Sequence record: NC_049823.1
Reading direction: 5' to 3' (one strand)
Source of the DNA: Escherichia phage herni
DNA: 50,971 bases
Positions 1-50,971 of the stretch are shown here, in pieces. Position numbers and translations under genes: made by a program. Numbering within the stretch: position 1 is the stretch's first letter; each line of letters begins with the position of its first letter. The notes beneath the pieces were generated by a model. The model worked only from the letters and a program-made list of their open reading frames with translations. It was not told the origin of the DNA and ran no database searches.

Positions 1-208
1 CGCCCATTATCCAACAATAATGAATGTTGCCATCAAGCGGCTCACATCCAGCGTTAAGCCAGTTTACTTTCTGGTGAGGAAACGCCATTGATGAATCAGT
101 AGCGTCACGCCGTAACGACCATTTAACGCCGCCAATCTCAATGATTTGTTTAGGCCTCATTCCGTTGAATTGAGTCACGCCAGCGCCATTTTGATTAATG
201 TTTTGCAT
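1..208 (-). CDS. hypothetical protein, N-terminal part only (continues beyond window start)
   Basis: Open minus-strand frame from ATG at 208 (MQNINQNGAGV...) with AGGTGA Shine-Dalgarno upstream; no stop before position 1. Confidence 0.4.
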   Translation of the reverse strand, partial: MQNINQNGAGVTQFNGMRPKQIIEIGGVKWSLRRDATDSSMAFPHQKVNWLNAGCEPLDGNIHYCWIMG

Positions 209-222
209 ATCGGTTCACCTTG

Positions 223-546
223 TTACATTGATTTCATTTTACGCAATGCGCAGATACAAGCGGCAGCAAGATCGGTTAATTCTTTCTCAATGCCATGATG
301 CGAGCCGTCTGCCTTTTCGGTCATTAGCTCTTTGTATTCCATTTCTACAATCGACATTAAGCCGCCTGGCTTGTCAATGTGCGCGTCCCAGGTTTTAGGA
401 TAGTGCTTAGTTCTTTCAATAACACTTCCCATAACTGAATCATGTTCATGATCTCGATCATAATCTCCATCATAGCCATTCCCTCCAATTACTACTCGCG
501 GCAAATGCACGCGCGGTAAATGATAGCCAGCGACACGAATTTTCAT
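223..546 (-). CDS. hypothetical protein (107 aa, His/Asp-rich)
   Basis: ORF track; AAGGGGA Shine-Dalgarno upstream of ATG at 546. Confidence 0.5.
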   Translation of the reverse strand: MKIRVAGYHLPRVHLPRVVIGGNGYDGDYDRDHEHDSVMGSVIERTKHYPKTWDAHIDKPGGLMSIVEMEYKELMTEKADGSHHGIEKELTDLAAACICALRKMKSM

Positions 547-559
547 GAGTATATCCCCT

Positions 560-586
560 TATAAAAAAGCGCCCCGAAAGGCGCTT
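560..586 (-). terminator. rho-independent terminator (minus strand)
   Basis: Hairpin AGCGCC-ccgaaa-GGCGCT followed by a U-run on the minus strand, just downstream of the gene ending at 599. Confidence 0.5.
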
Positions 587-598
587 GATTTATTAGCA

Positions 599-1297
599 TC
601 AGCAACAGCCAGTAAGCGGAGTCTGAGGAGTAGGCAACTTGAAGTTTACCAGTTGCTCGACCTGGTTGATTTTGCAATTCAGTGCGGCGGTCTGGTTTGC
701 CTGAGATAGAGCAAATCGCGCCTCCTGCAACTGAGCTTTCATATCGCAAATCAAAACAGCCTGAGCATCAGCGAACTGTTGGCGCATCAGATCTCGCGTT
801 GCATTGCCTTGTCGCTCAATATTCAGGTTTGTCTCACAGCAACATCTCTCCGCTGCAATCTGTGCCTGATAGGAACGCTCAAGAGCATTAACATCAGCAG
901 CATTAATCGCAGCAACTGTTTGGTTAGTACCGCTAACAATCGCGGTATTCAGTCCGGCGAAACCTTGCACCGATGCAAGCAGGTTTTGCGTATTCTGGCT
1001 GGTAATGCCGTTAAAGGTTGATGCGGCGGAGCGCTCAACGGCAAGGTTTGTTGAGTTTTGGCCTTGCAGAGTTTGCAGCCCCAGGTTGTTTACTCCTGTC
1101 TGGATGTTATTAATACCATCAAGAACAGCGTTAGCACCGACAGCAACAGCCGCACCATCACCACCATAACCACCACGACCATTAAAGCCGTTACCAAACC
1201 ATGACCCAATCAGGCCGCCAACAGCACCGCCAAGACCAGCCGCGCCAGCTTCGCCACCAAAACCACCACCAGTAGGGAGTAAAGTCATATCTGACAT
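599..1297 (-). CDS. glycine-rich hypothetical protein, possibly tail-fibre associated
   Basis: ORF track; N-terminal 60 aa are Gly-rich (GGGFGGEAGAAGLGGAVGGLIGSWFGNGFNGRGGYGGDG), Cys cluster near C-terminus; AAAGAGGAA Shine-Dalgarno; lies directly downstream of the tail fibre gene. Confidence 0.55.
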   Translation of the reverse strand: MSDMTLLPTGGGFGGEAGAAGLGGAVGGLIGSWFGNGFNGRGGYGGDGAAVAVGANAVLDGINNIQTGVNNLGLQTLQGQNSTNLAVERSAASTFNGITSQNTQNLLASVQGFAGLNTAIVSGTNQTVAAINAADVNALERSYQAQIAAERCCCETNLNIERQGNATRDLMRQQFADAQAVLICDMKAQLQEARFALSQANQTAALNCKINQVEQLVNFKLPTPQTPLTGCC

Positions 1298-1432
1298 AGT
1301 AAATTCCTCTTTGACGTTAAAAAATTAAAAAAAAAGTTTGCAACATTTATGTTACGACAAAGAGTATGCGACCAATTATCATGAATAGATATAAAATATT
1401 TGTAAGCGATATGTAAGCAACTGGCATAAAGA

Positions 1433-1461
1433 CGAAAAAAAAGCGCAGCATGAGCCGCGCC
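1433..1461 (-). terminator. putative rho-independent terminator after tail fibre gene
   Basis: Imperfect GC hairpin (GCGCAGC...GCCGCGC) followed by eight U on the minus strand. Confidence 0.4.
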
Positions 1462-1477
1462 TTTTGATTATTTTTTG

Positions 1478-2995
1478 TTAATTATCAGAAGTTTTATTCT
1501 TGTTGATCAAAGCAGAAACAACATCTTTCAGATCTTCAACCTCCTTTTCAAGATTTGAAACAATCTCTTTAAGTTCGCTAATCTCATTCTCAAGAGCTAA
1601 TACCTTGTTAGAGCTGTAAACGAATGCAGAACACAGATCCATCAACAGAACGTTACTATCGAGAGACAGCACATCGTCGGTGTATGCAACCTCCTTCCGC
1701 TCTACCACAACCTCGTTTCCTTCCTCGTCCACGCCCATAACATCCTCGTAGATGGCATACCCAGGAAGCAGGTGCACATACTCTTGGTCAATACTTACAA
1801 GATCCTGAGCGATAAGGCCGTATCGCTGTACGTCAGAATCCTTATACTTGAACATTGCCGGACGCCATTGTCGAACGCGGTTGTAGCTTTCCTCGCCGTC
1901 CGTGTATTGGATTTCTTTTTTAAGGTCGCGGTCTGATAGCGGCGCTTTCTGGAACTCGTTAACCGACGGGTTGACGCTGTTACCGCTAATAAGCCTTTGG
2001 TCTGGCAAGAAGCGGAATAGTGCCTCTGTAAATCCATCCTTCCATACGTGGACTCGGTAGTCTGATAAGTGGGTATCCCTGCCCCTTACCAAGCCAGATC
2101 GCGTCCAATCCGTGTACCACTTATGAATCGTCTGCCCAACCCAGCTATCAATTCCGAAAGACGCGTTGGACAGAATCAAACCGTTACGCTCAACATCATT
2201 GAAGACTAGCGATTCACCCCCGTCTAGGCGTAGTGATGCGTGCTTAACGTTATTATTATCACCAACCCCAAGATTAGTGCGCGCCGCCGCTGCCGTTGTT
2301 GCCGCAGTGCCGCCTTTCTCGATTGGAACGGTGTTCTCCGTAGCTACGGACCCCAAACCAAGATTAGAGCGTGCCGCAGATTTATCAGTTATCCCAACCA
2401 GGTTGCCGGATTTGGTTAGCAGGTTGTCGGGATTTACGCTTTGCGCCCATTGTTCGGCGTTAATTTCAGATTGCTTGGCGTTGACTTCAGAGGTTTTAGA
2501 TTTTGTTTCCGATAGCTTTGCTGCATCCTCAGATGCTTTAGCTGCATTCTTCGATACAAGTGCTTCCGACGCTGAATTGCTTGCGTTAGTCTCAGAAGTC
2601 TTCGCGGCGTTTTCCGCCACCTGATCAACCATCGCCTTAAACGCTTCCCAATCAAACGTTTTGAAAAATTCAATAGCTTCCTCGATCTGAGTTTCTTTGC
2701 TTTGATAGTAACGCAGCGTTTCCGCAACATCTTGCGCCAGGCCATCAACAGTGATTGAGTCATGCAGCAAAATAATGTAGTTGCTTCGCCCAATTTCAGC
2801 GCCGCCAGTTGTGATGGCGCGGATTTGTGTATCGCTGATAACTTCACTGATCACAGCCGCTTGGAATGGTGCATCAATGAAAAAGATTGTTGCACCAGGA
2901 CGAATGAGCGTTAGTTGCTCTCGCCATTTCGTTTCGTATCCAGTTATATAACCTTGAGCGTCCATTGACGCCTGTCCGGTTCTGTAAATTGCCAT
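1478..2995 (-). CDS. tail fibre protein with C-terminal intramolecular chaperone (peptidase S74-like) domain
   Basis: C-terminal SDRDLKKEIQ...RYGLIAQDL matches the conserved S74 chaperone signature, followed by a coiled-coil tail; start chosen at MAIYRTG (ATG 2995, GGGAGA Shine-Dalgarno) instead of the track start 3094 that reads through the intergenic terminator. Confidence 0.75.
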   Translation of the reverse strand: MAIYRTGQASMDAQGYITGYETKWREQLTLIRPGATIFFIDAPFQAAVISEVISDTQIRAITTGGAEIGRSNYIILLHDSITVDGLAQDVAETLRYYQSKETQIEEAIEFFKTFDWEAFKAMVDQVAENAAKTSETNASNSASEALVSKNAAKASEDAAKLSETKSKTSEVNAKQSEINAEQWAQSVNPDNLLTKSGNLVGITDKSAARSNLGLGSVATENTVPIEKGGTAATTAAAARTNLGVGDNNNVKHASLRLDGGESLVFNDVERNGLILSNASFGIDSWVGQTIHKWYTDWTRSGLVRGRDTHLSDYRVHVWKDGFTEALFRFLPDQRLISGNSVNPSVNEFQKAPLSDRDLKKEIQYTDGEESYNRVRQWRPAMFKYKDSDVQRYGLIAQDLVSIDQEYVHLLPGYAIYEDVMGVDEEGNEVVVERKEVAYTDDVLSLDSNVLLMDLCSAFVYSSNKVLALENEISELKEIVSNLEKEVEDLKDVVSALINKNKTSDN

Positions 2996-3052
2996 GCGTT
3001 TTCTCCCATGTTGCATGTTAATGTCAATGCAGATAATAGCATTTGATAAGGC

Positions 3053-3077
3053 AAAAAAAAACCCCGCAATGCGGGGT
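3053..3077 (-). terminator. rho-independent terminator after primase gene
   Basis: Hairpin CCCCGCAATGCGGGG followed by nine U on the minus strand. Confidence 0.6.
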
Positions 3078-3094
3078 AAAAGTAGCAGTGACAT

Positions 3095-4027
3095 TTAGAG
3101 AAGAGATTCAGGTTTGTAAACCTTCCTCTCTATCCCTTGCCTGTAATTATCATTAATCGGCATCATAATTTCAAGACCTCTTTCCTCAGCAGCAATGATC
3201 GCGTCACGGTCTGTACTCTTACAGACAACTCGCATTCTTCTGTTGCCTTTATACCTGTAAGCTACAATCTCAATGTTAGTTGCATCAAAGCAGGCCCAAA
3301 CCTCTTGACCAGTTGCAAGGTGAATATGTTGCGCATCAATCCAGTCAACGCAAAGATAGATCGTCTTATCTGTGCTTCCTGTTCTCACAATTGACCCGCG
3401 CGTGTAGTCCTTTGCGAGAAAAGACTTATTACCTTCTTCATCAATGAAAAGCACATTGCACATTTCATCATCAATTTCATCTGAATGTACCAGGTAACAT
3501 GGGAGCGCGTGAATGTATCGACCATCTTTAACGCCGCATTCATAATGACCATCTTCAGGCGGGTATATTCCTTCATATGTGCTTAACGGCGTGCGATCAA
3601 ATTTTAGTGTTTTTGACATAACGCGCTCGCAGCATTCATGGCTTGCCTGTTTCCCAAATGAATAACCAGAATCACGAGATACTCGCTTATTTGCCTTGAT
3701 TCTATAGTCCTGCGGAACTTTTCCAAGAAAGCGGCCCAAAATATTGATCACTTCGCTGTAAGGTTCTCCGGTTAGTTTCATGATCCAACCAATTCCAGTA
3801 TCATTACCGCACACGTTGCAGATCGCACCGCCATCGCCTTTTTTATCGCAAAGTTTATCCGTCCACCTGAAGCGATCCTTTCCGCCGCAGTGGGGGCAAG
3901 ATTGATGCTTGCCGTTAAAAACTTCATTTGGAAGACCGCAAATACTTTGTAGCGCCTCACGCCATAATCCCTGCATATATGGGAGAACATCTTCCTTTTG
4001 ATAAACCATAAAGTTTTCGTTATTCAT
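3095..4027 (-). CDS. putative DNA primase (zinc-ribbon plus Toprim-like)
   Basis: CPHCGG...CNVCG zinc-ribbon near N-terminus, acidic DxD-like motifs downstream; start at MNNENF (ATG 4027, GAGGTG Shine-Dalgarno); sits beside the helicase locus. Confidence 0.5.
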   Translation of the reverse strand: MNNENFMVYQKEDVLPYMQGLWREALQSICGLPNEVFNGKHQSCPHCGGKDRFRWTDKLCDKKGDGGAICNVCGNDTGIGWIMKLTGEPYSEVINILGRFLGKVPQDYRIKANKRVSRDSGYSFGKQASHECCERVMSKTLKFDRTPLSTYEGIYPPEDGHYECGVKDGRYIHALPCYLVHSDEIDDEMCNVLFIDEEGNKSFLAKDYTRGSIVRTGSTDKTIYLCVDWIDAQHIHLATGQEVWACFDATNIEIVAYRYKGNRRMRVVCKSTDRDAIIAAEERGLEIMMPINDNYRQGIERKVYKPESLL

Positions 4028-4083
4028 ATGCACCTCAAACAAAAAAAGCCTGACAGATGATAACATCATTCCAGGCATTGTTT

Positions 4084-4557
4084 TTAGCAATTAGTGCTTT
4101 CAGGTTTATACAGGAATCCGCCAGGTTCATAATCTGACATTCTTACCACTCGCAACATTTCACGCTTATCACATCTCTTTGTGAGCGGTTTGCCATTGGA
4201 ATCAAATCGCAGGTCTGGACGACAGAATGATGCGCGATAGCCTTGACATCCATATTTTTTGTAATCGTTATGCACCTTTTGAGCGCCAGCGGCTGAAATC
4301 ATACCACGAACGCGCCACTGATTTACAGTTTGCTGGCTAACGTTAAGACGTTTTGCCATTGCTGACACGCTTCCGTAATACTCAATAAGGATGTCAAGTC
4401 GCGCTTTTAGTCCGGCGCGCACTTCATCTTTTAAAACATAGTATCCCGTAGGGCGCTTGCGCTTCTTCTTGTCCTTGCCTCTTCGAGTTCCGTTATTGCC
4501 ATTAATTGTTCGCTTGTCAATCTTTCCTGTTGATACTGCGATTCGTTGCTCTTTCAT
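4084..4557 (-). CDS. helix-turn-helix DNA-binding protein
   Basis: ORF track; predicted HTH segment AKRLNVSQQTVNQWRVRGMIS; very basic N-terminus; GGAGA Shine-Dalgarno. Confidence 0.55.
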   Translation of the reverse strand: MKEQRIAVSTGKIDKRTINGNNGTRRGKDKKKRKRPTGYYVLKDEVRAGLKARLDILIEYYGSVSAMAKRLNVSQQTVNQWRVRGMISAAGAQKVHNDYKKYGCQGYRASFCRPDLRFDSNGKPLTKRCDKREMLRVVRMSDYEPGGFLYKPESTNC

Positions 4558-4570
4558 TATTCATTCTCCA

Positions 4571-4616
4571 ATAGCATTTTTTGTTAAACGATGATTTAAT
4601 GATTGTGTATTATACA
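4571..4616 (+). promoter_or_regulatory. conserved intergenic motif copy (ATAGCATTTTTTGTTAAA) plus ATTATA hexamer 22 nt downstream
   Basis: Matches the repeated motif; co-oriented with the helicase gene. Confidence 0.4.
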
Positions 4617-4646
4617 CACCAAATGGCATTACTCAAAGGTTTTAGA

Positions 4647-6686
4647 ATGATTCCAAACATTGAAAAGCAAATATCAGCACTTGGTGAAGCGGTAATTAAA
4701 TCCATTCAGGAGCGATTCACTGTTGGAGAGATTGTGCCTTACCCTTACCAGTGCGTTGCATACGCTGAGATCGCAAAGCGTATGAAAAATTATGAGCATC
4801 CATTCTTTGTTAAAGCGTCCGTATCGGCTGGCAAAACATTGATGTTTGCAATGGTTGCTCACCAGTGCCGGAAAATGGGCTTGAAAATGATGGTCCTTGC
4901 TCGCCAGGCTGAGATTGTGGATCAGGATTCTGAAGAGATAACAAATATTGGTGTGCCGAACTCCATCTATTGTGCAGGACTGAAGACAAAAAGCGCATAC
5001 TTTCCGATCGTTGTTGGTTCTGAGGGAACTGTAGTTAATGGACTGTTTAAAGCGCTTGGCGACTATGTTCCGCACGTTATCGGGATTGACGAGTGTCACC
5101 AGGTGGATTGGGAAGACCTTGCCGACGCAATAGAGAAAGACGAATCATTTTTACAAATGACGACGAAGAAAGGCGAAAAAGTACCAAATCCAGATTATGA
5201 CATAACGAGCGATAACGAATGCGAAGAGTTCCTGATTGGTGAGGATGGCTTACCAATGGAGGGAACAGGCCGCACGCAATACACTGTTATTATCATGGAA
5301 ATGATGCGACGTTGCAGGAAAGCATATGGTCATGAACTGCGCATCTTTGGTATGACTGGTTCGGAGTTTCGCGGAGTAGTCCCGATCCTAGTAGAAGACA
5401 AAAAACAGAAAGGATTCTGGCGTGAACAGGTTACTAATATTGACACCAACTACCTGATCAAATTCGGTTCTGTTGTGCCAACAAATTTTGGCGACGTTGG
5501 CGATCTAGGGTATGACCTTTCAGAGTTTGAGGCATCCAGCGAGGATGGCGTCGCAGACTTTGACGCTAAAACGCTTCGCAGGATGGAACAAAAAATTCAT
5601 GAAGAAGCGACCATGACAAAGCGCATCATGGCGAAAGTTCACGAGATCTGTAAAAACCGTAACGGCGTACTTGTGACATGTGCAGGAGAAAGGCATTGCA
5701 AAGAGGCAGCGGCGGCATTGCCACCTGGAACGACTTACAGGATCATTACTGGTAAGACTGGCGACAACCAGCGCAAGGAGTGGTTGAGGGAAGCATACGA
5801 AGGGAAGGTAAAATACATCTTCCAGGTTCAGGCGCTAACTACTGGCGTTAACGTGCCGTTTTGGGATACGTCTGTTATTCTGCGTAAGATTGGATCGCTA
5901 ACTTTGCTGATTCAGCTTTTAGGACGCGGAATGCGACTTCTTAAGAAATGGCATAAGGAACAAGGCTTCAAGAAAGATGATCACCTGGTTATGGATTTTT
6001 CAGGAACGATGGACGAGTTAGGTGAGCTTTATTTTGATCCGATACTGGAACAGGCGCAACATCAGAAGCGATTCAGGAACGGTAAAGATCCGAAGCCTTG
6101 TCCTGTTTGCGGAACTCTTAATAGCTATTATGCTCGTCGTTGTATGCACGTAGACGAAAACGGCAACAGATGCGAGTGGTTCTTTAAATTCAGGACATGT
6201 GATGATCAGATTGACACGCGCACTAAAAAGATTATTCAGCGCGGTTGTGGAACGAAAAATGATATTGCGGCCAGGGTATGCAGACATTGCGACATGTCAT
6301 TGATTGACCCTAACGAGAAGTTAAGCGGAAAGCACTACACAAAAAACGACTGGTTTCAGGTGCAATCTTTCTCGGTTGACATGACGAAAAACCAGAAAGG
6401 GATAATATTTAATTATGAGCTTTCCGATGGCATAGACACTTTCAGGGCGAGAGAGATATTTTTCCCTGAATCTGAGAGCCAAATTTGCCGCGCAAAATGG
6501 CGAAGCGTTGCTCTTAAGCACATACCAGATCGCCGTGTTGCTGGCATGGTGGCGAGCTATCGTAATGCACGTAAAATCATGCAATATGTGAATCACATCA
6601 TGCCACCATCGCGTGTAACTCACCGCAAGACTAGCAAGGGTGAAGATAATTTGTACAAGAAGGACTTTAATTATGGCAATGACTGA
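4647..6686 (+). CDS. superfamily 2 DNA helicase with C-terminal zinc-ribbon region
   Basis: Walker A SVSAGKT, DExH box IDECHQ, C-terminal CxxC pairs; start ambiguous (ATG 4623 with no Shine-Dalgarno, or ATG 4647 with AAAGG; track start TTG 4581 lies inside the upstream motif). Confidence 0.7.
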   Translation: MIPNIEKQISALGEAVIKSIQERFTVGEIVPYPYQCVAYAEIAKRMKNYEHPFFVKASVSAGKTLMFAMVAHQCRKMGLKMMVLARQAEIVDQDSEEITNIGVPNSIYCAGLKTKSAYFPIVVGSEGTVVNGLFKALGDYVPHVIGIDECHQVDWEDLADAIEKDESFLQMTTKKGEKVPNPDYDITSDNECEEFLIGEDGLPMEGTGRTQYTVIIMEMMRRCRKAYGHELRIFGMTGSEFRGVVPILVEDKKQKGFWREQVTNIDTNYLIKFGSVVPTNFGDVGDLGYDLSEFEASSEDGVADFDAKTLRRMEQKIHEEATMTKRIMAKVHEICKNRNGVLVTCAGERHCKEAAAALPPGTTYRIITGKTGDNQRKEWLREAYEGKVKYIFQVQALTTGVNVPFWDTSVILRKIGSLTLLIQLLGRGMRLLKKWHKEQGFKKDDHLVMDFSGTMDELGELYFDPILEQAQHQKRFRNGKDPKPCPVCGTLNSYYARRCMHVDENGNRCEWFFKFRTCDDQIDTRTKKIIQRGCGTKNDIAARVCRHCDMSLIDPNEKLSGKHYTKNDWFQVQSFSVDMTKNQKGIIFNYELSDGIDTFRAREIFFPESESQICRAKWRSVALKHIPDRRVAGMVASYRNARKIMQYVNHIMPPSRVTHRKTSKGEDNLYKKDFNYGND

Positions 6687-7092
6687 TAAAGGCGATTATC
6701 TGGAGTTTTACGAAAGAGATCCGACGGATACGCTAAAAGAGGAATCACACCAGATCGGGGCGTTTCAATGGTTGACTTATGCTTACCCTGAATTGCTGGC
6801 ATGGCATACGAAAAACGAGGGCGACAAGGGGATCGCCACCGCAATGATGGATCAGCAAGCCGGACTCGTTAAGGGCGTAAGTGATTTTATCATCCTGATT
6901 GGATTAAAAGGCCGTTATCCGTTTGCAGCAATTGAGATGAAGCGCGTCAATAAGTCTGGAAAGGGTAAGGCTTCACCAGTCAGTAAGGAGCAAAAAGCCT
7001 TCTTACGACGTGTGCGCGAGCTTGGCGGATTCGCTGCCGTAACATACGGATATAAGCAATTCATGATCGCTGTAGAATACATGATGAAATAG
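6673..7092 (+). CDS. VRR-NUC domain nuclease
   Basis: PD-(D/E)XK-like core GVSDFIIL...IEMK; start at MAMTDKG (AAGGA Shine-Dalgarno) overlaps the helicase stop. Confidence 0.55.
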   Translation: MAMTDKGDYLEFYERDPTDTLKEESHQIGAFQWLTYAYPELLAWHTKNEGDKGIATAMMDQQAGLVKGVSDFIILIGLKGRYPFAAIEMKRVNKSGKGKASPVSKEQKAFLRRVRELGGFAAVTYGYKQFMIAVEYMMK

Positions 7093-7132
7093 CACTTTTT
7101 GTTAAAACAGGCGCGAAGGATTGCGCCATAAT
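7087..7132 (+). promoter_or_regulatory. conserved intergenic motif AAATAGCACTTTTTGTTAAAAC, hairpin GGCGC-n8-GCGCC, CATAAT
   Basis: Motif contains the TAG stop of the upstream gene; ATAAT-like hexamer lies about 35 nt upstream of the Dam gene start. Confidence 0.45.
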
Positions 7133-7166
7133 AACACCAGTTCAACAAGCAACAGGTAATTAAGAA

Positions 7167-7868
7167 ATGATCAAAGAAACCGAAGTGACATTTGAACAAA
7201 TCGAACGAGAAACATTCATTGGCAATGCTCTTGCTACCGGAGGCTATTACCAGGCTGTTAAACCAAATCAATATTATAAAGTCACTGGCAACCGCTATAA
7301 CGGCAGCAATACGCCGGACGTTGTGCGAGATTTGTGGTCTACGCCGTCTGAGCTTGTCGCATGGATGGAAATCGAATACGGTGATTATGACATCGACGCT
7401 GCGGCAAGCAAAGAAAATGCTGTATGTGAAAAATTCTACAGCAAGGAAACAAATTGCTTAAAGCGTTGGTGGGGTAGTAATAAGCATATCTGGCTGAATC
7501 CACCGTACAGCAATATAACGCCTTTCGTTAAGAAAGCGATTGAGCAAATGGAGCACAATAACCAGATCGACATTCTGTTACCTTGCGACACATCGACAGG
7601 ATGGTTTTATGAGGCACAACAGAAAGCAGCGGAAATAATCTGGATCACTGGCGAAGTTTACCAGGAGGAAGGAATAGAATATTCCAGAACTGGACGGCTT
7701 GCTTTCACTTCAGCGCTTACAGGTAAACCAGTGCAGGGAAACAACAAAGGAAGCGTTATTTTCATCATGCGCGAACTTAAAGAAGGTGAGCAGCAGAAAA
7801 CTCGATACGTTAAGATCAGCGACATTTGCCCGTCAGTGGCAGAGCGTCGAGCAAGAAAGCGGAGTTAA
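7167..7868 (+). CDS. dam: phage Dam-type DNA N6-adenine methyltransferase
   Basis: WLNPPYS catalytic motif (NPPY) and overall phage Dam-family layout; AGGTAA Shine-Dalgarno. Confidence 0.75.
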   Translation: MIKETEVTFEQIERETFIGNALATGGYYQAVKPNQYYKVTGNRYNGSNTPDVVRDLWSTPSELVAWMEIEYGDYDIDAAASKENAVCEKFYSKETNCLKRWWGSNKHIWLNPPYSNITPFVKKAIEQMEHNNQIDILLPCDTSTGWFYEAQQKAAEIIWITGEVYQEEGIEYSRTGRLAFTSALTGKPVQGNNKGSVIFIMRELKEGEQQKTRYVKISDICPSVAERRARKRS

Positions 7869-7872
7869 TATC

Positions 7873-8112
7873 ATGCAGAAAGAAAGAAGCGTTTATTTAA
7901 ATGAAACTGGAGAGTGGTTGTTATTTCGCGCTATGGTTTGCGAGGCGCTTGATAAAAACGAGTTCATAAAACCGCTATTAGGTTGTGATCCGTGGGAGTT
8001 TACAAGCGCGCTTGATATGAGCTTTGAGGAAACAAGAAAACTACCGCTTGAAAAATGGCATGAGCAGATCGGTAAAGACTTGCAAGAGTTTTACGAATCC
8101 GCGACAAAATAG
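7873..8112 (+). CDS. hypothetical protein (79 aa)
   Basis: ATG 7873 with GGAG Shine-Dalgarno; track ORF 7699 overlaps the Dam gene; stop embedded in the next motif copy. Confidence 0.5.
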   Translation: MQKERSVYLNETGEWLLFRAMVCEALDKNEFIKPLLGCDPWEFTSALDMSFEETRKLPLEKWHEQIGKDLQEFYESATK

Positions 8113-8155
8113 CACTTTTTGTTAAAAAGCCCGGCCCTGTGTCGGGCATAATTAT
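8107..8155 (+). promoter_or_regulatory. conserved intergenic motif, hairpin GCCCG-n9-CGGGC, ATAATT
   Basis: Motif copy; co-oriented with the gene at 8185. Confidence 0.45.
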
Positions 8156-8184
8156 TTCATCAAAACGAACAAGAGGAAAACAAA

Positions 8185-8364
8185 ATGGTTGTTTACGATC
8201 CACGCGCTTTTAAAATTGCTCAAGAAGTTTCACGCGAATCTGTTGCTGGCGGTTCGGTTAACGGCTATCAGTTTGATTGGTCGGCAGCAATGACCTTGCT
8301 TAAGGTTGCATATGGTCACGCGCCAATTGAAACAGCGGAGGCATATTATAAGCATGAAGGTTGA
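8185..8364 (+). CDS. hypothetical protein (59 aa)
   Basis: ATG with GAGGAAA Shine-Dalgarno; below the ORF-track size cut-off, found by reading. Confidence 0.4.
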   Translation: MVVYDPRAFKIAQEVSRESVAGGSVNGYQFDWSAAMTLLKVAYGHAPIETAEAYYKHEG

Positions 8365-8596
8365 ACAAGGTAGGCAGGCTGTATGGGATCACGCAAAGGA
8401 ATGTGGGATCTCTGAAGACATAGCCAGGATAGCAAAATATTTTGATATTGCTGACATAAGCATTATAAGCGGCGACAAAATGACTTTTCTCAATGAACGC
8501 CCGCGCAAGATGCATCGCGTCCCAGCAATACCAACAAAGATTGATTTCAAAGAGGCTATGGCGAAAATTCGCGAGCCGCGCAAATACTACAAATGA
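8354..8596 (+). CDS. hypothetical protein (80 aa)
   Basis: ATG 8354 (MKVEQGRQ...) preferred over the track start 8306, which would overlap the previous gene by about 60 nt. Confidence 0.45.
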   Translation: MKVEQGRQAVWDHAKECGISEDIARIAKYFDIADISIISGDKMTFLNERPRKMHRVPAIPTKIDFKEAMAKIREPRKYYK

Positions 8597-8607
8597 GGAT
8601 TATTATC

Positions 8608-8682
8608 ATGTGGCGTTTGTTACTTTTGCCCTTACCTGTTATGATGGCGATCTCTATTGTATATGTTGTCATAATGAGATAA
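8608..8682 (+). CDS. possible 24-aa hydrophobic micro-protein
   Basis: MWRLLLLPLPVMMAISIVYVVIMR; GAGGA Shine-Dalgarno 8 nt upstream. Confidence 0.25.
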   Translation: MWRLLLLPLPVMMAISIVYVVIMR

Positions 8683-8694
8683 GGAGAATTTTTG

Positions 8695-9810
8695 ATGAAG
8701 CAAATCAAAATCACAGATGAACAATTTATCAATGAGCGCAAGCAGGGAAAGACATATAAGCAGATAGCTAATGAGTATGGTATGAACGTTCGCAGCATTG
8801 AGCGACGCGCAGCGCGACTTGCAAAGCAAGGTAAAGTTACAACCATCGGATCACCTGGCTTTGGCGTTACTGGAGAATCAAAGCTAATTGATAAAGATGG
8901 CAATGTGGTTATGACATGGATTAAGACAAGCAAGGACCGCGAGCAGTTAGAAGCATTAATGCAGGCCGCTATGGATGCATTTAGCGAAGAAGTTCCGCGA
9001 CTTGATCCGCAACCAGAATCACAAAAGGATTATAGCGAGACGTTATCACTGTATCCGATCTTTGACATGCACTTGGGCGCAATGGCGCATAAGCATGAAT
9101 GCGGAGAGAATTGGGATACAGCAACAGCAGAGCGCGTAATGAATAATTTCATTGATTATTCTATCCAGTGCGCGCCGGATAGCGAAAAAGCTGTTTTGCT
9201 GATTGGTGGCGATATGCTTCACAGTGACGGACTTGAAGCGGTTACACCTGCAAGCGGTCACGTATTGGATCAAGATAGTCGATACGCAAAACTTGTTTAT
9301 GTTGCCATCCGGTCAGTGCGTCGAGCAATCACAAAGCTGTTATCAAAACATAAAAACGTAGAGATTCAGATAATTGAAGGCAACCACGACCAAAGCGGCA
9401 TGATCTGGTTGCGCGCAGCAATGGCGGCAGCATATGAGAATGAGCCGCGAGTGCATGTTGATGTGTCTCCGCGAGTGGTTCATCACACACAATATGGCAA
9501 AACATTCCTGGCATACCATCATGGGCACACTATCCGCAAGCCTGAAACATTGCTCATGATGTGTGCGGCAGACTGGCGCGAAGACTTCGGAAATTCAAAA
9601 ATGATGTATGCTCACGTAGGGCACTGGCATCATCAGACAGTAACTGAAACAAGCCTGGGCATTGTTGAAGTGCATAGCACTATGGCGGCAAAAGATGCAT
9701 ATGCGGCGCGCGGTGGATGGCGTTCTCGACGCCGTGCGGCTGTTATTGTTTACGATGAAGAATACGGAGAGGTAGGGCGATTTATGCATTATCCAGAAAT
9801 GGCTTATTGA
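8695..9810 (+). CDS. HTH domain fused to calcineurin-like metallophosphoesterase
   Basis: N-terminal HTH (KTYKQIANEYGMNVRSIERRAARL); phosphoesterase motifs FDMHLG, GGDMLHSDG, EGNHDQ, GHWHHQ; AAGGAGA Shine-Dalgarno. Confidence 0.7.
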   Translation: MKQIKITDEQFINERKQGKTYKQIANEYGMNVRSIERRAARLAKQGKVTTIGSPGFGVTGESKLIDKDGNVVMTWIKTSKDREQLEALMQAAMDAFSEEVPRLDPQPESQKDYSETLSLYPIFDMHLGAMAHKHECGENWDTATAERVMNNFIDYSIQCAPDSEKAVLLIGGDMLHSDGLEAVTPASGHVLDQDSRYAKLVYVAIRSVRRAITKLLSKHKNVEIQIIEGNHDQSGMIWLRAAMAAAYENEPRVHVDVSPRVVHHTQYGKTFLAYHHGHTIRKPETLLMMCAADWREDFGNSKMMYAHVGHWHHQTVTETSLGIVEVHSTMAAKDAYAARGGWRSRRRAAVIVYDEEYGEVGRFMHYPEMAY

Positions 9811-9853
9811 ACTTTTAATCATTAAAATATAAATATAAATCATAAATTTAATT

Positions 9854-9884
9854 GGGCGTGGCATTTTGCTTCGCCCTTTTTTTA
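9854..9884 (+). terminator. rho-independent terminator
   Basis: Hairpin GGGCG-n13-CGCCC followed by TTTTTTTATT. Confidence 0.6.
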
Positions 9885-9956
9885 TTCCTTTTTGTGCGTT
9901 CAATGGTTAGGATACAATCAATTAATTGTTGACTTTTATCTACAGGAGATCTAATC

Positions 9957-10172
9957 ATGAAAGATTTTTTAAACGCTGCAACTTCCGGCACTGGCGGAGC
10001 GTCAATCACTGGCGCGGTAACTGGTCAAACAACTATTGCAATAGCCAGCTTCGTTTTGATGGCTGCATTTGGTATGTGGGGCGCTTATCTTCGCTGGCGT
10101 GATAGTAAGGCGCTACGTGACGCGCTTGAATGCGGTGATATTAAGAAAGCTATTGAGATCAGAGGTAAATAA
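9957..10172 (+). CDS. holin (likely pinholin partner of the SAR endolysin)
   Basis: 71 aa, hydrophobic segment [21 protein letters not shown], charged C-terminus; immediately upstream of and overlapping the endolysin start. Confidence 0.6.
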
Positions 10173-10660
10173 TGAGTATAAAACAAAGAGTGACCGCTGC
10201 GGCTTTTGGCGTTGCTCTTGCCCTTACTTCTCCGCTACTGGAGGAAATAGAAGGAGTAAAACATAAGCCGTACAAAGATATTGCTGGGGTATGGACGGTT
10301 TGCGCCGGAATAACTGGCCCTGACGTAATACAAGGCAAAACGTACACACAAAGAGAGTGCGATGCACTACTGGCGAAGCATATCAAGATCGCAAAGGATG
10401 AAGTTGATAAGCGTGTAAAGGTTGACATTCCTGATACAATGCGCGCAGCAATGTATTCATTCACATACAATGCTGGAACTGGAGCTTTTAGAAATTCAAC
10501 CATGCTTAAGCTGATTAATAACGGTCGTTATATGGAAGCGTGCGATCAGTTATGGAGATGGACAAAATACACCAATCCAAAAACAGGAAAGAAAGAAACG
10601 TCTAAAGGACTGCGCAACCGCCGCGCGGTGGAATTTAAATATTGCATTAAGGATCTGTAA
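10172..10660 (+). CDS. SAR endolysin (T4-type lysozyme fold with signal-anchor-release N-terminus)
   Basis: Weakly hydrophobic Gly/Ala-rich N-terminal segment [17 protein letters not shown] followed by E-x8-D-x5-T catalytic spacing ([19 protein letters not shown]). Confidence 0.8.
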
Positions 10661-10662
10661 TT

Positions 10663-11061
10663 ATGCGAAAGTTATCAATAATCGCTATCGCTGTTATTTT
10701 GTCTGGATGTTCAAGCGTTACGCCACTGACCGGATTAATAGGTAGCAAGCCGGAAATCACAGCACAGGCAGGATCGGAGAACGTAAAGCAGGCCGTTGGC
10801 GTTACCGCAAAGCAGGACACCAGCACAAAACAGGAAACTACAATAAAGGAATCTGCGGTTGATAAGGTGGACACTTCCAGCAAGAAGGATTTCACTACGT
10901 CAACCATTCATGCAAACACCATCAAGGCTGATAAAATCCAGGTTGTGCAGGGTGAGCAAAGGAAGTGGTACGATCCTATAATCTATTGCGCTGCAATTTT
11001 CAGTGGTCTTTTGTCAATGCTTTACTTTTCCTACCGCAAAGGCAACGAAAAGGAGGCTTAA
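10663..11061 (+). CDS. unimolecular spanin (outer-membrane lipoprotein with C-terminal transmembrane helix)
   Basis: Lipobox LSGC at N-terminus, Thr/Lys-rich linker, C-terminal helix IIYCAAIFSGLLSMLYF; architecture of the T1 gp11 class. Confidence 0.65.
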   Translation: MRKLSIIAIAVILSGCSSVTPLTGLIGSKPEITAQAGSENVKQAVGVTAKQDTSTKQETTIKESAVDKVDTSSKKDFTTSTIHANTIKADKIQVVQGEQRKWYDPIIYCAAIFSGLLSMLYFSYRKGNEKEA

Positions 11062-11077
11062 CGCCTCCTTTGTTTTA
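11052..11077. terminator. bidirectional rho-independent terminator between convergent lysis and leftward genes
   Basis: Hairpin GGAGGC-ttaac-GCCTCC flanked by T-runs on both strands. Confidence 0.55.
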
Positions 11078-11311
11078 TAGTGAATCCATCAAATCTTGAA
11101 AGCTGTTTCCGCTATAATCATTCTCTACAAGAATGTAAGCACCTTTCTTCTTTATATCCCATAACATTTCATTGTATTCGTAACGATTTATTTCAAACGT
11201 GCTGCCATCTTCTCTTGTCGCAGTTCCTTTGTCATTGAAAACATCAAAAGTTACATTGATGATTTTTGTCTCTTTCTTTGTTACTTTGATAGCCATTTTT
11301 AAAATCCTCAT
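11075..11311 (-). CDS. hypothetical protein (78 aa)
   Basis: ORF track; GAGGA Shine-Dalgarno upstream of ATG 11311. Confidence 0.5.
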   Translation of the reverse strand: MRILKMAIKVTKKETKIINVTFDVFNDKGTATREDGSTFEINRYEYNEMLWDIKKKGAYILVENDYSGNSFQDLMDSL

Positions 11312-11355
11312 ATTCGTTCCGATGAAACAAATATACCCGATACGAGATCGGGAGT

Positions 11356-11375
11356 TTTAACAAAAAGTGCTATTC
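11356..11375 (-). promoter_or_regulatory. conserved intergenic motif (minus orientation), hairpin, TATATT
   Basis: Reverse complement of AAATAGCACTTTTTGTTAAAA; contains the stop of the upstream minus gene. Confidence 0.4.
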
Positions 11376-11564
11376 GATACGCTTTACAGTAACCAACAAA
11401 ACGCCGTCCTCATCACACAAATTATGCTCTGATATGTTAAACGCTCGCATGTCAGAATGAATTAGCGTTAACATTGCGTGCATGAAGTCTTCATGTGAGA
11501 TTGAACTTACGGCGCAGAACTTCAATATTTTGTCTATTAGCATTTGACGTAAACAGTTCTTCAT
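11370..11564 (-). CDS. hypothetical protein; start uncertain
   Basis: ORF track; overlaps the upstream gene by about 70 nt unless it starts at an internal Met (MHAMLTL, 11474). Confidence 0.3.
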   Translation of the reverse strand: MKNCLRQMLIDKILKFCAVSSISHEDFMHAMLTLIHSDMRAFNISEHNLCDEDGVLLVTVKRIE

Positions 11565-11883
11565 CGCTCATTTCTCCGATCCGTAAAACATCCCTAACCC
11601 ATTCGTTTTGCATACCTTCCAGGCTGTAAAGTTCAAACGAGAAAGGGCGATTTGCGGATCCTTTCTTACACCAGAACTTTCCACCAACTCCATCAAGATA
11701 ACCAGCTGTCATCATTCTTGCGCAAAACTCTTTTGAAACGGCAGTAGCAAACATTCTCGGCGTAAATCCTGCGGCCCTTGCGAGCCGCTCACATTCTCTA
11801 TGCTGAAAGATAAATTTTGCTATATGTTGACGCGTAAACCATTCGAATGACTCACACCAGCGATACAGATCCAGAAGAAACAT
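11491..11883 (-). CDS. hypothetical protein (130 aa)
   Basis: ORF track; start overlaps the stop of the upstream ATPase gene (TAATTATG). Confidence 0.45.
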   Translation of the reverse strand: MFLLDLYRWCESFEWFTRQHIAKFIFQHRECERLARAAGFTPRMFATAVSKEFCARMMTAGYLDGVGGKFWCKKGSANRPFSFELYSLEGMQNEWVRDVLRIGEMSDEELFTSNANRQNIEVLRRKFNLT

Positions 11884-11885
11884 AA

Positions 11886-13470
11886 TTACCCCAGCAATGT
11901 TGGATTTACAAAAACAACGCCATTAATCACACAAATATAATTTCTTTCTTCAAGCATCGGCAGCAGTTGCGTTTCCATACGCTTCATTACGCCAGCCTGG
12001 CCAACAAACGGCTTAACTTTTCGTGCAGCCTCATATATGGCGCGAACATTCAAGATCCCATTGTTAGCCTTACCGTGTCGAGTGATAATCTCGATTAGTT
12101 TACCCATTTCAGCATCATCACCAGCATAGCCAGAAGCGTTGGCGGAGCTAATGTATGTTTTGCTCAACTCGCTAAACATCAGCAGTGCTTCTTGAACGGT
12201 TTCAACTTCAATCTCTTTCGACTTCTGAGGGTATCCACCAGGATTAAACCAGTCGCGGATAGTGTGCAAAACCGAAGCAATCCTGATCACCTGCTTATCC
12301 ATTTTGCCAAGAGCACCGCGCAGCATTGTATGCGAATACTTTCCGCCATCAGCAAGGTGCGGCTCCATCTCCTGACGAGCCATGTTAAGAACTCGCATTG
12401 CGGATTTGCTGATCTTAAGCTGGATGTTTGATTCACTCATGATGTTATGGATCAGCTTAAAATATTGACTTTTCAGTTCTCCATCAACAGGCTCATAAGT
12501 AGAATCACCGTTATCATCAACAAACTTTCGACGACCTAAAAATGATTCCTCACGCACAAGCAAATAACGCTCACTCACACCGATACCGCGCGATCCTGCA
12601 TCCATGATGGCATTGATTGTTTCATCCTGGGCAATCACCGCCATACAGCCAAGAGCTTTAAAACTCATATTGTTGTCAGCGTTTGCACGAGCTATAGAAA
12701 CATGACCATGATCCCATGCTTTCAGCACAAGTTCGCTGTTGGTTTTACGTTCGCTATTAGCATATGTCAGACCTAAAAGGCTGTTAATACTCGTTGCCTC
12801 GTCTGAAATCACAGCAAAGTTACCCTGGCGATTGTTGATTCTTGCAAGTCCTTCCGGCGTGGTGTCGGACACAGGGAAAACAATGTCACACATCTTTTCC
12901 AATTTTTCTTCCAGATCTTCTTTCTCCTGGTACAGAGATTCCATATCAGCGCCGGAGCGCTCGCTTTTCATCTCTTTTGCAAGACCTGCCAACTTTGCCT
13001 GAATCTTTTTTCTTTCCTTCTTTCGCTGATCGTTAATTCTTTCCACTTCTGCAACCATTGGAGCAAGTGCCAGGCTGTTAACGGCAGATTTACCAGTTGA
13101 AGGAGGCTGACTTGTGACAACATAAAGAGCGGTCGGCTGATCCGTTCCGTGATACTCAACCGTGAAGCGTCCAAGCATTGCAGCAGACACGCAGCCGATA
13201 AAATGCATATATGCCGATGATTCAGGGAACTGAACTGAGCGAGCAATGTTGCGCGCCAACTTACCAACAACATCAACATCATTGCCAAGAGAAATTACAG
13301 GGTAGCGATCATTTCCGTTATTAACATCATTAACCTCACCCCAAAAGCTGGACGATTGACGGTATCCGTTTGCCTGAATGGACACGCGCACCGGAGACAA
13401 TCCTTGTGCATCAGCTAATTCGATAATTTGTTTTGGTGTTAGTTTGTTGGTTTCAAACGAAAAATTCATT
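11886..13470 (-). CDS. P-loop ATPase, DnaB/DUF3987-like (possible helicase or primase-associated)
   Basis: Walker A QPPSTGKSAV resembling the DnaB H1 motif, Walker B-like AVISDEA; start at MNFSFETNKL (ATG 13470, AAGGAG Shine-Dalgarno). Confidence 0.55.
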
Positions 13471-13524
13471 GATGATAACTCCTTTTTTTGATGCGGCAAT
13501 AATACCGCACCAATGCTACCCGCA

Positions 13525-13544
13525 TTTAACAAAAAATGCTATTT
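13525..13544 (-). promoter_or_regulatory. conserved intergenic motif (minus orientation)
   Basis: TTTAACAAAAAATGCTATTT; contains the TAG stop of the gene ending at 13539. Confidence 0.4.
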
Positions 13545-13760
13545 GATCCGCTCTATGCTAACTAAGATTTTTTCTGGTTCCCTTGCGCTATGGCAATGCG
13601 CGGTTACGGAATCAGCAAAATCAAAATAAAGTGATTTGTGGTAAGAAAGACCAATCAGCCATCCAACCATCGTTTTCTTTATTGGCCTGACTATATCGCC
13701 AGGCTTGAAGGTTTTTGTTGCTGAATGAGTCACCTTATAGCGATATTCAGCCTTGATCAC
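13539..13760 (-). CDS. hypothetical protein (73 aa)
   Basis: ORF track; start overlaps the upstream stop. Confidence 0.45.
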   Translation of the reverse strand: MIKAEYRYKVTHSATKTFKPGDIVRPIKKTMVGWLIGLSYHKSLYFDFADSVTAHCHSAREPEKILVSIERIK

Positions 13761-14143
13761 TTATACATAGCCTCAAATAAATGACAGCCACCAGCGGAAA
13801 ATCCTACTTCTTCGCGGTATAGCGTCCAGCGGTCGCCAGCTTCATCAAAAACATAACCAGCAACAGCACCAAGCGCGCGACCTTGCTCAATCTGGTAGCG
13901 CTTTCCTTCTTTGAAATGCTTTTTGCACGGGATCTTGTGATCTACAAATGTGCATTTAATTGTTTTTGTCTTGATATGACGATAGTCAGACTCAACAGCG
14001 TTTTGCCACTTGCTACCCTTTGTAATGCTCTTTACCTGGAATTGTTCCAACTCGATCACATCATCGCTACCAGCAATTTTTTCGTATACAGCTTTATAAC
14101 GACCGTTCATCAAAACGTTGGTTTTATTGCAGATAACTTTCAT
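13757..14143 (-). CDS. hypothetical protein (128 aa)
   Basis: ORF track; AAGGAGA Shine-Dalgarno upstream of ATG 14143. Confidence 0.5.
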   Translation of the reverse strand: MKVICNKTNVLMNGRYKAVYEKIAGSDDVIELEQFQVKSITKGSKWQNAVESDYRHIKTKTIKCTFVDHKIPCKKHFKEGKRYQIEQGRALGAVAGYVFDEAGDRWTLYREEVGFSAGGCHLFEAMYK

Positions 14144-14199
14144 CGTTTATTTCTCCTTTCGTTTCGGTGAAGTGATTATGCCAGGCTTTTACACCTGGC

Positions 14200-14220
14200 T
14201 TTTAACAAAAAGTGCTATTT
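14200..14220 (-). promoter_or_regulatory. conserved intergenic motif (minus orientation) with hairpin GCCAGG-n7-CCTGGC and ATAAT
   Basis: TTTTAACAAAAAGTGCTATTT; contains the stop of the methyltransferase gene. Confidence 0.45.
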
Positions 14221-14925
14221 TGCGTTTGCTTCAAAGACGGCGCGAGCAAAACCGCGCGGTGTGAGGGAGCGGATCATCTTTGTGCGAGACGATTTTCCGC
14301 CAGTTTTGGCCCAACCAGGATTATCCTTGTCGCCATCTTTAGGAATGATTGTTGCGCGCGGAGGAATAACAAATCCGTTTCCAGTCCAAAGGCATGTTTT
14401 CTTAAAGTACCGATCCCGTGCCGGAATAATATCAGGAAAGTCGGGATGTTTATCATCTTCCGGCAGATAGCCAGCATAATCGCACGGATGGAACGTATAA
14501 TCAGGCTTGCGCCATAGCGTTGACAGCTTGCCTACAGGATTCTCTATCATGTACGGAACACCGAAATAATCAGCAATTTGCGCCGCTATTTTGCAAGTGT
14601 CGGCGGCTTCATCCTGGAACGATGGATTCTCAATGCGTTTTTTAGCCCAATGGCGAGATCCGCTATTTGCAAGGTCAGTGCATGGAGGGAACGCCATAAT
14701 AAAATCAGGCTTACCCCAATTTTCAAGTTTTGCGGTATATTTGAATAGATCATCAATCCACGCGTTAACGTAAAAGATATTGTCATGGATTATGCGCACT
14801 GAGTGGTAATCACCGTGATCAGCATCATCGTAATTAAAGCAAATGCATTTATATCCAGCATCAGCCCAATCTTTAACGGCTTTACCAGATCCATCAAACA
14901 AAGAGAAAATTAAACCCTTATACAT
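14215..14925 (-). CDS. putative DNA cytosine-5 methyltransferase
   Basis: Motif I-like FSLFDGSG, motif IV-like FPPCTDLANSG (PC dipeptide), motif VI-like IENPVG; GAGGTGA Shine-Dalgarno. Confidence 0.55.
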   Translation of the reverse strand: MYKGLIFSLFDGSGKAVKDWADAGYKCICFNYDDADHGDYHSVRIIHDNIFYVNAWIDDLFKYTAKLENWGKPDFIMAFPPCTDLANSGSRHWAKKRIENPSFQDEAADTCKIAAQIADYFGVPYMIENPVGKLSTLWRKPDYTFHPCDYAGYLPEDDKHPDFPDIIPARDRYFKKTCLWTGNGFVIPPRATIIPKDGDKDNPGWAKTGGKSSRTKMIRSLTPRGFARAVFEANAK

Positions 14926-14934
14926 TTCATCACC

Positions 14935-15159
14935 TCAAAACGGAAAGCATCGCGGACAGTTAGGATCAAAATTGCAGCCGCAATCATTAACAATCATCGT
15001 TGGATCTGCAAATGCAGCACCGCATTCATGTTCCATATCCATTTCACCCAACGCATCATCAAGTGTCCTGATCTTATATGCAACTTCAAGAGCAGCCTCT
15101 TTATTCAGCCCAGCATCTTCCGCTTTTTGCAGTCGCTCAAAAAATCCGTCCTGGCTCAT
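14935..15159 (-). CDS. small Cys-rich hypothetical protein (possible zinc binding)
   Basis: ORF track; C-terminal CGCNFDPNCPRC cluster. Confidence 0.45.
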   Translation of the reverse strand: MSQDGFFERLQKAEDAGLNKEAALEVAYKIRTLDDALGEMDMEHECGAAFADPTMIVNDCGCNFDPNCPRCFPF

Positions 15160-15269
15160 TTCATAAGCTCCTTGATAACAATCAGAATAGTAGCAATAAC
15201 AGCAGTGACAACTAAAAGACCAGCAAGGCTCATCATCACACCAAATAAAATATCAAGAAATTTCGTCAT
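15156..15269 (-). CDS. possible 37-aa single-pass membrane protein
   Basis: MTKFLDILFGVMMSLAGLLVVTAVIATILIVIKELMK; AGGTGA Shine-Dalgarno; stop overlaps the next start (ATGA). Confidence 0.35.
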   Translation of the reverse strand: MTKFLDILFGVMMSLAGLLVVTAVIATILIVIKELMK

Positions 15270-15315
15270 TATTATCACCTTTATTTAAAGGGAGGCGAAA
15301 CCTCCCGTTTATTAA

Positions 15316-15543
15316 TTAGATAGCCTTCCAACTTTCAATGAACATGCTGTTCTCTTCAAGAAGTTTAATCAATTCTTCGCGCGTATATTTGCGGATTTTA
15401 CTACCTGGATGCGAGCCAACAACAAACACACCTTTACCGCTCGTGATTGTTAACTGGTTGATTCCGCAAGATTTATCCATCTTAATGGCGACGCGGTGAT
15501 GTGCATCAACAGTGTGCATGATGTTAGTGATTTTGGCTTTCAT
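15316..15543 (-). CDS. hypothetical protein (75 aa)
   Basis: ORF track; GAGGAT Shine-Dalgarno. Confidence 0.5.
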   Translation of the reverse strand: MKAKITNIMHTVDAHHRVAIKMDKSCGINQLTITSGKGVFVVGSHPGSKIRKYTREELIKLLEENSMFIESWKAI

Positions 15544-15717
15544 TATGCAATCCTCATTATATTTGGTGTGGTAACTATATCAGGTTTGAGAAATATTGTT
15601 TAGCAATTTGTGCTATCAGTTGAAATAGCTATGGCGATTTGCTCGCTTTCCGTCTCCGCCATAATGATCATTAGAAACGGGAATCATCCAGGAATTATGA
15701 AATATTATTAGTCTCAT

Positions 15718-15999
15718 CTAATTAATGCCAACAACGTTAAAACTTACAGCTTTTGTTGCGCTAAACACATACGCTTCAACAGCCTCACCAAATACACGAA
15801 TTTTTCCCTGGCCGTACTGCGCATTCATATTGCGCCAAACCGTCCTGTTAGAACAGAACGCGCTACCAGTCTTGATAAGATTATCCATCTCTTTCCTTAG
15901 ATCATGATAATCAAGCCAGAATCTATAAGCGCGTTGTTTAATGAGTTGTGCCTTGATTGTTTCAGTTGAGTTTTTAAAATCGCTGTTTGTGTAGGACAT
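15718..15999 (-). CDS. hypothetical protein (93 aa)
   Basis: ORF track; GGAGG Shine-Dalgarno; start overlaps the upstream stop. Confidence 0.5.
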   Translation of the reverse strand: MSYTNSDFKNSTETIKAQLIKQRAYRFWLDYHDLRKEMDNLIKTGSAFCSNRTVWRNMNAQYGQGKIRVFGEAVEAYVFSATKAVSFNVVGIN

Positions 16000-16193
16000 T
16001 ACACAACCTCCATAAAAGTATTGAATCCACGCAGTTTGAAAGCATTGCCATGTTTAACAACGTTCCATGTCAGGCCGGAGTGATACGCAACCATATCCTC
16101 AAGATCAATGGTGATGATAGCGCCTTTCTTAAAGATTCCTTTCTCGTGAGTGGTGTCACGCTGTACAACTTTAACATCAACTTGATTTTCCAT
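15999..16193 (-). CDS. hypothetical protein (64 aa)
   Basis: Start at MENQVDVK (ATG 16193, GAGGAT Shine-Dalgarno); the track start 16244 reads through the promoter-like motif. Confidence 0.45.
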   Translation of the reverse strand: MENQVDVKVVQRDTTHEKGIFKKGAIITIDLEDMVAYHSGLTWNVVKHGNAFKLRGFNTFMEVV

Positions 16194-16248
16194 CTTTAAA
16201 TCCTCGTTCGTTGTCGATGGATGTAATATACCATTCAGGCGCATAACG

Positions 16249-16269
16249 TTTTTAACAAAAAGTGCTATT
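16249..16269 (-). promoter_or_regulatory. conserved intergenic motif (minus orientation)
   Basis: TTTTTAACAAAAAGTGCTATT; contains the stop of the gene ending at 16265. Confidence 0.4.
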
Positions 16270-16555
16270 CAACAACAGATCCAGTTAAAGAGATAAGTGC
16301 CCTTGTGATCTTGTGTCTGCGATACTGACGCGCAACAACCGGAAGATTTTCACCGCTTTGATGACCGAAGCAGATCGGCAACTCACCTTCAAGCGATCGG
16401 AATCCGCCAAATTCAAGATCACGCACAGGCTTTGAGCGCCACGCTTCAATAAATCCGCGTTCGTCACGCGTGATATAGCGGTATATGTTCGGGAGGGGCA
16501 ATTGTATCCCCTCAAAATCCACTGTATCGGTATAGCTGTAAAACTTAGAACTCAT
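16265..16555 (-). CDS. hypothetical protein (96 aa)
   Basis: Start at MSSKFYS (16555), overlapping the stop of a small upstream ORF. Confidence 0.45.
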   Translation of the reverse strand: MSSKFYSYTDTVDFEGIQLPLPNIYRYITRDERGFIEAWRSKPVRDLEFGGFRSLEGELPICFGHQSGENLPVVARQYRRHKITRALISLTGSVVE

Positions 16556-16697
16556 AGTCAACAACTCCAAATTCGTTAACAATTTGCGCCTTATAGAATC
16601 CGCCATTTTTCGCCAGGTTATAACATGCCGCTACAGTTTCAAATTCGCGCACTTCCGGCTGGCTGTTTTCGTGTTCCCAGGTAATCAGAGTAACCAT
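16545..16697 (-). CDS. hypothetical protein (50 aa)
   Basis: MVTLITWEHENSQPEV...; GAGGAT Shine-Dalgarno; not in track (below 60 aa). Confidence 0.35.
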   Translation of the reverse strand: MVTLITWEHENSQPEVREFETVAACYNLAKNGGFYKAQIVNEFGVVDYEF

Positions 16698-16755
16698 TTT
16701 CAAATCCTCGCATTCGTTATCGATGTGTGTAATGTACAGGAATACGAGGATTGAG

Positions 16756-16776
16756 TTTTAACAAAAAGTGCTATTT
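16756..16776 (-). promoter_or_regulatory. conserved intergenic motif (minus orientation)
   Basis: TTTTAACAAAAAGTGCTATTT; contains the stop of the gene ending at 16775. Confidence 0.4.
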
Positions 16777-17041
16777 AGTCCAGGAATTCGATTTCGCGCT
16801 CGCCAGTTAACGGATCTTTAATCCAGAATCCTAGCGCCTCACCGTAAATACCGCCATAGAATCCAAGCGCCGACAGATCTTCACCTTTAACGAATGCCAG
16901 GTTTCCGCTACGGCTTACGTGAGACACGTTAACGATAACCGGAAAGGTGCGATCCTTAAACGCAGGCCGCAGGGCGTAACACCCGTTATTGAGCAAACGT
17001 GCTTTGCGCTTAACTGGAATAGGTGCATTGATTCGCGCCAT
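16775..17041 (-). CDS. hypothetical protein (88 aa)
   Basis: ORF track; AAGGAGA Shine-Dalgarno. Confidence 0.5.
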   Translation of the reverse strand: MARINAPIPVKRKARLLNNGCYALRPAFKDRTFPVIVNVSHVSRSGNLAFVKGEDLSALGFYGGIYGEALGFWIKDPLTGEREIEFLD

Positions 17042-17054
17042 CTTTATTTCTCCT

Positions 17055-17300
17055 TCATTGTTGATCGTGTTTAACTGCCATCAGAATATCACAGGACTCG
17101 TTAATAAATTTTGCCATGCGCTTATCATCACCATCAGGGATTAGCGCGTTAAACTCGCGTTTGCTACTGAACACAGTCACTTTATGGAATGATGCGAACG
17201 GCATCGACGGGAACTCGACTGTTTGCGTCAAGATCCGCAAACCCATCTTTTTGGCCCTTACCTGGGCCTCGGCAAGTTCAAAATCCACTTCACTAATCAT
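17055..17300 (-). CDS. hypothetical protein (81 aa)
   Basis: Start at MISEVDF (17300), overlapping the upstream stop. Confidence 0.45.
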   Translation of the reverse strand: MISEVDFELAEAQVRAKKMGLRILTQTVEFPSMPFASFHKVTVFSSKREFNALIPDGDDKRMAKFINESCDILMAVKHDQQ

Positions 17301-17569
17301 TTCTTGATCTCCTCGGCAATAAACTTCAGGACTTTGCGCAAAAAAACTTCGTTGTTGATGGTTGCTGGCAATTCCTCTTTCACTTCTTGCGGCAGATAGA
17401 TATTGTCGTGCCAGGTTAAGCAATCGTAATTGATACGATAAGAGCAAAGCCACTCGCAATCGTTATCCGCTTCCCAAATGCAGAGTTGCAGAACATCGCC
17501 AAAATCCTCAACAGTCAGATCCAGACCGTGACGCTTTGCAAAGTTGAAAGTGGTTTTGCTGATGTTCAT
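17297..17569 (-). CDS. hypothetical protein (90 aa), first gene of the leftward early block
   Basis: ORF track; AGGAGA Shine-Dalgarno. Confidence 0.5.
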   Translation of the reverse strand: MNISKTTFNFAKRHGLDLTVEDFGDVLQLCIWEADNDCEWLCSYRINYDCLTWHDNIYLPQEVKEELPATINNEVFLRKVLKFIAEEIKK

Positions 17570-17631
17570 TGCTATCTCCTGATGGGTATCTCGTTTCGAT
17601 GTGTCTAATGTACCCGATCAGGGCAATTCAG

Positions 17632-17652
17632 TTTTAACAAAAAGTGCTATTT
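17632..17652 (-). promoter_or_regulatory. conserved intergenic motif (minus orientation) heading the leftward block
   Basis: TTTTAACAAAAAGTGCTATTT about 60 nt upstream of the gene starting at 17569. Confidence 0.45.
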
Positions 17653-17791
17653 GCTTACTGGTTATTATTCCACCTATTCCATTAATCAGGAATAACAGGA
17701 ATAAATCATTCGCGATCACCTGGATTGTGAGACTTTGAGTTTGATCAATTTTAATCAAGTGATTAACTTTTTGTGTGGAGGGGATAGAGAA

Positions 17792-17869
17792 ATGTGGCCC
17801 TCTTGCGTCCTTTCCTGCAATCCTGGCGCGCACAACTGTTATTTCTGTTCCTCGTGTTATCTCAAATAA
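17792..17869 (+). CDS. possible 25-aa Cys-rich micro-ORF
   Basis: MWPSCVLSCNPGAHNCYFCSSCYLK with GGAGG Shine-Dalgarno 10 nt upstream; function unknown. Confidence 0.2.
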   Translation: MWPSCVLSCNPGAHNCYFCSSCYLK

Positions 17870-17891
17870 GCCTCCGCACTTTGAGATAACA
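17855..17891. repeat. perfect 12-bp inverted repeat TGTTATCTCAAA / TTTGAGATAACA with 13-nt loop
   Basis: Read directly from sequence; overlaps the stop codon of the micro-ORF. Confidence 0.6.
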
Positions 17892-17934
17892 GGATTGGCG
17901 TTCACCAACAAAAAGAACAAAATAAAATTTATAT

Positions 17935-18115
17935 ATATACCCATAAAATCAATAAGTTAGTTATATATGTATTTATATTTGTTATTTACTGTTGTGCTTG
18001 TTCTGTGGGTATATGGTGGTGTGGTATTGTTTGTGGTGATATATATGTGTGATTGTATATTTTTTAATCAATTGTGATGTGTGGTGATTTTTGTATGTAT
18101 ATATATGGGTATGAA
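17935..18115. repeat. AT-rich then TG-rich low-complexity element (copy A), homologous to 47450-47650
   Basis: AAATCAATAAGTTAG..TATATAT.TATTTATATTTGTT core followed by (TG)n-like tracts. Confidence 0.5.
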
Positions 18116-18239
18116 GTAATCCTCCGTCAACCAAGTCAACAAGGTCATTTTTAACATAAAAACCAATGACTTAACTGAAGCATTTTGTTATCTTTAAACG
18201 CGCCACGTGCCAAAAATTGTTGTTAAAACACAAAATATA

Positions 18240-18268
18240 TTGACATGCAGGAAAGGCAAGGCAATAAT
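18240..18268 (+). promoter_or_regulatory. sigma70-like promoter (TTGACA, 17 nt, AATAAT)
   Basis: Near-consensus -35 and spacer length about 37 nt upstream of the gene at 18305. Confidence 0.5.
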
Positions 18269-18304
18269 TCATCCAGTTTAAACGCAACAAAAGGAGTAGA
18301 TGCT

Positions 18305-18790
18305 ATGAGCGAAGAAAATATTAGCACCATGTCGCGTAGTGAGTTTTGCGATATGCTTCGCGACTTGGGCGCGGCAATTGGTAGTGGTGAGCGTAATAAT
18401 GTATTCATGCCAGCACTTTTTTTGTGCGCTAATGTGGAGAACGGCGAAGCAATTACGGCATCGTACATGCGCCAAGTTGTCAACCGTGTGCCAGAAGTAA
18501 AGCAAAAAGGCGTGATCAGCATTAAGCGAAAGGTGACTGATGAGGGTGATGGCTTTGTGTTTACGCTCACCGAAGCCAAAAGCAAGCCTCGCGTTCTGAC
18601 TGGTGAAGAAATCGACGAGATCGCAGAAAAGCGCGCAGAGAAGGCGGTAAGCAAAATTCTTAATCACCTGGTAAACGTAATGCCAAATATCACAGACATG
18701 GAAGGCGACAAACTTGCTGGAGCGTGTGAGGCTATCGGGCGCTACCAGGATATGATTCGTAAACTCGCTGGAGGAAAAGAGGATGAATAA
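18305..18790 (+). CDS. hypothetical protein (161 aa), first gene of the rightward small-gene block
   Basis: Start at MSEENIS with AAGGAG Shine-Dalgarno; the track start 18245 lies in the promoter. Confidence 0.55.
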   Translation: MSEENISTMSRSEFCDMLRDLGAAIGSGERNNVFMPALFLCANVENGEAITASYMRQVVNRVPEVKQKGVISIKRKVTDEGDGFVFTLTEAKSKPRVLTGEEIDEIAEKRAEKAVSKILNHLVNVMPNITDMEGDKLAGACEAIGRYQDMIRKLAGGKEDE

Positions 18791-19043
18791 GGCATTAATT
18801 GGAGTTTTGATTGCAATTGCTACCCTGACCGGATGCGAAAAGGCATCTGAATCAACAGTTGTCGTAGGAGTGGAGTCAGATTTTAAAGTCGATCGCCTGT
18901 TTACTGTTGATGGATGCACTGCGTACCGATTCTATGACAACGGTCGAGCAATCTATTACACCAATTGTAAGGGAGCAACGGATAGCACATACCGCAGCGG
19001 CAAAAACGTAATGCACCAACAAGTCACAACAGATATGAAATAG
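18783..19043 (+). CDS. lipoprotein (86 aa)
   Basis: Signal peptide plus lipobox LTGC; stop embedded in the next motif copy. Confidence 0.6.
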   Translation: MNKALIGVLIAIATLTGCEKASESTVVVGVESDFKVDRLFTVDGCTAYRFYDNGRAIYYTNCKGATDSTYRSGKNVMHQQVTTDMK

Positions 19044-19085
19044 CACTTTTTGTTAAAATGCCAGGTGCGAATCCTGGCATAATAG
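19038..19085 (+). promoter_or_regulatory. conserved intergenic motif, hairpin GCCAGG-n7-CCTGGC, CATAAT
   Basis: Motif copy co-oriented with the gene at 19116. Confidence 0.45.
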
Positions 19086-19115
19086 CCTCATTGAAACGAG
19101 ATTGAGGAAAACAAA

Positions 19116-19301
19116 ATGGCACGTCGCATCACCAAAGACCTTAAAGTTCTTAACAAAGAAAACGTAGTTAAAATCCTGGTTGTCTGGGGATACAACGAAG
19201 AAACAGCAAAGCAGAAGGTAGAGGCAGGTTATGACCTGACTGTAAAAGCAATGCCAAACGACGACGCCAAAGGCATTGCAAACTATGTGGCTTTCTTTTA
19301 A
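19116..19301 (+). CDS. hypothetical protein (61 aa)
   Basis: ORF track; GAGGAAA Shine-Dalgarno. Confidence 0.5.
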   Translation: MARRITKDLKVLNKENVVKILVVWGYNEETAKQKVEAGYDLTVKAMPNDDAKGIANYVAFF

Positions 19302-19316
19302 TTAGCAGGTGAATAA

Positions 19317-19502
19317 ATGAAAACGAAATTAGTTCATAAATCAGAAATCAAGATCGGCGATACTGTGATTCACAACGGAGAGCTTAGAACTGTTGGCAAA
19401 GAGTCAATAAGCCACGATGAATTTATGGGAATCTTGTTGTTCGGTGACTCTTATCGGCTTGGTTATAAAATGGTTGAGCTTGTGGAAGAGGTAAAATTCT
19501 AA
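19317..19502 (+). CDS. hypothetical protein (61 aa)
   Basis: ORF track; AGGTGA Shine-Dalgarno. Confidence 0.5.
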   Translation: MKTKLVHKSEIKIGDTVIHNGELRTVGKESISHDEFMGILLFGDSYRLGYKMVELVEEVKF

Positions 19503-19548
19503 ATAGCATTTTTTGTTAAAACTCAAAAACGATAACCAGGCATAATAA
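19501..19548 (+). promoter_or_regulatory. conserved intergenic motif AAATAGCATTTTTTGTTAAAAC with ATAATA downstream
   Basis: Motif copy co-oriented with the gene at 19601. Confidence 0.45.
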
Positions 19549-19600
19549 ATCACATAGGGCGGCACGGCGTCGCCCACAAAACCAATCAGGAGAAAGCACC

Positions 19601-20548
19601 ATGTTAAAACTTGCTGACATTAAATTCCCGATCACCTTCGAATCTCGCGGCGTTGGTCATTTCATGTTTACCGACGAGAATACATGCACTAAGTTTAACG
19701 AATACGGAAATCCAGACGCTTCAACAATGGAGATTGAACACTTCATTGATGCGCATAACAAGCATTACAATTCGCTAAAAGACTACGGCTATGCAATGCC
19801 AGGATACACCTGTTTTCACTACAAGCAATATAAAGGCCAGGTGTTACCAATGCGCGCACAGGACATTGCGAGCGCTGCGACTTATGCGCGGGCAATTCAC
19901 GCGCCAGAGAATGCAGAGCCACTAGTAAAAATGCACGCCTGCGACTACAAAAAATTGTGGTGCTTAAGTGTGGATAACATCAAGTATCCGATCGTATTCC
20001 GCACGGTTGGTAACTCAACGATTCGCTATACGTCACCAGACAACGGCGTTTATAGCGATGGTACGAAATCAGAGTTGAAAGTTGATTTCTTTGTCAATGG
20101 TCACAACAAATTCAATCCACACAATGAAGAAGATAAGGTGTACTACGTGGAAGACATTACAAAACACTTGTTTGGGGAAACACCATTCGGCGGCGGAAAA
20201 ACGTCAATTCAAAAAATCATTGGCGATGAGATCCACAAGGCAGCCGTTGAAATGAAAGCGCCTGGAGGCTGTAAGATTGATAAAAGCGACCTTATCACCA
20301 TTCGTTCAAAGATTGGCGGAGTTGAATACGAGGGAAAAATTGAAAAAATGCCGCTCGGCGCTTCAATCATCGGCATCAAAGACGACAACGGCGATTGGCA
20401 TGATGTTTCTTTCCCGATCAAGCGTATCGAAGTGCTAGACGACTTGATTTGCCTCCTGGCGCATCATGGCAGCTATAAGAACAATCCGTTCTCCGCAGAG
20501 CTAAACATTAAGCGCGGAACGATGGTTAAGTGGAAGGTGAAAGTGTAA
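19601..20548 (+). CDS. hypothetical protein (315 aa)
   Basis: ORF track; AGGAGA Shine-Dalgarno; no family recognised. Confidence 0.6.
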   Translation: MLKLADIKFPITFESRGVGHFMFTDENTCTKFNEYGNPDASTMEIEHFIDAHNKHYNSLKDYGYAMPGYTCFHYKQYKGQVLPMRAQDIASAATYARAIHAPENAEPLVKMHACDYKKLWCLSVDNIKYPIVFRTVGNSTIRYTSPDNGVYSDGTKSELKVDFFVNGHNKFNPHNEEDKVYYVEDITKHLFGETPFGGGKTSIQKIIGDEIHKAAVEMKAPGGCKIDKSDLITIRSKIGGVEYEGKIEKMPLGASIIGIKDDNGDWHDVSFPIKRIEVLDDLICLLAHHGSYKNNPFSAELNIKRGTMVKWKVKV

Positions 20549-20592
20549 ATAGCACGAATTGTTAAAACTCAAATGTGGGGCCAAGTATAATG
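20547..20592 (+). promoter_or_regulatory. conserved intergenic motif variant AAATAGCACGAATTGTTAAAAC with TATAAT
   Basis: Motif copy; TATAAT 21 nt after TTGTTA. Confidence 0.45.
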
Positions 20593-20621
20593 GCCTCACT
20601 TTCAACGAAGGAGATAAAACT

Positions 20622-20852
20622 ATGTACATTAACAAGAAGATGAAATGCATTTCCGTTAACTATGGTTGCTCTGGCATGTTCAAGCCTGGCGAAATCTATA
20701 TGGCGCAAAAGTTGAAATCATCAACCGGATCTTTTTGCGTGAGCAATAGTAAGGGGAATCGCATGTTCCTGAACGGTGGCGAGGGAACTAAGGTTATGGC
20801 ACACGCTATGGTAATTGCTGAATTTGAAGAGGTGAAAGATGGAAACAAATAA
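20622..20852 (+). CDS. hypothetical protein (76 aa)
   Basis: Start at MYINKK with AAGGAGA Shine-Dalgarno; the track start 20559 reads through the motif. Confidence 0.5.
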   Translation: MYINKKMKCISVNYGCSGMFKPGEIYMAQKLKSSTGSFCVSNSKGNRMFLNGGEGTKVMAHAMVIAEFEEVKDGNK

Positions 20853-21060
20853 GCGCGTTAAGCACAAGTTTATTGATAATCATCGCGATGCACTTGAGGT
20901 ATATAAGTTCGGCGATCGCGTGTTTATTGATGGCACGTTTGAAGGTGGGCGCAGGCCGGATTTTAGGTCGATACTAACCATTGACCAGGTGCGCAAGCTG
21001 GCGGATAAGTTAAATGATCTGGCAGATGAAATCGAATACAAGCAAATTCATTTTAATTGA
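20839..21060 (+). CDS. hypothetical protein (73 aa)
   Basis: ORF track; GAGGTGA Shine-Dalgarno. Confidence 0.5.
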   Translation: METNKRVKHKFIDNHRDALEVYKFGDRVFIDGTFEGGRRPDFRSILTIDQVRKLADKLNDLADEIEYKQIHFN

Positions 21061-21071
21061 TAGGTTTGATA

Positions 21072-21785
21072 ATGAAAAAATACGAATTTGAACTTTGGGG
21101 CAGCAAATACCATTTTTCCACGAGCAAGCCGATTGTTATCGTTGACCTGGACGGAACGTTATCAGACGGAACGCATCGCTTGCACCTGCTTCCGACAGAA
21201 GATTTGCACCTTACAGAAAGCTGGTCTGAGTTCAATAAGGCGGCTGTTGGCGATTCGCCGATTAAGAGCACGGTTGCAGTGGTTAACGGTTTGTGGATGT
21301 CTGGATTTGCCATCGTTATCCTGACCGGACGCAGCGATGAAGTGATGGAGGACACCTGCAAATGGCTTAACGAAAACGGCATCAAGTACGATGCGTTAAT
21401 CATGCGCCGCAAGGAAGACAACCGCAAAGACACAATCATCAAAGAAGAAGTCTTGCGCGCTATCGGACTGGAAAACATTGTGTGCGCTTTTGATGATTCG
21501 CCGAACGTGGTTAAGCACTTCCGCAGCCTGGGAATCACAACCTATCAGGTCACGGAATACGACAAGCCACATAGTCACATCCAATCGCACGGCGTTGAAG
21601 CAATCAAGATCACGAAGCGCGCCCGATTCGTTGGCAGCAAAGACAGCCTTGTGAATTCCAGCTTTACTAGAGGAATAACCTATGACGTTGTTTCTTATCA
21701 TGACAAGAGCTTTATAGTTCATGATGATTCTGGATGCGCCTGGTCATTCGATCATAGTGACGGCGATTTTGTTAATGCTGAATAG
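21072..21785 (+). CDS. HAD-superfamily phosphatase (Pnk-phosphatase or nucleotidase-like)
   Basis: HAD motif I VIVDLDGTLSD near N-terminus; start at MKKYEF (ATG 21072), the track start 21057 is TTG. Confidence 0.55.
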   Translation: MKKYEFELWGSKYHFSTSKPIVIVDLDGTLSDGTHRLHLLPTEDLHLTESWSEFNKAAVGDSPIKSTVAVVNGLWMSGFAIVILTGRSDEVMEDTCKWLNENGIKYDALIMRRKEDNRKDTIIKEEVLRAIGLENIVCAFDDSPNVVKHFRSLGITTYQVTEYDKPHSHIQSHGVEAIKITKRARFVGSKDSLVNSSFTRGITYDVVSYHDKSFIVHDDSGCAWSFDHSDGDFVNAE

Positions 21786-21826
21786 CACTTTTTGCAAAAA
21801 CAGATTATCGGGCTTGCGGTATAGTA
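21781..21826 (+). promoter_or_regulatory. conserved intergenic motif variant AATAGCACTTTTTGCAAAAAC, hairpin CGGGCTT-n10-AAGCCC
   Basis: Motif copy containing the upstream stop. Confidence 0.4.
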
Positions 21827-21856
21827 AGCCCATCGACAACAAACGAGGATTAAATC

Positions 21857-22120
21857 ATGGCTAACAAGATCGAGTTTTTTAAAGCGGTAGACAAGATTGA
21901 TGGCGCGTCAAGTTTCTTTGCTATCCAGTCAATTGACGGTGAGGATATTGGGCACAACGTTATCCTTAGCGATGGAGGATTAGAACTTAGTGACTTGGTA
22001 GGTCGAGTTGTGTCATACGGTAAATGTTTACACCCAGATTCGAAACTAGAGCCGCGACGCAGCGACATGCAAAATCCAGTTCTGCTTTACACTCTGGTAA
22101 TTGAAGGAGTCAACAAATGA
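21857..22120 (+). CDS. hypothetical protein (87 aa)
   Basis: ORF track; GAGGAT Shine-Dalgarno. Confidence 0.5.
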   Translation: MANKIEFFKAVDKIDGASSFFAIQSIDGEDIGHNVILSDGGLELSDLVGRVVSYGKCLHPDSKLEPRRSDMQNPVLLYTLVIEGVNK

Positions 22121-22302
22121 TTTGGTTACTTGTATTTTTAGTGGTTTTCTTTTATATTTCAGGCTTATTCATCTTCCGCGCGCTGGTGAAAACATGCGAT
22201 TGCACGGATAAAGATCAGCCTCTTGTTCTGATGTTCTGGTTTGTGTGGTTTTGGGTGGCGCTTTATCAGATTGTGAGCGAAAAAAGCGGCTTTAAGTGGT
22301 GA
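22117..22302 (+). CDS. small membrane protein (61 aa)
   Basis: Two hydrophobic helices (LLVFLVVFFYISGLFIF and LVLMFWFVWFWVALYQI). Confidence 0.5.
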   Translation: MIWLLVFLVVFFYISGLFIFRALVKTCDCTDKDQPLVLMFWFVWFWVALYQIVSEKSGFKW

Positions 22303-22357
22303 TTCTTACTATAGCGCATTCACGCAGTGCGCTATGTTGAGATAACAACATGAGATC

Positions 22358-22495
22358 ATGAAGATGCGAAACTTCGAAAAAATCGTATCCAAAAAGAAGC
22401 GATACAGCTACCACGAGCACCAAGAGATGAATCAACGCTATCGCAAGAAGCGCCAGCGCCCAGGTAAACATTCAAGCCGATATGGAGAAAACTAA
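22358..22495 (+). CDS. possible 45-aa highly basic protein
   Basis: MKMRNFEKIVSKKKRYSYHEHQEMNQRYRKKRQRPGKHSSRYGEN; weak Shine-Dalgarno. Confidence 0.2.
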   Translation: MKMRNFEKIVSKKKRYSYHEHQEMNQRYRKKRQRPGKHSSRYGEN

Positions 22496-22496
22496 T

Positions 22497-23087
22497 ATGA
22501 AGCGAGACATTATCATCCTTAACGGACCGCCAGGAGTTGGCAAGGATACGCTTGCGGCATACTTAACGGGACATCGTTACGCAGCCGTTAAAGCGTCGTT
22601 TAAACAGCCTATGTTTGATATTGCATTCTCCATGCTTGGCGTTTACCGATATGACGAGTTCATTGATCTGTATAACGACCGCGAGCAGAAAGAAAAGCCT
22701 CAAGCAATCTTGCAAGGCAAGTCGCCTCGCCAGTTCATGATCTGGATTAGCGAAGAAATTATGAAGCCAGCTTTTGGCGAGCAATATTTCGGAAATCGCA
22801 TGGTTGAGCAAGTACACGAGATGTACAGGGATTTAGCTGTTGTAATTAGTGATGGTGGATTCCCTGAAGAAATCAAGCCGCTCGTTAAGGCAGGCCATGA
22901 AGTTCACATTTGCCGACTGCATCGCGAGGGATTCACGTTTGATGGAGATTCGCGAAACTATATTGACCTGAGCGGATACCATCACCGCGTCAAGCATTAC
23001 GACTTCACAATGATTGATGGCGATCCGGAAAAGACTGTTAACGAGATCATTAAATCGGTCCAGTGGAAACACATTAAAATCGAATAG
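22497..23087 (+). CDS. P-loop kinase, deoxynucleoside monophosphate kinase-like
   Basis: Walker A ILNGPPGVGKDT (GKDT as in phage dNMP kinases); start at MKRDII with GGAGA Shine-Dalgarno. Confidence 0.55.
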   Translation: MKRDIIILNGPPGVGKDTLAAYLTGHRYAAVKASFKQPMFDIAFSMLGVYRYDEFIDLYNDREQKEKPQAILQGKSPRQFMIWISEEIMKPAFGEQYFGNRMVEQVHEMYRDLAVVISDGGFPEEIKPLVKAGHEVHICRLHREGFTFDGDSRNYIDLSGYHHRVKHYDFTMIDGDPEKTVNEIIKSVQWKHIKIE

Positions 23088-23130
23088 CACGAATTGCTAA
23101 ACTCGTGGCGCAATGCCTCGCTATAATGCA
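23086..23130 (+). promoter_or_regulatory. conserved intergenic motif variant AATAGCACGAATTGCTAAAC with TATAAT
   Basis: Motif copy containing the TAG stop of the kinase gene. Confidence 0.45.
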
Positions 23131-23158
23131 AACACCAATCAACGAGAGGGCTTGAAAC

Positions 23159-23560
23159 ATGTTAGAACTTAAAGACATTCGCGTTGGAACAAAATTTCGC
23201 GTAACCTGGGCAGATGAATATTGCGGAGTTAGTAAGGGCCAGGTTGTTACGGTGGATAGTATTTATCGCGGGTGCAGCAAAGACTTTCGCCGACCACGCA
23301 TCAAGAATGGCTATATCATAACTCGCCGTCTTGGATTTGATCATTATTGCGTAGTGGCTACTCAAGGAGTTTTGATTGAGCTTGAGCGAATAAGCGATCA
23401 TCGCGGCTGTCATGTTAAGACAATGAAAATACCATTTCAGCGAGCGCGATACGATGCGCGACGTATGCGCAGACTTGCGCGAAATGCGATCAAGTTCAAA
23501 AAGCCTGATAATGTTCTTTACGGCATGTACAAGGGGATTGCGCGAAATGCTGGGAAATAA
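23159..23560 (+). CDS. hypothetical protein (133 aa, basic C-terminus)
   Basis: ORF track; GAGAGG Shine-Dalgarno. Confidence 0.5.
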   Translation: MLELKDIRVGTKFRVTWADEYCGVSKGQVVTVDSIYRGCSKDFRRPRIKNGYIITRRLGFDHYCVVATQGVLIELERISDHRGCHVKTMKIPFQRARYDARRMRRLARNAIKFKKPDNVLYGMYKGIARNAGK

Positions 23561-23678
23561 CAACAATGCAACCAATCCAAAGCCGCCATTTGATTTTCAT
23601 GAAATCATGATTGTGTTATTCTTGATTCTCTTAGTTATTTATTCAGTGAGGGCCGCACTATGGTTTTTAACGCACTAA
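23550..23678 (+). CDS. possible 42-aa membrane peptide
   Basis: MLGNNNNATNPKPPFDFHEIMIVLFLILLVIYSVRAALWFLTH. Confidence 0.3.
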   Translation: MGNNNNATNPKPPFDFHEIMIVLFLILLVIYSVRAALWFLTH

Positions 23679-23923
23679 AACGAATCTTTAAACCTGAATG
23701 CCGGATCGTTTCTTGCACAGAATGCAAGATTTATTACCTGCAACGCCGCCGCGTTATCAGTGGAGATTGGGAATATCTGACGGATGACGCTTTCGGCTTT
23801 TGGGCTATGGAGTTCAATAGCTACAGCGAAGCGCGCGAATACGCTAAAAAGTTGCACAAGTTACGACCTTACAAACTGCGTTTGCTGGTTGTCAAAAAGT
23901 GCGACGTATGGGATCACGTATGA
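23660..23923 (+). CDS. hypothetical protein (87 aa)
   Basis: ORF track. Confidence 0.45.
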   Translation: MVFNALKRIFKPECRIVSCTECKIYYLQRRRVISGDWEYLTDDAFGFWAMEFNSYSEAREYAKKLHKLRPYKLRLLVVKKCDVWDHV

Positions 23924-24099
23924 AAAGAGTGATTATCACCTTTATTGCACTTATCGCTGGTTGCTACCTGGCTTATGGATATAGCGGCATTGTTGAGTCA
24001 ATCGGCGGATTGATTATCTTCATGGCTGGCGGATATGCTGGCTATGGTGACGGATTCAAAGACGGTAAGCGATACATGCTGACCGGGAAAAAGAAGTAA
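23920..24099 (+). CDS. small membrane protein (59 aa)
   Basis: Start at MKRVIITF overlapping the upstream stop; two Gly-rich hydrophobic helices. Confidence 0.4.
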   Translation: MKRVIITFIALIAGCYLAYGYSGIVESIGGLIIFMAGGYAGYGDGFKDGKRYMLTGKKK

Positions 24100-24142
24100 T
24101 GTTAACCGCGCCGCTTAGGTGGCGCCAAAAGGAGGAAAGCAA

Positions 24143-24430
24143 ATGTCTAAAAGCAATCGTAAAATGTTGATTAACGCATTCGAAAAGGCAGCGCTTGAGC
24201 GTGGTTGGAATGACTCATTTCATACAGCAAACTGTATCAGACGTTACGGATTCAAGAATTGCCGCTCATGGGCGCGTGAAATGGCTTCATGGTATGATTT
24301 TGATGCTCATTACCTTGATATGGATTGCGCCCTTGTAGAAATGATTGAGCAGGCAGCGCTAGAGGATCGACCATTAACGCAATCTGATTTTGACGATTTT
24401 GTGCGCGATGAAATTTATTATATGAGCTAA
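24143..24430 (+). CDS. hypothetical protein (95 aa)
   Basis: Start at MSKSNRK with AAGGAGGA Shine-Dalgarno. Confidence 0.5.
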   Translation: MSKSNRKMLINAFEKAALERGWNDSFHTANCIRRYGFKNCRSWAREMASWYDFDAHYLDMDCALVEMIEQAALEDRPLTQSDFDDFVRDEIYYMS

Positions 24431-24475
24431 TAGCACTTTTTGTTAAAACTTCCGCGAGGGCATTTGTTAAAGTGT
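24429..24475 (+). promoter_or_regulatory. conserved intergenic motif AATAGCACTTTTTGTTAAAAC with hairpin
   Basis: Motif copy containing the TAA stop of the upstream gene. Confidence 0.45.
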
Positions 24476-24505
24476 CCTCATTGAAGCGAAACAGAGGAAA
24501 TCAAA

Positions 24506-24718
24506 ATGAAAATTCGAATCACCAGGGTTGACATTGACCGCAACGACGGAAGCATTACCATTGAGCAATGCGGGTTTAAAGTTGGTGACATTGTAGATGT
24601 TGACGGATTCTTTCGCGATGGTTCTTACTGCGTGTTGGCAATCCGCAACACGGAAGAAATTCGAATCGGTGATAACATCGGCGTAAACCATGACGAATGC
24701 GAGGTAGTAGAAGAATGA
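24506..24718 (+). CDS. hypothetical protein (70 aa)
   Basis: ORF track; AGAGGAAA Shine-Dalgarno. Confidence 0.5.
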   Translation: MKIRITRVDIDRNDGSITIEQCGFKVGDIVDVDGFFRDGSYCVLAIRNTEEIRIGDNIGVNHDECEVVEE

Positions 24719-25023
24719 TCACGATTAACCTTTCAGAAGAACAAGCAAAGAAACTCCTGCACGCTGTAGGTTCTCGTGCACTTTGCGGATCAACTGATGA
24801 AATGATTATTGATCATGAGGTTGCAAGAGAGCTTTTTACTCAGCTTGATCAAAAATTCTCACCACGTCCGACTGACGCGGCAGAAACTGCAAAATGGCTT
24901 GCTGAGAATGGATACACGGCTTTAAAAGTTCACAACTGGAAACGAAAGCGCAAAAAGACTATTGATCGTGTATCTGGTGTTGTTTCTCGCTGCATTATGG
25001 TTGATGTGGAGAAATTAAAATGA
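24715..25023 (+). CDS. hypothetical protein (102 aa)
   Basis: Start at MITINLSEE overlapping the upstream stop. Confidence 0.45.
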   Translation: MITINLSEEQAKKLLHAVGSRALCGSTDEMIIDHEVARELFTQLDQKFSPRPTDAAETAKWLAENGYTALKVHNWKRKRKKTIDRVSGVVSRCIMVDVEKLK

Positions 25024-25331
25024 TTTACATTCACACTTACGGGATCTGGAAGTTTGCCAACAAGCAGATCCGAAATATTTACGACACGCTCGACGATGCT
25101 AAAGCACAGCAACGCGTTTTGGGTGGTGTAATTCAGGCTTTTGAGCCTGTGGAAGATATTGAGCACCGCGAGCATTTAAAAGATGTTGTCATTGATGAGA
25201 TCTCTTGCTTGATTGATGATATGACAAATCACGGGCCTGGTTCTCCGTGGGAAGAAGCCGGATCGACGGAGTGGGATTGCGCTAAAGTTGCAACGCTTAA
25301 CAAATTTCGTGAGTTGCTCGACGATTTTTAA
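25020..25331 (+). CDS. hypothetical protein (103 aa)
   Basis: ORF track. Confidence 0.5.
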   Translation: MIYIHTYGIWKFANKQIRNIYDTLDDAKAQQRVLGGVIQAFEPVEDIEHREHLKDVVIDEISCLIDDMTNHGPGSPWEEAGSTEWDCAKVATLNKFRELLDDF

Positions 25332-25401
25332 TTAAAATTGAATGCCTCATACAGCGAACAGGACGCATTTTGACGAGGCATTTTTAAGGTAAGGTGATTC
25401 A

Positions 25402-25530
25402 ATGGATAACTACATAAAACCTTCGCAATGGTGCGCGCAGAAGCAAGAGGAAGCATTAGAGCGCGGCGATACTGAAACAGCAATGCATTATTTCGAAATG
25501 TACAACTTGTGGAAGGGTAGAGGTCTGTAA
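25402..25530 (+). CDS. possible 42-aa protein
   Basis: MDNYIKPSQWCAQKQEEALERGDTETAMHYFEMYNLWKGRGL; AAGGTGA Shine-Dalgarno; stop overlaps the next start. Confidence 0.3.
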   Translation: MDNYIKPSQWCAQKQEEALERGDTETAMHYFEMYNLWKGRGL

Positions 25531-25760
25531 TGTTTGGAATGAACGAGGCACAATTCAACGCTGCAAAACGCCAGGCTAAGAAGTGCGGCGAGGCAATGAA
25601 GGCGGATGTTGAAAAGCGCGGGAAGTATGTTGATGAAGTTATGAAGGGAATTATTGCCGAACATTATCAGCCAGTTGCGCCAATGCTGACAATCACCCAA
25701 TTCATCTGGTTGTGTGGTTATCTTCGCGGGAGATGGGGAAGCGCATTTGACCGCGAATGA
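25530..25760 (+). CDS. hypothetical protein (76 aa)
   Basis: ORF track. Confidence 0.5.
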   Translation: MFGMNEAQFNAAKRQAKKCGEAMKADVEKRGKYVDEVMKGIIAEHYQPVAPMLTITQFIWLCGYLRGRWGSAFDRE

Positions 25761-25850
25761 TTGACAACGATTTCCTGATTGGATAGCATATCAATCGTTT
25801 ACATAAGAGCGGCTAAGGCCGAACGGGTGGCGCGGTTGCCACGCAACAAC

Positions 25851-25892
25851 GGCGATATGCAGGTTTTTACCGTAAGACGTATCGCCTTTTTT
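25851..25892 (+). terminator. putative terminator (long-loop hairpin plus T-run)
   Basis: GGCGATA-n22-TATCGCC followed by TTTTTTAT. Confidence 0.35.
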
Positions 25893-25904
25893 ATAGGTGA
25901 ATAT

Positions 25905-26138
25905 ATGGAAAAGTACAAATTAACTTTCATGTTTGATGGCATGGTGATGAATCCAATAAATGGTTACGCTTGCAATAGCTTTTCTGTTACCGTGAATGAT
26001 GATGAAATTGATGATGATGGTAAATTTATTCGAATAGGTGATTACATTTATCCTATTCACAATATCAATTGCATCAAGCGCGAGATTGTTAATGATGAAG
26101 TACAAAGTAAAGCTGACAATCAGACGAATGGGGCGTAA
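25905..26138 (+). CDS. hypothetical protein (77 aa)
   Basis: Start at MEKYKLTF with AGGTGA Shine-Dalgarno; the track start 25779 reads through the terminator. Confidence 0.45.
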   Translation: MEKYKLTFMFDGMVMNPINGYACNSFSVTVNDDEIDDDGKFIRIGDYIYPIHNINCIKREIVNDEVQSKADNQTNGA

Positions 26139-26280
26139 TTGCTCTTCATGCAAACAAATTTTTGAATGTGAGGTTGAAGCGCGCGGAGAGCTTGAGGCAG
26201 CAGCAAGAGCAAAAGAGTTGTCCGGCGCTAATCAAGACACTCACCAGTTTTCAATAGATCTTGTAAGAAAAATATCATGA
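26095..26280 (+). CDS. hypothetical protein; start uncertain
   Basis: Track ORF 26038-26280; the first ATG overlaps the previous gene. Confidence 0.3.
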   Translation: MKYKVKLTIRRMGRNCSSCKQIFECEVEARGELEAAARAKELSGANQDTHQFSIDLVRKIS

Positions 26281-26516
26281 GTTCTGTAATTATTGGTTTG
26301 GTTTCTTTAATCATTGGTGTTCTAATCGGCTTTGTTGCTGTATCTTTCGTGGTGGCTGTTGGCGTTCGCTATAAGTCAAAAAAGGGTGAATTTGCTTTAG
26401 CGTTTTGGGATGAAGAGCAGAAAGTTTGGCAGGTTCGCGGTCACTATTTATCAATCGGTGGCATGATTCACAGCACTATGAAAACAAATCCAGAGAAAGT
26501 AAAATACAAGTATTGA
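26277..26516 (+). CDS. membrane protein with N-terminal transmembrane helix (79 aa)
   Basis: VIIGLVSLIIGVLIGFVAVSFVVAVGV. Confidence 0.5.
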   Translation: MSSVIIGLVSLIIGVLIGFVAVSFVVAVGVRYKSKKGEFALAFWDEEQKVWQVRGHYLSIGGMIHSTMKTNPEKVKYKY

Positions 26517-26522
26517 CCAACT

Positions 26523-26547
26523 ACCCGTCAAATGGCGGGTTTTTTAT
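26523..26547 (+). terminator. putative rho-independent terminator
   Basis: ACCCG-n8-CGGGT followed by TTTTTTATT. Confidence 0.45.
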
Positions 26548-26596
26548 TGCCTGCAATTTGTCTATAATGATGCTTTGTTATAAAGGAGGGCGCATT

Positions 26597-27118
26597 ATGG
26601 CTAAAAACGTTGAGCCAGCCGTAAAGGCTTGCAATTTTAAAAAACTATATAATAAGCAATATGGCGATATAGCAAAAATGACAAAGGCGCACAAGTACAC
26701 GCCGGAACAGGTATTTGATCTTGCTGTTCGTTACTTTACGTGGGCCGAGGAAAATCATATACAGGCTGCGGAAACGGCATCCTTTCAGGGTGACGTATAC
26801 GAAAGCAAGATTCACAAGCCGCGAGTGTTCACCTTAAACGGATTCCGATTATTCGCTGGCCTTTCTGCTTCCGTACTTGAAAAATGGCGACGTGAGCCAG
26901 GATTCAGCGAGGTTATGGACTTTATCGACGGCGTTGTTTACGAGCAAAAATTCCAGCTTGCTGCAAACAATATTGTTAACGCCGGATTCATTGGTAAAGA
27001 GATCGGCATTGAAAAGCCAGCCACCGTTACCATTGAGAATAACACAAGCGCCAGCGTTGACGCTGTAACGGCGGAGGAAGTCAAAGAGGCGGTAATTGAC
27101 ATTCTGGAGAAGATATAA
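26597..27118 (+). CDS. terS: terminase small subunit (putative)
   Basis: 173 aa, immediately upstream of and translationally coupled to the large terminase; AAAGGAGGG Shine-Dalgarno; assignment is mainly positional. Confidence 0.55.
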   Translation: MAKNVEPAVKACNFKKLYNKQYGDIAKMTKAHKYTPEQVFDLAVRYFTWAEENHIQAAETASFQGDVYESKIHKPRVFTLNGFRLFAGLSASVLEKWRREPGFSEVMDFIDGVVYEQKFQLAANNIVNAGFIGKEIGIEKPATVTIENNTSASVDAVTAEEVKEAVIDILEKI

Positions 27119-28686
27119 TGCTGATTTGGGAAGACTTAACAGCGGCGCAAAAACGCGCCGTTAAGGAAATGAGCGAATATTCATTCGAAAAGATGATCCG
27201 CATTTGGTTTCAGTTATTGCAAGGTCAGAAATTCTTAGGAAACTGGCATTTCAGTTACCTATGTAGCGAAGTTGAAAAAATCATCAAAGGCGAGTCACAG
27301 AATGTAATTTTCAACATAACGCCAGGCAGTGGTAAAACAGAGATATTCTCGATCCACATGTCACCTTATGCGTCATTGAAAAGTAAGAAGGTGCGAAATC
27401 TTAATCTTTCGTTTAGTGATGGCCTTGTCCAGCAGAATAGCAACCGCATCAAAGAGATTATTGGTTCTCCAGAATGGCAGGAGCTATGGCCTGGAAAGCT
27501 GGCAAAGGCGAGCGCAAAGGATTTGATTGTAACCGATGGCGGCAAGGTTAAATTGCAAGTTAACTCGCGTTCTATCGGTGGTCAGGTTACTGGTCTGCGT
27601 GGCGGCTACATGGATGATGGATTTACTGGTATGCTGGTTCTTGACGATCCAGACAAGCCGGATGATATGCTTTCTAAGGTGAAGCGCGAAGCCGGACACA
27701 TGCGCCTAAAGAACACGGTGCGATCACGTCGAATGAAGGACACCACGCCAATCGTAATGGTCCAGCAACGGCTACACGTCAATGATTCAACATGGTTCAT
27801 GACAAACGGCGGCATGGGCGGCATCCAGTTTAAGGTGGTCAGTATTCCGGCGCTCGTTACTAAGGGATATCGCGAAACGCTTCCTGATTGGTTAAAGCCT
27901 GAGTTTGATCGCGATGTTTTGTCCAGTAAGCCAGTAATGATTGATGGTGTTGCTCATTATTCATTCTGGCCTGCTAAGGAAAGCGCGGAGGAATTACTTG
28001 CACTTCGAAATGCTGATCCGTACACGTTTGCTAGTCAGTATCAGCAACAGCCTGTTGCGCTTGGCGGCAACGTGTTTAAAACAGAGTGGTTTCAGTATTA
28101 CGGTAGCAGCGAGAAATGCACGCTACCAAAACCGGATCGCTTTGAATATACATTTATCACGGTTGATACCGCGCAGAAAACAGGGGAGCTTAACGACTAC
28201 TCCGTGATCTGTTATTGGGGGATGTATAAAGATCGCGTTTACTTCATTGATGGTGTTCGCGGAAAATGGGAAGCGCCAGACCTTGAGACTAATTTTGTTG
28301 CGTTCGTTAATCAGTGCTGGAAGCGCAATAAAGAATGCGGAACGTTGAGAAGGATTCATGTTGAAGATAAATCGTCTGGCACTGGCTTGATTCAGAGCGC
28401 AGCGAAAAAAATCATGATCAAGATCAATCCCGTTCAGCGCGATAAAGACAAGGTTACTCGTGCAATGGACGCAGCGCCAGTAATGCGCGCCGGACGTGTA
28501 GCACTTCCAGAATCCCACCCTATGCTGGCTGAGATACTGGCTGAAGTTGCGGCGTTTACATTCGATGATTCGCATCCTCATGATGATATTGTTGATAACA
28601 TCATTGATGCTGTTAACATTGAAATGAACATGGCAGATGATCCGGTAGGAAGAATGAAAAAATTGGCAGGTTTGCGGAACAAATAG
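27118..28686 (+). CDS. terL: terminase large subunit
   Basis: 522 aa; acidic VLDDPDKPDD ATPase-type motif; size and position before the portal gene. Confidence 0.8.
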   Translation: MLIWEDLTAAQKRAVKEMSEYSFEKMIRIWFQLLQGQKFLGNWHFSYLCSEVEKIIKGESQNVIFNITPGSGKTEIFSIHMSPYASLKSKKVRNLNLSFSDGLVQQNSNRIKEIIGSPEWQELWPGKLAKASAKDLIVTDGGKVKLQVNSRSIGGQVTGLRGGYMDDGFTGMLVLDDPDKPDDMLSKVKREAGHMRLKNTVRSRRMKDTTPIVMVQQRLHVNDSTWFMTNGGMGGIQFKVVSIPALVTKGYRETLPDWLKPEFDRDVLSSKPVMIDGVAHYSFWPAKESAEELLALRNADPYTFASQYQQQPVALGGNVFKTEWFQYYGSSEKCTLPKPDRFEYTFITVDTAQKTGELNDYSVICYWGMYKDRVYFIDGVRGKWEAPDLETNFVAFVNQCWKRNKECGTLRRIHVEDKSSGTGLIQSAAKKIMIKINPVQRDKDKVTRAMDAAPVMRAGRVALPESHPMLAEILAEVAAFTFDDSHPHDDIVDNIIDAVNIEMNMADDPVGRMKKLAGLRNK

Positions 28687-28700
28687 CACGAATCGACAAA
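28681..28700 (+). promoter_or_regulatory. conserved intergenic motif variant AAATAGCACGAATCGACAAA (no hairpin, terminator follows)
   Basis: Motif copy containing the TAG stop of terL. Confidence 0.35.
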
Positions 28701-28715
28701 CCAATATATAATCAA

Positions 28716-28741
28716 AGGCTGGTAAATCCAGCCTTTTTTAT
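28716..28741 (+). terminator. rho-independent terminator
   Basis: AGGCTGG-taaat-CCAGCCT followed by TTTTTTATT. Confidence 0.6.
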
Positions 28742-28754
28742 TGGAGGAAAGATA

Positions 28755-30035
28755 ATGAGTAAATCACGAATCGTTAAGGCTGACGGCTATAACGAGATCT
28801 TTAAAGGCGAGAATTGCAAATCGCGAGTAGAGCAACCATTCTACATGCAATCAATGCCATACAAGACACTTGCTGACTTTTACGAAAAAGATGGCCTGGC
28901 AAAAAGGATTATTGACGTAGTACCAGAGGAAATGGTTTCCCCTGGCTTTACTGTTGACGGCGTGGCAGACGAGGCGGCATTCCGTTCTTTGTGGGATGAG
29001 AAGCGATTGAATGCAAAAATCATTGATGCGCTTTGCTGGTCGCGTTTGTTTGGCGGATCTGCAATCATTGCTCTTGTTCAGGATGGGCGAGCGCTCAAAT
29101 CACCTGTAAAGCCTGGAGCTATTCTGGAAGATGTGCGCGTTTATGATCGTTATCAGATTCGCGTTGAAGCGCGCGAAACTAATCCCCGCAAGGTTCGCTA
29201 TGGTGAGCCAGTGCTTTACACTGTAACGCCAGGCGGAGACTTGCCGGAATACCAGGTACACTACACGCGAGTTTGCATTATCGATGGTGAGCGGATACCT
29301 AACGCAAAACGACGCAGCAATGATGGATGGGGTGAGTCAGTTCTTAACAAGCGACTTATTGAGGCTATTGTTGATTATAACTATTGTGAAACATTAGCGA
29401 CGCAATTATTGCGAAGAAAACAACAGGCAGTATGGAAAGTTAAAGGTCTTGCGGACTTGTGTGATGATGAGGAAGGTGTTAGCGCGGCACGCCTGAGACT
29501 TGCGCAGGTTGACGACGAGGGCGGCGTAGGCAAGTCCATTGGTATTGATGCTGAGGATGAGGAATATGATGTTCTTAACTCTGACATTAGCGGCGTTGAT
29601 TCTTTTCTGGAAAAGAAAATGGATCGCATAGTTTCCCTTTCAGGTATTCATGAAATCATCCTGAAAAATAAAAACGTTGGCGGCGTTAGCGCAAGCCAAA
29701 ACACGGCGCTTGAAACATTCTATAAGCTGATTGAAAGAAAACGCGTTGAGGATTACAAGCCTATCCTTGAATTTCTATTGCCGTTCATCATTAGTGAACA
29801 GGAGTGGAGCATTGAGTTTTCACCTTTGAGCGTACCTAGCGATAAAGATCAGGCTGAAATTCTGAATAAGAATATCGACTCAATCAGCAAGGCTATTGAT
29901 GGTCAGTTCCTTGATGTTGAAGAGGCGCGCGACACGTTGCGAGCAATCGCCCCAAGCGTTAAACTAAAGGACACTAATAAAATCAAGCTGCCGGAGCCAA
30001 CTGAGCCGGAGCCAGGCACACAGGGGAATGAGTAA
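28755..30035 (+). CDS. portal protein
   Basis: 426 aa directly downstream of the terminase; GGAGGAAA Shine-Dalgarno; acidic C-terminus. Confidence 0.75.
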   Translation: MSKSRIVKADGYNEIFKGENCKSRVEQPFYMQSMPYKTLADFYEKDGLAKRIIDVVPEEMVSPGFTVDGVADEAAFRSLWDEKRLNAKIIDALCWSRLFGGSAIIALVQDGRALKSPVKPGAILEDVRVYDRYQIRVEARETNPRKVRYGEPVLYTVTPGGDLPEYQVHYTRVCIIDGERIPNAKRRSNDGWGESVLNKRLIEAIVDYNYCETLATQLLRRKQQAVWKVKGLADLCDDEEGVSAARLRLAQVDDEGGVGKSIGIDAEDEEYDVLNSDISGVDSFLEKKMDRIVSLSGIHEIILKNKNVGGVSASQNTALETFYKLIERKRVEDYKPILEFLLPFIISEQEWSIEFSPLSVPSDKDQAEILNKNIDSISKAIDGQFLDVEEARDTLRAIAPSVKLKDTNKIKLPEPTEPEPGTQGNE

Positions 30036-30799
30036 TGAAAGTGAAGGGCGTCGTTAAACAATGGCGCTTTCCTGAAGCAAGCGAGCGGCAATTTAGCCGC
30101 TCAATTCAGGAGGCAATTAGAGATCTTGTGGTTCTCATGCGCAAGCGAACAAAAGCGATGAAGTTTGACGCAACAGATAATGAGATCAACAGCGCAGAAG
30201 ATGAAATTAACAGCCTGGCAACTGACCTTATAGCTGGCATTGTTTCCACTCTTCCTGCAATCGCGTTGACCATTTATAAATTCAATGCGAAGCAGTTTAT
30301 CAATGTTGCCAAGTCAACTGGCGGAAAGGATAACACGGCGGTAATTGTTTTGATCGCGATTGGCGCTAACGCTAACGAGGAGTGGTATCAGACGCTTTAC
30401 GGTCAATGGCACGGCCTTACAGAATCATCGCTAAGGAAGCTATTCACAAATATTGTGTCTGACTGGTCAACAAACATTCGCAATGCAAACTTTCGCGGAA
30501 GCAATGATAAACAGGTTAATGATCTTGCAGAAAAGAGATTTGCTGTTTATAGCTCTTGGGGTAAAACTAGATCAGAAAACATTATCGGCGCGTGGAATAG
30601 TCGCCTGATGCGCCAGCGCCTTTATGATGCTAAGGTGACTCATTATTTCTGGCATGGGATGTTAGATGATAGAGAGCGATTGCAGCATGTATTATGGGAA
30701 GGTAAAAGAATAGCGCTTGATGCAATTCATGATTTCCCTGGTGAGCCGTGGGGTTGCCGTTGCTGGGCGATTCCAGATTGGAATAATAAAGGAGAGTAA
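30035..30799 (+). CDS. head morphogenesis (minor head) protein
   Basis: 254 aa, coupled to the portal stop; assignment is positional. Confidence 0.45.
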   Translation: MKVKGVVKQWRFPEASERQFSRSIQEAIRDLVVLMRKRTKAMKFDATDNEINSAEDEINSLATDLIAGIVSTLPAIALTIYKFNAKQFINVAKSTGGKDNTAVIVLIAIGANANEEWYQTLYGQWHGLTESSLRKLFTNIVSDWSTNIRNANFRGSNDKQVNDLAEKRFAVYSSWGKTRSENIIGAWNSRLMRQRLYDAKVTHYFWHGMLDDRERLQHVLWEGKRIALDAIHDFPGEPWGCRCWAIPDWNNKGE

Positions 30800-30802
30800 T
30801 TA

Positions 30803-31915
30803 ATGAAGGCAAAACAAAGATTTGATAGCGTCCAGGTTAAGGCGCATTTTGATGATAATGGATTTTTAGTGGATCGCCCAATTGTGGCGCGAATTGGTTT
30901 GCAGGAGTACCGCACACCGTATGGAATCAGACGAGAGTTCCGACCAGCGTCAGAGGTATTTAAGGCTGATTCGCTTGCTACGTTCGCAGGCAAGCCGATC
31001 ACTATCGGTCACGTCACAGTGACTCCAGATAATGCGGATCAGGTTGTTGTTGGTTCATGCGCTGGCGCTGGTGTTCCAAATGGGATTGGCGTTGAAGTTC
31101 CGTTAAGCATTTACTCAAAGCGAGCAATTGAGAGCGCAAAAAAGAAAGACACAGCGGAAATTTCAGTTGGTTACACATCGGTTGATATTGACAAGCCAGG
31201 CTGGGGTAATAATAAAACCGGTGATTACTTGTTTGAGGAAGACCTAAAGGAAGACTGGAAGCCTGATTCTCCTGATTGGGTTAAATTTGACGCCATTCAG
31301 ACGAATATCCGTGTTAATCACATTGCACTTGTCTTTCGTGGTCGTGCTGGCATTGCCAAATTAAATCTTGATAGTGAACAGGATTTTCCGTATAGTGACG
31401 AGGTTCTAAATGACAAAGGAGATGAGGAAATGACAGTAAAAATCAAACTTGATGGCGCGGTAGAATTTGATGTTCCAAAGGCCGTTGCTGATCATATTGA
31501 GGCGTTAAAGGCAGATGCAAAAGCTGCAACCGAAAAAGCTGATGGCCTTGAGGCCGAGCGCGACGCCCTGAAAACTAAAGTCGATGGCATTCCGGCGCAG
31601 ATTGCAGAAGCTGTTAAGAAGGCAAAGACTGACGCAGAAGAACATGCCAAGCTGGTTGCAGATGCAACAGAAATTGGCATCAAGTGTGACGGCTTGGACG
31701 CTAAAGCGATCAAGGTTGCTTACGTCAAGGAAGTCACTGGCGCTGATATTTCAGAAAAAGCCGATGCATATATTGAAACAGCTTTTGACCTTGCGAAGCA
31801 GTCTGATAAAATGGCGGCGCAGCGTAAATCTGTTAAGGGCGATTCTTTCGAATCTGGCAAGAGTGAAAAAACCGACTCCCTTGATCCGACTGCGCGTTTG
31901 AAAAAACTTAAATAA
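30803..31915 (+). CDS. prohead protease or scaffold protein (coiled-coil C-terminus)
   Basis: 370 aa; C-terminal Ala/Lys/Glu-rich coiled coil (AVADHIEALKADAKAATEKADGLEAERDALKTK) typical of scaffolds; position before the capsid gene. Confidence 0.5.
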   Translation: MKAKQRFDSVQVKAHFDDNGFLVDRPIVARIGLQEYRTPYGIRREFRPASEVFKADSLATFAGKPITIGHVTVTPDNADQVVVGSCAGAGVPNGIGVEVPLSIYSKRAIESAKKKDTAEISVGYTSVDIDKPGWGNNKTGDYLFEEDLKEDWKPDSPDWVKFDAIQTNIRVNHIALVFRGRAGIAKLNLDSEQDFPYSDEVLNDKGDEEMTVKIKLDGAVEFDVPKAVADHIEALKADAKAATEKADGLEAERDALKTKVDGIPAQIAEAVKKAKTDAEEHAKLVADATEIGIKCDGLDAKAIKVAYVKEVTGADISEKADAYIETAFDLAKQSDKMAAQRKSVKGDSFESGKSEKTDSLDPTARLKKLK

Positions 31916-31927
31916 GGAGAAATAAAC

Positions 31928-32440
31928 ATGGCTACAATTGGAGCAAGTTATTTTGCTGTAATGTCTCGTGCGTTACCTGGTCAGGTTTCTGACACTTCAG
32001 CTTATAATATTGATGGCGCTTGTGTTCTTGAGAATGCGGAAGGCAACCAGAACAAAAACATTTTTGTTGGTGTTGCAATCCAGCATGGCGGCGTTGATGC
32101 TATGGGCAATAAGCTAATTAAGCCGATGGCGGCAAGCGGCAAGGCTTACGGTGTTGCAATTCGATCCCACTTCCAGACGACTTCTGCTGACGGTCGAATG
32201 ATTTATGAATCTGGCGGCGGAATCAACGTAATGACTGAAGGGCGTGTTTGGATGTTGGCTAAAGACGCCACCGCGCCAGCGTTCGGCACTACAATCAAAC
32301 TGTCTGAGGATGGTCAGGTTGATACCGCGTCTGGCACTATCGAAACCAACTGGATCGCGACTGGTGATTTCACCGAGTTTCAAGGCTTGAAGCTGGTAGA
32401 GGTTCAGGTGCAAAAAGTTCCGGCAGTTTCAGCAGGTTAA
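31928..32440 (+). CDS. head-associated structural protein (paralogue 1)
   Basis: 170 aa; shares a pattern with the gene at 32486 (G..VW.L......G....DG....G....W..TG); AAGGAGA Shine-Dalgarno. Confidence 0.45.
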   Translation: MATIGASYFAVMSRALPGQVSDTSAYNIDGACVLENAEGNQNKNIFVGVAIQHGGVDAMGNKLIKPMAASGKAYGVAIRSHFQTTSADGRMIYESGGGINVMTEGRVWMLAKDATAPAFGTTIKLSEDGQVDTASGTIETNWIATGDFTEFQGLKLVEVQVQKVPAVSAG

Positions 32441-32447
32441 TAAATAT

Positions 32448-32471
32448 GGCGCTCACTGAGCGCCTTTTTTA
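32448..32471 (+). terminator. rho-independent terminator
   Basis: GGCGCT-cactg-AGCGCC followed by TTTTTTAT. Confidence 0.65.
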
Positions 32472-32485
32472 TATTTGGGGTTATC

Positions 32486-32920
32486 ATGAGTGATTATTCA
32501 GTCATTGTTGGCGCTGAGTCGCCAGGGTGCATGGTCGATTCTTCAATAATGGTGATTAACGGATCTTTCGTGTGCGGAGATGAATTTATTGCGCCAGGTA
32601 AGATTGTTCGACTATCACATATAACAAATGGATACAAAATAGCCAGTATTAATGGGGATCTTGTTATTGGCGTGGCAGTAAGGCCGCTGGACTCGTGCAT
32701 ATATGAGGATGGTGATCCAGTTAGTGTTGTTAGTCGAGGTATTGTGTGGTGCTTAACTTCTGAGAGCGAAGCGCCAGAATATGGAGATAAAGTATTTGTA
32801 ACGCAAGATGGAGATGCGGCATACAGTGAAGGCGACTTACTGAGCGGTTGGATCTTTACTGGCGAACATGTAAAGATTGATCATGATTCATATATTGTCG
32901 GGGTAAGCATTGACTCATAA
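32486..32920 (+). CDS. head-associated structural protein (paralogue 2)
   Basis: 144 aa; similarity to the gene at 31928. Confidence 0.45.
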   Translation: MSDYSVIVGAESPGCMVDSSIMVINGSFVCGDEFIAPGKIVRLSHITNGYKIASINGDLVIGVAVRPLDSCIYEDGDPVSVVSRGIVWCLTSESEAPEYGDKVFVTQDGDAAYSEGDLLSGWIFTGEHVKIDHDSYIVGVSIDS

Positions 32921-32939
32921 CACAAAATTATGTTGCACG

Positions 32940-32957
32940 TTTAACAAAAAATGCTAT
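32940..32957 (-). promoter_or_regulatory. conserved intergenic motif in inverted orientation relative to the downstream capsid gene
   Basis: TTTAACAAAAAATGCTAT on the plus strand. Confidence 0.35.
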
Positions 32958-33003
32958 CATTGGTCCGTTACATACTAACGACCTTTATATATGGAGGAAG
33001 AAA

Positions 33004-33978
33004 ATGGAAAAAGAAAAATTTGATCAGCTAGATGCGGATATTGTTTCTAGCTATCTGGCTACTCGCGGCGTTAAAGGTGATGCGTCCGATATGGGTATCT
33101 GGACGGCGCAAGAGCTTCACAAGATCCGCTCAACTGCTTACGAGAAAGAGTATCCGGCAGGTTCTGCGCTTCGTGTGTTCCCTGTAACTAATGAGCTTTC
33201 TGATACTGATAAAACTTTTGAATACCAGATGTTTGATAAGGTTGGTTACGCAAAAATTATTGCTGATTACACCGATGACCTGCCGACCGTTGACGCGCTG
33301 ATGTCCAGCGAATTTGGTAAAGTGTTCCGCTTGGGTAACGCGTTCTTGATCTCCATTGACGAAATCAAGGCTGGTCAGCGCACTGGCAAGAGCCTTTCCA
33401 CTCGCAAGGCAAACGCAGCGCAAAACGCTCATGATCAGGAAGTTAACCGCCTGGTGTTTAAGGGTTCAAAGCCGCATAAGATTCTTTCAGTGTTTGAACA
33501 CCCTAATCTGACAAAGATCGTGTCAACTGGCTGGTTAAGTGCTGATGAAAACACTAAGTTCCCGCAGGCAGCATCTGATGAACTGGAAAAGGCTATTGAA
33601 ACCATTCAGACCATCACCAATGGTCAGCACCGCGCAACCAATATCCTGATTCCGCCGTCTATGCGCAAGGTTCTTTCCGTTCGAATGGAAAACACCACTG
33701 AAAGTTATCTGGAATACTTCCAGAAACAAAACAGCGGAATCACCATCGACTCAATCGCAGAGCTTGAGGATATTGATGGCACTGGAACGAAAGGTTGTCT
33801 GGTATATGAGAAAGACCCAATGAATATGTCTATCGAAATTCCAGAAGCATTTAACATGCTTCCGGCGCAACCAAAAGATCTGCATTTCAAAGTTCCGTGC
33901 ACTTCAAAATGTACTGGCCTGACGATTTACCGTCCGTTTACGCTAGTGCTTATTACTGGCTTGAAAAAATCAAGTTAA
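33004..33978 (+). CDS. major capsid protein
   Basis: 324 aa; strong GGAGGAAG Shine-Dalgarno; flanked by strong terminators; position in the head module. Confidence 0.65.
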   Translation: MEKEKFDQLDADIVSSYLATRGVKGDASDMGIWTAQELHKIRSTAYEKEYPAGSALRVFPVTNELSDTDKTFEYQMFDKVGYAKIIADYTDDLPTVDALMSSEFGKVFRLGNAFLISIDEIKAGQRTGKSLSTRKANAAQNAHDQEVNRLVFKGSKPHKILSVFEHPNLTKIVSTGWLSADENTKFPQAASDELEKAIETIQTITNGQHRATNILIPPSMRKVLSVRMENTTESYLEYFQKQNSGITIDSIAELEDIDGTGTKGCLVYEKDPMNMSIEIPEAFNMLPAQPKDLHFKVPCTSKCTGLTIYRPFTLVLITGLKKSS

Positions 33979-33990
33979 TCGTATAACATT

Positions 33991-34020
33991 GGGGAATCCT
34001 TAACTGGATTCCCTTTTTTA
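33991..34020 (+). terminator. rho-independent terminator
   Basis: GGGGAATCC-ttaact-GGATTCCC followed by TTTTTTATT. Confidence 0.65.
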
Positions 34021-34034
34021 TTGGAGGTTATGAA

Positions 34035-34307
34035 ATGGCTAAAGAAAAAACTGTAACGCTAAAGGTTTCCGGCGTGTGTCTTATCATTGTTGATGGTGAG
34101 CATTATCATCCAGGCAAAGAGTTTGACGTAGAAGAATCAAAATTGAAAACAAGCGCGTTTGAATATCTAATTGCAAAAGGCGATCTGGAGGTTAAAGATA
34201 ACTCCGCATTGAACGAAGAAATCAAACAGAGCGCAGCAAGCAAACGTAAAAAAGACCCGCGAGAGGGCAAGAGCAAAGCCGAACTTGAAGACGGCGGCAT
34301 CTATTAA
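34035..34307 (+). CDS. hypothetical structural protein (90 aa)
   Basis: ORF track; GGAGG Shine-Dalgarno. Confidence 0.5.
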
Positions 34308-34313
34308 TAAAGA

Positions 34314-34336
34314 GGGCGCTTATAGCGCCCTTTGTC
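34314..34336 (+). terminator. putative terminator
   Basis: GGGCGCT-tat-AGCGCCC followed by TTTGT. Confidence 0.4.
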
Positions 34337-34354
34337 ATATCTGGAGGAAACACA

Positions 34355-34771
34355 ATGGTTGATGAATTTTTCACTGACGCAGAAATCACGCAGCAAATCG
34401 TGAAATTAGCGCCACCGATGAAGCAGATTGATCCAGATTTAATGGTGGCATGGATTGAGCTTGCAAAGGAATTTGTTTGCAAGAAGCGGTTTAAAGAATC
34501 ATATCCAAAAGCGGTTGCTCTTTATACGTTGCACCTTATGACGCTTGACGGAGCTATGAAGCAAGAAGGGGAAAGCGTAGAGAGTTACTCAAGGCGCGTG
34601 GCGTCATTTTCCCTGACTGGTGAATTTAGCCAGACTTTTGATCGAGTGTCAGGCGACTCTGACGGAAAAGAGATTAGACAAACTCCCTGGGGGAAAATGT
34701 ACGAAACGCTAAATCGTAAGAAAGGCGGTGGATTTGGCCTTGTGACTGGATTTCGGAGGAGTTGCAAATGA
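34355..34771 (+). CDS. head-tail connector or adaptor protein (putative)
   Basis: 138 aa; positional. Confidence 0.4.
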
Positions 34772-35139
34772 ACTATAACGAGATCGCAAGAATGGCAACC
34801 GAAGGAATTAACTTCTTTAGTGATGGCAAAGGTGAGTTTAAGTGCATAACGCAGCGTGGAAGCGTTGAAATCATCGGAGGCGAAGAAGTAGAAAAGCCAG
34901 AGATTAGTGTAATGATTAAGGGTTTAATTCGATCCCCAAAAGTTCGAGAGGTTGACGGCGAGACAATACGAGTAACCGATAAGTTGGGAGTTTTTAACAA
35001 TAAAGTTGAAATTAAGAACGGGTATCATATTGATGTTGATGGTGAATTATATGTTGTAGTTGAAGCAAGACCAATCAGACAAACCAATGTCACTGTTGCT
35101 TATCGGCCTATTTTGAGAAGGATTTCTGTACATGGCTAA
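34768..35139 (+). CDS. head-tail joining protein (putative)
   Basis: Start at MNYNEIAR with GGAGGAG Shine-Dalgarno; positional. Confidence 0.4.
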
Positions 35140-35575
35140 AAACTACACGATAAGGGAATTTCACGGCAACATTGATGCGTGGATAAACGCCGTTGATAGT
35201 GGACTAAAAGATTGCGTGGAGTTATTCGCCGAAAAAGTACACACAGATTTGGTTAAGCGTTCTCCGGTAGATACTGGTCGTTACCGTGGAAACTGGCAGG
35301 TAACAGCAAATAAGCCGCCATTGTATGCGCTTAACCAGTACGATAAGCACGGCGACAAAACGATCGCTGAAGGTAAGCGAGCTATATACGCAATATTGAG
35401 AGGTGGCGGAGCGGTAAGGGCTATTTATTTTTCAAATATGCTTATTTACGCTAACGCGCTTGAATACGGTCATTCAAAACAAGCGCCAGCGGGTGTGCTT
35501 GGTATTGTTGCCGTTAAGTTGCGTTCATATATGGCTGAAGCAATAAAAGAGTCGAGGGCAAAAAATGCACTATGA
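35132..35575 (+). CDS. HK97 gp10-like tail or neck component
   Basis: SPVDTGRYRGNW motif typical of the HK97 gp10 family. Confidence 0.55.
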   Translation: MAKNYTIREFHGNIDAWINAVDSGLKDCVELFAEKVHTDLVKRSPVDTGRYRGNWQVTANKPPLYALNQYDKHGDKTIAEGKRAIYAILRGGGAVRAIYFSNMLIYANALEYGHSKQAPAGVLGIVAVKLRSYMAEAIKESRAKNAL

Positions 35576-35963
35576 ATTAATGCTATCGGCGCGTAAGGCG
35601 CTGGCGACTGAATACGAGAGCAGATTCACGATCGCTTATGAAAACGTAGAGTTTACGCCACCTGGTGACGGTTCGCCGTGGTTGAAGTTTGACTATGCCG
35701 AAGTTGACACAGAATACTTGTCATTGGATCGAAAATGCGTTTCATATATCGGAATGATTCAGGTTGGCATTGTGTTTCCACCAGGTTACGGAACTGACAG
35801 GCCGCGCGTTCTAGCTAAAGAGATTGCGCAATTCTTTTACGATGGTAAAATGCTGGAGCATGGTTATATATATGAGGGTGCAAGAGTTCACAAGCCGCTC
35901 AAGAGTGAAAGCGGTTGGCTTCTCCCTATAAGGTTTTATGTTCGAATTGAAACAAAGGAGTAA
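35565..35963 (+). CDS. tail terminator or completion protein (putative)
   Basis: 132 aa; positional. Confidence 0.4.
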   Translation: MHYELMLSARKALATEYESRFTIAYENVEFTPPGDGSPWLKFDYAEVDTEYLSLDRKCVSYIGMIQVGIVFPPGYGTDRPRVLAKEIAQFFYDGKMLEHGYIYEGARVHKPLKSESGWLLPIRFYVRIETKE

Positions 35964-35968
35964 AAATT

Positions 35969-36631
35969 ATGCATTTACCAAATGGATCGCAAATTTTCGT
36001 TGAGAGCAATCGCGGAAGCGCTATTGAGGCAACGGCAGTATCAAACGCTAAAGATCCTGTATTCACCGTTGCATCTGGCGGAACTGCGTACAAGAAAGGT
36101 GATTATGTTATCATCACTGCGTCTTCTTGGGGTAAGCTGATTGATCGTGTTATGCGTGTAAAGACTAACGGTGAAGAAACAAGCGTAACTCTTGAGGGTG
36201 TTGATACTACCGATCAGAACGTGTTCCCGACTGGCGGCACTGCATCTTTTGCTAAGATTGATGCATGGACAGAGATCCCTTGCGTTCAGGATTTGTCGCA
36301 GGACGGCGGCGAACAGCAATACTATACTTATCAGTGTTTGGCAGACGATCAGGAACAGCAGTTACCTACATATAAGAGCGCTGTTTCTCTTACTTACACT
36401 TTTGCGCACGAATACGATAACGCGATCTATCCGCTATTGCGTGCAGCAGACGAATCCGGCGAAGTGACAGCGCTTCGCATGTATGTACCGAAAGCGAAAG
36501 AGATGCGTTGCTGGGCTGGTGTCCTTTCGTTTAACGAAATCCCACAGACCACAGTTAACGAAATGGAAACTGTTTCCCTGTCTGTATCCCTGAAAGGTCG
36601 ATTCACCTTCCTACCTTCTCAAGTAGCATAA
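35969..36631 (+). CDS. major tail protein
   Basis: 220 aa immediately upstream of the chaperone and tape measure genes; strong terminator downstream. Confidence 0.6.
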   Translation: MHLPNGSQIFVESNRGSAIEATAVSNAKDPVFTVASGGTAYKKGDYVIITASSWGKLIDRVMRVKTNGEETSVTLEGVDTTDQNVFPTGGTASFAKIDAWTEIPCVQDLSQDGGEQQYYTYQCLADDQEQQLPTYKSAVSLTYTFAHEYDNAIYPLLRAADESGEVTALRMYVPKAKEMRCWAGVLSFNEIPQTTVNEMETVSLSVSLKGRFTFLPSQVA

Positions 36632-36636
36632 TAACA

Positions 36637-36660
36637 AGGGGCGTTGCGCCCCTTTTTTTG
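36637..36660 (+). terminator. rho-independent terminator
   Basis: GGGGCG-tt-GCGCCCC followed by TTTTTTTGTT. Confidence 0.65.
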
Positions 36661-36698
36661 TTACTGTACAATCATGCTACACGATTCATAATCAATTC

Positions 36699-36717
36699 TT
36701 TTAACAAAAAGTGCTAT
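36699..36717 (-). promoter_or_regulatory. conserved intergenic motif in inverted orientation, directly upstream of the tail chaperone gene
   Basis: TTTTAACAAAAAGTGCTAT on the plus strand, ending 13 nt before the ATG. Confidence 0.35.
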
Positions 36718-36730
36718 CAAGGAGAAAGAA

Positions 36731-37048
36731 ATGTCAAAAATGAAATTGACGATTGGGCCGCTTCCTGACTTTAAATTACCAGTGAAATTTGCAATGCCTA
36801 ACGGAGAAGATCAAACAATTATCTTCACAGTTCGCCACCGCAAAACAAGTGAGATTCACGATCGCTACACTTCCGACACTCCGATGAGCGATGTTGAAAT
36901 GATCACCTTCCTTGCTTCCGGTTGGAATCTTGATGATGAATTTAACGAAGAAAATATTAAACAGCTTCTTGATTACTACCCAGCAACAGCAATCGGATTA
37001 ACTAGCGCATACATGAAAGCGCTTGCGGGGCAGCGAGTAAAAAACTAA
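36731..37048 (+). CDS. tail assembly chaperone (lambda G-like, zero-frame product)
   Basis: 105 aa between the major tail and tape measure genes; ends at a slippery heptamer. Confidence 0.65.
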   Translation: MSKMKLTIGPLPDFKLPVKFAMPNGEDQTIIFTVRHRKTSEIHDRYTSDTPMSDVEMITFLASGWNLDDEFNEENIKQLLDYYPATAIGLTSAYMKALAGQRVKN

Positions 37049-37082
37049 AAAGGGCGGTTTACCTGTTTTATCAGAAACCGCC
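37039..37082 (+). other. -1 programmed ribosomal frameshift site: heptamer A AAA AAC, 7-nt spacer, 8-bp stem hairpin
   Basis: Heptamer at 37039-37045 in the zero frame immediately before the TAA stop; hairpin GGCGGTTT-n14-AAACCGCC at 37053-37082. Confidence 0.6.
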
Positions 37083-37359
37083 GACAGATGCAGAGCTTGA
37101 GGCTGTTGGCCTTACAAGGGCAGACTATGAAGGAGAAGATCCGCCAGAGGTTATATTTGATGAAAGCATGATGCAATCATGGGATATATTTTGCGCAATG
37201 CAAACACAATGGAGATGTTCAGGCGGTGGCGCTTACGGATTTGATTATAATGTCTTGCCTATGCTTTTTGAGATTTACAAGGTTGAGGATCGCGAGATGG
37301 CGCTAAACGACTTGCGAATCATGGAGCAAAAAGCACTTGAAATGATGCATTCAAAATAA
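37042..37359 (+). CDS. -1 frame extension of the tail assembly chaperone (lambda GT-like fusion C-terminus)
   Basis: The -1 frame is open from 37006 to 37359 with no independent Shine-Dalgarno start; position matches the G/GT arrangement. Confidence 0.55.
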   Translation, partial: KLKRAVYLFYQKPPTDAELEAVGLTRADYEGEDPPEVIFDESMMQSWDIFCAMQTQWRCSGGGAYGFDYNVLPMLFEIYKVEDREMALNDLRIMEQKALEMMHSK

Positions 37360-37381
37360 GCGCCTGCGGGCGCTTTTTTAT
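37359..37381 (+). terminator. rho-independent terminator
   Basis: AGCGCC-tgcg-GGCGCT followed by TTTTTTATT. Confidence 0.6.
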
Positions 37382-37398
37382 TACCTGGAGGATTAATA

Positions 37399-40071
37399 AT
37401 GTCAGAACAATACGCAGGATTGACGCTTGGGGTTGATGTATCTCAACTCAACAATGCTGTAAAATCTTTGCAGCAATTCAAAAAGGCAAACGACGACGCA
37501 AAGGGGAGCGTTGAGAGCTTTGTTGATTCAGAGGTTGTTGCAAGGCAAAGAGCCAAACAATTGGCTGAGGAATTGGCGAAACAGAAACAGGAATTTAAAG
37601 CAATTCAGTCGGCAATAGATCCGACAGCAAGCAAAATGGATAAGTTGCGCCAGGCAGCAACACAGCTTGATGCGCTTTGGAAAAAAGGAATTGTGCCGGA
37701 TGATACATTCTTTGAGTTAGGATCAATTCTTGAGACGCAGCAAAACAAACTGATCGCAACTAAAAAGGCGCTAACTGAAGAAGGTCGCGCGGCGCTTGAG
37801 GAAGCAAAAAACAAGGCAAGGGCAGAGGCTGAGGCAAGAAAGTTCATTGCGGCATTGCAGGCGCAAGCTGACGCAGCGGAAAAAACAAAATCAGAGCTTG
37901 TCGAAATGAGAGCCGCACAACTTGGAGTCAGTGCAGAAGCTGCGCCATTTATTGCAAAAATGAAGGAGCAGGAAAAACAAGCCTCAAAACTTGGCGTTTC
38001 TATGGGGCAGTACAAGCAAGCAATGGCGCAATTGCCAATGCAGATCACTGACGTTGTTACTTCTCTTGCTTCAGGTATGCCAGTATGGATGATCGCAATC
38101 CAGCAAGGGGGGCAAATCAAGGACTCATTCGGCGGTGTTGCTAATACGTTTAAAGCGCTAATGACATTTGTCACGCCTTTAAGTGTAGGAATGACGGCGC
38201 TGACTGGTGCTCTTGGTTATGCTGCATATAATGCATACAAAGCAAATGCACAATTGAAGGAGATCACAAAAACCGTTCAGGAGGCAACAGGTCTTTCAGG
38301 TGAGTTTGCAGAGCGGATCGCAACTGGAATCCAGGCGCTATCTGACAAGACAGGTGAGAGCGCCGATAATCTGGCAAAGGCATACATAAGCACTAAGGAC
38401 GGAGCAAACGAGGCCATACAAAAACTCGTCGATGTTGGGTTTACCTATGACGAAGCAAAGGCAAAAGTAAACGAATACAAAAACGCATCAAGTTTTGTAA
38501 GTCTTAACAATGAAATTGCTGATCACAAAAACAAAGTTCTTGAGCTTGGCGATTCATGGTATGCGGTCTTAAAAGCAAAACGTGATTATGCTTCACCGTC
38601 AGGCGGGCTGTTGGGGAAAGAGCTTGGTTATGTGAATCCAATGCTGCAATTTGCGAAGAACACCTATGAGGATATAGGAAAGATCGTAAAAGATGCGAAT
38701 AAGGATATGGCGGAACGAGCAGCACGCATCGACAGAGAAAACCTTTCCTTAAACAGAGTTCGAGCGGCGCAAGAGGCTTTAAACAAAGCCATAGAGGATC
38801 AGAAGAACGTAGCAAGGACAGCAGACGAAGAGTTGAAAAAACGAGCGGCTGAGAACGTGGAGTTCAGGCGAAAAGAGCTTGAAGAGGCGAAGAAGGCGCA
38901 GCAGCAAAAGGAGAAAGTTGGTGGAGTTGTAAAAGCACCAACAGAGCAGCTTGATAAGGAACTATATGTTCTCAAGGCGCAACTTGAAACGCTGAAAGAG
39001 CACAGAACTGTAAATGATGTTATTTCACGCCAGAGGCAATCTTTGTGGAGCATTGAAAAGCAGATCCAGATCCTGGAGGAAGCGCAAAGCAAACGTAAGC
39101 TGACAAAAGCGGAACAGGCGTTACTAAACGAGCAAAAAGCAGTTATTGCTATGGCAAAAGAAAAGGCCGAGATAGGCGATCAGATTGTTTTGCAACAGAG
39201 AAAGAATAAGCAATACCAGGACGGGCTTAAATTCATTCAGCAAACATCAGATGCTATTGACGCTATGAACTTGCGACAGTCTGGAGCTACAGATCTGCAA
39301 ATCCAGCGAGAGCTTGAGTTGAAGAAGTTGCGAACTGATTATGTTGCTGGTGGCGGTAGTATCGACGATGAAATTTATCAGCAGATGGAAGCAAAGCTGA
39401 AAGAGTATTACGCCACTGAGGATCAGCTTCGAAATAACTGGATTGCAGGAGCAAAAAACGCTTGGGAGGTTTACGGACAAGATGCAATGGATATGTACGG
39501 CAACGTGCAAGATATTGCAAGCGAGGCGCTCAATGGTCTAACCAATCAAATGGCTACATTCCTTGCAACCGGTAAGGCAAACTTTAAGAGCTTCGCAACG
39601 TCAATCATCCAAATGATTATTCAGATGATCACAAAGATGGTTATCTTTAATGCCATATCTGGTGCGATTGGAGGTGACACTTGGACGATTGGAAGCCTTC
39701 TTAAAAATGTTGGATTTGCAACAGGTGGATACACTGGCGACGGCGGGAAGTATGAGCCAGCAGGTGTTGTCCATAAAGGCGAGTTTGTCATGACGAAGGA
39801 GGCCACGAAACGGATCGGAGTTGGAAATCTTTACAAAATGATGCGCGGTTATGCAAATGGCGGCGTTGTTGGCGGCACTTCATACACTGGCGGCGGAGTT
39901 TCATCTGGAGCAACAAATCTTAATATTGGCGGGATCAGCGTTGATATTAACAACGGAAGCGATCCGAAAGGGTTGGAGACTGGCGTAAAAATGATTTTCA
40001 CTGATATGATTAAGCGTTCCTGTACGCAGGGTGGGGAAGTTTACGAATTTGTTATGTCTAAGCGGGGGTGA
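37399..40071 (+). CDS. tail tape measure protein
   Basis: 890 aa, long Ala/Lys/Glu/Gln-rich coiled-coil, hydrophobic segments, Gly-rich C-terminus; position after the chaperone. Confidence 0.85.
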
Positions 40072-40127
40072 TAGTGAAACTTGAGCAATTCAAATGGTGC
40101 ACGCAAACGCAAGGAGGCGGCGGCACT

Positions 40128-40424
40128 ATGACCACATCGAATAACGACAGGGAAATCTCATTTGGCAATGGTTACACGCAGGTTGCTTCAGGAGGGTTTA
40201 ACACGGTACGCAGGGAGTTTCCCATTGTCTATGTTGGCAAGGATTACAGAGACGTTGTTGACTTCCTGAATGGACACAGGCTGAAGCCGTTTTTATGGTT
40301 TATGCCTGACGGTCAACCTGGTCTATTCAGGGTAAAATCTGGTAGCGTTGGATTAACTCCAATATCAGCAACCGTTCAGGAAGTGAAAGCAACATTTACT
40401 GAACAATTTACATCAATGCAATAA
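40128..40424 (+). CDS. minor tail protein (lambda M-like)
   Basis: Start at MTTSNN with AAGGAGG Shine-Dalgarno (the track start GTG 40068 overlaps the tape measure stop); size and position. Confidence 0.5.
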   Translation: MTTSNNDREISFGNGYTQVASGGFNTVRREFPIVYVGKDYRDVVDFLNGHRLKPFLWFMPDGQPGLFRVKSGSVGLTPISATVQEVKATFTEQFTSMQ

Positions 40425-40428
40425 TTCA

Positions 40429-40452
40429 AGCCGCCTTTGTGCGGCTTTTTTA
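40429..40452 (+). terminator. rho-independent terminator
   Basis: GCCGC-ctttgt-GCGGC followed by TTTTTTATT. Confidence 0.6.
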
Positions 40453-40485
40453 TTGATGATACAATGTACGAAAGGAGGTGCAATT

Positions 40486-41247
40486 ATGGCTAATGAAACA
40501 ACAGGTCGCGCGGATCTTGAAAATTGTCTGCAAAGCCTTTACCCTGGCGAGATTATCACGCTAATTGAAATTGACGGAACAAAGTTTGGCGCAAACATTT
40601 ACCGCATACACAATGAGAACATCTCATACACTGCGGAAGAATTATTGCAGGCGCGAGAAACTGGAGTTCTTCCGCCGAAAGAGATTACATTCCGTGGTGA
40701 GGTTTACGGCGCGCGCCCGTTCGGAATATCAGGTATCAACTTCACAAGCAACGGAAAGGCTGATAAGCCACAATTGATACTGTCAAACCTTGACAGCCAG
40801 GTGAGCGCGATGATTCGCAACTTTAACGGCATGATGCAAGCTAAGGTTACAATCTGGATCACGCCAGCAGAATTAATGGGTAAAGATGGCAGCATTAAAG
40901 ATGGCGCTTCAAGAAAGCTGGTTTATTACATTGAGCGCCCAAGCCATTACAATAGAATGATGGCAAAGTTTGATCTGACATCGCCTTATGATATGGATGG
41001 AATAATGATTCCTCCGCGAATAACTCAAAGCGTTTGTTATTGGGCGCAGCGTGGATGGTATCGAAGCGGAAAGGGTTGCGGATACAATGGATCGCGAATG
41101 TTTGACAAAGACAACAATCCTGTAACCGATCCATCTCAAGACTTTTGCGCCGGAACTGTAACAGCGTGCAAACTTCGTTTTGGTGCAGATCAGCAGCTTG
41201 ATTTTGGCGGTGCGCCAGTAGCAAGCCTGTTAAGGAGAAATCAGTGA
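40486..41247 (+). CDS. minor tail protein (lambda L-like)
   Basis: 253 aa; start at MANETT with AAGGAGG Shine-Dalgarno; position. Confidence 0.55.
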   Translation: MANETTGRADLENCLQSLYPGEIITLIEIDGTKFGANIYRIHNENISYTAEELLQARETGVLPPKEITFRGEVYGARPFGISGINFTSNGKADKPQLILSNLDSQVSAMIRNFNGMMQAKVTIWITPAELMGKDGSIKDGASRKLVYYIERPSHYNRMMAKFDLTSPYDMDGIMIPPRITQSVCYWAQRGWYRSGKGCGYNGSRMFDKDNNPVTDPSQDFCAGTVTACKLRFGADQQLDFGGAPVASLLRRNQ

Positions 41248-41978
41248 TGATTAGTGCAAAAATAAAACTTGAAATAATGCAGCACGTAAAAGATGAATAC
41301 CCGCGCGAGGCGTGCGGTGTTATCACTCAAAAATCACGCGTGCAAAAATACCGCCGCATAACCAACGTACATGATGATCCTGAAAATCATTTTGAGATGG
41401 ACGCAATTGAATACGTTGAAGCGTGCGAAAGTGGCGAGCTTATTGCTGTTGTGCATAGCCACACTGGAGACGGGGCAAGTACAATTCCAAGCGCCCATGA
41501 TACATGCATGTGTGATGAAATGGGTGTTTCATGGGTTATTGTGTCATGGCCCGAAGGTGATATGAGAATCATTGAGCCTGAATCTCGTCCTCTGATTGGT
41601 CGCCCGTGGTCGCTTGGGGCGTATGATTGCTGGGGGCTTATTATGGCATGGCATAAGCAACATGGCGTTATCCTGAATGACTTCAGGAAACCATATGAAT
41701 GGTGGAAGCCTGAGCACGGTGAAAATCTTTATCAAGAAAATTATCTGAAAGAGGGCTTTATTGAAACAGGAGAGCCGCCAAAACCTGGTGATATGGTTAT
41801 CTTTCAGCTTTCCGCGCCAGTGTGGAATCATGCAGGTATTTATCTTGGCAACAACCAATTGCTCCATCATGCCTTTGGCAAGTTGTCAAGGGTTGATTTG
41901 TATTCTGGATGGTATCAGGAACATGCAAAAATGGTTTGTAGACATAAGGATCTAAAATATGACTTTGAAGGTAATTAA
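41247..41978 (+). CDS. tail assembly protein (lambda K-like, MPN/JAB plus NlpC/P60 domains)
   Basis: JAMM-like motif HSHTGDGASTIPSAHD and Cys-containing DCWGL; AAGGAGAAA Shine-Dalgarno. Confidence 0.7.
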   Translation: MISAKIKLEIMQHVKDEYPREACGVITQKSRVQKYRRITNVHDDPENHFEMDAIEYVEACESGELIAVVHSHTGDGASTIPSAHDTCMCDEMGVSWVIVSWPEGDMRIIEPESRPLIGRPWSLGAYDCWGLIMAWHKQHGVILNDFRKPYEWWKPEHGENLYQENYLKEGFIETGEPPKPGDMVIFQLSAPVWNHAGIYLGNNQLLHHAFGKLSRVDLYSGWYQEHAKMVCRHKDLKYDFEGN

Positions 41979-42555
41979 ATTATCTGGATCTTTAGGCCGA
42001 AGATTTGGAGTATTTCATAAGCTGGCTGTTGATTCATACCCAGAAGCAATACGCGCACTATCTTCGCAGGTGGAAGGATTCAAGGACTACATGCAAAGCG
42101 AAGTAGGATCGCGTATGCGTTACGCTGTATTTGTTGACGGTAAGAATGTAGGACAGCACGATGAAAAAGCGTGGCAATGCGCAAAGGAAGTGAGGATTAT
42201 TCCAATCCCAACAGGTTCAAAGTCTGGTGGGTTGTTTCAGGTTGTTCTTGGGGCGGTTATTATGGCGACTGCATTTTTCACTGGCGGCGCTTCACTTGCG
42301 TTTATGGGTGCTTTTGCATCGTCTGCTTTCATGATGGGTGGTGCTATGGTGCTTGGCGGCGTAATGCAAATGATTTCACCACAGCAAGGCGGGTCGCGGT
42401 TATCATCCCAATCAGCAGAGAATAAGCCGTCTTACGCTTTTGGCGGTGCAGTTAACACAACGGCGGCAGGATACCCAATACCATTGCCATACGGTCAAAG
42501 GACCGTCGGCGGAGCTATCTGGTCGGCTGGTAGTTATGCAGAAGATAAGGCTTAA
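41959..42555 (+). CDS. tail assembly protein (lambda I-like)
   Basis: 198 aa with Gly/Ala-rich hydrophobic C-terminal half; position between the K-like and J-like genes. Confidence 0.55.
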   Translation: MTLKVIKLSGSLGRRFGVFHKLAVDSYPEAIRALSSQVEGFKDYMQSEVGSRMRYAVFVDGKNVGQHDEKAWQCAKEVRIIPIPTGSKSGGLFQVVLGAVIMATAFFTGGASLAFMGAFASSAFMMGGAMVLGGVMQMISPQQGGSRLSSQSAENKPSYAFGGAVNTTAAGYPIPLPYGQRTVGGAIWSAGSYAEDKA

Positions 42556-42563
42556 TATAAAAG

Positions 42564-42590
42564 AGTCGCGCGTTGCGCGGCTTTTTTTTT
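42564..42590 (+). terminator. rho-independent terminator
   Basis: GC-rich hairpin followed by nine T. Confidence 0.6.
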
Positions 42591-42635
42591 GCCCGTATAA
42601 TTCAACAAATCAAATAGCACAAAAGGTGAAAAAGC

Positions 42636-45600
42636 ATGGCTGAAAATATGATAACGGGCAGTAAGGGTGGATCATCAAAACCTTATGTTCCGAAAGAGAT
42701 GGAAGATAACCTGATCTCAATCAACAAAATCAAAATACTTCTTGCCGTTTCCGATGGTGAGTGCGATCCAAGTTTTACACTTCGCGATCTGTATCTTGAT
42801 GATGTTCCGGTAATTGCAGACGACGGAACTGTTAACTACCAGGGTGTGAAAGCTGAATTTCGACCTGGAACGCAGACGCAAGATTACATCCAGGGATTTA
42901 CTGACACATCAAGCGAAGTGACGCTGGCGCGTGACATTACTACATCAAATCCTTATGTAATTTCTGTAACCAACAAAACATTATCGGCTATCAGAATCAA
43001 AATGCTAATGCCAACAGGCATTAAGCAAGAGGATAACGGCGATCTTGTCGGCGTTAAGGTTACTTATGCTGTTGATATGGCTGTTGACGGAGACTCTTAC
43101 AAAGAAGTATTGCTAGACACCATCGAAGGTAAAACGCGTTCCGGTTACGACAGAAGCCGAAGGATTGACCTTCCGGCATTTAATGATCGCGTATTGCTTA
43201 GGGTTAGAAGGGTTACGGCAGACAGCGCATCCTCTCGCGTTACTGATCTGATTAAGCTACAAAGTTACGCTGAGGTTATTGATGCAAAATTCCGTTATCC
43301 TCTGACTGGTCTTGTATACGTTGAACTTGACAGTGAGTTGTTCCCTAACCAGATCCCTAACATTTCAATCAAGAAGAAATGGAAGTTAATTAATGTTCCG
43401 AGCAATTACGATCCAGTAATGCGAGAGTATCACGGTTCATGGGATGGTACTTTCAAGAAAGCGTGGTCGAACAATCCGGCGTGGGTTCTTTATGACATTA
43501 TCACAAACCAGCGATACGGATTAGATCAGCGAGAACTTGGCGTGCAGGTTGACAAATGGAGTCTTTACGAAGCGGCGCAATACTGCGATCAGAAAGTGCC
43601 GGATGGAAAAGGCGGTACAGAGCCGCGTTATCTATGCGACGTTGTGATTCAAAGCCAGATTGAGGCTTATCAGCTTATTCGTGATATTTGCTCAATCTTC
43701 CGAGGCATGAGCTTTTGGAATGGCGAGAGCTTGTCAATCGTCATTGATAAGCCGCGCGATCCGTCGTACATCTTCACCAATGACAACGTTGTTGATGGTG
43801 ATTTTCAGTACACAACAGCAAGCGAAAAGAGCATGTACACGCAGTGCAACGTGACGTTCGACGACGAACAAAACATGTACCAACAGGACGTAGAGGGCGT
43901 ATTCGACACCGAGGCAGCATTGCGATTTGGATACAATCCTACAAGCATAACAGCGATTGGATGTACACGCAGGAGTGAGGCTAATCGGCGCGGTCGATGG
44001 ATACTAAAAACTAACTTGCGCAGCACTACGGTAAACTTTGCTACTGGACTGGAAGGCATGATCCCATCAATAGGTGATGTGATTGCTATTGCTGACAACT
44101 TTCACAGCAGCAACCTTAAGTTAAACCTATCAGGGCGCGTGATGGAAGTTTCAGGCTTGCAGGTGTTCGCTCCGTTTAAGATTGACGCGCGACCAGGTGA
44201 TTTCATTATCATCAACAAGCCAGACGGGAAGCCAGTTAAGCGCACAATCTCAAAAGTAAGCGGTGACGGAAAAACCATTGAGCTAAATATTGGGTTTGGA
44301 TTTGAGGTTAAACCTGACACGGTTTTTGCAATCGACCGCACTGATATTGCATTGCAGCAATACGTTGTAACGAGTATCGGCAAAGGTGATGATGATGATG
44401 AATTTACATACTCCATCACGGCTGTTGAATATGACCCGAACAAATACGACGAGATTGATTATGGAGTAAACATTGACGACAGGCCAACTTCAATTGTCCA
44501 GCCTGACACAATGGCAGCGCCTGAAAATGTGCAAATATCCTCCTACTCGCGAATTGTCCAGGGTGCAAGCGTTGAAACAATGGTTGTGTCGTGGGATAAA
44601 GTACCTTACGCATCGCTGTATGAAATGCAGTGGCGAAAAGGTGATGGCAACTGGCTGAATACACCACAGACTGCAAACAAAGAAATTGAGGTTGAAGGTA
44701 TTTATTCAGGAAACTACCAGGTAAGGGTTAGATCTGTTTCTGCTTCAGGTTCGACGTCGCCGTGGTCCAGAATTGTAACAGCTTCACTGACTGGTAAGGT
44801 AGGAGAGCCAGGCGCGCCAGTTAACTTAACTGCATCCGACAATGAGGTGTTTGGCATTCGTGTTAAGTGGGGGATGCCAGAAGGCAGCGGAGACACGGCA
44901 TACATTGAGCTTCATCAGTCGCCGGATGGAACGGCTGAAAACTCAAGCCTGTTAACTCTGATCCCATATCCACAATATGAATACTGGCACGGTACGCTTC
45001 CGGCTGGTCATGTTGTATGGTATAGAATCCGCAGTGTTGACAGAATCGGCAACGTTTCCGGATGGACTGATTTTGTTAGAGGCATGGCTTCAGATGATGT
45101 GGAGGCTGTTTTAGGCAATATTCTTGATAAGATTTTTGATACCGAAGCAGGGAAGGATCTGAAAGAGAATGCCATTGATAGCGCAAACAAAATCAAGGAT
45201 CAGGCGCAAAGCATCATTCAAAACGCATTGGCGAATGATGCAGACGTTAGGATTATGAGGAAGGAAAACGGAAAACGCAAAGCCGAATTCAGGCAATCAA
45301 TACAGTTGATCGCAGATGAAACTGAGGCGCGCGTTACCGCAATGACGCAACTCAAGGCTGAATTTGACGAGGAAATAACTAGCGAAGTAACGAGGCTTGA
45401 TCAGGCAATTGCAACAGAATCGGAAACGCGAGCAACAGCCATTGAGGAATTGAAATCACAGATTGGAGATGATATTCAGGGGCAGTTAACGAGAGTTGAG
45501 GAGGCGATTGCAAGCGAAACAGAGGCGCGCGTTTCTGCTGACACAGCATTAACAGCGAAGTTTGGAGATGTTGAATCAGCGCTGACGGAAAAACTTGATT

Positions 45601-46061
45601 CATGGGCTGGCGTTAATGGAGTTGGCGCACAGTACGCAATGAAACTTGGATTGACATACAACGGTCAGAAGTACAGTGCTGGTATGGTGATGCAGCTTTC
45701 GCAGGGTTCATCCGGCCTTATTTCGCAGATTTTGTTTGATGCGAACAGGTTCGCTATCATGACAAGTTCGACCGGAGGGTCGTATACATTGCCTTTTGTG
45801 GTTGAAAATAACCAAGTTTTCATTAACAGCCTGTTAGTGAAAAACGGATCAATCACAAACGCCATGATCGGTAACTTCATCCAATCAAACAATTACGTTT
45901 GGAATCAAACAGGATGGAGGCTGGATAAAAACGGAACGTTTGAAAATTATGGTTCTACTCCTGGAGAGGGGGCCATGAAAATGACAAACGAAACGATCAG
46001 CGTTAGGGATGCAAACGGCGTTTTGCGTGTTCAGATTGGTAGGCTTACTGGTACGTGGTAA
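42636..46061 (+). CDS. host specificity / central tail fibre protein (lambda J-like)
   Basis: 1141 aa; position after the K/I-like genes; fibronectin-III-like segment; C-terminal heptad-like ETEAR repeats. Confidence 0.85.
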   Translation: MAENMITGSKGGSSKPYVPKEMEDNLISINKIKILLAVSDGECDPSFTLRDLYLDDVPVIADDGTVNYQGVKAEFRPGTQTQDYIQGFTDTSSEVTLARDITTSNPYVISVTNKTLSAIRIKMLMPTGIKQEDNGDLVGVKVTYAVDMAVDGDSYKEVLLDTIEGKTRSGYDRSRRIDLPAFNDRVLLRVRRVTADSASSRVTDLIKLQSYAEVIDAKFRYPLTGLVYVELDSELFPNQIPNISIKKKWKLINVPSNYDPVMREYHGSWDGTFKKAWSNNPAWVLYDIITNQRYGLDQRELGVQVDKWSLYEAAQYCDQKVPDGKGGTEPRYLCDVVIQSQIEAYQLIRDICSIFRGMSFWNGESLSIVIDKPRDPSYIFTNDNVVDGDFQYTTASEKSMYTQCNVTFDDEQNMYQQDVEGVFDTEAALRFGYNPTSITAIGCTRRSEANRRGRWILKTNLRSTTVNFATGLEGMIPSIGDVIAIADNFHSSNLKLNLSGRVMEVSGLQVFAPFKIDARPGDFIIINKPDGKPVKRTISKVSGDGKTIELNIGFGFEVKPDTVFAIDRTDIALQQYVVTSIGKGDDDDEFTYSITAVEYDPNKYDEIDYGVNIDDRPTSIVQPDTMAAPENVQISSYSRIVQGASVETMVVSWDKVPYASLYEMQWRKGDGNWLNTPQTANKEIEVEGIYSGNYQVRVRSVSASGSTSPWSRIVTASLTGKVGEPGAPVNLTASDNEVFGIRVKWGMPEGSGDTAYIELHQSPDGTAENSSLLTLIPYPQYEYWHGTLPAGHVVWYRIRSVDRIGNVSGWTDFVRGMASDDVEAVLGNILDKIFDTEAGKDLKENAIDSANKIKDQAQSIIQNALANDADVRIMRKENGKRKAEFRQSIQLIADETEARVTAMTQLKAEFDEEITSEVTRLDQAIATESETRATAIEELKSQIGDDIQGQLTRVEEAIASETEARVSADTALTAKFGDVESALTEKLDSWAGVNGVGAQYAMKLGLTYNGQKYSAGMVMQLSQGSSGLISQILFDANRFAIMTSSTGGSYTLPFVVENNQVFINSLLVKNGSITNAMIGNFIQSNNYVWNQTGWRLDKNGTFENYGSTPGEGAMKMTNETISVRDANGVLRVQIGRLTGTW

Positions 46062-46066
46062 AATCA

Positions 46067-46092
46067 AAGCGGGGCATTTGCCCCGCATTTAT
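46067..46092 (+). terminator. rho-independent terminator
   Basis: GCGGGGC-attt-GCCCCGC followed by ATTTAT. Confidence 0.5.
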
Positions 46093-46104
46093 GGAGGTTT
46101 AATA

Positions 46105-46410
46105 ATGGCTGAATATGGTGTTTCAACGTGGGATGCTAACGGGAAGTATAACAACTACGGAATCAAGCCAGTTTCCGTTGTTGGTGTCATTAGCCTTGCG
46201 GCTGGTCAGACAAGCGGATCGTGGAGCTTTAGCATTCCAAGTGGTTTTAAGGTTGGGTATGTTGTTTCGCTTGATGAGGGTGCTAGAGGGGTTGGAAGGG
46301 AAATAGTAGCATCTGGAAACACAATAAGAATCAGTCCTACATCTTCAGTTGGTGCAAATAGATATTCTTCTTCAAAGTGTGAGTTAGTTGTTTTTCTTGA
46401 GAGGGCTTAA
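46105..46410 (+). CDS. hypothetical protein (101 aa), MAEYG paralogue 1
   Basis: Start at MAEYGVSTWDANGKY with GGAGG Shine-Dalgarno. Confidence 0.5.
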   Translation: MAEYGVSTWDANGKYNNYGIKPVSVVGVISLAAGQTSGSWSFSIPSGFKVGYVVSLDEGARGVGREIVASGNTIRISPTSSVGANRYSSSKCELVVFLERA

Positions 46411-46411
46411 A

Positions 46412-47053
46412 ATGGCTGAATATGGAGCAATGTTATCTTTATCAAATGGGAATCCATTTATCACACCAAAATCAACGCCATTTTGCTTATATGGCAAGTA
46501 CACTTATTCATCTTCTGGCACTTCTGCCTATCATAGCGCAAGCGCAAATATACCATTGAATCAATCTTATCCATGTATGGCATTTATAAAAACAACAAAC
46601 ACACAGCAGCCAACTGCATTAATAGCTTACAGGAATGGTGGCAACATTTATGTAAACGGAGGCAATCCATACGGGCAATCATTTACAATGACTGTTTATA
46701 TATTTGCCATATTCCCTCAAACTCTACCCAAATATGGTATGGCTATATGGGATGCAAGCGGCAAGTTGGTTTTAACTAATGAAAGCAGGGTGCTAACAGA
46801 TCTTGTTACAATTGGTACTCCTGGTTCTTCAGGTGGAACGAATATAGATCAAACGTTATCTGGTTCTTATGCCGTTTGCCCTTCAAGGCTTGGTGCGGTT
46901 GTAGGCATGGGTGCTTCTGACATATATACATCATGCAGGTATGATGGTTCAAGCACAAGGATAGGTGCAGCAAGGACAACGCCAGGAACAGGATCTATAA
47001 CAAATAACGGAAATTCAATAATTGCAATAAGGACTGATATTTACGACCAATGA
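46412..47053 (+). CDS. hypothetical Ser/Thr/Gly-rich protein (213 aa), MAEYG paralogue 2
   Basis: Start at MAEYGAMLSL; internal YGMAIWDASGKL resembles the N-terminus of the previous gene. Confidence 0.5.
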   Translation: MAEYGAMLSLSNGNPFITPKSTPFCLYGKYTYSSSGTSAYHSASANIPLNQSYPCMAFIKTTNTQQPTALIAYRNGGNIYVNGGNPYGQSFTMTVYIFAIFPQTLPKYGMAIWDASGKLVLTNESRVLTDLVTIGTPGSSGGTNIDQTLSGSYAVCPSRLGAVVGMGASDIYTSCRYDGSSTRIGAARTTPGTGSITNNGNSIIAIRTDIYDQ

Positions 47054-47082
47054 AAAAGGGGCTTTCGCCCCTTTATTTTTAT
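47053..47082. terminator. bidirectional rho-independent terminator between convergent genes
   Basis: GGGGC-tttc-GCCCC flanked by an A-run upstream and a T-run downstream. Confidence 0.6.
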
Positions 47083-47310
47083 TTACATACTGCAATCAGC
47101 GTTTTTAAAGTTATCAATACTTACCCACTGAAAATTAAACGGATAGCCAGCCTTAACAAGAGTGCGGTCGCCAACTCGTTTTACTCCAAAAATAGCAACT
47201 GAATACTGCATACCGCTATTTTCATAAATAGCCGTGCATTCACGCTTAGGCATATTTGCGCAACCAGTCAGGGTTGCGGCTGCAATCAAAACGGCGATTA
47301 ATTTTTTCAT
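47083..47310 (-). CDS. small outer-membrane lipoprotein, possibly Cor-like superinfection exclusion protein
   Basis: 75 aa; signal peptide with lipobox LTGC; size and position next to tail genes as for Cor-type proteins; functional assignment is inference. Confidence 0.45.
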   Translation of the reverse strand: MKKLIAVLIAAATLTGCANMPKRECTAIYENSGMQYSVAIFGVKRVGDRTLVKAGYPFNFQWVSIDNFKNADCSM

Positions 47311-47366
47311 CTTGGTATCTCCTTAGTTGTTGTTGGTTGCAACTATACACGATCTTGCGGCGGTCG

Positions 47367-47385
47367 TTTAGCAAAAAGTGCTATT
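47367..47385 (-). promoter_or_regulatory. conserved intergenic motif (minus orientation) upstream of the lipoprotein gene
   Basis: TTTAGCAAAAAGTGCTATT. Confidence 0.4.
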
Positions 47386-47449
47386 CTGTTCTTTTTGTTT
47401 TCCTGCGTTCTCAAATCTGCGGAGGCGTAAATTTAGCGCAAAAAGTGAG

Positions 47450-47650
47450 CAACAATAGAGCGTAATAAATACAGATAAATATATATACATATATATAAAT
47501 CAATAAGTTAGCAGTATATATATTTATATTTGTTTTTTCTTGTTATCTATGTTTTGTGTGATTTTGTGTGTCTGGTAATTTTTATGTGGTTGTGTATGTG
47601 TCAGTGCTTGTGTGTGTCTATATATCCATATCCGGCGCAAATGGAGGAAC
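47450..47650. repeat. AT-rich then TG-rich low-complexity element (copy B), homologous to 17935-18115
   Basis: AAATCAATAAGTTAGCAGTATATATATTTATATTTGTT followed by TG-rich tracts. Confidence 0.5.
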
Positions 47651-47763
47651 AAGAGAACAAAAAGACAACAAAGATATTTATCAATCACTTACATGTAAAT
47701 TTTGTTATCCGATTCGTCTGGAACGTTGTTAGAACAGAAAAAACAAAATAACTGTTGACTAAA

Positions 47764-47791
47764 CGCATTAAATAGCTAAAATGCAGGCATA
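47764..47791 (+). promoter_or_regulatory. sigma70-like promoter (TTGACT, 16 nt, TAAAAT)
   Basis: Near-consensus hexamers about 20 nt upstream of the gene at 47812. Confidence 0.5.
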
Positions 47792-47811
47792 CCAACAAAC
47801 GAGGGCAAATC

Positions 47812-48873
47812 ATGAATAAGTTTATGGCGTACACCAGCGAAGAAATGAGCAACGAGCTTTATCACGATCCAGAAGCGTGGACGGCTGATTATGTTAGCGG
47901 TTCAAGCCTGGCAGAGATTTACAGCACATGCCCGGCAGCGTGGAAGTTCAAGCCGCGTGACGACAAGAGCAAGGCGCTAGTTTTTGGTACGCAGTCGCAT
48001 ACCAACTTTGAAAGCAAGGAGCTTTTCGAAAAAACTTATCGCCGTGCGCCAGCGCCAGAAGACTTTAAGGATCTGATAACCAGCCAAACGGCGCTTGCTG
48101 CAAAGCTGAAATCATTTGGCCTGAAAGGTACAACCGGAAAGACTTACCCCGAACTTATAAAAATGATGGTTGACTGCGGAGAAGACCTTAACGTCATGTG
48201 GTTAATCGACATGATCGCAGAAAGTCAGGCCAGGGCCGATGGGGTTCAGTTAATCGAGGCTAAAGATTACGATTCGTGCGTGGCAATGCGCCAGGTTCTG
48301 GAATCAATACCGGAACATAACGCATGTATGAATAGCAAGACGGCACAGCGTGAATTATCGTTGTTCGGTGAAATTAACGGCGTAAAAGTCAAAGTGCGAT
48401 GCGATCACGTTGACGTAACAAAGAACGTCACCGCAACGCTGATTGATGGTTACGATGAAAAAGGCCAGCCGATTTGCCGCGATATTATTTATCCAGAGGC
48501 CATTGTGATCACAGACTACAAAACTACAATGAGCGCGAATCCGGCTGAGTTTATGCGCCTGGCTTACAATCACGGCTATTATTTGAAAATGGCGTTGCAA
48601 TGTGATTTATTCAGAAAAGCGTATCCAGAAGAAAAGCGACCTATAGTTGTGCGACTGTTAGCGCAAGAGAAGAAAGAGCCTTATTTGCCGTTGGCTTTCC
48701 GAATGAATAGCGAGCAGTTGAAGATCGGGCGCATTCAGTACATGAGCGTGATTAACCAGTTTGCCATGTGCCAGCAACATGACGTTTGGCCTTCGTATTC
48801 AAACGGTGAGCCTGAGGTTTGCCTTGATACTCCTGATTGGGTGCGCCGCCAGTTTAAGCAATATCTTATTTAA
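47812..48873 (+). CDS. PD-(D/E)XK recombination exonuclease
   Basis: RCDHVD and IVITDYKTT nuclease motifs; sits upstream of the Erf and SSB genes. Confidence 0.6.
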   Translation: MNKFMAYTSEEMSNELYHDPEAWTADYVSGSSLAEIYSTCPAAWKFKPRDDKSKALVFGTQSHTNFESKELFEKTYRRAPAPEDFKDLITSQTALAAKLKSFGLKGTTGKTYPELIKMMVDCGEDLNVMWLIDMIAESQARADGVQLIEAKDYDSCVAMRQVLESIPEHNACMNSKTAQRELSLFGEINGVKVKVRCDHVDVTKNVTATLIDGYDEKGQPICRDIIYPEAIVITDYKTTMSANPAEFMRLAYNHGYYLKMALQCDLFRKAYPEEKRPIVVRLLAQEKKEPYLPLAFRMNSEQLKIGRIQYMSVINQFAMCQQHDVWPSYSNGEPEVCLDTPDWVRRQFKQYLI

Positions 48874-48954
48874 ACAGCACAAATAGCTAAACAAATGAAA
48901 AATGCGGTGTTATAATTCACCGCACAAGTTAACAACAAGCGTGAGGAAATAAAC

Positions 48955-49233
48955 ATGGAAAACAAGCAAGTGTCAGAGGTGGCAGTTCATATCAACAATT
49001 TTGCAACTGGCATGGCTATGTTGCTTCGTGACTTTGTGGCGCCACTTGATCCAACTGCAGGCGAAGAAGAAATGGAGTACATCAGAAAAGTAATTGATGC
49101 GGTCGATAACGTCGTACTTATTGCAACAATGAGCGAAGACAACGATGAAGCAATCAAGGCGGTAAAAGAAAGTTCTGATCGCATGATGGAAAATCTGATT
49201 AAATTACACACCAAAGAAGAAACAAAGCACTAA
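48955..49233 (+). CDS. hypothetical protein (92 aa, acidic)
   Basis: ORF track; GAGGAAA Shine-Dalgarno. Confidence 0.5.
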   Translation: MENKQVSEVAVHINNFATGMAMLLRDFVAPLDPTAGEEEMEYIRKVIDAVDNVVLIATMSEDNDEAIKAVKESSDRMMENLIKLHTKEETKH

Positions 49234-49278
49234 CAGCAATAAGGCGGCGAAAGCCGCCATTAATTACGGGAATTAATC

Positions 49279-49935
49279 ATGAAACTATCAGAGCAATTCG
49301 ACAAGGTTTTGCCAGCACTGCATAAGGCGCGCAGTTTGTTTGTAAAGGTGAAGAAGGATAAGCAAAACACGCACCTTAAAAACCGTTACGCAACACTTGA
49401 TGCCGTACTTGATGCAATCACTCCAGCACTCAACGATAACGAGCTAATGTTGATGCAGGATATGATTGAAAGCGAACAACCTAACCGAATCAAGGTTGAA
49501 ACTACAGTCATGCATGTTTCCGGTCAGTGGGTTAAATTCTATGCTGAATTACCAATAGTTAAAAACGATCCTCAAGGCGTCGGATCTGCATTCACATATG
49601 CTCGTCGTTATGCAGCCGCAGCCGCATTTGGATTAAGCCAGGCAGACGATGACGCACAGATTGCCGTTAAATCTGCAAACGACTGGAAGCGTGACATTGA
49701 GAAATGTGAAAGCGTAAACGAATTACAAGAAGTGCTCAAATCAGCATGGAAGGCAAGCGATCCGGCAAGCAAGCAGGTAATTAAAGAGCATTACGAAAAA
49801 CGCAAAGCAGAGCTTGAGATAGGCAAAGCACGAGGATTTAATCCAGCACAACCAAAACAAAATCTTGCCTCGCCAGAAGTTGACACAAAAAACGACGAGC
49901 AAGTAAAATCACAAAGTATCACTGATTTTGAATAA
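49279..49935 (+). CDS. erf: Erf-family single-strand annealing protein
   Basis: N-terminal region with NRYATLDAV and FTYARRYA typical of the Erf family. Confidence 0.65.
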
Positions 49936-49942
49936 TTGACAT

Positions 49943-49964
49943 GGGGCGCTTGCGCCCCTTTCTT
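49943..49964 (+). terminator. rho-independent terminator
   Basis: GGGGCGC-tt-GCGCCCC followed by TTTCTT. Confidence 0.55.
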
Positions 49965-49979
49965 ACAGGAGTATAAAAC

Positions 49980-50429
49980 ATGCATATTATTACTGGTGAG
50001 ATCCGAAAAGAGCCGCGAGTAAAGCAAATGCCTAACGGCAGCACACTTTATGTGGTTGAGCTTTCAGAGCGATACAAAGATAAAGATGGAAACTGGCAAT
50101 ATACAAACTACAGTTTCTTTTTTAATGCTAAAACAGAAGGTCTTAAGGGTTGGTATGATGAGGCGTTCCAGGTTGGCAAGGTTATTTCTTTATCTTGCGA
50201 CACGCTGCGCATTGAGACGCGTGAATATAACGGAAAGATGTATTCAAGTTTAATGCCAGGAGGATTTGCAAATCTTATCTTCAGCCAGCGCGGTGAAAGC
50301 CAGCAACAATATCAGCAGCGAACGCAAGGAGGATGGGGCCAACAACAACAGAATCAACCGCAACAACCTCAACAGCCAAGACAAAGCAATCAACCTCCTA
50401 TGGACTTTGACGACGACATCCCTTTCTGA
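49980..50429 (+). CDS. ssb: single-stranded DNA-binding protein
   Basis: OB-fold-like N-terminal region, Gln/Gly-rich linker, acidic C-terminal tail DFDDDIPF. Confidence 0.8.
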   Translation: MHIITGEIRKEPRVKQMPNGSTLYVVELSERYKDKDGNWQYTNYSFFFNAKTEGLKGWYDEAFQVGKVISLSCDTLRIETREYNGKMYSSLMPGGFANLIFSQRGESQQQYQQRTQGGWGQQQQNQPQQPQQPRQSNQPPMDFDDDIPF

Positions 50430-50435
50430 TCAACA

Positions 50436-50458
50436 AAGGGGCATTACGCCCCTTTATC
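50436..50458. terminator. bidirectional terminator between convergent genes
   Basis: GGGGC-atta-GCCCC flanked by A and T runs. Confidence 0.5.
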
Positions 50459-50701
50459 ACTTTCAGCCATCCCAAGCACGGCAATTACTTTAACAGCAAT
50501 TCTCTTTGCTAGTTCAGTTTGATGCGCATTTAATTTTCCGGTAGTCATTATTGACAGCATTCCGCTCATACTACCTAGCCCGTTAAAATCTGACATTGCT
50601 GATTTCATTATTGATATTGGCAAATGACCTTCGTCAGCTATTGTGTGCGCTCTCTCTGACAGGTCTTTAACTACCTGATCAATTCCTTCACTTTTCGTCA
50701 T
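50444..50701 (-). CDS. hypothetical protein (85 aa)
   Basis: ORF track. Confidence 0.45.
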   Translation of the reverse strand: MTKSEGIDQVVKDLSERAHTIADEGHLPISIMKSAMSDFNGLGSMSGMLSIMTTGKLNAHQTELAKRIAVKVIAVLGMAESDKGA

Positions 50702-50957
50702 TTGCTTTTCCTTCAGGAGTTGATTGTTGTTCTGGCATTACAGGCCATGGGCTAATTGATTCCCTTTCTGCGACTGGCTTTTCAGGTTCAATTCCTAAAA
50801 ACTTTCCTACAAACTCACCAACAAAATTTGAGCTATCGCTTACATAAACATGCATCCTGTCCAGATCTGCAACAGTAACGCTATTTGGTGCGATCATGAT
50901 CCTCTGTTGGTGAAAACCGATATACATCACATTAGCCGGACGCTCAAGAGTCCCCAT
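50688..50957 (-). CDS. hypothetical protein (89 aa)
   Basis: ORF track; start close to the window end. Confidence 0.45.
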   Translation of the reverse strand: MGTLERPANVMYIGFHQQRIMIAPNSVTVADLDRMHVYVSDSSNFVGEFVGKFLGIEPEKPVAERESISPWPVMPEQQSTPEGKANDEK

Positions 50958-50971
50958 ATTTGGCGCAATTA

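What the first reader, a model, noticed from the sequence alone, without database searches (positions are those of the whole stretch)
599..2995. Side tail fibre with self-cleaving chaperone domain next to a glycine-rich protein
The fibre gene carries the S74-type intramolecular chaperone signature (SDRDLKKEI...GLIAQDL) and lies far from the J-like central fibre, implying two receptor-binding systems. The next gene encodes a protein whose first 60 residues are about 50% Gly with GxxxG-like spacing, then Asn/Gln/Thr-rich repeats and terminal Cys clusters. It could be a fibre-associated adhesin or a membrane-active protein.
Basis: partly seen in the sequence, partly recalled or inferred. Interest (0 to 1): 0.45.

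Follow-up and report, generated by a model that had tools for sequence, protein, structure and literature searches.

The report
Side fibre beside an orphan cassette
The fibre gene is the ordinary, already described lateral tail fibre of a T1-like coliphage. The glycine-rich gene next to it is not a fibre part: it is the first gene of a small, dispensable four-gene accessory cassette of unknown function that also sits in other positions in other phages.

Summary
The window is the complete genome of Escherichia phage herni, a T1-like phage (Drexlerviridae). Gene 1478..2995(-) is its lateral tail fibre. It has a conserved N-terminal anchor and a C-terminal Peptidase_S74 self-cleaving chaperone domain (Pfam E=1.5e-9, SDxxxK and GLIAQD motifs intact). 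This architecture and the two receptor-binding systems are already published for this family.

Gene 599..1297(-) is real and under purifying selection (dN/dS 0.04-0.2). It has no Pfam or NCBIfam match and belongs to phrog_9288, function unknown. The predicted protein is a disordered Gly/Ala zipper (aa 9-48), one long helix (aa 55-220) carrying an invariant CCCETNLNIERQ motif, and a Pro-rich tail ending in CC.

It does not track the fibre. It stays at least 96% identical while the distal fibre falls below 40%. An S74 fibre lies upstream in only 14 of 28 loci. T1 and Sfin-1 have fibres without it. In Sergei and PY100 it lies nowhere near a fibre. JakobBernoulli carries a nonsense codon in it. 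It does always travel with three downstream genes (107, 163 and 85 aa) and with its own -10-like element plus hairpin.

The adhesin reading is not supported. A membrane-associated accessory role is plausible but unproven.

The parts
1478..2995 (-). Lateral (side) tail fibre gene, 505 aa. The mechanical ORF runs on to 3094, but the true start is M34 at 2995.
   Evidence: PHROG tail fibre families phrog_5481 (E=9.6e-93) and phrog_1980 (E=3.6e-69). The orthologue in JakobBernoulli is annotated 'lateral tail fiber protein'. The terminator at 3061..3077 lies inside the upstream ORF extension.
2450..2995 (-). Fibre aa 1-182: conserved N-terminal virion-anchor domain followed by the start of an Ala/Ser/Glu/Lys-rich shaft.
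   Evidence: phmmer hits PDB 7VYV, 7VZ3 and 7LZJ 'Depolymerase' residues 1-177 at E about 6e-51. This part is 72-86% identical in related phages while the rest of the fibre diverges.
1481..1936 (-). Fibre aa 354-505: Peptidase_S74 intramolecular chaperone domain. It has the S354-D-R-D-L-K359 motif, GLIAQD, and a C-terminal helix.
   Evidence: Pfam PF13884 E=1.5e-9, profile positions 1-57 of 58. An alignment with 13 other fibre C-termini shows the conserved SDxxxK and G-x-IAQ motifs.
3061..3077 (-). Intrinsic terminator between the primase gene and the fibre gene.
   Evidence: 7-bp stem with 6 GC pairs, followed by a T run.
1438..1465 (-). Intrinsic terminator directly after the fibre gene. It separates the fibre from the Gly-rich gene.
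   Evidence: 12-pair stem followed by a T run. It is conserved in related phages. The weak Rfam sub-threshold hits here only reflect the terminator hairpin.
1340..1368 (-). -10-like hexamer CATACT (1363..1368), then 7 nt, then the hairpin GTAAC-ATAAAT-GTTGC (1340..1355). Read as a putative cassette promoter with a 5'-terminal mRNA stem-loop.
   Evidence: The same arrangement lies upstream of the orthologous gene in Tempevirinae, Queuovirinae, Sashavirus, eiAU and PY100 lineages. RNAalifold gives 6 pairs, 4 with compensatory double changes. The segments were hand-picked, so this is suggestive only.
599..1297 (-). Gly-rich protein gene, 232 aa (phage herni gp02, 'hypothetical protein'), first gene of the four-gene cassette.
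   Evidence: phrog_9288 E=1.8e-121, unknown function. No significant Pfam match (one hit at E=0.055, below its cut-off) and no NCBIfam match. Exact match to YP_009901633.1. dN/dS 0.04-0.2 against orthologues.
1154..1273 (-). aa 9-48: Gly/Ala zipper segment, 50% Gly, with G27 and G31 invariant.
   Evidence: AF2 pLDDT is below 50 here. Simple Hessa-scale dG is +5.2 kcal/mol for aa 17-35, against -1.6 to +1.3 for the equivalent segment in distant homologues.
638..1135 (-). aa 55-220: a single predicted alpha-helix about 25 nm long, containing the invariant CCCETNLNIERQ (CCC at nt 836..844) and LICD.
   Evidence: AF2 with a 47-sequence alignment gives pLDDT above 90 for about aa 140-215 and 63-80 for aa 60-130.
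602..637 (-). aa 221-232: Pro/Thr-rich tail ending in G-C-C.
   Evidence: NFKLPTPPTPPTGCC is conserved in close relatives but not in the wider family.
567..586 (-). Intrinsic terminator after the Gly-rich gene. It is also terminator-like on the + strand.
   Evidence: A terminator is annotated at the same place after Sergei gp19.
223..546 (-). Cassette gene 2, 107 aa: a small MazG-like (all-alpha NTP pyrophosphatase-like) protein. Orthologues often carry a His-rich N-terminal tract.
   Evidence: phrog_9157. A family profile hits PDB 2P06 AF_0060 at E=8.8e-4. ExxE...ExxD pattern and His tracts are seen. The KurtStettler orthologue is annotated 'putative pyrophosphatase'.
1..208 (-). 3' part of cassette gene 3 (163 aa). 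The gene wraps around the window ends; the 5' part is at 50688..50971.
50688..50971 (-). 5' part of cassette gene 3 (163 aa).
50444..50701 (-). Cassette gene 4, 85 aa, function unknown.
   Evidence: phrog_7239. It is collinear with the other three genes in 28 of 29 loci.
42636..46061 (+). J-like central tail fibre / tip attachment protein. This is context only: the second receptor-binding system.
   Evidence: Pfam FNIII-A_GpJ 7.3e-38, Phage-tail_3 4e-23, Phage_Tail_Tip 1.1e-40.

Best explanation
Two unrelated things lie side by side.

(1) Gene 1478..2995(-) is the lateral tail fibre of a T1-like phage. It has an N-terminal anchor that docks on the tail, a short shaft and a variable tip. Its C-terminal S74 intramolecular chaperone is expected to drive trimer folding and then cut itself off at the conserved Ser (S354), leaving a mature fibre of about 354 residues. 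By analogy with related phages, this fibre gives reversible binding to surface glycans. J and its partner proteins give irreversible binding. This part is shown by homology, and the mechanism is inferred from the family.

(2) Gene 599..1297(-) is not a fibre component. It is the leading gene of a mobile, dispensable four-gene cassette. The cassette comprises the Gly-rich helical protein, a MazG-like small pyrophosphatase, a 163-aa beta-rich orphan and an 85-aa orphan. It carries its own -10-like element and 5' hairpin, and it sits at different genomic sites in different phage lineages.

The protein is most likely a non-virion accessory protein. Its N-terminal Gly zipper would associate with, or insert into, the cytoplasmic membrane of the infected cell. 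From there it would project a roughly 25-nm, Cys-rich helical rod, probably as an oligomer. The acidic N-flank suggests an N-out/C-in orientation. Its role would be to modulate infection in nature rather than to build or aim the virion; examples would be excluding competing phages, interfering with an envelope- or nucleotide-based host response, or tethering the cassette's enzymes at the membrane.

Cassette membership, dispensability and independence from the fibre are shown. Membrane association, topology, oligomeric state and biological role are inferred.
For: Fibre: Pfam S74; PHROG tail fibre families; N-terminal domain equals the solved depolymerase anchor; conserved SDxxxK and GxIAQ motifs; published descriptions.

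Independence from the fibre:
- The Gly-rich protein stays 96-99% identical where the distal fibre is 27-38% identical or undetectable (L001, L002, L008, L009, L010).
- An S74 domain is present upstream in only 14 of 28 loci.
- T1 has the fibre and primase but none of the four cassette genes.
- Sfin-1 has an S74 fibre directly followed by SSB.
- In Sergei the cassette follows terL. In PY100 and X1 it lies among early genes.

Cassette:
- The four genes are collinear in 28 of 29 loci.
- The 163-aa gene occurs in 138 phage records. Its genus counts equal those of the Gly-rich gene apart from an excess of Salmonella and Escherichia records, of which the sampled rows are T5-like phages.
- A -10-like element plus hairpin is conserved upstream.

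Dispensability: a nonsense codon at Q78 in JakobBernoulli; multiple in-frame stops in the T5-like phage polluks; an in-frame fusion lacking the first ~16 residues in KurtStettler.

Real gene: dN/dS 0.04-0.2.

Membrane association: distant family members (phrog_16490) have a hydrophobic core such as IWLLIILFFIMF at the homologous position. The N-flank is net negative in 44 of 47 sequences and the C-flank is 0 or +1 in most.

Helical rod: AF2.
Against: No experiment bears on localisation. No virion proteome was found for any phage that carries the gene.

The Gly zipper of the enterobacterial clade is only weakly hydrophobic: KD 1.1, simple dG about +5 kcal/mol, and 51 of 62 family representatives at or above +3. 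It might not span a membrane at all.

The AF2 model is a monomer with pTM 0.31. The single straight helix may be an artefact of modelling one chain. No significant heptad periodicity was found.

The three partner genes gave no functional clue beyond the MazG-like similarity, so 'cassette' is a statement of linkage, not of shared function.

The gene lies directly after a fibre gene in three or four lineages and was co-transferred with an S74 fibre into T5-like phages. Some fibre-related role in those lineages cannot be fully excluded.

The JakobBernoulli nonsense allele still encodes the N-terminal 77 residues.
Confidence: 0.55

Rival explanations
1. The Gly-rich protein is a fibre accessory: a distal adhesin, a cap, or an assembly chaperone of the lateral tail fibre. 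This is the first reader's idea, and the KurtStettler orthologue is annotated 'putative lateral tail fiber chaperone'.
For: The gene is immediately downstream of the fibre gene in Tempevirinae, Queuovirinae, eiAU and T5-like Epseptimavirus. In KurtStettler it is fused in frame to the S74 domain.
Against: There is no co-variation with the distal fibre. Half of the upstream fibres lack S74. The S74 domain is itself the chaperone. T1 and Sfin-1 fibres do without the gene. It lies far from any fibre in Sergei and PY100. JakobBernoulli carries a nonsense allele and is reported to plate on O16-restored K-12. The copies in T5-like phages are decayed. The protein is an all-helical rod without a binding domain. 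The KurtStettler 'chaperone' label follows from the deletion fusion, not from the protein itself.
Confidence: 0.07
2. It is a virion-borne membrane-penetrating protein: an ejection, pilot or fusion-like device. An N-terminal fusion-peptide-like Gly zipper plus a long coiled coil would help DNA cross the envelope. The architectural models are influenza HA2 and the phiX174 H tube.
For: Architecture only. A profile search of the PDB returns almost exclusively HA2 N-termini (fusion peptide plus helix A) at E=0.02-0.3. The helix is long enough (about 25 nm) to span a periplasm.
Against: The E-values are not significant and the many HA2 hits are one family counted repeatedly. The gene is dispensable. 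It is encoded outside the structural modules in PY100 and after terL in Sergei. The tape measure and J already supply the ejection machinery in T1-like phages (own knowledge). In the PY100 record ORF29 is left as 'hypothetical protein' while virion proteins are named; this is weak evidence.
Confidence: 0.08
3. It is a soluble cytoplasmic coiled-coil or metal-binding scaffold with no membrane role. It would work with the His-rich MazG-like enzyme and the two orphans, for example in nucleotide metabolism or counter-defence. The Gly-rich N-terminus would be a flexible low-complexity region.
For: The Gly zipper is too weakly hydrophobic to be a classical TM segment in 51 of 62 family representatives. 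Conserved CCC, CC and CxxC-like tails (for example CHNGCHGCC in P0159) and the His tracts in cassette gene 2 look like metal ligands. Linkage to a pyrophosphatase-like gene is strict.
Against: Distant homologues replace the zipper with a clearly hydrophobic core, which points to a membrane-related ancestral function. G27 and G31 and the extreme N-terminus MSDMTLLP are invariant, which is unusual for a mere flexible linker.
Confidence: 0.2
4. It is a lysis accessory, a spanin-like or antiholin-like protein acting in the periplasm. It would have an N-terminal SAR-like Gly/Ala-rich anchor and a disulfide-linked coiled coil reaching the outer membrane through the Pro-rich tail.
For: A Gly/Ala-rich weakly hydrophobic N-terminus resembles SAR domains, and periplasmic coiled coils with intermolecular disulfides are known from Rz (own knowledge). 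In Firmicutes-type prophages the distant homologue lies just after the lysis genes.
Against: The phage has a complete T1-type lysis cassette elsewhere: holin 9957..10172, lysozyme 10172..10660, and a u-spanin-like lipoprotein with a C-terminal TM at 10663..11061. hhalign against lambda Rz gives probability 5%, and against the phage's own spanin 0.1%. The N-terminus has no basic n-region, and the flank charges favour N-out/C-in. Homologues occur in phages of Gram-positive-like hosts, where spanins are not needed.
Confidence: 0.05

Closest known systems
Lateral tail fibres of Drexlerviridae, e.g. JakobBernoulli Gp36 and T1 ST26
   Same: Same locus, downstream of primase and convergent with the recombination/SSB genes. 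The N-terminal anchor is 52-86% identical. The domain order is the same: anchor, coiled shaft, variable tip. In many members, herni included, there is a C-terminal IMC.
   Different: The middle and tip of the herni fibre are below 40% identical to any compared relative. No phage record covers at least 80% of the 3.8-kb query at megablast level. At 505 aa it is shorter than most: 643-865 aa in close relatives.
Phage T5 L-shaped tail fibre pb1 and endosialidase C-terminal intramolecular chaperone (Peptidase_S74)
   Same: Pfam S74 match over the whole profile. Ser with Lys five residues downstream, the G-x-IAQ motif and the terminal helix are all present. The expected mechanism is trimerisation help followed by self-cleavage (own knowledge; T5 structure paper cited in PMC11990801 ref. 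119).
   Different: No sequence-level hit to any solved S74 structure at E<=0.01. Cleavage was not demonstrated here.
Klebsiella T1-like phage depolymerases with solved structures (PDB 7VYV, 7VZ3, 7LZJ)
   Same: The N-terminal ~180 residues are homologous at E about 6e-51. This is the shared virion-attachment module.
   Different: Those proteins continue into a ~700-residue depolymerase body. herni continues into a short fibre with an IMC.
phrog_9288 / phrog_16490 (uncharacterised phage protein families)
   Same: The Gly-rich protein is a full-length member of phrog_9288 (E=1.8e-121). Distant relatives fall in phrog_16490 and share the QGFxG and CCCETN motifs.
   Different: Neither family has any assigned function, so membership explains nothing about mechanism.
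phiX174 DNA pilot protein H, influenza HA2 and lambda Rz (architectural analogues only)
   Same: A Gly-rich or zipper-like N-terminal membrane-interacting segment followed by a very long helix. Rz also has functionally important Cys (own knowledge). Weak HA2 matches were seen.
   Different: No significant sequence relationship: HA2 at E>=0.02, Rz at hhalign probability 5%. Unlike H and Rz, the gene is dispensable.

Membership tests
Peptidase_S74 intramolecular chaperone (fibre C-terminus) | Significant match to the family profile over its full length | tested here: met
   PF13884 E=1.5e-9, 38.4 bits against a cut-off of 22, profile positions 1-57 of 58.
Peptidase_S74 intramolecular chaperone (fibre C-terminus) | Conserved Ser at the cleavage site with Lys five residues downstream. 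The Ser/Lys dyad of endoNF and T5 pb1 is recalled from own knowledge. | tested here: met
   S354-D-R-D-L-K359. The same S-D-x-x-x-K pattern is in 12 of 13 aligned fibres.
Peptidase_S74 intramolecular chaperone (fibre C-terminus) | Actual autoproteolytic release of the C-terminal domain | not testable with these tools
   Needs SDS-PAGE or MS of expressed protein or virions.
Drexlerviridae lateral tail fibre | Conserved N-terminal anchor shared across the family, plus the position next to primase | tested here: met
   The N-terminal 130-150 aa are 52-86% identical in T1, JakobBernoulli and others. The primase gene is adjacent.
Drexlerviridae lateral tail fibre | Presence in the virion and a role in glycan (O-antigen) binding | not testable with these tools
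   Only literature inference for relatives is available (PMC8594841). The Sfin-1 fibre orthologue was detected by LC-MS/MS.
Tail fibre assembly protein / separate fibre chaperone (for the Gly-rich protein) | Sequence or profile similarity to known Tfa / gp38 / Mu U-type chaperones | tested here: not met
   No significant Pfam match (only PA2201_N at E=0.055, below its cut-off), no NCBIfam hit, and only an unknown-function PHROG.
Tail fibre assembly protein / separate fibre chaperone (for the Gly-rich protein) | Co-variation and obligatory co-occurrence with the cognate fibre tip | tested here: not met
   At least 96% identity next to tips below 40% identity. Present without an adjacent fibre in Sergei and PY100. 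Absent from T1.
Spanin (i-spanin or u-spanin) (for the Gly-rich protein) | Location in the lysis cassette, an N-terminal TM or lipobox, and homology to Rz or gp11-type proteins | tested here: not met
   The lysis cassette, with a u-spanin-like gene, is at 9957..11061. hhalign probabilities are 5% and 0.1%.
Single-pass membrane protein (for the Gly-rich protein) | A hydrophobic segment able to span the bilayer | tested here: inconclusive
   KD 1.13 and simple dG +5.2 kcal/mol for aa 17-35. Distant homologues score -1.6 to +1.3 at the same place. No dedicated TM predictor was available.
MazG-like all-alpha NTP pyrophosphatase (for cassette gene 2, 223..546) | Profile similarity to a solved member and the ExxE...ExxD metal-binding pattern | tested here: inconclusive
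   PDB 2P06 at E=8.8e-4. Its assignment to the MazG-like superfamily is from memory. The pattern is visible in the alignment. Pfam PRA-PH hits the KurtStettler orthologue at only E=0.016.

The most novel reading that the evidence does not exclude
The four genes form a self-contained, horizontally mobile accessory system of a kind not yet described. The genes are the Gly-zipper/Cys-rich helical protein, the His-rich MazG-like pyrophosphatase, the 163-aa beta-rich orphan and the 85-aa orphan. They carry their own promoter and 5' hairpin. The helical protein would anchor the system at the cell membrane, and the system would give the phage a conditional advantage, such as counter-defence against a nucleotide-signalling or envelope-based immunity, or exclusion of competing phages. 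The wider family of N-terminal anchor plus CCCETN helix would be an ancient phage membrane module shared between phages of Gram-negative and Gram-positive hosts.
Probability: 0.3. Interest if true: 0.6.

Novelty: new member of a known kind. Interest (0 to 1): 0.3.

Why it matters
The fibre itself adds nothing new. It is one more allele at a locus known to be hypervariable.

The practical value is corrective. The Gly-rich gene should not be treated as part of the receptor-binding apparatus in host-range engineering or annotation. Two BASEL records label its orthologue, or fragments of it, 'putative lateral tail fiber chaperone' and 'putative sugar-binding protein'.

The cassette is a well-defined, strongly conserved yet dispensable four-gene unit. 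It is found in about 138 sequenced phages from at least five lineages: Tempevirinae, Queuovirinae, Sashavirus, eiAU-like and PY100-like. None of its genes has a known function. Units of this kind have often turned out to encode counter-defence or exclusion functions, so it is a reasonable, cheap target for deletion and phenotyping.

Tried and rejected
- Family libraries. Pfam, NCBIfam and PHROGs on all four cassette proteins and on distant homologues gave only unknown-function PHROGs.
- Gly-rich protein structure. The AF2 model is one long helix, and BFVD Foldseek gave 0 hits. I did not run further fold searches on it because a lone helix matches anything.
- PDB profile search of the family. 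It returned only sub-significant influenza HA2 hits and one 'Gp18' chain (9M8O, E=0.03) that I did not identify. I kept these as analogy and rejected them as homology.
- Spanin hypothesis. hhalign against lambda Rz and against the phage's own u-spanin was negative.
- Partner genes in distant homologues. The Firmicutes-type neighbours are not distant homologues of the 163-aa protein.
- Coiled-coil or repeat periodicity. A Fourier analysis found nothing above shuffled controls.
- Rfam scan of 1..3300. Only sub-threshold hits on terminator hairpins.
- Literature search for virion proteomes or phenotypes. Sf11 turned out not to be T1-like and lacks the gene. Sfin-1 lacks the gene. The 9g and P400 papers have no proteomics. 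The PY100 and 9NA-like papers are not held. The daunorubicin paper is irrelevant. No paper mentions this protein.


Full report
WHAT THE WINDOW IS. The 3.8 kb around the finding is 92-97% identical, over about 70% of its length, to T1-like coliphages of the genus Hanrivervirus and relatives such as JakobBernoulli, slyngel and grams. The 232-aa product of 599..1297(-) is identical to YP_009901633.1, 'hypothetical protein H1N87_gp02' of Escherichia phage herni, whose contig is 50,971 bp, the length of the window. The window is therefore a complete, circularly permuted genome cut at an arbitrary point. A 163-aa gene spans the two ends.

THE FIBRE. The mechanical ORF 1478..3094(-) has 33 extra codons at its 5' end. 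An intrinsic terminator at 3061..3077 lies inside that extension. All homology starts at M34, MAIYRTGQ.... Its parts are as follows.
- Residues 1-182 match the N-terminal module of solved depolymerases of T1-like Klebsiella phages (7VYV, 7VZ3, 7LZJ; E about 6e-51). They are 52-86% identical in T1, JakobBernoulli and others. This is the shared attachment domain.
- Residues 172-249 resemble a common fibre segment (7Z47, 9ZD7).
- Residues 354-407 match Pfam Peptidase_S74 over the whole profile (E=1.5e-9). An alignment with 13 other fibre C-termini shows the S-D-x-x-x-K motif (S354, K359), G-x-IAQ and the terminal helix.

From what is known of endosialidase and T5 pb1 (own knowledge; T5 reference cited in PMC11990801), this domain chaperones trimer folding and then removes itself. 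Cleavage was not tested here.

The J-like central fibre is at 42636..46061(+). Across the window junction it is only about 6.4 kb from the fibre gene. The two are separated by recombination genes, SSB and the cassette described below. T1 has the same layout.

A separate, hypervariable lateral-fibre locus in addition to J and a bona fide RBP is the published picture for Drexlerviridae (PMC8594841). The T5-like tip with an IMC has been modelled for JakobBernoulli Gp36 (PMC11990801). This half of the finding is correct and already known.

THE GLY-RICH GENE: ANATOMY. Gene 599..1297(-) has a GAGGA ribosome-binding site 8-12 nt upstream of the ATG. It is bracketed by intrinsic terminators at 1438..1465 and 567..586. 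The composition figures need correction.
- Gly is 35% of residues 1-60 and 50% of residues 9-48.
- Cys residues are at 152-154, 184, 208 and 231-232.

About 230 relatives at 90%-cluster level, nearly all 225-265 aa, are 58-98% identical. They share an invariant N-terminus (M-x-D-M-T-L-x-P), G27 and G31 within GGxxGGLIGSWFGNGW, the motifs QGFAGLNT and CCCETNLNIERQ, LICD, and in most NFKLPTPPTPPTGCC. Pairwise dN/dS against orthologues is 0.04-0.2, so this is a real, selected protein.

A profile search of 1.8 billion representatives finds 106 clusters, most 200-290 aa. Across that wider family the N-terminal Gly/Ala segment, QGFxG, CCC-x-T, EGxATR and LCDxK persist. The Pro-rich CC tail does not.

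AlphaFold2 with 47 diverse sequences gives the following.
- A disordered N-terminus, residues 1-54, with pLDDT below 50.
- One continuous helix, residues 55-220, with pLDDT above 90 for about 140-215.
- A coil tail.
- pTM is only 0.31, as expected for a rod modelled as a monomer.

I found no hydrophobic periodicity above shuffled controls. 'Coiled coil' and 'repeats' therefore remain inferences.

There is no significant match in Pfam, NCBIfam or BFVD. The only PHROG is phrog_9288, function unknown.

THE GLY-RICH GENE: IT DOES NOT BELONG TO THE FIBRE. Five observations bear on this.
1. In phages where the distal fibre is 27-38% identical or undetectable, the Gly-rich protein remains 96-99% identical (L001, L002, L008, L009, L010). 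The recombination boundary of the variable fibre cassette lies between the two genes.
2. An iterated S74 profile finds the domain in the upstream fibre in only 14 of 28 loci that carry a close Gly-rich homologue.
3. T1 has the fibre and primase but none of the cassette genes; SSB abuts the fibre gene. Sfin-1 has an S74-type fibre directly followed by SSB (PMC6714547).
4. In Salmonella phage Sergei (Sashavirus) the gene follows the large terminase, far from J and the tailspike (PMC8273493). In Yersinia phages PY100 and X1 it lies among early genes.
5. The gene is dispensable.
   - JakobBernoulli carries Q78->stop. It is nevertheless the one BASEL Drexlerviridae phage reported to plate robustly on K-12 with restored O16 antigen, which the authors attribute to its lateral fibres.
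   - The copy in the T5-like phage polluks has several in-frame stops, and in many other sampled T5-like records only a short part of the protein still matches.
   - The KurtStettler gene labelled 'putative lateral tail fiber chaperone' is a deletion fusion. It joins a truncated S74 domain to residue ~17 of the Gly-rich protein.

The T5-like copies sit just after an S74 fibre. The fibre end and its neighbour may have moved together, with the neighbour then decaying as a passenger.

WHAT IT DOES BELONG TO. In 28 of 29 loci with a close homologue the gene is followed, on the same strand and in the same order, by three further genes (in the window 223..546, 50688..50971 plus 1..208, and 50444..50701).
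- A 107-122-aa gene, phrog_9157.
- A 146-186-aa gene, phrog_8329.
- A 79-94-aa gene, phrog_7239.

The 163-aa gene occurs in 138 phage records, against 227 for the Gly-rich gene. Genus counts are identical for Yersinia, Shigella, Edwardsiella, Klebsiella, Enterobacter and others. The excess consists of Salmonella and Escherichia records, and the sampled rows in that excess are T5-like phages.

Functional clues from the partner genes are thin.
- The 107-aa protein has an ExxE...ExxD pattern, and its orthologues often have a His tract. Its profile hits PDB 2P06 at E=8.8e-4. From memory 2P06 is a MazG-like all-alpha NTP pyrophosphatase; BASEL annotates the orthologue 'putative pyrophosphatase'.

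Upstream of the Gly-rich gene, every lineage examined has a -10-like hexamer (CATACT, TATACT, TATGCT, TATTCT, TAGAAT or GATACT). After 7-10 nt comes a 5-7-bp hairpin whose stem sequence differs but stays complementary, in places through G.U pairs. RNAalifold gives 6 pairs, 4 with compensatory changes. I chose those segments by eye, so this is a lead, not a proof. It fits a cassette that brings its own promoter and a 5'-terminal mRNA stem-loop.

HOW IT MAY WORK. The clue to the N-terminus comes from distant relatives (phrog_16490). These occur in loci that I judge, from gene content only, to be prophages of Firmicutes-type hosts, and in an unrelated lytic phage group. At the position of the Gly zipper they have a clearly hydrophobic core flanked by Gly runs, for example GGGIWLLIILFFIMFAGGGYGG, while keeping QGFxG and CCCETN.

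In the enterobacterial clade the segment is only weakly hydrophobic: KD 1.1, simple Hessa-scale dG about +5 kcal/mol, and at or above +3 in 51 of 62 representatives. It resembles glycine-zipper, SAR or fusion-peptide-type segments more than a classical TM helix.

The N-flank is net negative in 44 of 47 sequences, and the C-flank is neutral or +1 in most. By the positive-inside rule this favours N-out/C-in, with the Cys-rich rod in the cytoplasm.

The PDB profile search returns almost only influenza HA2 N-termini (fusion peptide plus helix A), but at E>=0.02. I treat that as an architectural echo, not homology.

Lysis functions are complete elsewhere (9957..11061), and there is no similarity to Rz or to the phage's own spanin.

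My best reading is a non-virion, membrane-associated helical accessory protein that leads a dispensable cassette. I put confidence in the whole package at about 0.55. That it is not a fibre adhesin or chaperone I hold at about 0.9.

COMPARISON AND NOVELTY.
- The fibre is a new allele of a known kind.
- The Gly-rich protein is a member of an uncharacterised family.
- In the library available to me I found no paper that mentions the protein or describes the cassette, its mobility between genomic positions or its conserved upstream element.
- No function is demonstrated, so the overall interest is modest.

Noticed in passing
window 1340-1368 (- strand); also L006, L012, L016-L024, L045, L046 upstream of the orthologous gene: A -10-like hexamer followed 7-10 nt later by a 5-7-bp hairpin is conserved upstream of the Gly-rich gene in every lineage examined. 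The stems differ but stay complementary (GTAAC/GTTAC, GTAGC/GCTAC, GTAGTC/GACTAC, GCGAAC/GTTCGC), in places through G.U pairs. This suggests a cassette-borne promoter plus a 5' mRNA stem-loop, or an operator.
   Followed up: partly
window 50688-50971 + 1-208 (- strand): The window is the complete 50,971-bp genome of Escherichia phage herni, cut inside a 163-aa gene. Distances measured in window coordinates, such as fibre to J, therefore mislead.
   Followed up: yes
L001 (JakobBernoulli MZ501079) 3194-3898: The orthologue carries a Q78->stop codon. It is annotated as two genes, 'hypothetical protein' and 'putative sugar-binding protein'. The second label has no support from the sequence.
   Followed up: yes
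L003 (KurtStettler MZ501091) 3981-5513: The 510-aa 'putative lateral tail fiber chaperone' is an in-frame deletion fusion. It joins a distal fibre protein with a truncated S74 domain to the Gly-rich protein from about residue 17.
   Followed up: yes
L004 (Salmonella phage polluks NC_102110) 5749-6450, and many other T5-like records: T5-like Epseptimavirus phages carry decayed copies of the Gly-rich gene, with several in-frame stops or only a ~55-aa remnant. In polluks the copy lies just after an S74-bearing 661-aa fibre-like protein and lacks the other three cassette genes. This looks like a hitch-hiking remnant of a fibre-end transfer.
   Followed up: partly
L030, L033, L040, L041 around 6000-8000: Distant homologues with a hydrophobic N-terminal core lie in what look like Firmicutes-type prophages (my judgement from gene content), between the lysis genes and the integrase or recombinase. 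The neighbourhood is different but itself conserved: a small sigma/HTH-like gene, a Q/P-rich 140-155-aa protein (phrog_21718), a 75-100-aa protein, the homologue, then a 143-aa Cys-containing beta-rich protein (phrog_20016). All are of unknown function.
   Followed up: partly
GenBank MG065669, MG065637, MG065675, MG065636 ('Campylobacter phage A123, A15b, A118, A16a'): These records are ~50-kb T1-like genomes. Their cassette proteins are 98-100% identical to those of coliphages. The Campylobacter host label is probably wrong, or the phage stocks were contaminated.
   Followed up: no
window 223-546 (- strand) and orthologues (alignment A5): Cassette gene 2 orthologues carry His-rich tracts of variable length (e.g. 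HHHHHYHHGHH) before a conserved MazG-like C-terminal half. Together with the CCC and CC motifs of gene 1 this hints at metal binding.
   Followed up: partly
window 9957-11061 (+ strand): A complete T1-type lysis cassette. It has a 71-aa holin-like protein, a 162-aa phage lysozyme with a hydrophobic N-terminus, and a 132-aa protein with a lipobox (LSGC) and a C-terminal TM segment, i.e. a gp11-like unimolecular spanin.
   Followed up: partly
window 567-586, 1438-1465, 3061-3077 (- strand): Each gene in this stretch is followed by its own intrinsic terminator, as annotated throughout the T1 genome. Terminators between genes here do not by themselves imply separate operons.
   Followed up: no
OK272487 (Escherichia phage JLBYU09) 35172-35660: A 100% identical copy of the 163-aa cassette protein overlaps features annotated 'putative TerL protein' and 'hypothetical protein'. 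The TerL label appears to be a misannotation.
   Followed up: no

Follow-up and report, generated by a model that had tools for sequence, protein, structure and literature searches.

The window, that is the whole stretch of 50,971 nucleotides analysed here, is DNA of a T1-like phage (Drexlerviridae, Hanrivervirus-like), marked by a repeated 21-bp motif. Sixteen matches with ≤3 mismatches were found, against 0.02 expected from dinucleotide shuffles, and 23 sites when the published variants (TTT/GAA/AAA centre, TTGC/TTGT) were allowed in the scan. The copies listed in the original prediction, on the plus strand from 4571 to 28683 and on the minus strand from 11373 to 47384, are placed correctly to 1–2 nt (Table 1), as are the two degenerate copies, 15616(-) and the half motif 42614(+). 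The single exception is a degenerate copy reported near 47781, which is the canonical sigma70 promoter of recE and no copy of the motif. Four copies had been overlooked, 4100(-), 48874(+), 32957(-) and 36717(-), the last two antisense and located in the late region. The motif occurs also in the related phages T1, TLS and Rtp. The repeat aaATAGCACnnnTTGnTAAAA was published in 2024 for TLS, T1, Rtp and Rogue1, its function being left unassigned (PMC11447400), and the 21-bp repeat itself is already known for T1-like phages.

Table 1. Motif-bearing cassettes, other motif copies and canonical promoters in the window; marbox, -10 and +1 assignments are predictions
Feature	Coordinates (strand)	Marbox	Hairpin	-10	+1	ATG	Remarks
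Primase cassette	4027..4100 (-)	4100-4081	GCCTG...CAGGC, then TTTTTTT	TATCAT 4062-4057, in loop		4027 (start codon)	Nested in true terminator
Helicase gene cassette	4571..4649 (+)	4571-4590 (ATAGCATTTTTTGTTAAACG), 13/14		TATTAT 4608-4613	~4620	4647	
Canonical sigma70 promoter	4609..4636 (-)			TTGAGT-16-TATAAT			For Cro/YdaS-like regulator gene 4084-4557; TLS P57 equivalent
Dam cassette	7089..7169 (+)	7089-7108	GGCGC/GCGCC 7112-7127	CATAAT 7127-7132	~7139	7167	Contains TAG stop 7090-7092 of VRR-NUC gene
Cassette	8109..8187 (+)	8109-8128	GCCCGG/CGGGC 8129-8147	8147-8152	~8159	8185	Hairpin flagged terminator-like
Cassette	11309..11373 (-)	11373-11354	CCCGAT/ATCGGG	TATATT 11335-11330	~11323	11311	
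Second helicase gene cassette	13467..13542 (-)	13542-13523	GCGG/CCGC	TATTAT 13504-13499, in loop	~13492	~13469	
Cassette	14141..14218 (-)	14218-14199	GCCAGG/CCTGGC	CATAAT 14180-14175	~14168	14143	
Cassette	15541..15616 (-)	15616-15597 (ATAGCACAAATTGCTAAACA), 14/14		TATAGT 15579-15574		15543	15-bp core is the Salmonella ChIP consensus
Cassette	16191..16268 (-)	16268-16249		TATATT 16230-16225	~16218	16193	
Cassette	16695..16774 (-)	16774-16755		TACATT 16736-16731	~16724	16697	
Cassette	17567..17650 (-)	17650-17631		TACATT 17612-17607	~17600	17569	First of leftward early block
Canonical sigma70 promoter	18240..18268 (+)			TTGACA-17-AATAAT			Start of rightward early block; not a motif copy; TLS P01 equivalent
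Cassette	19040..19118 (+)	19040-19059	GCCAGG/CCTGGC	CATAAT 19078-19083	~19090	19116	
Cassette	19503..19603 (+)	19503-19522		19541-19546		19601	
Cassette, GAA variant	20549..20624 (+)	20549-20568	GGGGCC/GGCCTC	TATAAT 20586-20591, in loop		20622	
Cassette	21782..21859 (+)	21782-21801	GGGCTT/AAGCCC	TATAGT 21820-21825, in loop		21857	Core GCACTTTTTGCAAAA is a Salmonella RamA/SoxS ChIP site
Cassette	23084..23161 (+)	23084-23103, 14/14		TATAAT 23122-23127		23159	
Cassette	24430..24508 (+)	24430-24449	GAGGGCA/TGTCCTC (one G.U pair)	TAAAGT 24468-24473, in loop		24506	
Orphan marbox-like copy	28683..28702 (+)						At stop of large terminase gene, then terminator
Optimal antisense marbox	32938..32957 (-)			Poor			Just upstream of major capsid gene (33004)
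Optimal antisense marbox	36698..36717 (-)			TAGCAT (-10-like) at 18 nt			Between major tail and chaperone genes
Half motif (ATAGCAC only)	42614..42633 (+)					42636	Leader of J-like tail gene
Cassette of 75-aa gene (47083-47310)	47308..47384 (-)	47384-47365, 14/14		TATAGT 47347-47342		47310	
Canonical sigma70 promoter	47755-47782			TTGACT-16-TAAAAT			For recE
Cassette at recE/next-gene junction	48874..48957 (+)	48874-48893 (ACAGCACAAATAGCTAAACA), 14/14		TATAAT 48911-48916		48955	

Each good copy of the motif belongs to a cassette of ~95 bp, and about 19 such compact promoter cassettes were identified in the window. Their components follow in the same order. The stop codon of the upstream gene, in many cases the TAG within ATAGCAC, comes first; it is followed by the motif of 20 bp and, after a spacer of 18 bp, by a sigma70 -10 hexamer having G at -14. 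Another 6 nt separate the hexamer from A(+1)TCGAAACGA, after which come the Shine-Dalgarno sequence and the start codon. Promoter activity and transcription starts are predicted from these features. As originally proposed, the motif marks the junctions of single-gene cassettes, is co-oriented with the downstream gene (19 copies) and overlaps the upstream stop codon. In 71 modules from four genomes, 29 upstream open frames stop at the TAG of ATAGCAC, 18 stop ≤7 nt before the motif, and 9 deeper inside it. In the primase cassette the promoter lies within a terminator, a layout also found at T1 35995(-) (an annotated terminator) and TLS 35240(-) (T57).

The -10-like hexamer noticed downstream of the motif lies 20 nt after TAAA, which corresponds to 22 nt after TTGyTA, in 62/77 modules; these 77 are the ones whose hexamer is good, and 73 of them have a distance of 19–21 nt from TAAA. 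Alignment of 64 modules from four genomes revealed invariant A at -11 and T at -7, both positions being part of the selection filter, G-14 in 52 (81%) and A+1 in 55. The motif runs from -52 to -32 and features invariant G-47, C-46, C-44 and G-38, as well as an invariant TTG at -40..-38. The view that it is the upstream part of a promoter whose spacing does not suit a canonical sigma70 -35/-10 is borne out, the -10 being at a fixed distance; since the promoter cannot be of the canonical type, the motif may be regarded as a factor-binding module. Host RNA polymerase alone, reading an UP-like element and TTGyTA as a displaced -35 that boosts an extended -10, is an improbable explanation. The TTG triplet resembles the start of a -35 hexamer, the motif contains a T-tract and an A-tract, and the frequency of G-14 fits an extended -10, but a gap of 22 bp is outside the working range of sigma70, and UP elements are made of A/T only and are located at -59..-38, at variance with the invariant G and C residues of the motif. 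The match to ChIP-defined marboxes described below would also be left unexplained. UP elements are among the options considered by the authors of the TLS study (PMC11447400).

Some copies reside outside cassettes. The orphan copy at 28683(+) lacks a suitably spaced class II -10. The antisense copy 32957(-) is kept in T1 at 15086(-) and in TLS at 15042(-), and 36717(-) has a T1 counterpart at 18850(-); a transcript started from 36717(-) would enter a bidirectional terminator at ~36630-36655. The half motif at 42614(+), which is preceded by a terminator and an isolated TATAAT, is kept in T1 (25021) and TLS (24908); it retains ATAGCAC only and is not a class II promoter. It is very improbable that the motif, rather than being part of a promoter, is a repressive or roadblock (stoperator-like) site, or an RNA processing or stability signal in polycistronic transcripts. 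The late-region copies 32957(-), 28683(+) and 42614(+), which lack a good -10, would suit such a role, the adjoining hairpin acts in RNA, and the sites are asymmetric, intergenic and oriented with transcription, as are the L5 stoperators to which the TLS study refers (PMC11447400). Against it, the distance to a well conserved -10 is fixed at 18 bp in 19 copies, which also have A at +1; no repressor is known for the phage, which is virulent; and neither complementarity nor structure was noticed in the motif itself.

The motif is predicted to be a marbox, the 20-bp asymmetric site of the bacterial stress regulators MarA, SoxS and Rob, which are activators of the AraC type acting as monomers (and of RamA in Klebsiella and Salmonella), and this match to a host site is what is novel in the present analysis. 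It fits the E. coli marbox consensus AYnGCACnnWnnRYYAAAYn (PMC2064960, PMC3709825) at 13–14 of 14 positions. Sites matching at ≥13/14 number 20 in the window, where shuffles give 1.55, and all but one of them coincide with the motif originally noticed; T1, TLS and Rtp contain 21, 21 and 16, against ~1.1 in shuffles. Variable positions of the motif are degenerate positions of the consensus, W at 10 and Y at 14 (C in 30, T in 32). A scoring matrix was made solely from 73 Salmonella MarA/SoxS/Rob/RamA sites mapped by ChIP-seq (PMC10268841). Its consensus, GCACAAATTGCTAAA, is identical to the window sequence at 15613(-), the phage motif variants score above 58–73 of the 73 real sites, and two of these sites are identical to phage copies. 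Matches scoring above the 75th percentile of the real sites number 23 in the window, against 0.81 in shuffles.

The arrangement is also that of a host promoter. The marbox is placed forward at -50 to -31, 18 bp upstream of the -10, and no -35 is present at the usual distance. In the E. coli micF promoter, 18 nt separate the marbox from TAGAAT, and another 7 nt lie between TAGAAT and the first micF base; the phage modules have this same layout. Class II marboxes are described in the literature as forward, placed over the -35, centred near -41 and without a -35, sigma region 4 being kept off the -35. The original notion of a phage-specific motif finds no support, as its sequence is that of an optimal host marbox, a MarA/SoxS/Rob site in class II geometry.

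On these grounds the cassettes are probably early or middle promoters assisted by host Rob, MarA or SoxS. The activator bound to the marbox would take the position of -35 recognition, as in class II host promoters such as micF, and would hold RNA polymerase via region 4 of sigma70 and the C-terminal domain of alpha. Early and replication genes would be driven by about 19 marbox promoters; of the three canonical sigma70 promoters, one would serve the first early gene and the others the Cro-like regulator and recE. This reading offers a testable answer to the question of how early genes are switched on in the T1-like phage family.

In the window no AraC-type protein was detected, which makes a host protein the likely reader. 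The obvious candidate is Rob, given its constant presence in the cell; MarA and SoxS would likely add under stress. T1-like phages grow well in ordinary broth. Unstressed cells, however, contain little MarA and SoxS, and under standard conditions most of the Rob protein is in aggregates (PMC10268841), which counts against a host reader. Reliance on non-essential host regulators would moreover leave the host an easy escape route, which also counts against a host reader; we know of no resistance mutants of this kind. The G at -14 suggests an extended -10 possibly working without activator, or may be kept only as part of a hairpin arm.

Two phage proteins had been proposed as helix-turn-helix readers. 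Both are poor candidates. ORF 8692-9810 encodes a DNA-repair exonuclease (phrog_704, E 6e-151), and the other protein is the Cro/YdaS-like product of 4084-4557 (T1 gp23 family). It is unlikely that the latter, made from its canonical sigma70 promoter, reads the motif as a dimeric class II activator bound to the imperfect palindrome TAGCA-N5-TGCTA centred at -42, turning on ~19 delayed-early promoters and shutting off its own divergent promoter. The gene is conserved across 841 phage records, and every motif-bearing phage compared has it, the Pantoea myovirus AAM37 among them. Of the canonical promoters, only three in number, one belongs to it. Its leader carries a motif copy (marbox 4571-4590 at ~+12..+31 of the regulator transcript) and its -10 overlaps the helicase cassette -10 on the opposite strand, a classic switch layout; a centre at -42 suits dimeric class II activators too. 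However, the predicted recognition helix differs among phages (SQQTVNQW in the window, SNQTVQGW in T1, NLKTVWGW in TLS, TPQAVEEW in Rtp, PFSGVRSW in AAM37) while the motif is identical in all. The palindrome is weak (4–5/7 symmetric positions, p ~0.07 by chance), the motif occurs in one orientation at a fixed distance, and its equality with the host marbox optimum would have no explanation. Small non-structural proteins common to all five motif-bearing phages compared number only two, the regulator and one of 80 aa (8306-8596, phrog_2817), and either may be a candidate should the reader be phage-encoded. As comparative support for the marbox reading, AAM37 carries these cassettes too and codes for an AraC-family protein of MarA size (HTH_18 E 1.8e-14; phmmer against MarA E 8e-8); in AAM37 gp49 the DNA-contacting residues of MarA, compared by eye, are mostly not conserved.

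The hairpin reported next to the motif is a conserved component of the modules. The region -32..+1 has a mean MFE of -9.3 kcal/mol, whereas shuffles reach -3.6 and chimeras combining different modules -4.7. The sense RNA hairpin is more stable than the antisense one in 50/71 modules (p = 3e-8), and 49 of 413 pairs are G.U. It is in sense-strand RNA that the spacer hairpin is under selection, and it acts at the RNA level. No U-tract follows 37 of 50 hairpins, which are therefore not standard intrinsic terminators. Under the favoured host-activator reading, the 18-bp spacer and the 6-nt discriminator would be the sole free positions of the junction, hosting a hairpin formed in RNA read through from the upstream gene. 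The hairpin would most likely attenuate or end the upstream transcript, or protect its 3' end, making each junction a compact terminator-promoter; attenuation of read-through is probable by analogy with T4-type PeSL cassettes.

As ~95 bp are alike at all junctions and the motif provides stops in two frames, the cassettes would also be sites of gene exchange. Such exchange had been suspected, and mosaic breakpoints relative to related phages are indeed enriched in the modules (11368, 16269, 16694, 19037, 20539/20546). The gene between modules 16774 and 16268 is replaced in relatives, and gene 19317-19502, upstream of module 19503, has a homologue adjoining a module in the T4-like phage RB43, the two phages having one gene-plus-module cassette in common.

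The TLS repeats DR1-DR18 (21 nt) are the same element, located ~76 nt upstream of starts, running with transcription, and sorted into A, T and G subgroups; stoperators, enhancer-binding sites and UP elements were proposed, and no link to a downstream -10, a hairpin or the marbox was drawn (PMC11447400). Transcript-end, binding or host-mutant data for T1-like phages were not found in the searchable literature. The suspected likeness to T4-type PeSL cassettes is close. In RB49 and phi1 a strong early promoter is likewise combined with a stem-loop between the upstream element and the -10, or over the -10, in front of small genes of unknown function shuffled by recombination at the cassettes (PMC2839356, PMC4122927), and stem-loops at the same places were shown to lower downstream expression (PMC2839356). 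PeSL promoters feature a consensus -35/-10 and an A/T-rich upstream region, and their terminator and promoter activities were measured, whereas window cassettes have a marbox instead of the -35 and their activities are predicted.

Promoters of the micF type share with the phage modules the 20-bp asymmetric marbox, with GCAC and YAAA elements 7 nt apart, set forward over the -35 position, no recognisable -35, and 18 bp to a sigma70 -10; the phage core is the consensus of ChIP-mapped MarA/SoxS/Rob/RamA sites. In contrast to the few, degenerate marboxes of the host, ~20 near-optimal and almost invariant copies are found in 51 kb of phage DNA. Phage modules differ from micF also by the conserved hairpin in the spacer/discriminator and the conserved leader, and from host class II promoters in that the upstream stop codon is part of the site and activator binding is a prediction. 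T4 middle promoters, which work by sigma appropriation, similarly combine a sigma70 -10 with an activator-read box in place of the -35, but the MotA box is centred at -30, has a different sequence and needs two phage proteins (MotA, AsiA), none of which holds for the window modules. Like the window sites, the stoperators of mycobacteriophage L5 are numerous intergenic copies of a single protein-binding site, asymmetric and oriented. They serve a temperate phage as repressor sites and stand in no fixed relation to a -10; in the window, by contrast, this relation is fixed and the phage is virulent.

The window is the genome of a T1-like siphovirus (Drexlerviridae, near the genus Hanrivervirus); Salmonella phage slyngel, Escherichia phage egaa and Shigella phage pSf-1 are 96–98% identical to it over 20 kb. 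The 21-bp intergenic repeat on which the original prediction rested is real, as 16 matches to the 21-mer were found at up to 3 mismatches, against 0.02 expected. With a variable centre (ATAGCAC-N3-TTG-N-TAAA, up to 2 changes), 23 sites were found in the window, and about 20 in each of T1, TLS and Rtp, representatives of three subfamilies. The coordinates listed at first are correct to within 1–2 nt. Copies at 4100(-) and 48874(+) had been missed, as had two late-region copies in antisense orientation, 32957(-) and 36717(-); a supposed degenerate copy at 47781 is actually the canonical TTGACT-16-TAAAAT promoter of recE. The repeat had also been said to include the stop codon of the upstream gene. 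In a set of 71 modules from four genomes, each joining the stop codon of one gene to the start codon of the next, the TAG of ATAGCAC closes 29 upstream open frames, and 56 of the 71 upstream frames end inside the motif or no more than 7 nt from it. About 20 phage-collection records named 'Campylobacter phage' are near-identical to the group of E. coli and Shigella phages to which the window belongs, which suggests that they are mislabelled or contaminant; the protein encoded at 4084-4557 in the window is 100% identical in these records.

The hexamer noticed downstream of the motif resembles a -10 element and is found at a fixed distance. TAtAaT starts exactly 20 nt after TAAA in 62/77 modules, and the distance is 19–21 nt in 73/77. 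In aligned modules the hexamer carries -11A and -7T, a G is found at -14 (52/64), and an A preceded by C, taken as the start site, lies 7 nt beyond the hexamer (55/64). By this alignment the motif extends from -52 to -32. The place expected for a -35 element (-35 to -30) reads AAAAcn, and no -35 hexamer is found there; the gap between TTGyTA and the -10 measures 22 bp, too long to be used by sigma70. Scans for canonical promoters return fewer sites than shuffled sequences. The module is a probable promoter, in which sigma70 would read the -10, and the upstream element must have a reader other than sigma region 4 in its usual place. Downstream of A+1 the modules feature ATCGAAACGA, then GAGGA, then the start codon. 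The leader sequence, (c)ATCGAAACGA at +1 to +12 (as at 8159-8170 and 17600-17589), is common to modules and phages, and is conserved at 0.2–0.7 bit per position after A+1, which could reflect either a leader function or common descent of the cassettes.

The motif is confirmed, yet it is not new, having been in print for TLS since 2024. The re-annotation of that phage (PMC11447400) describes a 21-nt direct repeat, consensus aaATAGCACnnnTTGnTAAAA, in 21 places, about 76 nt 5' of start codons and co-oriented with transcription, sorted into TTT, GAA and AAA subgroups. Similar repeats were noted in T1, Rtp and Rogue1, and stoperators, enhancer-binding sites or UP elements were given as options for their role; only three sigma70-like promoters were reported in TLS (PMC11447400). 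Searches of the literature for the motif sequence, for transcriptomics of T1-like phages, and for marbox together with phage returned this relevant paper alone. All three TLS promoters have counterparts in the window, listed in the table.

UP elements are A/T-rich sites for alpha-CTD, located at -59 to -38, upstream of the -35 hexamer. The motif features invariant G and C positions, spans -52 to -32 and is not followed by a -35, and cannot be so classified. Sigma54 promoters read TGGCAC-N5-TTGC with strict -24/-12 spacing; in the motif, TAGCAC-N3-TTGy, the GG is missing (first G changed to A) and the spacing falls short by 2 nt. Stoperators of the L5 type are sites for temperate-phage repressors and have no fixed relation to promoters. 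Here the distance from motif to -10 is fixed, and the window proteins examined show no sign of a repressor or integrase context. The consensus sequences of IHF, Fis, DnaA, CRP and cII fit the motif poorly. The Lrp consensus, YAGHAWATTWTDCTR, agrees with the motif at 11–13 of 15 positions; it misses the invariant flanks of the motif, and Lrp lacks a fixed class II geometry.

The repeat is a close match to the marbox (also called soxbox), an asymmetric site of 20 bp bound by MarA, SoxS and Rob, whose consensus is AYnGCACnnWnnRYYAAAYn (PMC2064960, PMC3709825). The consensus is fitted by 19 window copies at 13–14 of the 14 specified positions. A scan of the window with the host consensus finds 20 sites at this level (1.55 in shuffles), all but one of which are copies of the motif. 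T1, TLS and Rtp are similarly enriched. Phage copies vary where the consensus is degenerate, namely at position 10 (W) and position 14 (Y; C in 30, T in 32). A matrix was built from 73 Salmonella MarA/SoxS/Rob/RamA ChIP-seq sites, which make up part of Table 1 of PMC10268841. The consensus of the matrix, GCACAAATTGCTAAA, is identical to window copy 15613(-), and the phage variants score higher than 58–73 of these 73 sites. The window holds 23 matches above the 75th percentile of the listed sites, against 0.81 in shuffles, and two of the listed sites, GCATTTTTTGCTAAA and GCACTTTTTGCAAAA, are each identical to phage copies. The marbox of the mar operon, ATGCCACGTTTTGCTAAATC on the reverse strand, shares 16/20 bases with the phage consensus.

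Position and orientation also agree with those of known sites. Class II marboxes lie in forward orientation and overlap the -35 (PMC12052159), the micF marbox is centred near -41 (PMC8811837), and class II promoters are devoid of a -35 (PMC10268841). In the structure of the complex of Rob, polymerase and micF, a single Rob touches sigma region 4 and alpha-CTD, and holds region 4 off the -35 (PMC9178005). Phage marboxes are in forward orientation at -50 to -31 relative to the inferred start, and in about 80% of the modules are separated from the -10 by 18 bp. The same 18 bp are found at the micF promoter of E. coli K-12, which reads ACAGCACTGAATGTCAAAAC, 18 nt, TAGAAT, 7 nt, first micF base. 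The phage repeats thus combine a consensus match, resemblance to ChIP sites, forward overlap of the -35 region at a fixed distance from the -10, and lack of a -35 hexamer. By sequence, orientation, spacing and lack of a -35, the set is best filed as putative class II marbox promoters inside terminator-promoter cassettes. As far as the literature could be searched, no paper ties the repeats of the T1 family to the marbox, and no data were found on MarA, SoxS or Rob binding, or on activator-dependent transcription, of the repeats. The first interpretation was right in part, namely in proposing a factor-dependent promoter module with features of T4-type cassettes.

The protein reading the motif may be encoded by the host or by the phage. 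The six-frame ORFs of the window and of T1, TLS and Rtp were all searched by phmmer, with MarA and gp49 of the Pantoea myovirus AAM37 as queries, and none was AraC-type or MarA-like; Pfam found no AraC-type domain in 19 window proteins. Because of this, a host protein would be the simplest reader. Rob is constitutively abundant. According to PMC10268841, the binding of Rob is tighter than that of MarA or SoxS, and Rob is mostly aggregated without inducers. About ten cassettes, with motif, spacing and hairpins as in the window, are present in AAM37 (Dibbivirus), which also encodes a 136-aa AraC-family protein (HTH_18, E 1.8e-14) devoid of a ligand domain, with homologues confined to the genus Dibbivirus. 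The presence of this protein favours a MarA-type reader, in a supportive way only, because the residues by which MarA contacts DNA are mostly lost in it.

Candidates for a reader encoded by T1-like phages are the Cro-like regulator and the 8306-8596 protein, the only small non-structural proteins common to the five motif-bearing phages compared. The latter, an 80-aa protein (phrog_2817) with no assigned function, is kept in all five: the window, T1, TLS, Rtp and AAM37. The regulator, ORF 4084-4557 (Pfam YdaS/P22_Cro, phrog_2856), is divergently transcribed, and might read the motif as a dimeric operator, TAGCA-N5-TGCTA. It has a canonical promoter, with a motif copy in its leader, and its -10 overlaps that of the helicase gene on the opposite strand. 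The palindrome is weak, however, with 4–5 of 7 symmetric positions, and the recognition helix differs in the window, T1, TLS, Rtp and AAM37, whereas the motif is identical in all; the dimeric operator was rejected. The region 4557-4650 has the layout of a face-to-face switch, in which the regulator promoter, TTGAGT-16-TATAAT on the minus strand, opposes the helicase marbox promoter on the plus strand, and almost the same bases (4608-4614) serve as -10 of both. Since the marbox lies in the regulator leader and the -10 bases are common, its occupancy should favour the helicase and block the regulator.

The short hairpin reported after the motif is supported by folding. The interval -32 to +1 has a mean minimum free energy of -9.3 kcal/mol, far below the -3.6 of shuffles and the -4.7 of chimeras made by joining halves of different modules (sd of the means about 0.27). 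Two layouts were found. In the first, the stem lies inside the spacer, directly 5' of the -10; in the second, the loop holds the -10, between a 5' arm in the spacer and a 3' arm in the discriminator. Hairpin sequences vary among modules but pairing is kept, 49/413 pairs are G.U, and the sense fold is more stable than the antisense in 50/71 modules, the reverse being true in 10 (p = 3e-8). What is selected is therefore the sense-strand RNA, in read-through transcripts of the upstream gene, rather than a DNA cruciform or antisense RNA. A cruciform shortening the spacer would moreover remove far too many bp. Termination of antisense transcripts fits only hairpins beside the TTTTAAC side (as 7127-), and was rejected because most hairpins have the 3' arm beyond the -10. 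T-rich stretches are found downstream of 13/50 hairpins only, and follow the first layout alone (5.4 versus 2.6 T in 12 nt). The copy at 4100(-), between the regulator and primase genes, is a full terminator version, whose loop holds the -10 and whose stem is followed by seven T; it is kept in T1 and TLS, and annotated there as terminator. The role inferred for the hairpins would be attenuation, termination or 3'-end protection.

Some copies in the late region are arranged differently. Optimal or half marboxes oriented against the flanking late genes lie beside terminators, just 5' of genes for the major capsid protein, the tape-measure chaperone and the tail fibre; they are kept in more than one subfamily. 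About +1 to +20 of the TTGCAA-17-TAAAAT tail-fibre promoter of T1 is covered by the copy at 34902, which is placed as a repressing site would be. From the window copy at 36717, an RNA of about 45 nt would run to a bidirectional terminator. Class I activation of the major capsid promoter by the reverse marbox at 32957(-) was considered, and the distances do not fit. In front of the J-like tail gene and terS, a terminator is followed by a lone TATAAT-like hexamer, the half motif ATAGCAC in the leader, and the start codon. This arrangement is distinct and conserved, and is not a class II promoter. Between the divergent early blocks, about 600 bp (17650-18240) are non-coding and A/T-rich, contain TATATATA runs and GTGGTG repeats, and may be an origin or packaging region.

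Late-region marbox arrangements and canonical sigma70 promoters in the window and related phages
Feature	Genome	Coordinates	Strand
Marbox opposing late genes	Window	32938-32957	-
Marbox opposing late genes	Window	36698-36717	-
Marbox opposing late genes	Window	3036-3055	+
Marbox opposing late genes	T1	15086	-
Marbox opposing late genes	T1	18850	-
Marbox opposing late genes	T1	34902	+
Marbox opposing late genes	TLS	15042	-
Marbox opposing late genes	Rtp	33762	+
Half motif before late genes	Window	42570-42640	
Half motif before late genes	T1	25021	
Half motif before late genes	T1	8362	
Half motif before late genes	TLS	24908	
Canonical sigma70 promoter, equivalent in TLS	Window	18240-18268	+
Canonical sigma70 promoter, equivalent in TLS	Window	4636-4609	-
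Canonical sigma70 promoter of recE, equivalent in TLS	Window	47755-47782	+

T1, one of the classic coliphages, times its genes without its own polymerase or sigma factor; the re-annotation of TLS left the 21-nt repeats unexplained. The class II marbox reading makes the timing of T1 genes open to simple experiments. If confirmed, it would describe a virus with about 20 promoters plugged into a host regulon best known for multidrug resistance, and phage success would be tied to bile, salicylate, oxidants and antibiotic exposure, which bears on Drexlerviridae employed as therapeutic phages against E. coli and Klebsiella. A broader scheme is doubtful. In it, the early and replication programme of the T1 family runs almost wholly via Rob, MarA, SoxS and RamA, the host's activators of stress response and antibiotic resistance, with no activator of its own, infection is tuned by bile, antibiotics and oxidants, and the roughly 20 optimal marboxes per replicating genome copy act as a sink draining the mar/sox/rob regulon.

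The likeness to the promoter-stem-loop (PeSL) cassettes of T4-type phages, pointed out at first, is borne out by a conserved unit that links the stop codon of one gene to the start codon of the next, and has a stem-loop within the promoter or overlapping it. Gene shuffling at cassettes, as in PeSLs, is also seen. When the window was compared with three relatives (JakobBernoulli, damhaus and BEK7), 7/27 distinct homology breakpoints fell inside modules, which make about 9% of the region compared. Relatives have another gene between modules 16268 and 16774. Some relatives carry a different spacer ahead of a shared gene, which points to crossovers inside the module. The module is present in a few copies also in RB43-like T4-type phages. 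The 61-aa early gene 19317-19499, just 5' of module 19503, is homologous (E 1e-14) to RB43 ORF014 (19628-19852), likewise 5' of a marbox module; homologous genes in this position point to transfer of a gene-plus-module cassette between phage families. Support for cassette exchange at modules is moderate, given the small sample and the common ancestry of the relatives. If the marbox reading is confirmed, mobile terminator-promoter cassettes of the PeSL style would reach beyond T4-type phages. T4-type PeSLs carry a stem-loop between -35 and -10 or over the -10, and cut downstream expression like a strong terminator (PMC2839356). Modules in the window differ from them in that a consensus sigma70 -35 is absent at 16–18 bp from the -10, which is present, but their stem-loops lie in the same places as those of T4-type PeSLs.

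What the first reader, a model, noticed from the sequence alone, without database searches (positions are those of the whole stretch)
4647..7092. Helicase and VRR-NUC nuclease overlap, suggesting a coupled replication-restart or anti-restriction unit
The VRR-NUC gene starts inside the last codons of the helicase gene, so the two are translationally coupled. The helicase carries C-terminal zinc ribbons. VRR-NUC nucleases are often partnered with helicases in phages.
Basis: partly seen in the sequence, partly recalled or inferred. Interest (0 to 1): 0.35.

Follow-up and report, generated by a model that had tools for sequence, protein, structure and literature searches.

The report
Phage RadD-like helicase plus junction nuclease
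This is the standard two-gene pair of T1-like phages: a helicase-like protein related to the bacterial repair protein RadD, followed by a small nuclease of the kind that cuts branched DNA. It is real and intact, most likely tidies up recombination intermediates, and is already annotated in near-identical phages.

Summary
A 679-aa SF2 helicase gene (4647-6686) overlaps by 14 nt a 139-aa VRR-NUC gene (ATG 6673, stop 7092), which has its own Shine-Dalgarno site. The window is a T1-like phage (Drexlerviridae, Hanrivervirus), 98.5% identical to Salmonella phage slyngel, where both genes are annotated the same way.

The helicase is a homologue of E. coli RadD. It keeps the Walker A lysine, DECH, motif VI and all eight cysteines of the RadD double zinc ribbon. 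The nuclease belongs to the T1p21 subfamily of VRR-Nuc, named after its phage T1 orthologue. Its catalytic E23/D71/E88/K90/Q107 are intact, and its closest folds are dimeric Holliday-junction resolvases.

The overlap itself is ordinary: 20 of 71 same-strand neighbours overlap in slyngel. Its geometry varies between relatives, and a homing endonuclease sits between the two genes in one relative. The adjacency, however, persists down to 26% helicase identity. Outside Drexlerviridae the pair sits directly upstream of exonuclease VIII, an annealing protein and SSB.

Best reading: a module that processes branched recombination or replication intermediates. Anti-restriction is unsupported. The pairing was noted in 2006, so it is already known. 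Interest is low to moderate.

The parts
4569..4589 (+). Copy of the 21-nt Drexlerviridae intergenic direct repeat (cAATAGCATTTTTTGTTAAAC) upstream of the helicase gene. It marks the start of the two-gene unit.
   Evidence: Sequence. The motif is enriched in the window. The consensus aaATAGCACnnnTTGnTAAAA was described for phage TLS in PMC11447400.
4647..6686 (+). RadD-like SF2 ATPase/helicase gene, 679 aa. It has a phage-specific N-terminal extension (about 28 aa) and a variable insertion (about residues 155-208).
   Evidence: ORF. Pfam ResIII and Helicase_C. PDB RadD 6jde at E = 5e-41. NCBIfam heli_RadD_YejH at 1.8e-58. Foldseek top eight hits are all RadD, E = 4e-33 to 2e-28. Alignment with E. 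coli RadD.
4731..6056 (+). Two RecA-like motor lobes (residues about 29-470). Landmarks are Walker A G62-K63-T64, DECH 148-151 and motif VI Q423..G426-R427-G428..R430.
   Evidence: These columns are invariant in the alignment that includes E. coli RadD and in 36 phage homologues. AF2 model has mean pLDDT 85.
6099..6290 (+). RadD-type double zinc ribbon, residues 485-548. The eight Cys are at 485, 488, 499, 509, 518, 534, 545 and 548.
   Evidence: Residue-by-residue alignment to RadD chain 6jde_B. The Cys columns are conserved.
6339..6671 (+). C-terminal domain homologous to the RadD C-terminal domain (residues about 565-675).
   Evidence: The NCBIfam RadD profile is matched out to position 562 of 573. 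AF2 predicts a beta-sheet plus helices with pLDDT 83-92. Foldseek alignment to RadD is full-length.
6660..6664 (+). Shine-Dalgarno-like AAGGA for the nuclease gene, inside the helicase coding sequence and 8 nt before ATG 6673.
   Evidence: Sequence. GGAG/AGGA-type motifs sit at the same place in relatives.
6673..6686 (+). The 14-nt overlap. It holds the nuclease start codon ATG (6673-6675) and the last four helicase codons plus TGA (6684-6686).
   Evidence: It is a derived state: relatives read ...GAGTTCTGAtaATG (2-nt gap), whereas this clade has AAT in place of that TGA.
6673..7092 (+). VRR-Nuc (T1p21-subfamily) PD-(D/E)xK nuclease gene, 139 aa. It is a standalone, resolvase-type nuclease.
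   Evidence: Pfam PF08774 at 38.3 bits. phrog_824. AF2 pLDDT 84.6. Foldseek top hits are 4qbl, 4qbn, FAN1 and 4qbo. Its T1 orthologue is ST21.
6883..6942 (+). Catalytic core codons: D71 (6883-6885), E88 (6934-6936) and K90 (6940-6942). E23 (6739-6741) and Q107 (6991-6993) lie outside this span and complete the site.
   Evidence: Invariant in 24 close homologues. D71, E88, K90 and Q107 are invariant and E23 nearly invariant in 13 sequences down to 24% identity. The motif aligns to G-x-P-D ... E-I-K of psNUC 4qbl.
7087..7107 (+). Second copy of the 21-nt direct repeat (AAATAGCACTTTTTGTTAAAA). It contains the nuclease TAG stop codon and closes the two-gene unit.
7110..7127 (+). GC-rich hairpin (GGCGCGAAGGATTGCGCC) between the nuclease and dam genes. 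It is at the position annotated as a rho-independent terminator in T1.
   Evidence: The stem sequence differs between relatives while pairing is kept.
47812..50429 (+). Inferred functional partners elsewhere in the genome: RecE-like exonuclease VIII (47812-48873), Erf annealing protein (49279-49935) and SSB ending in MDFDDDIPF (49980-50429).
   Evidence: Pfam and PHROG hits. SSB translation. In non-Drexler relatives these genes directly follow the helicase/nuclease pair.

Best explanation
This is a conserved, co-expressed two-gene module for processing branched DNA during phage recombination-dependent replication and genome maturation.

Gene 1 encodes a RadD-family SF2 ATPase with two RecA lobes, a double zinc ribbon and a RadD C-terminal domain. 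I infer that it binds and remodels or branch-migrates three- and four-way junctions and displaced strands. It probably works on SSB-coated DNA. The phage SSB carries the same C-terminal tip as E. coli SSB, which is the element that E. coli RadD binds.

Gene 2 encodes a standalone T1p21-type VRR-Nuc with an intact PD-(D/E)xK site. I infer that it acts as a dimeric structure-selective endonuclease that cuts those junctions. Biochemically studied standalone VRR-Nuc proteins behave this way.

Together the two would resolve intermediates made by the phage exonuclease VIII/Erf/SSB system and by host RecA. The result would be unbranched concatemers fit for headful packaging.

The nuclease start codon lies 14 nt inside the end of the helicase gene, behind its own SD. 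The two genes are bracketed by two copies of the family's 21-nt repeat, and a hairpin follows the nuclease stop codon. They are therefore made from one message, and translation may be partly coupled.

Shown: gene structure, family assignments, intact motifs and conserved synteny. Inferred: the substrates, the dimeric state, any physical interaction and the coupling.
For: Helicase is RadD-like.
- PDB phmmer finds RadD 6jde at 5e-41, with the alignment running through both zinc ribbons.
- NCBIfam RadD model scores 1.8e-58.
- Foldseek's top eight hits are all RadD, 20 orders of magnitude better than the next family.
- Motifs and all eight Cys are conserved.

Nuclease is VRR-Nuc.
- It scores above the Pfam cutoff.
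- The catalytic residues are invariant.
- Its nearest folds are psNUC and stNUC, which are dimeric Holliday-junction resolvases in vitro (PMC4103454).
- The model has one short helix between beta1 and beta2, like psNUC, and not the two-helix FAN1 insertion that blocks dimerisation.

Synteny.
- The pair is kept in 79 of 79 Drexlerviridae-type loci.
- It is also kept in Hungariovirus, Skarprettervirus, Caminolopintovirus, Skatevirus, two of three Vibrio phages and Brucella phage Tb, where helicase identity is 26%.
- It is kept in 6 of 6 genome-collection loci.
- In four of these (C130_2, Skarpretter, STGO-35-1, Vibrio 1.113.A) an annotated exonuclease gene follows within one short ORF. In Vibrio K174 a 67-aa ORF separates helicase and nuclease, and exonuclease VIII follows one short ORF later. 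An Erf- or AAA_24-type protein and/or SSB are annotated or detected downstream in C130_2, Skarpretter and STGO-35-1.

Genome context.
- The window encodes exoVIII, Erf and SSB.
- It has a separate primase and a DUF3987 'DNA helicase' as the likelier replicative helicase.
- No other annotated junction resolvase was found.
- The SSB tip MDFDDDIPF matches the peptide that RadD binds through R21/R49/R145 (PMC10238739). These residues correspond to K47/R75/R232 here.

Prior annotation. Some database annotators already label the pair 'Holliday junction resolvase' with 'DNA repair helicase', 'radD' or 'branch migration helicase'. The TLS paper calls gp59 a Holliday junction recombinase.
Against: - No experiment exists on this pair.
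- E. coli RadD shows no autonomous helicase or branch-migration activity and works only with RecA (PMC8887467). A motor role on junctions is therefore extrapolation.
- The phage protein scores far below the NCBIfam RadD equivalog cutoff (198 against 720 bits).
- Of the three SSB-pocket arginines, only R232 is invariant in the phage family.
- Two of the three VRR-Nuc proteins assayed were weak and partly non-specific nucleases.
- Phage C130_2 carries a RusA resolvase as well as the pair, so the VRR-Nuc need not be the resolvase.
- Vibrio phage 1.076.O has the helicase without a recognisable VRR-Nuc directly downstream.
- A homing endonuclease can be inserted between the genes, so tight stoichiometric coupling is not required.
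Confidence: 0.6

Rival explanations
1. Replication-initiation or replicative-helicase reading. The helicase works with the divergently encoded primase to start or drive phage DNA replication, as the TLS genome paper suggests. The nuclease would nick or process the origin or stalled forks. This is the strong sense of the first reader's 'replication restart'.
For: The primase (minus strand) and helicase (plus strand) are arranged divergently in the window. The same arrangement is seen in T1, C130_2, STGO-35-1 and Skarpretter. T1-like phages lack a DNA polymerase, and the TLS authors propose that primase gp56 and helicase gp58 initiate replication (PMC11447400). E. coli RadD binds synthetic forks and is implicated in fork and gap repair. 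psNUC cleaves replication-fork substrates to an intermediate degree.
Against: The protein is a monomer-type SF2 RadD homologue, not a hexameric replicative helicase. RadD has no detectable unwinding activity. The genome has a separate DUF3987 protein assigned to a PHROG 'DNA helicase' family. That protein is also present in relatives next to the primase region. Outside Drexlerviridae the pair is fused to the recombination operon rather than to replication genes.
Confidence: 0.17
2. Conflict reading. The helicase, the PD-(D/E)xK nuclease and the Dam methylase downstream form a restriction-modification-like or anti-defence unit. The nuclease would attack host or competitor DNA, or counteract restriction, while Dam protects phage DNA.
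For: The helicase matches Pfam ResIII. Its nearest non-RadD folds are type I/IV restriction motors, HsdR and SauUSI. The dam gene follows within 75 nt in Drexlerviridae. VRR-Nuc domains serve as toxic DNases in T6SS effectors (PMC9635880). How T1-like phages degrade the host genome is listed as an open question. Brucella phage annotators called the nuclease a 'type III restriction endonuclease'.
Against: PADLOC gives only weak, local motor-domain hits for the helicase and none for the nuclease, and Dam matches an orphan methyltransferase model. A repeat plus hairpin, annotated as a terminator in T1, separates the nuclease from dam. Dam adjacency is lost in C130_2, Skarpretter, STGO-35-1 and the Vibrio phages, while helicase-nuclease adjacency is kept. 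The T6SS toxins form a separate VRR-Nuc clade with a different gene context. No immunity gene is evident.
Confidence: 0.08
3. The overlap carries no specific meaning. The two genes are functionally linked neighbours in a compact operon, but the 14-nt overlap is a by-product of stop-codon drift. Each gene would be translated from its own ribosome-binding site.
For: 20 of 71 co-directional neighbours overlap in the slyngel annotation. Junction geometry varies among relatives: -2 (20 loci), -1 (1), +1 (14), +4 (34), +11 (3), +14 (5) and +17 (3). The overlap here arises because AAT replaces the TGA seen in relatives, and the added tail has pLDDT below 50. A good SD precedes the ATG. No occluding RNA structure is predicted. 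A homing endonuclease is inserted between the genes in BEK12B.
Against: Stop and start stay within 20 nt of each other in every one of 79 loci. They also do so in most of the distant relatives examined. This is what selection for coupled or re-initiating translation would maintain. Even the inserted homing endonuclease keeps 1-nt and 4-nt overlaps on both sides.
Confidence: 0.4

Closest known systems
Phage T1 ST22 (putative ATP-dependent helicase) and ST21 ('T1p21', founder of the T1p21 subfamily of VRR-Nuc; Iyer et al. 2006). Near-identical annotated pairs exist in Hanrivervirus phages: slyngel gp43/gp44, egaa and haarsle.
   Same: The genes are orthologous and in the same order, with overlapping stop and start (4 nt in T1). 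The flanking primase, regulator and dam genes are the same. The VRR-NUC protein is 100% identical to that of phage haarsle. The helicase association of the subfamily is already recorded in the literature.
   Different: The overlap is 14 nt here against 4 nt in T1. This helicase is about 64% and the nuclease about 67% identical to the T1 proteins. Neither T1 protein has been studied biochemically as far as the searched literature shows.
E. coli RadD (YejH), PDB 6jde, 7r7j and 8h5y
   Same: It is an SF2 motor with Walker A lysine, DECH and motif VI. It has the same double zinc ribbon with eight Cys and a homologous C-terminal domain. It is the best sequence and fold match by a wide margin.
   Different: Identity is 29%. 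The score is below the NCBIfam equivalog cutoff (198 against 720 bits). The phage protein has an N-terminal extension and a variable insertion of about 50 aa after DECH, and lacks two RadD loops. E. coli radD is a solitary chromosomal gene between rsuA and rplY with no nuclease partner. RadD acts only with RecA, whereas the phage encodes an Erf annealing protein.
Standalone VRR-Nuc proteins psNUC, stNUC and saNUC (PDB 4qbl, 4qbn, 4qbo; Pennell et al. 2014)
   Same: The fold and the catalytic D/ExK plus conserved Gln are the same. All are single-domain proteins of similar size. psNUC shares the short helix between beta1 and beta2.
   Different: Sequence identity is only about 16-20%, with weak E-values (0.83 by profile, 6e-3 by Foldseek). 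This subfamily adds a conserved N-terminal beta-hairpin (D8, Y9, E11, Y13 invariant), an H45-x-x-N-E49 motif and a lysine/glycine-rich loop after ExK. Dimerisation and junction cleavage are untested here.
Branch-migration motor plus resolvase pairs: RuvAB-RuvC, RecG with RusA, T4 UvsW with endonuclease VII
   Same: The proposed logic is the same: an ATP-driven motor on branched DNA works with a dimeric junction endonuclease to clear recombination intermediates before segregation or packaging. This is an analogy from established knowledge, not homology.
   Different: The protein families are unrelated, apart from distant SF2 kinship with RecG and UvsW. No evidence yet shows that the RadD-like protein migrates junctions or contacts the nuclease.
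FAN1 (eukaryotic and Pseudomonas VRR-Nuc nuclease)
   Same: It shares the VRR-Nuc catalytic domain.
   Different: FAN1 is a large monomer with a two-helix insertion that blocks dimerisation, and it cuts 5' flaps rather than Holliday junctions. The phage protein is a minimal standalone domain.

Membership tests
VRR-Nuc (Pfam PF08774), T1p21 subfamily | Score above the curated Pfam gathering threshold | tested here: met
   38.3 bits against a cutoff of 23.8, E = 1.5e-9.
VRR-Nuc (Pfam PF08774), T1p21 subfamily | PD-(D/E)xK catalytic residues (helix-1 Glu, Asp, Glu-x-Lys) plus the VRR-Nuc-specific Gln | tested here: met
   E23, D71, E88, K90 and Q107 are invariant in 24 homologues. D71, E88, K90 and Q107 are invariant and E23 nearly invariant in 13 sequences down to 24% identity.
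VRR-Nuc (Pfam PF08774), T1p21 subfamily | [quoted passage not shown] | tested here: met
   AF2 pLDDT is 84.6. The top seven Foldseek PDB hits are VRR-Nuc entries 4qbl and 4qbn (probability 0.98-1.00), followed by FAN1. E-values are modest (6e-3).
VRR-Nuc (Pfam PF08774), T1p21 subfamily | Encoded next to a helicase gene, the subfamily hallmark (Iyer 2006, via PMC9635880) | tested here: met
   T1 ST21 is the orthologue.
VRR-Nuc (Pfam PF08774), T1p21 subfamily | Homodimer that cleaves four-way junctions symmetrically | not testable with these tools
   The evidence is indirect. The model shows one short helix (54-63, low confidence) instead of the FAN1 two-helix insertion.
RadD (YejH) DNA repair helicase family | SF2 motifs: Walker A Lys, DECH, motif III and motif VI arginines | tested here: met
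   K63, D148-E149-C150-H151, T237 and Q423/G426/R427/G428/R430 are invariant in the alignment with E. coli RadD.
RadD (YejH) DNA repair helicase family | RadD-type double zinc ribbon after the motor domains | tested here: met
   Eight Cys align with RadD in the phmmer alignment and in MAFFT. They are conserved in 90% or more of 36 homologues.
RadD (YejH) DNA repair helicase family | Homologous C-terminal domain and full-length architecture | tested here: met
   The NCBIfam RadD profile is matched to position 562 of 573. Foldseek alignments of about 680 columns to RadD chains give E = 4e-33.
RadD (YejH) DNA repair helicase family | NCBIfam equivalog score cutoff (same function as E. coli RadD) | tested here: not met
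   198.2 bits against a cutoff of 720. It is a RadD-family homologue, not an equivalog.
RadD (YejH) DNA repair helicase family | SSB C-terminal-peptide pocket framed by R21, R49 and R145 | tested here: inconclusive
   The equivalent positions are K47, R75 and R232 in this protein. Only R232 is invariant across the phage family. The phage SSB ends in MDFDDDIPF.
RadD (YejH) DNA repair helicase family | RecA-dependent acceleration of strand exchange without autonomous unwinding | not testable with these tools
   This is a biochemical property (PMC8887467).
Restriction-modification or anti-phage-defence helicase-nuclease systems | Match to a curated defence-system protein model | tested here: not met
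   PADLOC gives only local motor-lobe hits at E = 5e-7 to 3e-6 for the helicase and none for the nuclease. Dam matches 'orphan methyltransferase'.
Restriction-modification or anti-phage-defence helicase-nuclease systems | Conserved linkage of nuclease and helicase to a cognate methyltransferase | tested here: not met
   The dam gene follows only in Drexlerviridae. It is replaced by exoVIII, an annealing protein and SSB in C130_2, Skarpretter, STGO-35-1 and the Vibrio phages.
Replicative (hexameric) phage helicases | DnaB/SF4- or SF3-type ring helicase fold | tested here: not met
   The fold is a two-lobe SF2 RadD fold. A separate DUF3987/phrog_2373 'DNA helicase' is encoded at 11886-13532.
Translationally coupled gene pair | Downstream start within or next to the upstream stop, with translation dependent on the upstream gene | tested here: inconclusive
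   The geometry is met: 14-nt overlap, and proximity is conserved. However, the gene has its own SD, no occluding structure is predicted, and a homing endonuclease insertion is tolerated. Dependence needs an experiment.

The most novel reading that the evidence does not exclude
The phage pair is a minimal, RuvABC-independent 'resolvasome'. In it, a RadD-family motor physically hands branched DNA to a dedicated VRR-Nuc resolvase and works with an Erf-type annealing protein and SSB rather than with RecA. If so, the deeply conserved gene linkage would show what kind of DNA structure RadD-family proteins act on. That would give a tractable system for the still enigmatic cellular RadD, which has no known partner nuclease and no autonomous helicase activity.
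Probability: 0.25. Interest if true: 0.5.

Novelty: already known. Interest (0 to 1): 0.27.

Why it matters
For genome annotation it matters little. Both genes are already annotated in near-identical phages, and the helicase/VRR-Nuc linkage of the T1p21 subfamily was noted in 2006.

Its modest value lies elsewhere. The partner helicase can now be named as a RadD homologue. The RadD-like/VRR-Nuc pair is conserved from Enterobacteria phages to Brucella and Vibrio phages, usually fused to an exonuclease VIII, annealing protein and SSB operon. That gives a concrete, testable hypothesis for two open questions. One is how polymerase-less T1-like phages turn recombination intermediates into packageable concatemers. 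The other is what RadD-family proteins do to DNA.

Tried and rejected
- Sequence search of the nuclease against PDB found nothing at E <= 1. A family profile gave only a weak 4qbl hit (E = 0.83). The fold comparison was needed.
- Search for helicase-nuclease fusion proteins as a Rosetta-stone test. Ten unusually long family members were scanned. The N-terminally longer ones contain inteins or homing endonucleases. The C-terminally longer ones have no Pfam nuclease domain. No fusion was found.
- RNA structure at the gene junction that could enforce coupling: none (MFE -8.7 kcal/mol, z = +0.86).
- Promoter and terminator scan of 4000-10200 found no more sites than shuffled sequence. No plus-strand terminator lies between the two genes.
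- GATC clustering in the helicase gene was reported for TLS. Here there are 14 sites in 2 kb against a genome mean of 5.5 per kb, which is unremarkable.
- Defence and anti-defence models (PADLOC) gave no meaningful hit.
- PDB sequence search for the DUF3987 helicase gave no informative hit.
- A genome-collection scan with the broad VRR-Nuc alignment failed because no stretch was conserved enough. It was replaced by a helicase-based scan.
- Literature searches for 'RadD' with 'VRR-NUC' and for 'RadD-like' with 'phage' found no study of the pair. The Druantia/Zorya preprint contained nothing on these genes.
- The Vibrio phage 1.076.O downstream ORF is not a VRR-Nuc.


Full report
**What is there.** The window is a complete or nearly complete genome of a T1-like siphophage. 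The 2.9 kb around the finding is 98.5% identical to Salmonella phage slyngel (Drexlerviridae, Tempevirinae, Hanrivervirus). It is 96-98% identical to many Escherichia and Shigella phages.

On the plus strand an ORF runs from ATG 4647 to TGA 6684-6686 and encodes 679 aa. A second ORF in another frame runs to TAG 7090-7092, with in-frame ATGs at 6673 and 6679. ATG 6673 is preceded at 8 nt by AAGGA (6660-6664). It gives an N-terminus, MAMTDKGDY, that matches homologues. RefSeq uses the equivalent start in slyngel. The overlap is therefore 14 nt. The coordinates and the overlap in the finding are correct.

**Identity of the helicase.**
- Pfam sees only generic ResIII and Helicase_C domains.
- A sequence search of the PDB finds E. 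coli RadD (6jde) at E = 5e-41, and the alignment runs through both zinc ribbons.
- The NCBIfam RadD/YejH model matches at 1.8e-58 out to profile position 562 of 573. The score of 198 bits is well below the 720-bit equivalog cutoff.
- An AlphaFold model (pLDDT 85) has the eight RadD chains as its best PDB matches, at E = 4e-33 to 2e-28. The next family, type I restriction HsdR, is at 2e-12.
- In an alignment with E. coli RadD (fetched), several features are invariant: Walker A K63, DECH 148-151, motif VI and the cysteines at 485, 499, 509, 518, 534, 545 and 548. C488 is conserved in all but one sequence.

The 'C-terminal zinc ribbons' are therefore the RadD zinc-ribbon domain at residues 485-548. 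A further RadD-like C-terminal domain follows them.

Phage-specific features are an N-terminal extension of about 28 aa and a variable insertion after DECH. RadD's SSB-binding arginines R21, R49 and R145 (PMC10238739) correspond to K47, R75 and R232. Only R232 is invariant in the phage family. The phage's own SSB ends in MDFDDDIPF, identical to the E. coli SSB tip.

**Identity of the nuclease.**
- The Pfam VRR_NUC score is above threshold.
- Twenty-four homologues (59-99% identity) show invariant E23, D71, E88, K90 and Q107. In thirteen sequences down to 24% identity, D71, E88, K90 and Q107 stay invariant and E23 nearly so.
- The AlphaFold model (pLDDT 84.6) is closest to psNUC (4qbl) and stNUC (4qbn), then to FAN1 and saNUC.
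- Pennell et al. (PMC4103454) showed that such standalone VRR-Nuc proteins are dimers that cleave four-way junctions symmetrically. FAN1 is monomeric because of a two-helix insertion. The model here has only one short helix at that position.

The phage T1 orthologue is ST21. This is the 'T1p21' protein after which Iyer et al. (2006) named a VRR-Nuc subfamily 'encoded upstream of helicases', as cited in PMC9635880.

**Is the overlap special?** No.
- In the slyngel annotation 20 of 71 co-directional neighbours overlap.
- Among 79 Drexlerviridae-type loci from IMG/VR, all have the helicase immediately upstream. One further locus, phage Vc1, was mis-called by the start-picking script and has an annotated 5-nt gap.
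- The junction geometry varies across those 79 loci: 4 nt (34 loci), a 2-nt gap (20), 1 nt (14), 14 nt (5), 11 nt (3), 17 nt (3) and a 1-nt gap (1).
- The 14-nt form results from AAT replacing the TGA found in relatives. This adds five poorly ordered residues.
- The junction RNA has no significant structure.
- In BEK12B, of the same genus, a homing-endonuclease gene sits exactly between the two genes.

Translational coupling is plausible, because stop and start always stay close. It is neither demonstrated nor obligatory.

**Is the pairing special?** Yes. The RadD-like helicase is followed on the same strand by a T1p21-type VRR-Nuc in all of the following:
- Hungariovirus C130_2 (1-nt overlap);
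- Skarpretter (1 nt);
- Caminolopintovirus STGO-35-1 (1-nt gap);
- Skatevirus KFS-SE2 (14 nt), whose helicase is annotated radD;
- Vibrio phages K174 and 1.113.A;
- Brucella phage Tb (4-nt overlap, helicase identity 26%; hhalign probability 95.6% for the nuclease).

Only Vibrio phage 1.076.O lacks the nuclease directly downstream. Six of six loci recovered from the bacterial and archaeal genome collection also have it.

In C130_2, Skarpretter, STGO-35-1 and Vibrio 1.113.A an exonuclease gene follows the pair within one short ORF (annotated as exonuclease VIII in C130_2 and 1.113.A). In Vibrio K174 a 67-aa ORF separates helicase and nuclease, and exonuclease VIII follows one short ORF later. 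An Erf- or AAA_24-type protein and/or SSB follow where they could be identified. In the window those genes lie elsewhere (47812-50429) and dam follows the pair instead.

E. coli radD, by contrast, is a solitary gene. No helicase-nuclease fusion was found among long family members, which instead carry inteins.

**Mechanism.** The best-supported reading is a branched-DNA processing module. The RadD-like motor would act on SSB-coated recombination and replication intermediates, and the VRR-Nuc dimer would cut junctions. The result would be unbranched concatemers for headful packaging.

Support comes from the family assignments and the recurrent fusion to the recombination operon. The genome also has a separate primase and a DUF3987 'DNA helicase' as the probable replicative helicase. 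No other annotated resolvase was found in the genome.

Several caveats apply. E. coli RadD has no autonomous helicase activity and acts only with RecA (PMC8887467). Two of the three assayed VRR-Nuc proteins were weak enzymes. C130_2 also carries RusA.

The replication-initiation reading from the TLS paper is less likely, given the fold and the second helicase. The anti-restriction or restriction-modification-like reading lacks support. PADLOC gives nothing meaningful, dam linkage is not conserved, and a repeat plus hairpin separates the nuclease from dam.

**Novelty.** Near-identical genes are already annotated as DNA helicase and VRR-NUC. Some records call them radD or DNA repair helicase and Holliday junction resolvase. 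The TLS paper lists gp59 as a junction 'recombinase', and the subfamily's helicase linkage dates from 2006. I found no paper that treats the RadD/VRR-Nuc pairing explicitly or tests it. The finding is real, intact and already known in kind. Its residual interest is as a route to understanding RadD-family function.

Noticed in passing
window 4569-4589 and 7087-7107. Other exact copies of the core start at 8113, 11356, 13525, 14201, 16251, 16757, 17633, 19044, 19507, 24434, 32940 and 36700.: The 14-nt core CAYTTTTTGTTAAA occurs 14 times exactly, and 19 times with up to 2 mismatches, against 2.9 expected. In the early-gene regions the copies lie in the direction of transcription. Two copies bracket the helicase/nuclease pair, and the second contains the nuclease stop codon. 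This is the 21-nt Drexlerviridae direct repeat aaATAGCACnnnTTGnTAAAA reported for phage TLS. Its function is listed there as an open question.
   Followed up: partly
window 7110-7127; same position in loci L006-L085: A GC-rich hairpin follows the repeat after the nuclease gene. It keeps its pairing while its stem sequence changes between Drexlerviridae clades (GGCGCG, GCCGGA and CCCGGCG variants). T1 annotates it as a rho-independent terminator, although it is followed by ATAAT/ATTAT rather than a T-run.
   Followed up: partly
L089 (Escherichia phage BEK12B) 3034-3504: A 157-aa homing-endonuclease gene is inserted precisely between the helicase and VRR-NUC genes in a phage of the same genus. 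It overlaps both neighbours, by 1 nt and 4 nt.
   Followed up: partly
proteins P0285, P0305, P0310, P0313 and P0343 (distant RadD-like helicases): Several distant family members carry inteins (Intein_splicing, Hint, LAGLIDADG). Where an N-terminal motor lobe is detected (P0310, P0313), the intein begins just after its DECH-motif region.
   Followed up: no
window 49980-50429: The phage SSB ends in PPMDFDDDIPF, identical to the E. coli SSB C-terminal protein-interaction peptide. It could therefore recruit host SSB-binding proteins as well as the phage RadD-like protein.
   Followed up: partly
window 11886-13532 (minus strand): A second 'helicase' is a DUF3987 protein (phrog_2373) with no sequence-detectable relative in the PDB. 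It is the likelier replicative helicase of these polymerase-less phages and is structurally uncharacterised.
   Followed up: partly
phage-collection hits H3-H7 and H11: About 20 GenBank records named 'Campylobacter phage' (MG0656xx, host C. jejuni, unannotated) are 96-98% identical to this Escherichia/Salmonella T1-like phage. This suggests mislabelled or contaminant records.
   Followed up: no
L099, L096 and L095: Phage-type RadD-like/VRR-Nuc loci sit on 40-47 kb contigs assigned to an 'archaeon' MAG, to Nitratidesulfovibrio and to Cereibacter. These are probably phage contigs binned or co-assembled with those genomes.
   Followed up: no

What the first reader, a model, noticed from the sequence alone, without database searches (positions are those of the whole stretch)
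8695..9810. HTH domain fused to a calcineurin-like metallophosphoesterase with no visible SbcC-like partner
The N-terminus has a clear HTH (KTYKQIANEYGMNVRSIERRAARL) and the rest carries the phosphoesterase motif set (DxH, GDxxH, GNHD, GH, GHxH). Mre11/SbcD-type nucleases normally pair with an SMC-like ATPase, which is not evident here. A DNA-targeted phosphoesterase could act in recombination or repair, or as a nuclease or cyclic-nucleotide phosphodiesterase in host takeover or anti-defence.
Basis: partly seen in the sequence, partly recalled or inferred. Interest (0 to 1): 0.55.

Follow-up and report, generated by a model that had tools for sequence, protein, structure and literature searches.

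The report
Phage T1-type HTH-tethered metallophosphoesterase nuclease
This gene encodes a DNA-binding domain fused to an intact two-metal phosphoesterase that most resembles DNA nucleases and works without an ATPase partner; it is the orthologue of phage T1 ORF16, is present in thousands of phage genomes, and has never been characterised, so it is real but not a new discovery.

Summary
ORF 8695-9810 (+), 371 aa, encodes an N-terminal three-helix HTH, a floppy linker, a beta-hairpin/helix module and a metallophosphoesterase (MPE) core. All seven metal ligands are invariant across 133 representatives that share 30-58% identity with it. The window is a nearly complete T1-like phage genome (Hanrivervirus), and it contains no SbcC/Rad50-like ATPase.

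The protein is the orthologue of phage T1 ORF16. It belongs to PHROG 704 ('DNA repair exonuclease'), which matches 2041 phage records and 4637 clusters at 50% identity. It is a persistent core gene of Drexlerviridae.

The evidence points to a DNA nuclease. The best structural matches are PolD DP1, Mre11 and SbcD. The only sequence-level matches are T. maritima Mre11/SbcD and the ligase-associated endonuclease PdeM. The two histidines needed for DNA cleavage in PdeM are conserved. The gene sits in replication/recombination modules.

It fails membership of Mre11/SbcD: it has no capping domain, no Rad50-binding tail and no partner. It works like the stand-alone MPE nucleases (P. putida MPE, mycobacteriophage gp48), with an added HTH tether.

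A cyclic-nucleotide phosphodiesterase or protein phosphatase role is less likely but not excluded. I found no experimental study of this family. Interest is modest.

The parts
8681..8686 (+). Shine-Dalgarno sequence AAGGAG, 8 nt upstream of the ATG
   Evidence: read directly from the sequence
8695..9810 (+). CDS of the HTH-metallophosphoesterase, 371 aa; orthologue of phage T1 ORF16 and member of PHROG 704
   Evidence: phrog_704 E=5.9e-151, full length; 99.9% nt identity to the region containing vB_EcoS_G29-2 gp67; 99.7% aa identity to the G29-2 gene product; T1 ST16
8716..8826 (+). N-terminal three-helix HTH domain (aa 8-44; sigma-70 region 4 / LuxR-GerE-like). The segment aa 1-57 has pI 10.3.
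   Evidence: AF2 helices 8-16, 21-28 and 32-44 with pLDDT about 95; HTH_28 E=0.0026; family profile vs PDB GerE E=0.021; members reach Sigma70_r4_2 1.5e-9 and GerE 2.4e-8; pI
8827..8865 (+). flexible linker (aa 45-57) between the HTH and the rest of the protein
   Evidence: the pLDDT block for aa 51-60 averages 57, and no secondary structure is predicted for aa 45-57
8866..8985 (+). beta-hairpin (aa 58-78; G69 and W75 are 95% conserved) plus helix (aa 82-97). This is a family-specific module preceding the catalytic core.
9034..9807 (+). metallophosphoesterase catalytic core (aa 114-371), with no capping domain after it
9064..9078 (+). motif I, D124-M-H126-L-G128 (metal ligands D124 and H126)
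   Evidence: invariant in 133 representatives
9208..9222 (+). motif II, G172-D173-M-L-H176 (bridging D173). H176 corresponds to His81 of P. putida MPE, which is essential for DNA cleavage.
   Evidence: D173 invariant and H176 96% conserved; 135 of 143 representatives have H at this position; PMC7826289
9244..9282 (+). family-specific conserved segment T184-P-x-S-G-H-x-L191-D192-x-D194-x-R196, between motifs II and III
   Evidence: T184 99%, L191 95%, D192 98%, D194 92%, R196 98%. It aligns with the 'HSRNNPSVVALHDLLDYLKR' stretch of T. maritima Mre11.
9379..9390 (+). motif III, G229-N230-H231-D232 (N230 is a metal ligand; H231 is the putative general acid)
   Evidence: N230 and H231 invariant. 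The equivalent His113 of P. putida MPE is essential for nuclease activity.
9517..9528 (+). motif IV, H275-H276-G277-H278 (H276 is a metal ligand)
   Evidence: H276 invariant
9619..9630 (+). motif V, G309-H310-W-H312 (both histidines are metal ligands)
   Evidence: H312 invariant, H310 95%
9854..9883 (+). terminator-like hairpin GGGCG...CGCCC followed by U7. It ends the transcription unit before the lysis cassette.
   Evidence: MFE -16 kcal/mol, z = -2.2; T1 has an annotated rho-independent terminator at the equivalent place

Best explanation
The gene encodes a stand-alone, Rad50/SbcC-independent DNA phosphodiesterase (nuclease) of the binuclear metallophosphoesterase superfamily.

Proposed mechanism:
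- Two divalent metal ions (probably Mn2+) are held by D124, H126, D173, N230, H276, H310 and H312 and activate a bridging water.
- H231 (motif III) protonates the leaving group.
- H176 (GDxxH) positions the DNA phosphate or H231.
- A basic N-terminal HTH, joined by a roughly 13-residue flexible linker, tethers the catalytic core to DNA. The HTH would thus replace the DNA-clamping role that Rad50/SbcC and the capping domain play for Mre11/SbcD.

Proposed biological role: the enzyme is made from the replication/recombination gene block and processes DNA during phage replication. It either trims ends, flaps or single-stranded regions for recombination-dependent replication, or degrades host DNA for takeover and nucleotide salvage.

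What is shown: the architecture, the intact and selected active site, the structural neighbourhood, the genomic contexts, and the absence of a partner.

What is inferred: DNA as the substrate, the tethering role of the HTH, and the biological process.
For: 1. All metal ligands are invariant, and both 'nuclease histidines' (H176, H231) are conserved across 133 diverse representatives. In P. putida MPE the equivalent His81 and His113 are essential for DNA cleavage but not for bis-pNPP hydrolysis (PMC7826289).

3. The profile of the MPE core matches only T. maritima Mre11/SbcD (E=0.01, motifs I-II and beyond) and P. putida nuclease MPE (E=0.32) among the MPE structures in the PDB. The only two other hits below E=1, a proteasome beta-5 subunit (E=0.37) and a calcium-binding protein (E=0.57), are not MPEs. 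Among NCBIfam models, the only enzyme family hit by members is PdeM (18 of 101, best E=1.6e-5).

4. The HTH is supported at family level. About 134 of 142 representatives have at least 120 residues before motif I.

5. The contexts are DNA-metabolic:
- SF2 helicase, VRR-NUC, Dam, three small ORFs, then this gene, in the window.
- Between replication protein O and a DnaB helicase in mEp013 and E. coli prophages.
- gp6-like exonuclease, endonuclease, MPE, PNK/3'-phosphatase, dNMP kinase, ligase in Erwinia phage Tapenade.
- Holliday-junction resolvase, ligase, MPE in Campylobacter phage F341.
- RecE-like nuclease, AAA_24, MPE in L006.
- Cas4, DEAD helicase and, two genes downstream, MPE in L015.

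6. There are precedents. Mycobacteriophage A10ZJ24 gp48, a partner-less MPE, degrades dsDNA in vitro and the host genome in vivo (PMC12287305). Bxb1 gp47 is required for phage DNA replication (Savinov 2012, cited).

7. The gene is persistent in 508 of 522 Drexlerviridae (PMC13164509).
Against: - No biochemical or genetic data exist for any member of this family; ten literature searches found none.
- Sequence links to Mre11/SbcD and PdeM are borderline and rest mostly on shared motifs.
- The MPE core is mildly acidic (pI 6.3). I could not examine surface electrostatics or a DNA-binding groove.
- MPE enzymes are notoriously promiscuous. D29 gp66 hydrolyses monoesters, diesters and cAMP (cited).
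- In several phages the gene lies beside lysis, terminase or Q genes rather than nuclease genes.
- The HTH could serve autoregulation or protein binding rather than substrate tethering.
Confidence: 0.55

Rival explanations
1. It is a nucleotide-signal phosphodiesterase used as counter-defence. The MPE core would hydrolyse cyclic mono-, di- or oligonucleotides (CBASS, Pycsar or type III CRISPR signals) or related messengers. The HTH would serve autoregulation.
Confidence: 0.12
2. It is a protein phosphatase or other non-nucleic-acid hydrolase. It would be a functional analogue of lambda NinI (Ser/Thr phosphatase) that modifies host or phage proteins at the early-to-late switch.
For: It occupies the same slot as lambda NinI: the last gene before antiterminator Q in lambdoid contigs L017/L018 (compared). 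In Drexlerviridae it lies immediately upstream of the lysis cassette. In RcRios and Dhillonvirus it lies just downstream of the lysis cassette, and in Vibrio phage K366 it is flanked by endolysin genes.
Confidence: 0.08
3. It is primarily a DNA-binding regulator or replication-initiation factor. The HTH would recognise a specific phage site (origin or promoter) and the MPE domain would nick or remodel there, or would be used only as a scaffold, as in Bxb1 gp47 or the eukaryotic polymerase B-subunits.
For: The HTH is of the sigma-70 region 4 / LuxR type. The gene lies between replication protein O and the DnaB helicase in mEp013-type phages. T1-like genomes have no annotated initiator. DP1 and the polymerase B-subunits are among the best structural matches.
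Against: Invariant catalytic residues argue against a purely structural role. No iterons or repeated candidate binding sites occur in or around the gene. Some family members lack the HTH altogether (Campylobacter phage F341, 317 aa). The mEp phages already encode an O-type initiator.
Confidence: 0.12

Closest known systems
Mre11 / SbcD (nuclease subunit of Mre11-Rad50 / SbcCD; also T4 gp47, T5 D13)
   Different: There is no capping domain, no C-terminal helix-loop-helix for Rad50/SbcC binding, and no SMC-like ATPase gene in the genome or in any sampled context. An HTH and a hairpin module are added at the N-terminus. The family HMM gives E. coli SbcD only 1.7 bits.
PdeM / P. putida MPE (ligase-associated, Mn-dependent ssDNA endonuclease; PDB 6NVO)
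   Same: It is a stand-alone MPE nuclease without a capping domain or ATPase partner. GDxxH and GNH histidines are present. It is the only curated enzyme family hit by family members (18 of 101). It is associated with ligase or end-healing genes in some phages.
Archaeal PolD small subunit DP1 (3'-5' proofreading exonuclease)
   Different: Identity is 15%. There is no DP2 partner, and T1-like phages encode no polymerase at all. DP1 has an OB-fold N-terminal domain rather than an HTH.
Cluster A mycobacteriophage MPEs (A10ZJ24 gp48, Bxb1 gp47, D29 gp66)
   Same: They are partner-less phage MPEs encoded in the early/replication region. gp48 is a dsDNA nuclease that degrades host DNA (PMC12287305). 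gp47 is needed for phage DNA replication (Savinov 2012, cited).
   Different: They form a different family: about 255 aa, no HTH, and motif I without His in Bxb1 gp47. The family HMM gives only 10.3 bits. Bxb1 gp47 is reported to lack phosphoesterase activity.
Lambda NinI (lambda Ser/Thr protein phosphatase)
   Same: It is a phage MPE in the same genomic slot, the last early gene before Q and the lysis genes.
   Different: It belongs to the PPP-type motif set, has no HTH, gives no detectable sequence similarity (-1.5 bits), and is structurally more distant.

Membership tests
Binuclear metallophosphoesterase (calcineurin-like) superfamily | Five motifs supplying seven metal ligands (D-x-H, G-D, G-N-H, H, G-H-x-H) | tested here: met
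   All are present in the query. They are invariant or at least 95% conserved in 133 representatives.
Binuclear metallophosphoesterase (calcineurin-like) superfamily | Beta-sandwich MPE fold | tested here: met
Binuclear metallophosphoesterase (calcineurin-like) superfamily | Pfam Metallophos match above the gathering score | tested here: not met
   The query scores 14.2 bits against a cut-off of 21.5. Only 22 of 101 members reach E<=0.01. The family is a divergent branch that the Pfam model does not capture.
PHROG 704 ('DNA repair exonuclease') / phage T1 ORF16 family | Full-length profile match | tested here: met
   E=5.9e-151 over aa 5-369 against profile positions 3-388 of 390. The T1 orthologue is ST16.
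Mre11 / SbcD | MPE nuclease domain with the GDxxH and GNHD histidines | tested here: met
   H176 and H231 are conserved. Motifs I-II align to T. maritima Mre11.
Mre11 / SbcD | Capping domain following the nuclease domain | tested here: not met
Mre11 / SbcD | SMC-like ATPase partner (Rad50/SbcC/gp46), usually encoded adjacently | tested here: not met
   None was found in the window. None was found in about 15 contexts of homologues.
Mre11 / SbcD | Significant sequence match to family models | tested here: not met
   No NCBIfam SbcD or Mre11 model was hit by any of 101 members. The PDB profile hit is only E=0.01 and partial. E. coli SbcD scores 1.7 bits.
Mre11 / SbcD | Homodimer through the nuclease domain | not testable with these tools
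   Only monomer prediction was available.
PdeM (TIGR04123, ligase-associated endonuclease) | Score above the curated cut-off (150 bits) | tested here: not met
   19.9 bits, covering the motif III region only. The best member reaches E=1.6e-5.
PdeM (TIGR04123, ligase-associated endonuclease) | Operon with Lhr-Core helicase, ATP-dependent ligase and exonuclease | tested here: not met
   The window has an SF2 helicase upstream but no ligase. A ligase is adjacent only in the Campylobacter phage and Tapenade homologues.
Class III cyclic-nucleotide phosphodiesterase (CpdA/Icc/Rv0805) | Sequence match to CpdA/Icc models and closest structural similarity | tested here: not met
PPP-type Ser/Thr phosphatase (lambda NinI) | GDxxDRG and GNHE motifs, with similarity to lambda phosphatase | tested here: not met
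Helix-turn-helix DNA-binding domains (sigma-70 r4 / LuxR-GerE / HTH_28 clan) | Tri-helical HTH fold with a sequence match | tested here: met
   AF2 predicts three helices. The query is sub-threshold (18.3 bits against 25), but members reach E=1.5e-9 and the profile against GerE gives E=0.021.
Helix-turn-helix DNA-binding domains (sigma-70 r4 / LuxR-GerE / HTH_28 clan) | Actual DNA binding | not testable with these tools
   Needs EMSA or ChIP.

The most novel reading that the evidence does not exclude
The HTH-MPE family is a widespread, previously unrecognised class of DNA-tethered, ATPase-independent phage nuclease. In this reading it is required for phage genome replication: it either creates or processes the DNA ends or nicks that start recombination-dependent replication in phages lacking a classical initiator, or it shreds the host chromosome to shut off defence gene expression, as shown for the unrelated mycobacteriophage gp48. 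The co-encoded 3'-phosphatase (PNKP-like) would heal the 3'-PO4 ends it produces.
Probability: 0.25. Interest if true: 0.55.

Novelty: new member of a known kind. Interest (0 to 1): 0.3.

Why it matters
The family is very large: 4637 clusters at 50% identity and 2041 phage records. It is a core gene of T1-like phages, which are widely used in phage therapy and notorious as laboratory contaminants, and it also occurs in common E. coli prophages. No member has been studied, and the label 'DNA repair exonuclease' is propagated purely by homology. Showing what it does would explain a conserved step in the replication or host takeover of many siphophages and podophages. It would also add an HTH-tethered solution to the ways MPE nucleases engage DNA. 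It is not a surprise to specialists, because stand-alone MPE nucleases are already documented.

Tried and rejected
- Single-sequence searches against the PDB gave nothing useful.
- hhalign of the family profile against single sequences of E. coli SbcD and lambda NinI had no power (probabilities 3% and 1%), so I did not use those results.
- The afdb50 fold library was unavailable.
- Pfam on A1 exceeded the size limit, so I redid it on A4.
- PADLOC gave no match.
- A repeat search around the gene found no iterons or obvious HTH operator sites.
- Base composition is unremarkable, so there is no sign of recent acquisition.
- A suspected intron or homing-endonuclease split of the gene in phage vB_EcoS-22664B1 turned out to be a simple frameshift into two abutting ORFs.
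- Literature searches for functional work on the T1-type protein found only genome-annotation mentions.
- I considered and rejected a purely structural, RDF-like role as in Bxb1 gp47, because every catalytic residue is invariant.
- I considered and rejected use of the host SbcC as a partner, because the SbcC-binding C-terminal region and the capping domain are absent.

Full report
**What the window is.** The 50,971-bp window is a nearly complete genome of a T1-like siphophage (Drexlerviridae, Tempevirinae, Hanrivervirus). The 1.8 kb around the finding is 99.9% identical to Escherichia phage vB_EcoS_G29-2 and 96-98% identical to pSf-1, slyngel, haarsle and others. The annotation of G29-2 and of T1 itself gives the gene order around the finding:
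- SF2 helicase (window 4581-6686)
- VRR-NUC nuclease (6640-7092)
- Dam methyltransferase (7167-7868)
- three small ORFs
- the target gene (8695-9810)
- a terminator-like hairpin (9854-9883)
- holin, endolysin and spanin (9957-11061)

**Check of the observation.** The ORF is real and the coordinates are exact. ATG is at 8695 behind an AAGGAG box, the stop codon ends at 9810, and the product is 371 aa. The quoted HTH peptide and all five phosphoesterase motifs are present (D124xH126, G172D173xxH176, G229N230H231D232, H275H276GH278, G309H310xH312).

For the query alone, Pfam is only sub-threshold (HTH_28 E=0.0026; Metallophos E=0.063). The family-level evidence is strong:
- An exhaustive phmmer search of 1.84 billion cluster representatives found 4637 clusters at E<=1e-3 and 1030 at E<=1e-30.
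- In an alignment of 133 of these sharing 30-58% identity with the query, D124, H126, D173, N230, H231, H276 and H312 are invariant. H310, H176 and D232 are at least 93% conserved.
- Scanning 101 members individually, HTH families reach E=1.5e-9 (Sigma70_r4_2), 2.4e-8 (GerE) and 2.6e-7 (HTH_8). Metallophos reaches 2.7e-5.

So both halves of the observation are confirmed, and the active site is under strong purifying selection. The absence of an SbcC/Rad50-like ATPase is also confirmed. None is annotated in the near-identical genome. A Pfam scan of ten window ORFs of more than 200 aa outside the annotated head, tail and packaging genes found none.

**Anatomy.** AlphaFold2 with the 133-sequence alignment gives a confident model (mean pLDDT 93, pTM 0.83):
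- a three-helix bundle (helices 8-16, 21-28, 32-44);
- a low-confidence linker (aa 45-57, pLDDT about 57);
- a beta-hairpin (58-78, carrying the 95%-conserved G69 and W75) and a helix (82-97);
- the MPE sandwich from aa 114 to the C-terminus.

Nothing follows the MPE core. There is therefore no capping domain and no C-terminal helix-loop-helix of the kind Mre11/SbcD use to bind Rad50/SbcC. The HTH segment is basic (pI 10.3) and the core is mildly acidic (pI 6.3). About 134 of 142 representatives have at least 120 residues ahead of motif I, so the N-terminal extension is the rule. A few members, such as Campylobacter phage F341 (317 aa), lack the HTH.

**Which branch of the MPE superfamily.** Three independent comparisons point to the DNA-nuclease branch.
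- A profile of the MPE core alone matches only T. maritima Mre11/SbcD (E=0.01) and P. putida nuclease MPE (E=0.32) among the MPE structures in the PDB. The only two other hits below E=1 are a proteasome beta-5 subunit (E=0.37) and a calcium-binding protein (E=0.57), which are not MPEs. The Mre11 alignment covers DxHLG..W, GDLLHS and the following helix.
- Among NCBI's curated models, the only enzyme family hit by members is the ligase-associated endonuclease PdeM (18 of 101, best E=1.6e-5). No cyclic-nucleotide phosphodiesterase, protein phosphatase, LpxH or ApaH model is hit.

In P. putida MPE, the histidine of GDxxH (His81) and of GNH (His113) are essential for DNA cleavage but dispensable for hydrolysis of a generic diester (PMC7826289). 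Their counterparts here, H176 and H231, are 96% conserved and invariant respectively. All these links are weak in absolute terms. The protein therefore belongs to a distinct family, not to Mre11/SbcD or PdeM.

**Genomic context across the family.** Every context sampled is a phage or prophage, and none contains a Rad50/SbcC-like gene. DNA-metabolism neighbours recur:
- between replication protein O and a DnaB-type helicase in the mEp013/mEp021 group and in common E. coli prophages;
- gp6-like 5'-3' exonuclease, endonuclease, MPE, PNK/3'-phosphatase, dNMP kinase, DNA ligase in the SP6-like Erwinia phage Tapenade;
- Holliday-junction resolvase, ligase, MPE in Campylobacter phage F341;
- RecE-like nuclease, AAA_24, MPE;
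- Cas4, DEAD helicase and, two genes downstream, MPE;
- helicase, primase..., RecA-dependent nuclease..., MPE, Q.

Equally recurrent is a position at the boundary between early and late genes:
- immediately before the lysis cassette in Drexlerviridae (the module exonuclease-holin-endolysin-spanin is present in 508 of 522 genomes; PMC13164509);
- after the lysis genes in Rhodobacter phage RcRios and in Dhillonvirus, where terS/terL follow;
- flanked by endolysin genes in Vibrio phage K366;
- before antiterminator Q in lambdoid contigs, which is the slot occupied in lambda by NinI, another MPE.

In the window and in T1 a terminator separates the gene from the lysis genes. I therefore read the adjacency as 'last gene of the early block', not as a lysis function.

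**Mechanism proposed.**
- Shown: a selected binuclear active site, a nuclease-like structural neighbourhood, a conserved HTH on a flexible tether, replication/recombination contexts, and no ATPase partner.
- Inferred: the enzyme is a metal-dependent DNA phosphodiesterase. Its HTH holds it on DNA, substituting for the clamp that Rad50/SbcC and the capping domain provide for Mre11/SbcD. It trims ends, flaps or ssDNA during recombination-dependent replication and/or degrades host DNA.

There are precedents for partner-less MPE nucleases. P. putida MPE is a monomer without a capping domain (PMC7826289). Mycobacteriophage A10ZJ24 gp48 degrades linear, plasmid and genomic DNA in vitro, fragments the host genome in vivo and thereby silences defence genes (PMC12287305). 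Bxb1 gp47 is required for phage DNA replication (Savinov et al. 2012, as cited). These mycobacteriophage proteins are analogues, not family members: the family HMM gives Bxb1 gp47 10.3 bits, E. coli SbcD 1.7 bits and lambda NinI -1.5 bits.

One speculative link remains untested. P. putida MPE leaves a mixture of 3'-PO4 and 3'-OH ends. T1-like phages encode a phosphatase-only PNKP homologue (window 21057-21785). In some Drexlerviridae and in Tapenade that gene lies directly after the HTH-MPE gene.

**Rivals.**
- A cyclic-nucleotide phosphodiesterase for counter-defence cannot be excluded, because MPEs are promiscuous and Rv0805/GpdQ are clear structural matches. It gets no specific support, however, and it explains neither the conserved HTH nor the core-gene status.
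- A protein phosphatase like lambda NinI fits the genomic slot but not the motifs, the structure ranking or the sequence.
- A site-specific regulator or initiator role fits the HTH and the O-MPE-DnaB arrangement. No candidate binding repeats were found, and some members lack the HTH.

**Novelty and verdict.** The object is not new. It is T1 ORF16 and PHROG 704. It is annotated as 'putative phosphoesterase' or 'DNA repair exonuclease' in hundreds of records, and it has been noted as a persistent Drexlerviridae gene. What is missing is any experimental characterisation; ten literature searches found none. The 'missing partner' is not an anomaly, and the anti-defence phosphodiesterase idea is not favoured. 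I rate it as a new member of a known kind (stand-alone MPE nuclease, here with an HTH tether), of modest interest.

Noticed in passing
window 21057-21785 (+): The gene annotated 'polynucleotide kinase' in relatives has only the HAD-type PNKP 3'-phosphatase domain (DLDGT motif, no Walker A). In other Drexlerviridae and in Erwinia phage Tapenade a PNK/phosphatase gene and a dNMP kinase gene lie directly after the HTH-MPE gene. This hints at a functional pairing with a nuclease that leaves 3'-phosphate ends.
   Followed up: partly
window 9854-9883 (+): A terminator-like hairpin (GGGCG...CGCCC followed by U7) lies between the MPE gene and the holin gene. It is not annotated in G29-2, but T1 has an annotated terminator at the equivalent position. 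The lysis cassette is therefore probably a separate transcription unit.
   Followed up: partly
L017 6001-7487; L018 33-2154; lambda L024 3225-4510: In lambdoid metagenomic contigs the HTH-MPE gene occupies the slot just before antiterminator Q. In lambda that slot holds NinI, the Ser/Thr phosphatase, which is an unrelated MPE whose role in the phage is also unknown.
   Followed up: partly
L019/L020 9001-10119; L021 (mEp013) 6001-7119: A homologue (P0059, 66% identity, 581 member sequences) is common in E. coli prophages integrated next to ogt-fnr and in the mEp021-group temperate phages. There it sits between replication protein O and a DnaB-type helicase.
   Followed up: partly
phage records MG065667.1 (Campylobacter phage A127) and 19 others; P0051 'Streptococcus phage MBBL140': Records labelled as Campylobacter or Streptococcus phages carry T1-like genes that are 79-92% identical to this coliphage gene. 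They are probably T1-like contaminants or host misattributions.
   Followed up: no
L022 1492-2689 (Escherichia phage vB_EcoS-22664B1): The orthologue is split into two abutting ORFs by a frameshift. PHROGs 20703 and 20762 look like families made of such N- and C-terminal halves.
   Followed up: partly
window 599-1297 (-), 14215-14925 (-), 18278-18919 (-), 19601-20548 (+): Four ORFs of 213-315 aa have no Pfam match at E<=0.001. One of them, 14215-14925, is annotated 'DNA methyltransferase / DNA-cytosine methylase' in G29-2.
   Followed up: no
L011 5747-8684 (Salmonella Jerseyvirus KE06): In Jerseyviruses the HTH-MPE gene lies in a small opposite-strand island (superinfection immunity, MPE, HNH, hypothetical, Ant) inserted in the middle of the tail genes. 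This is an unusual location for a replication-type gene.
   Followed up: no
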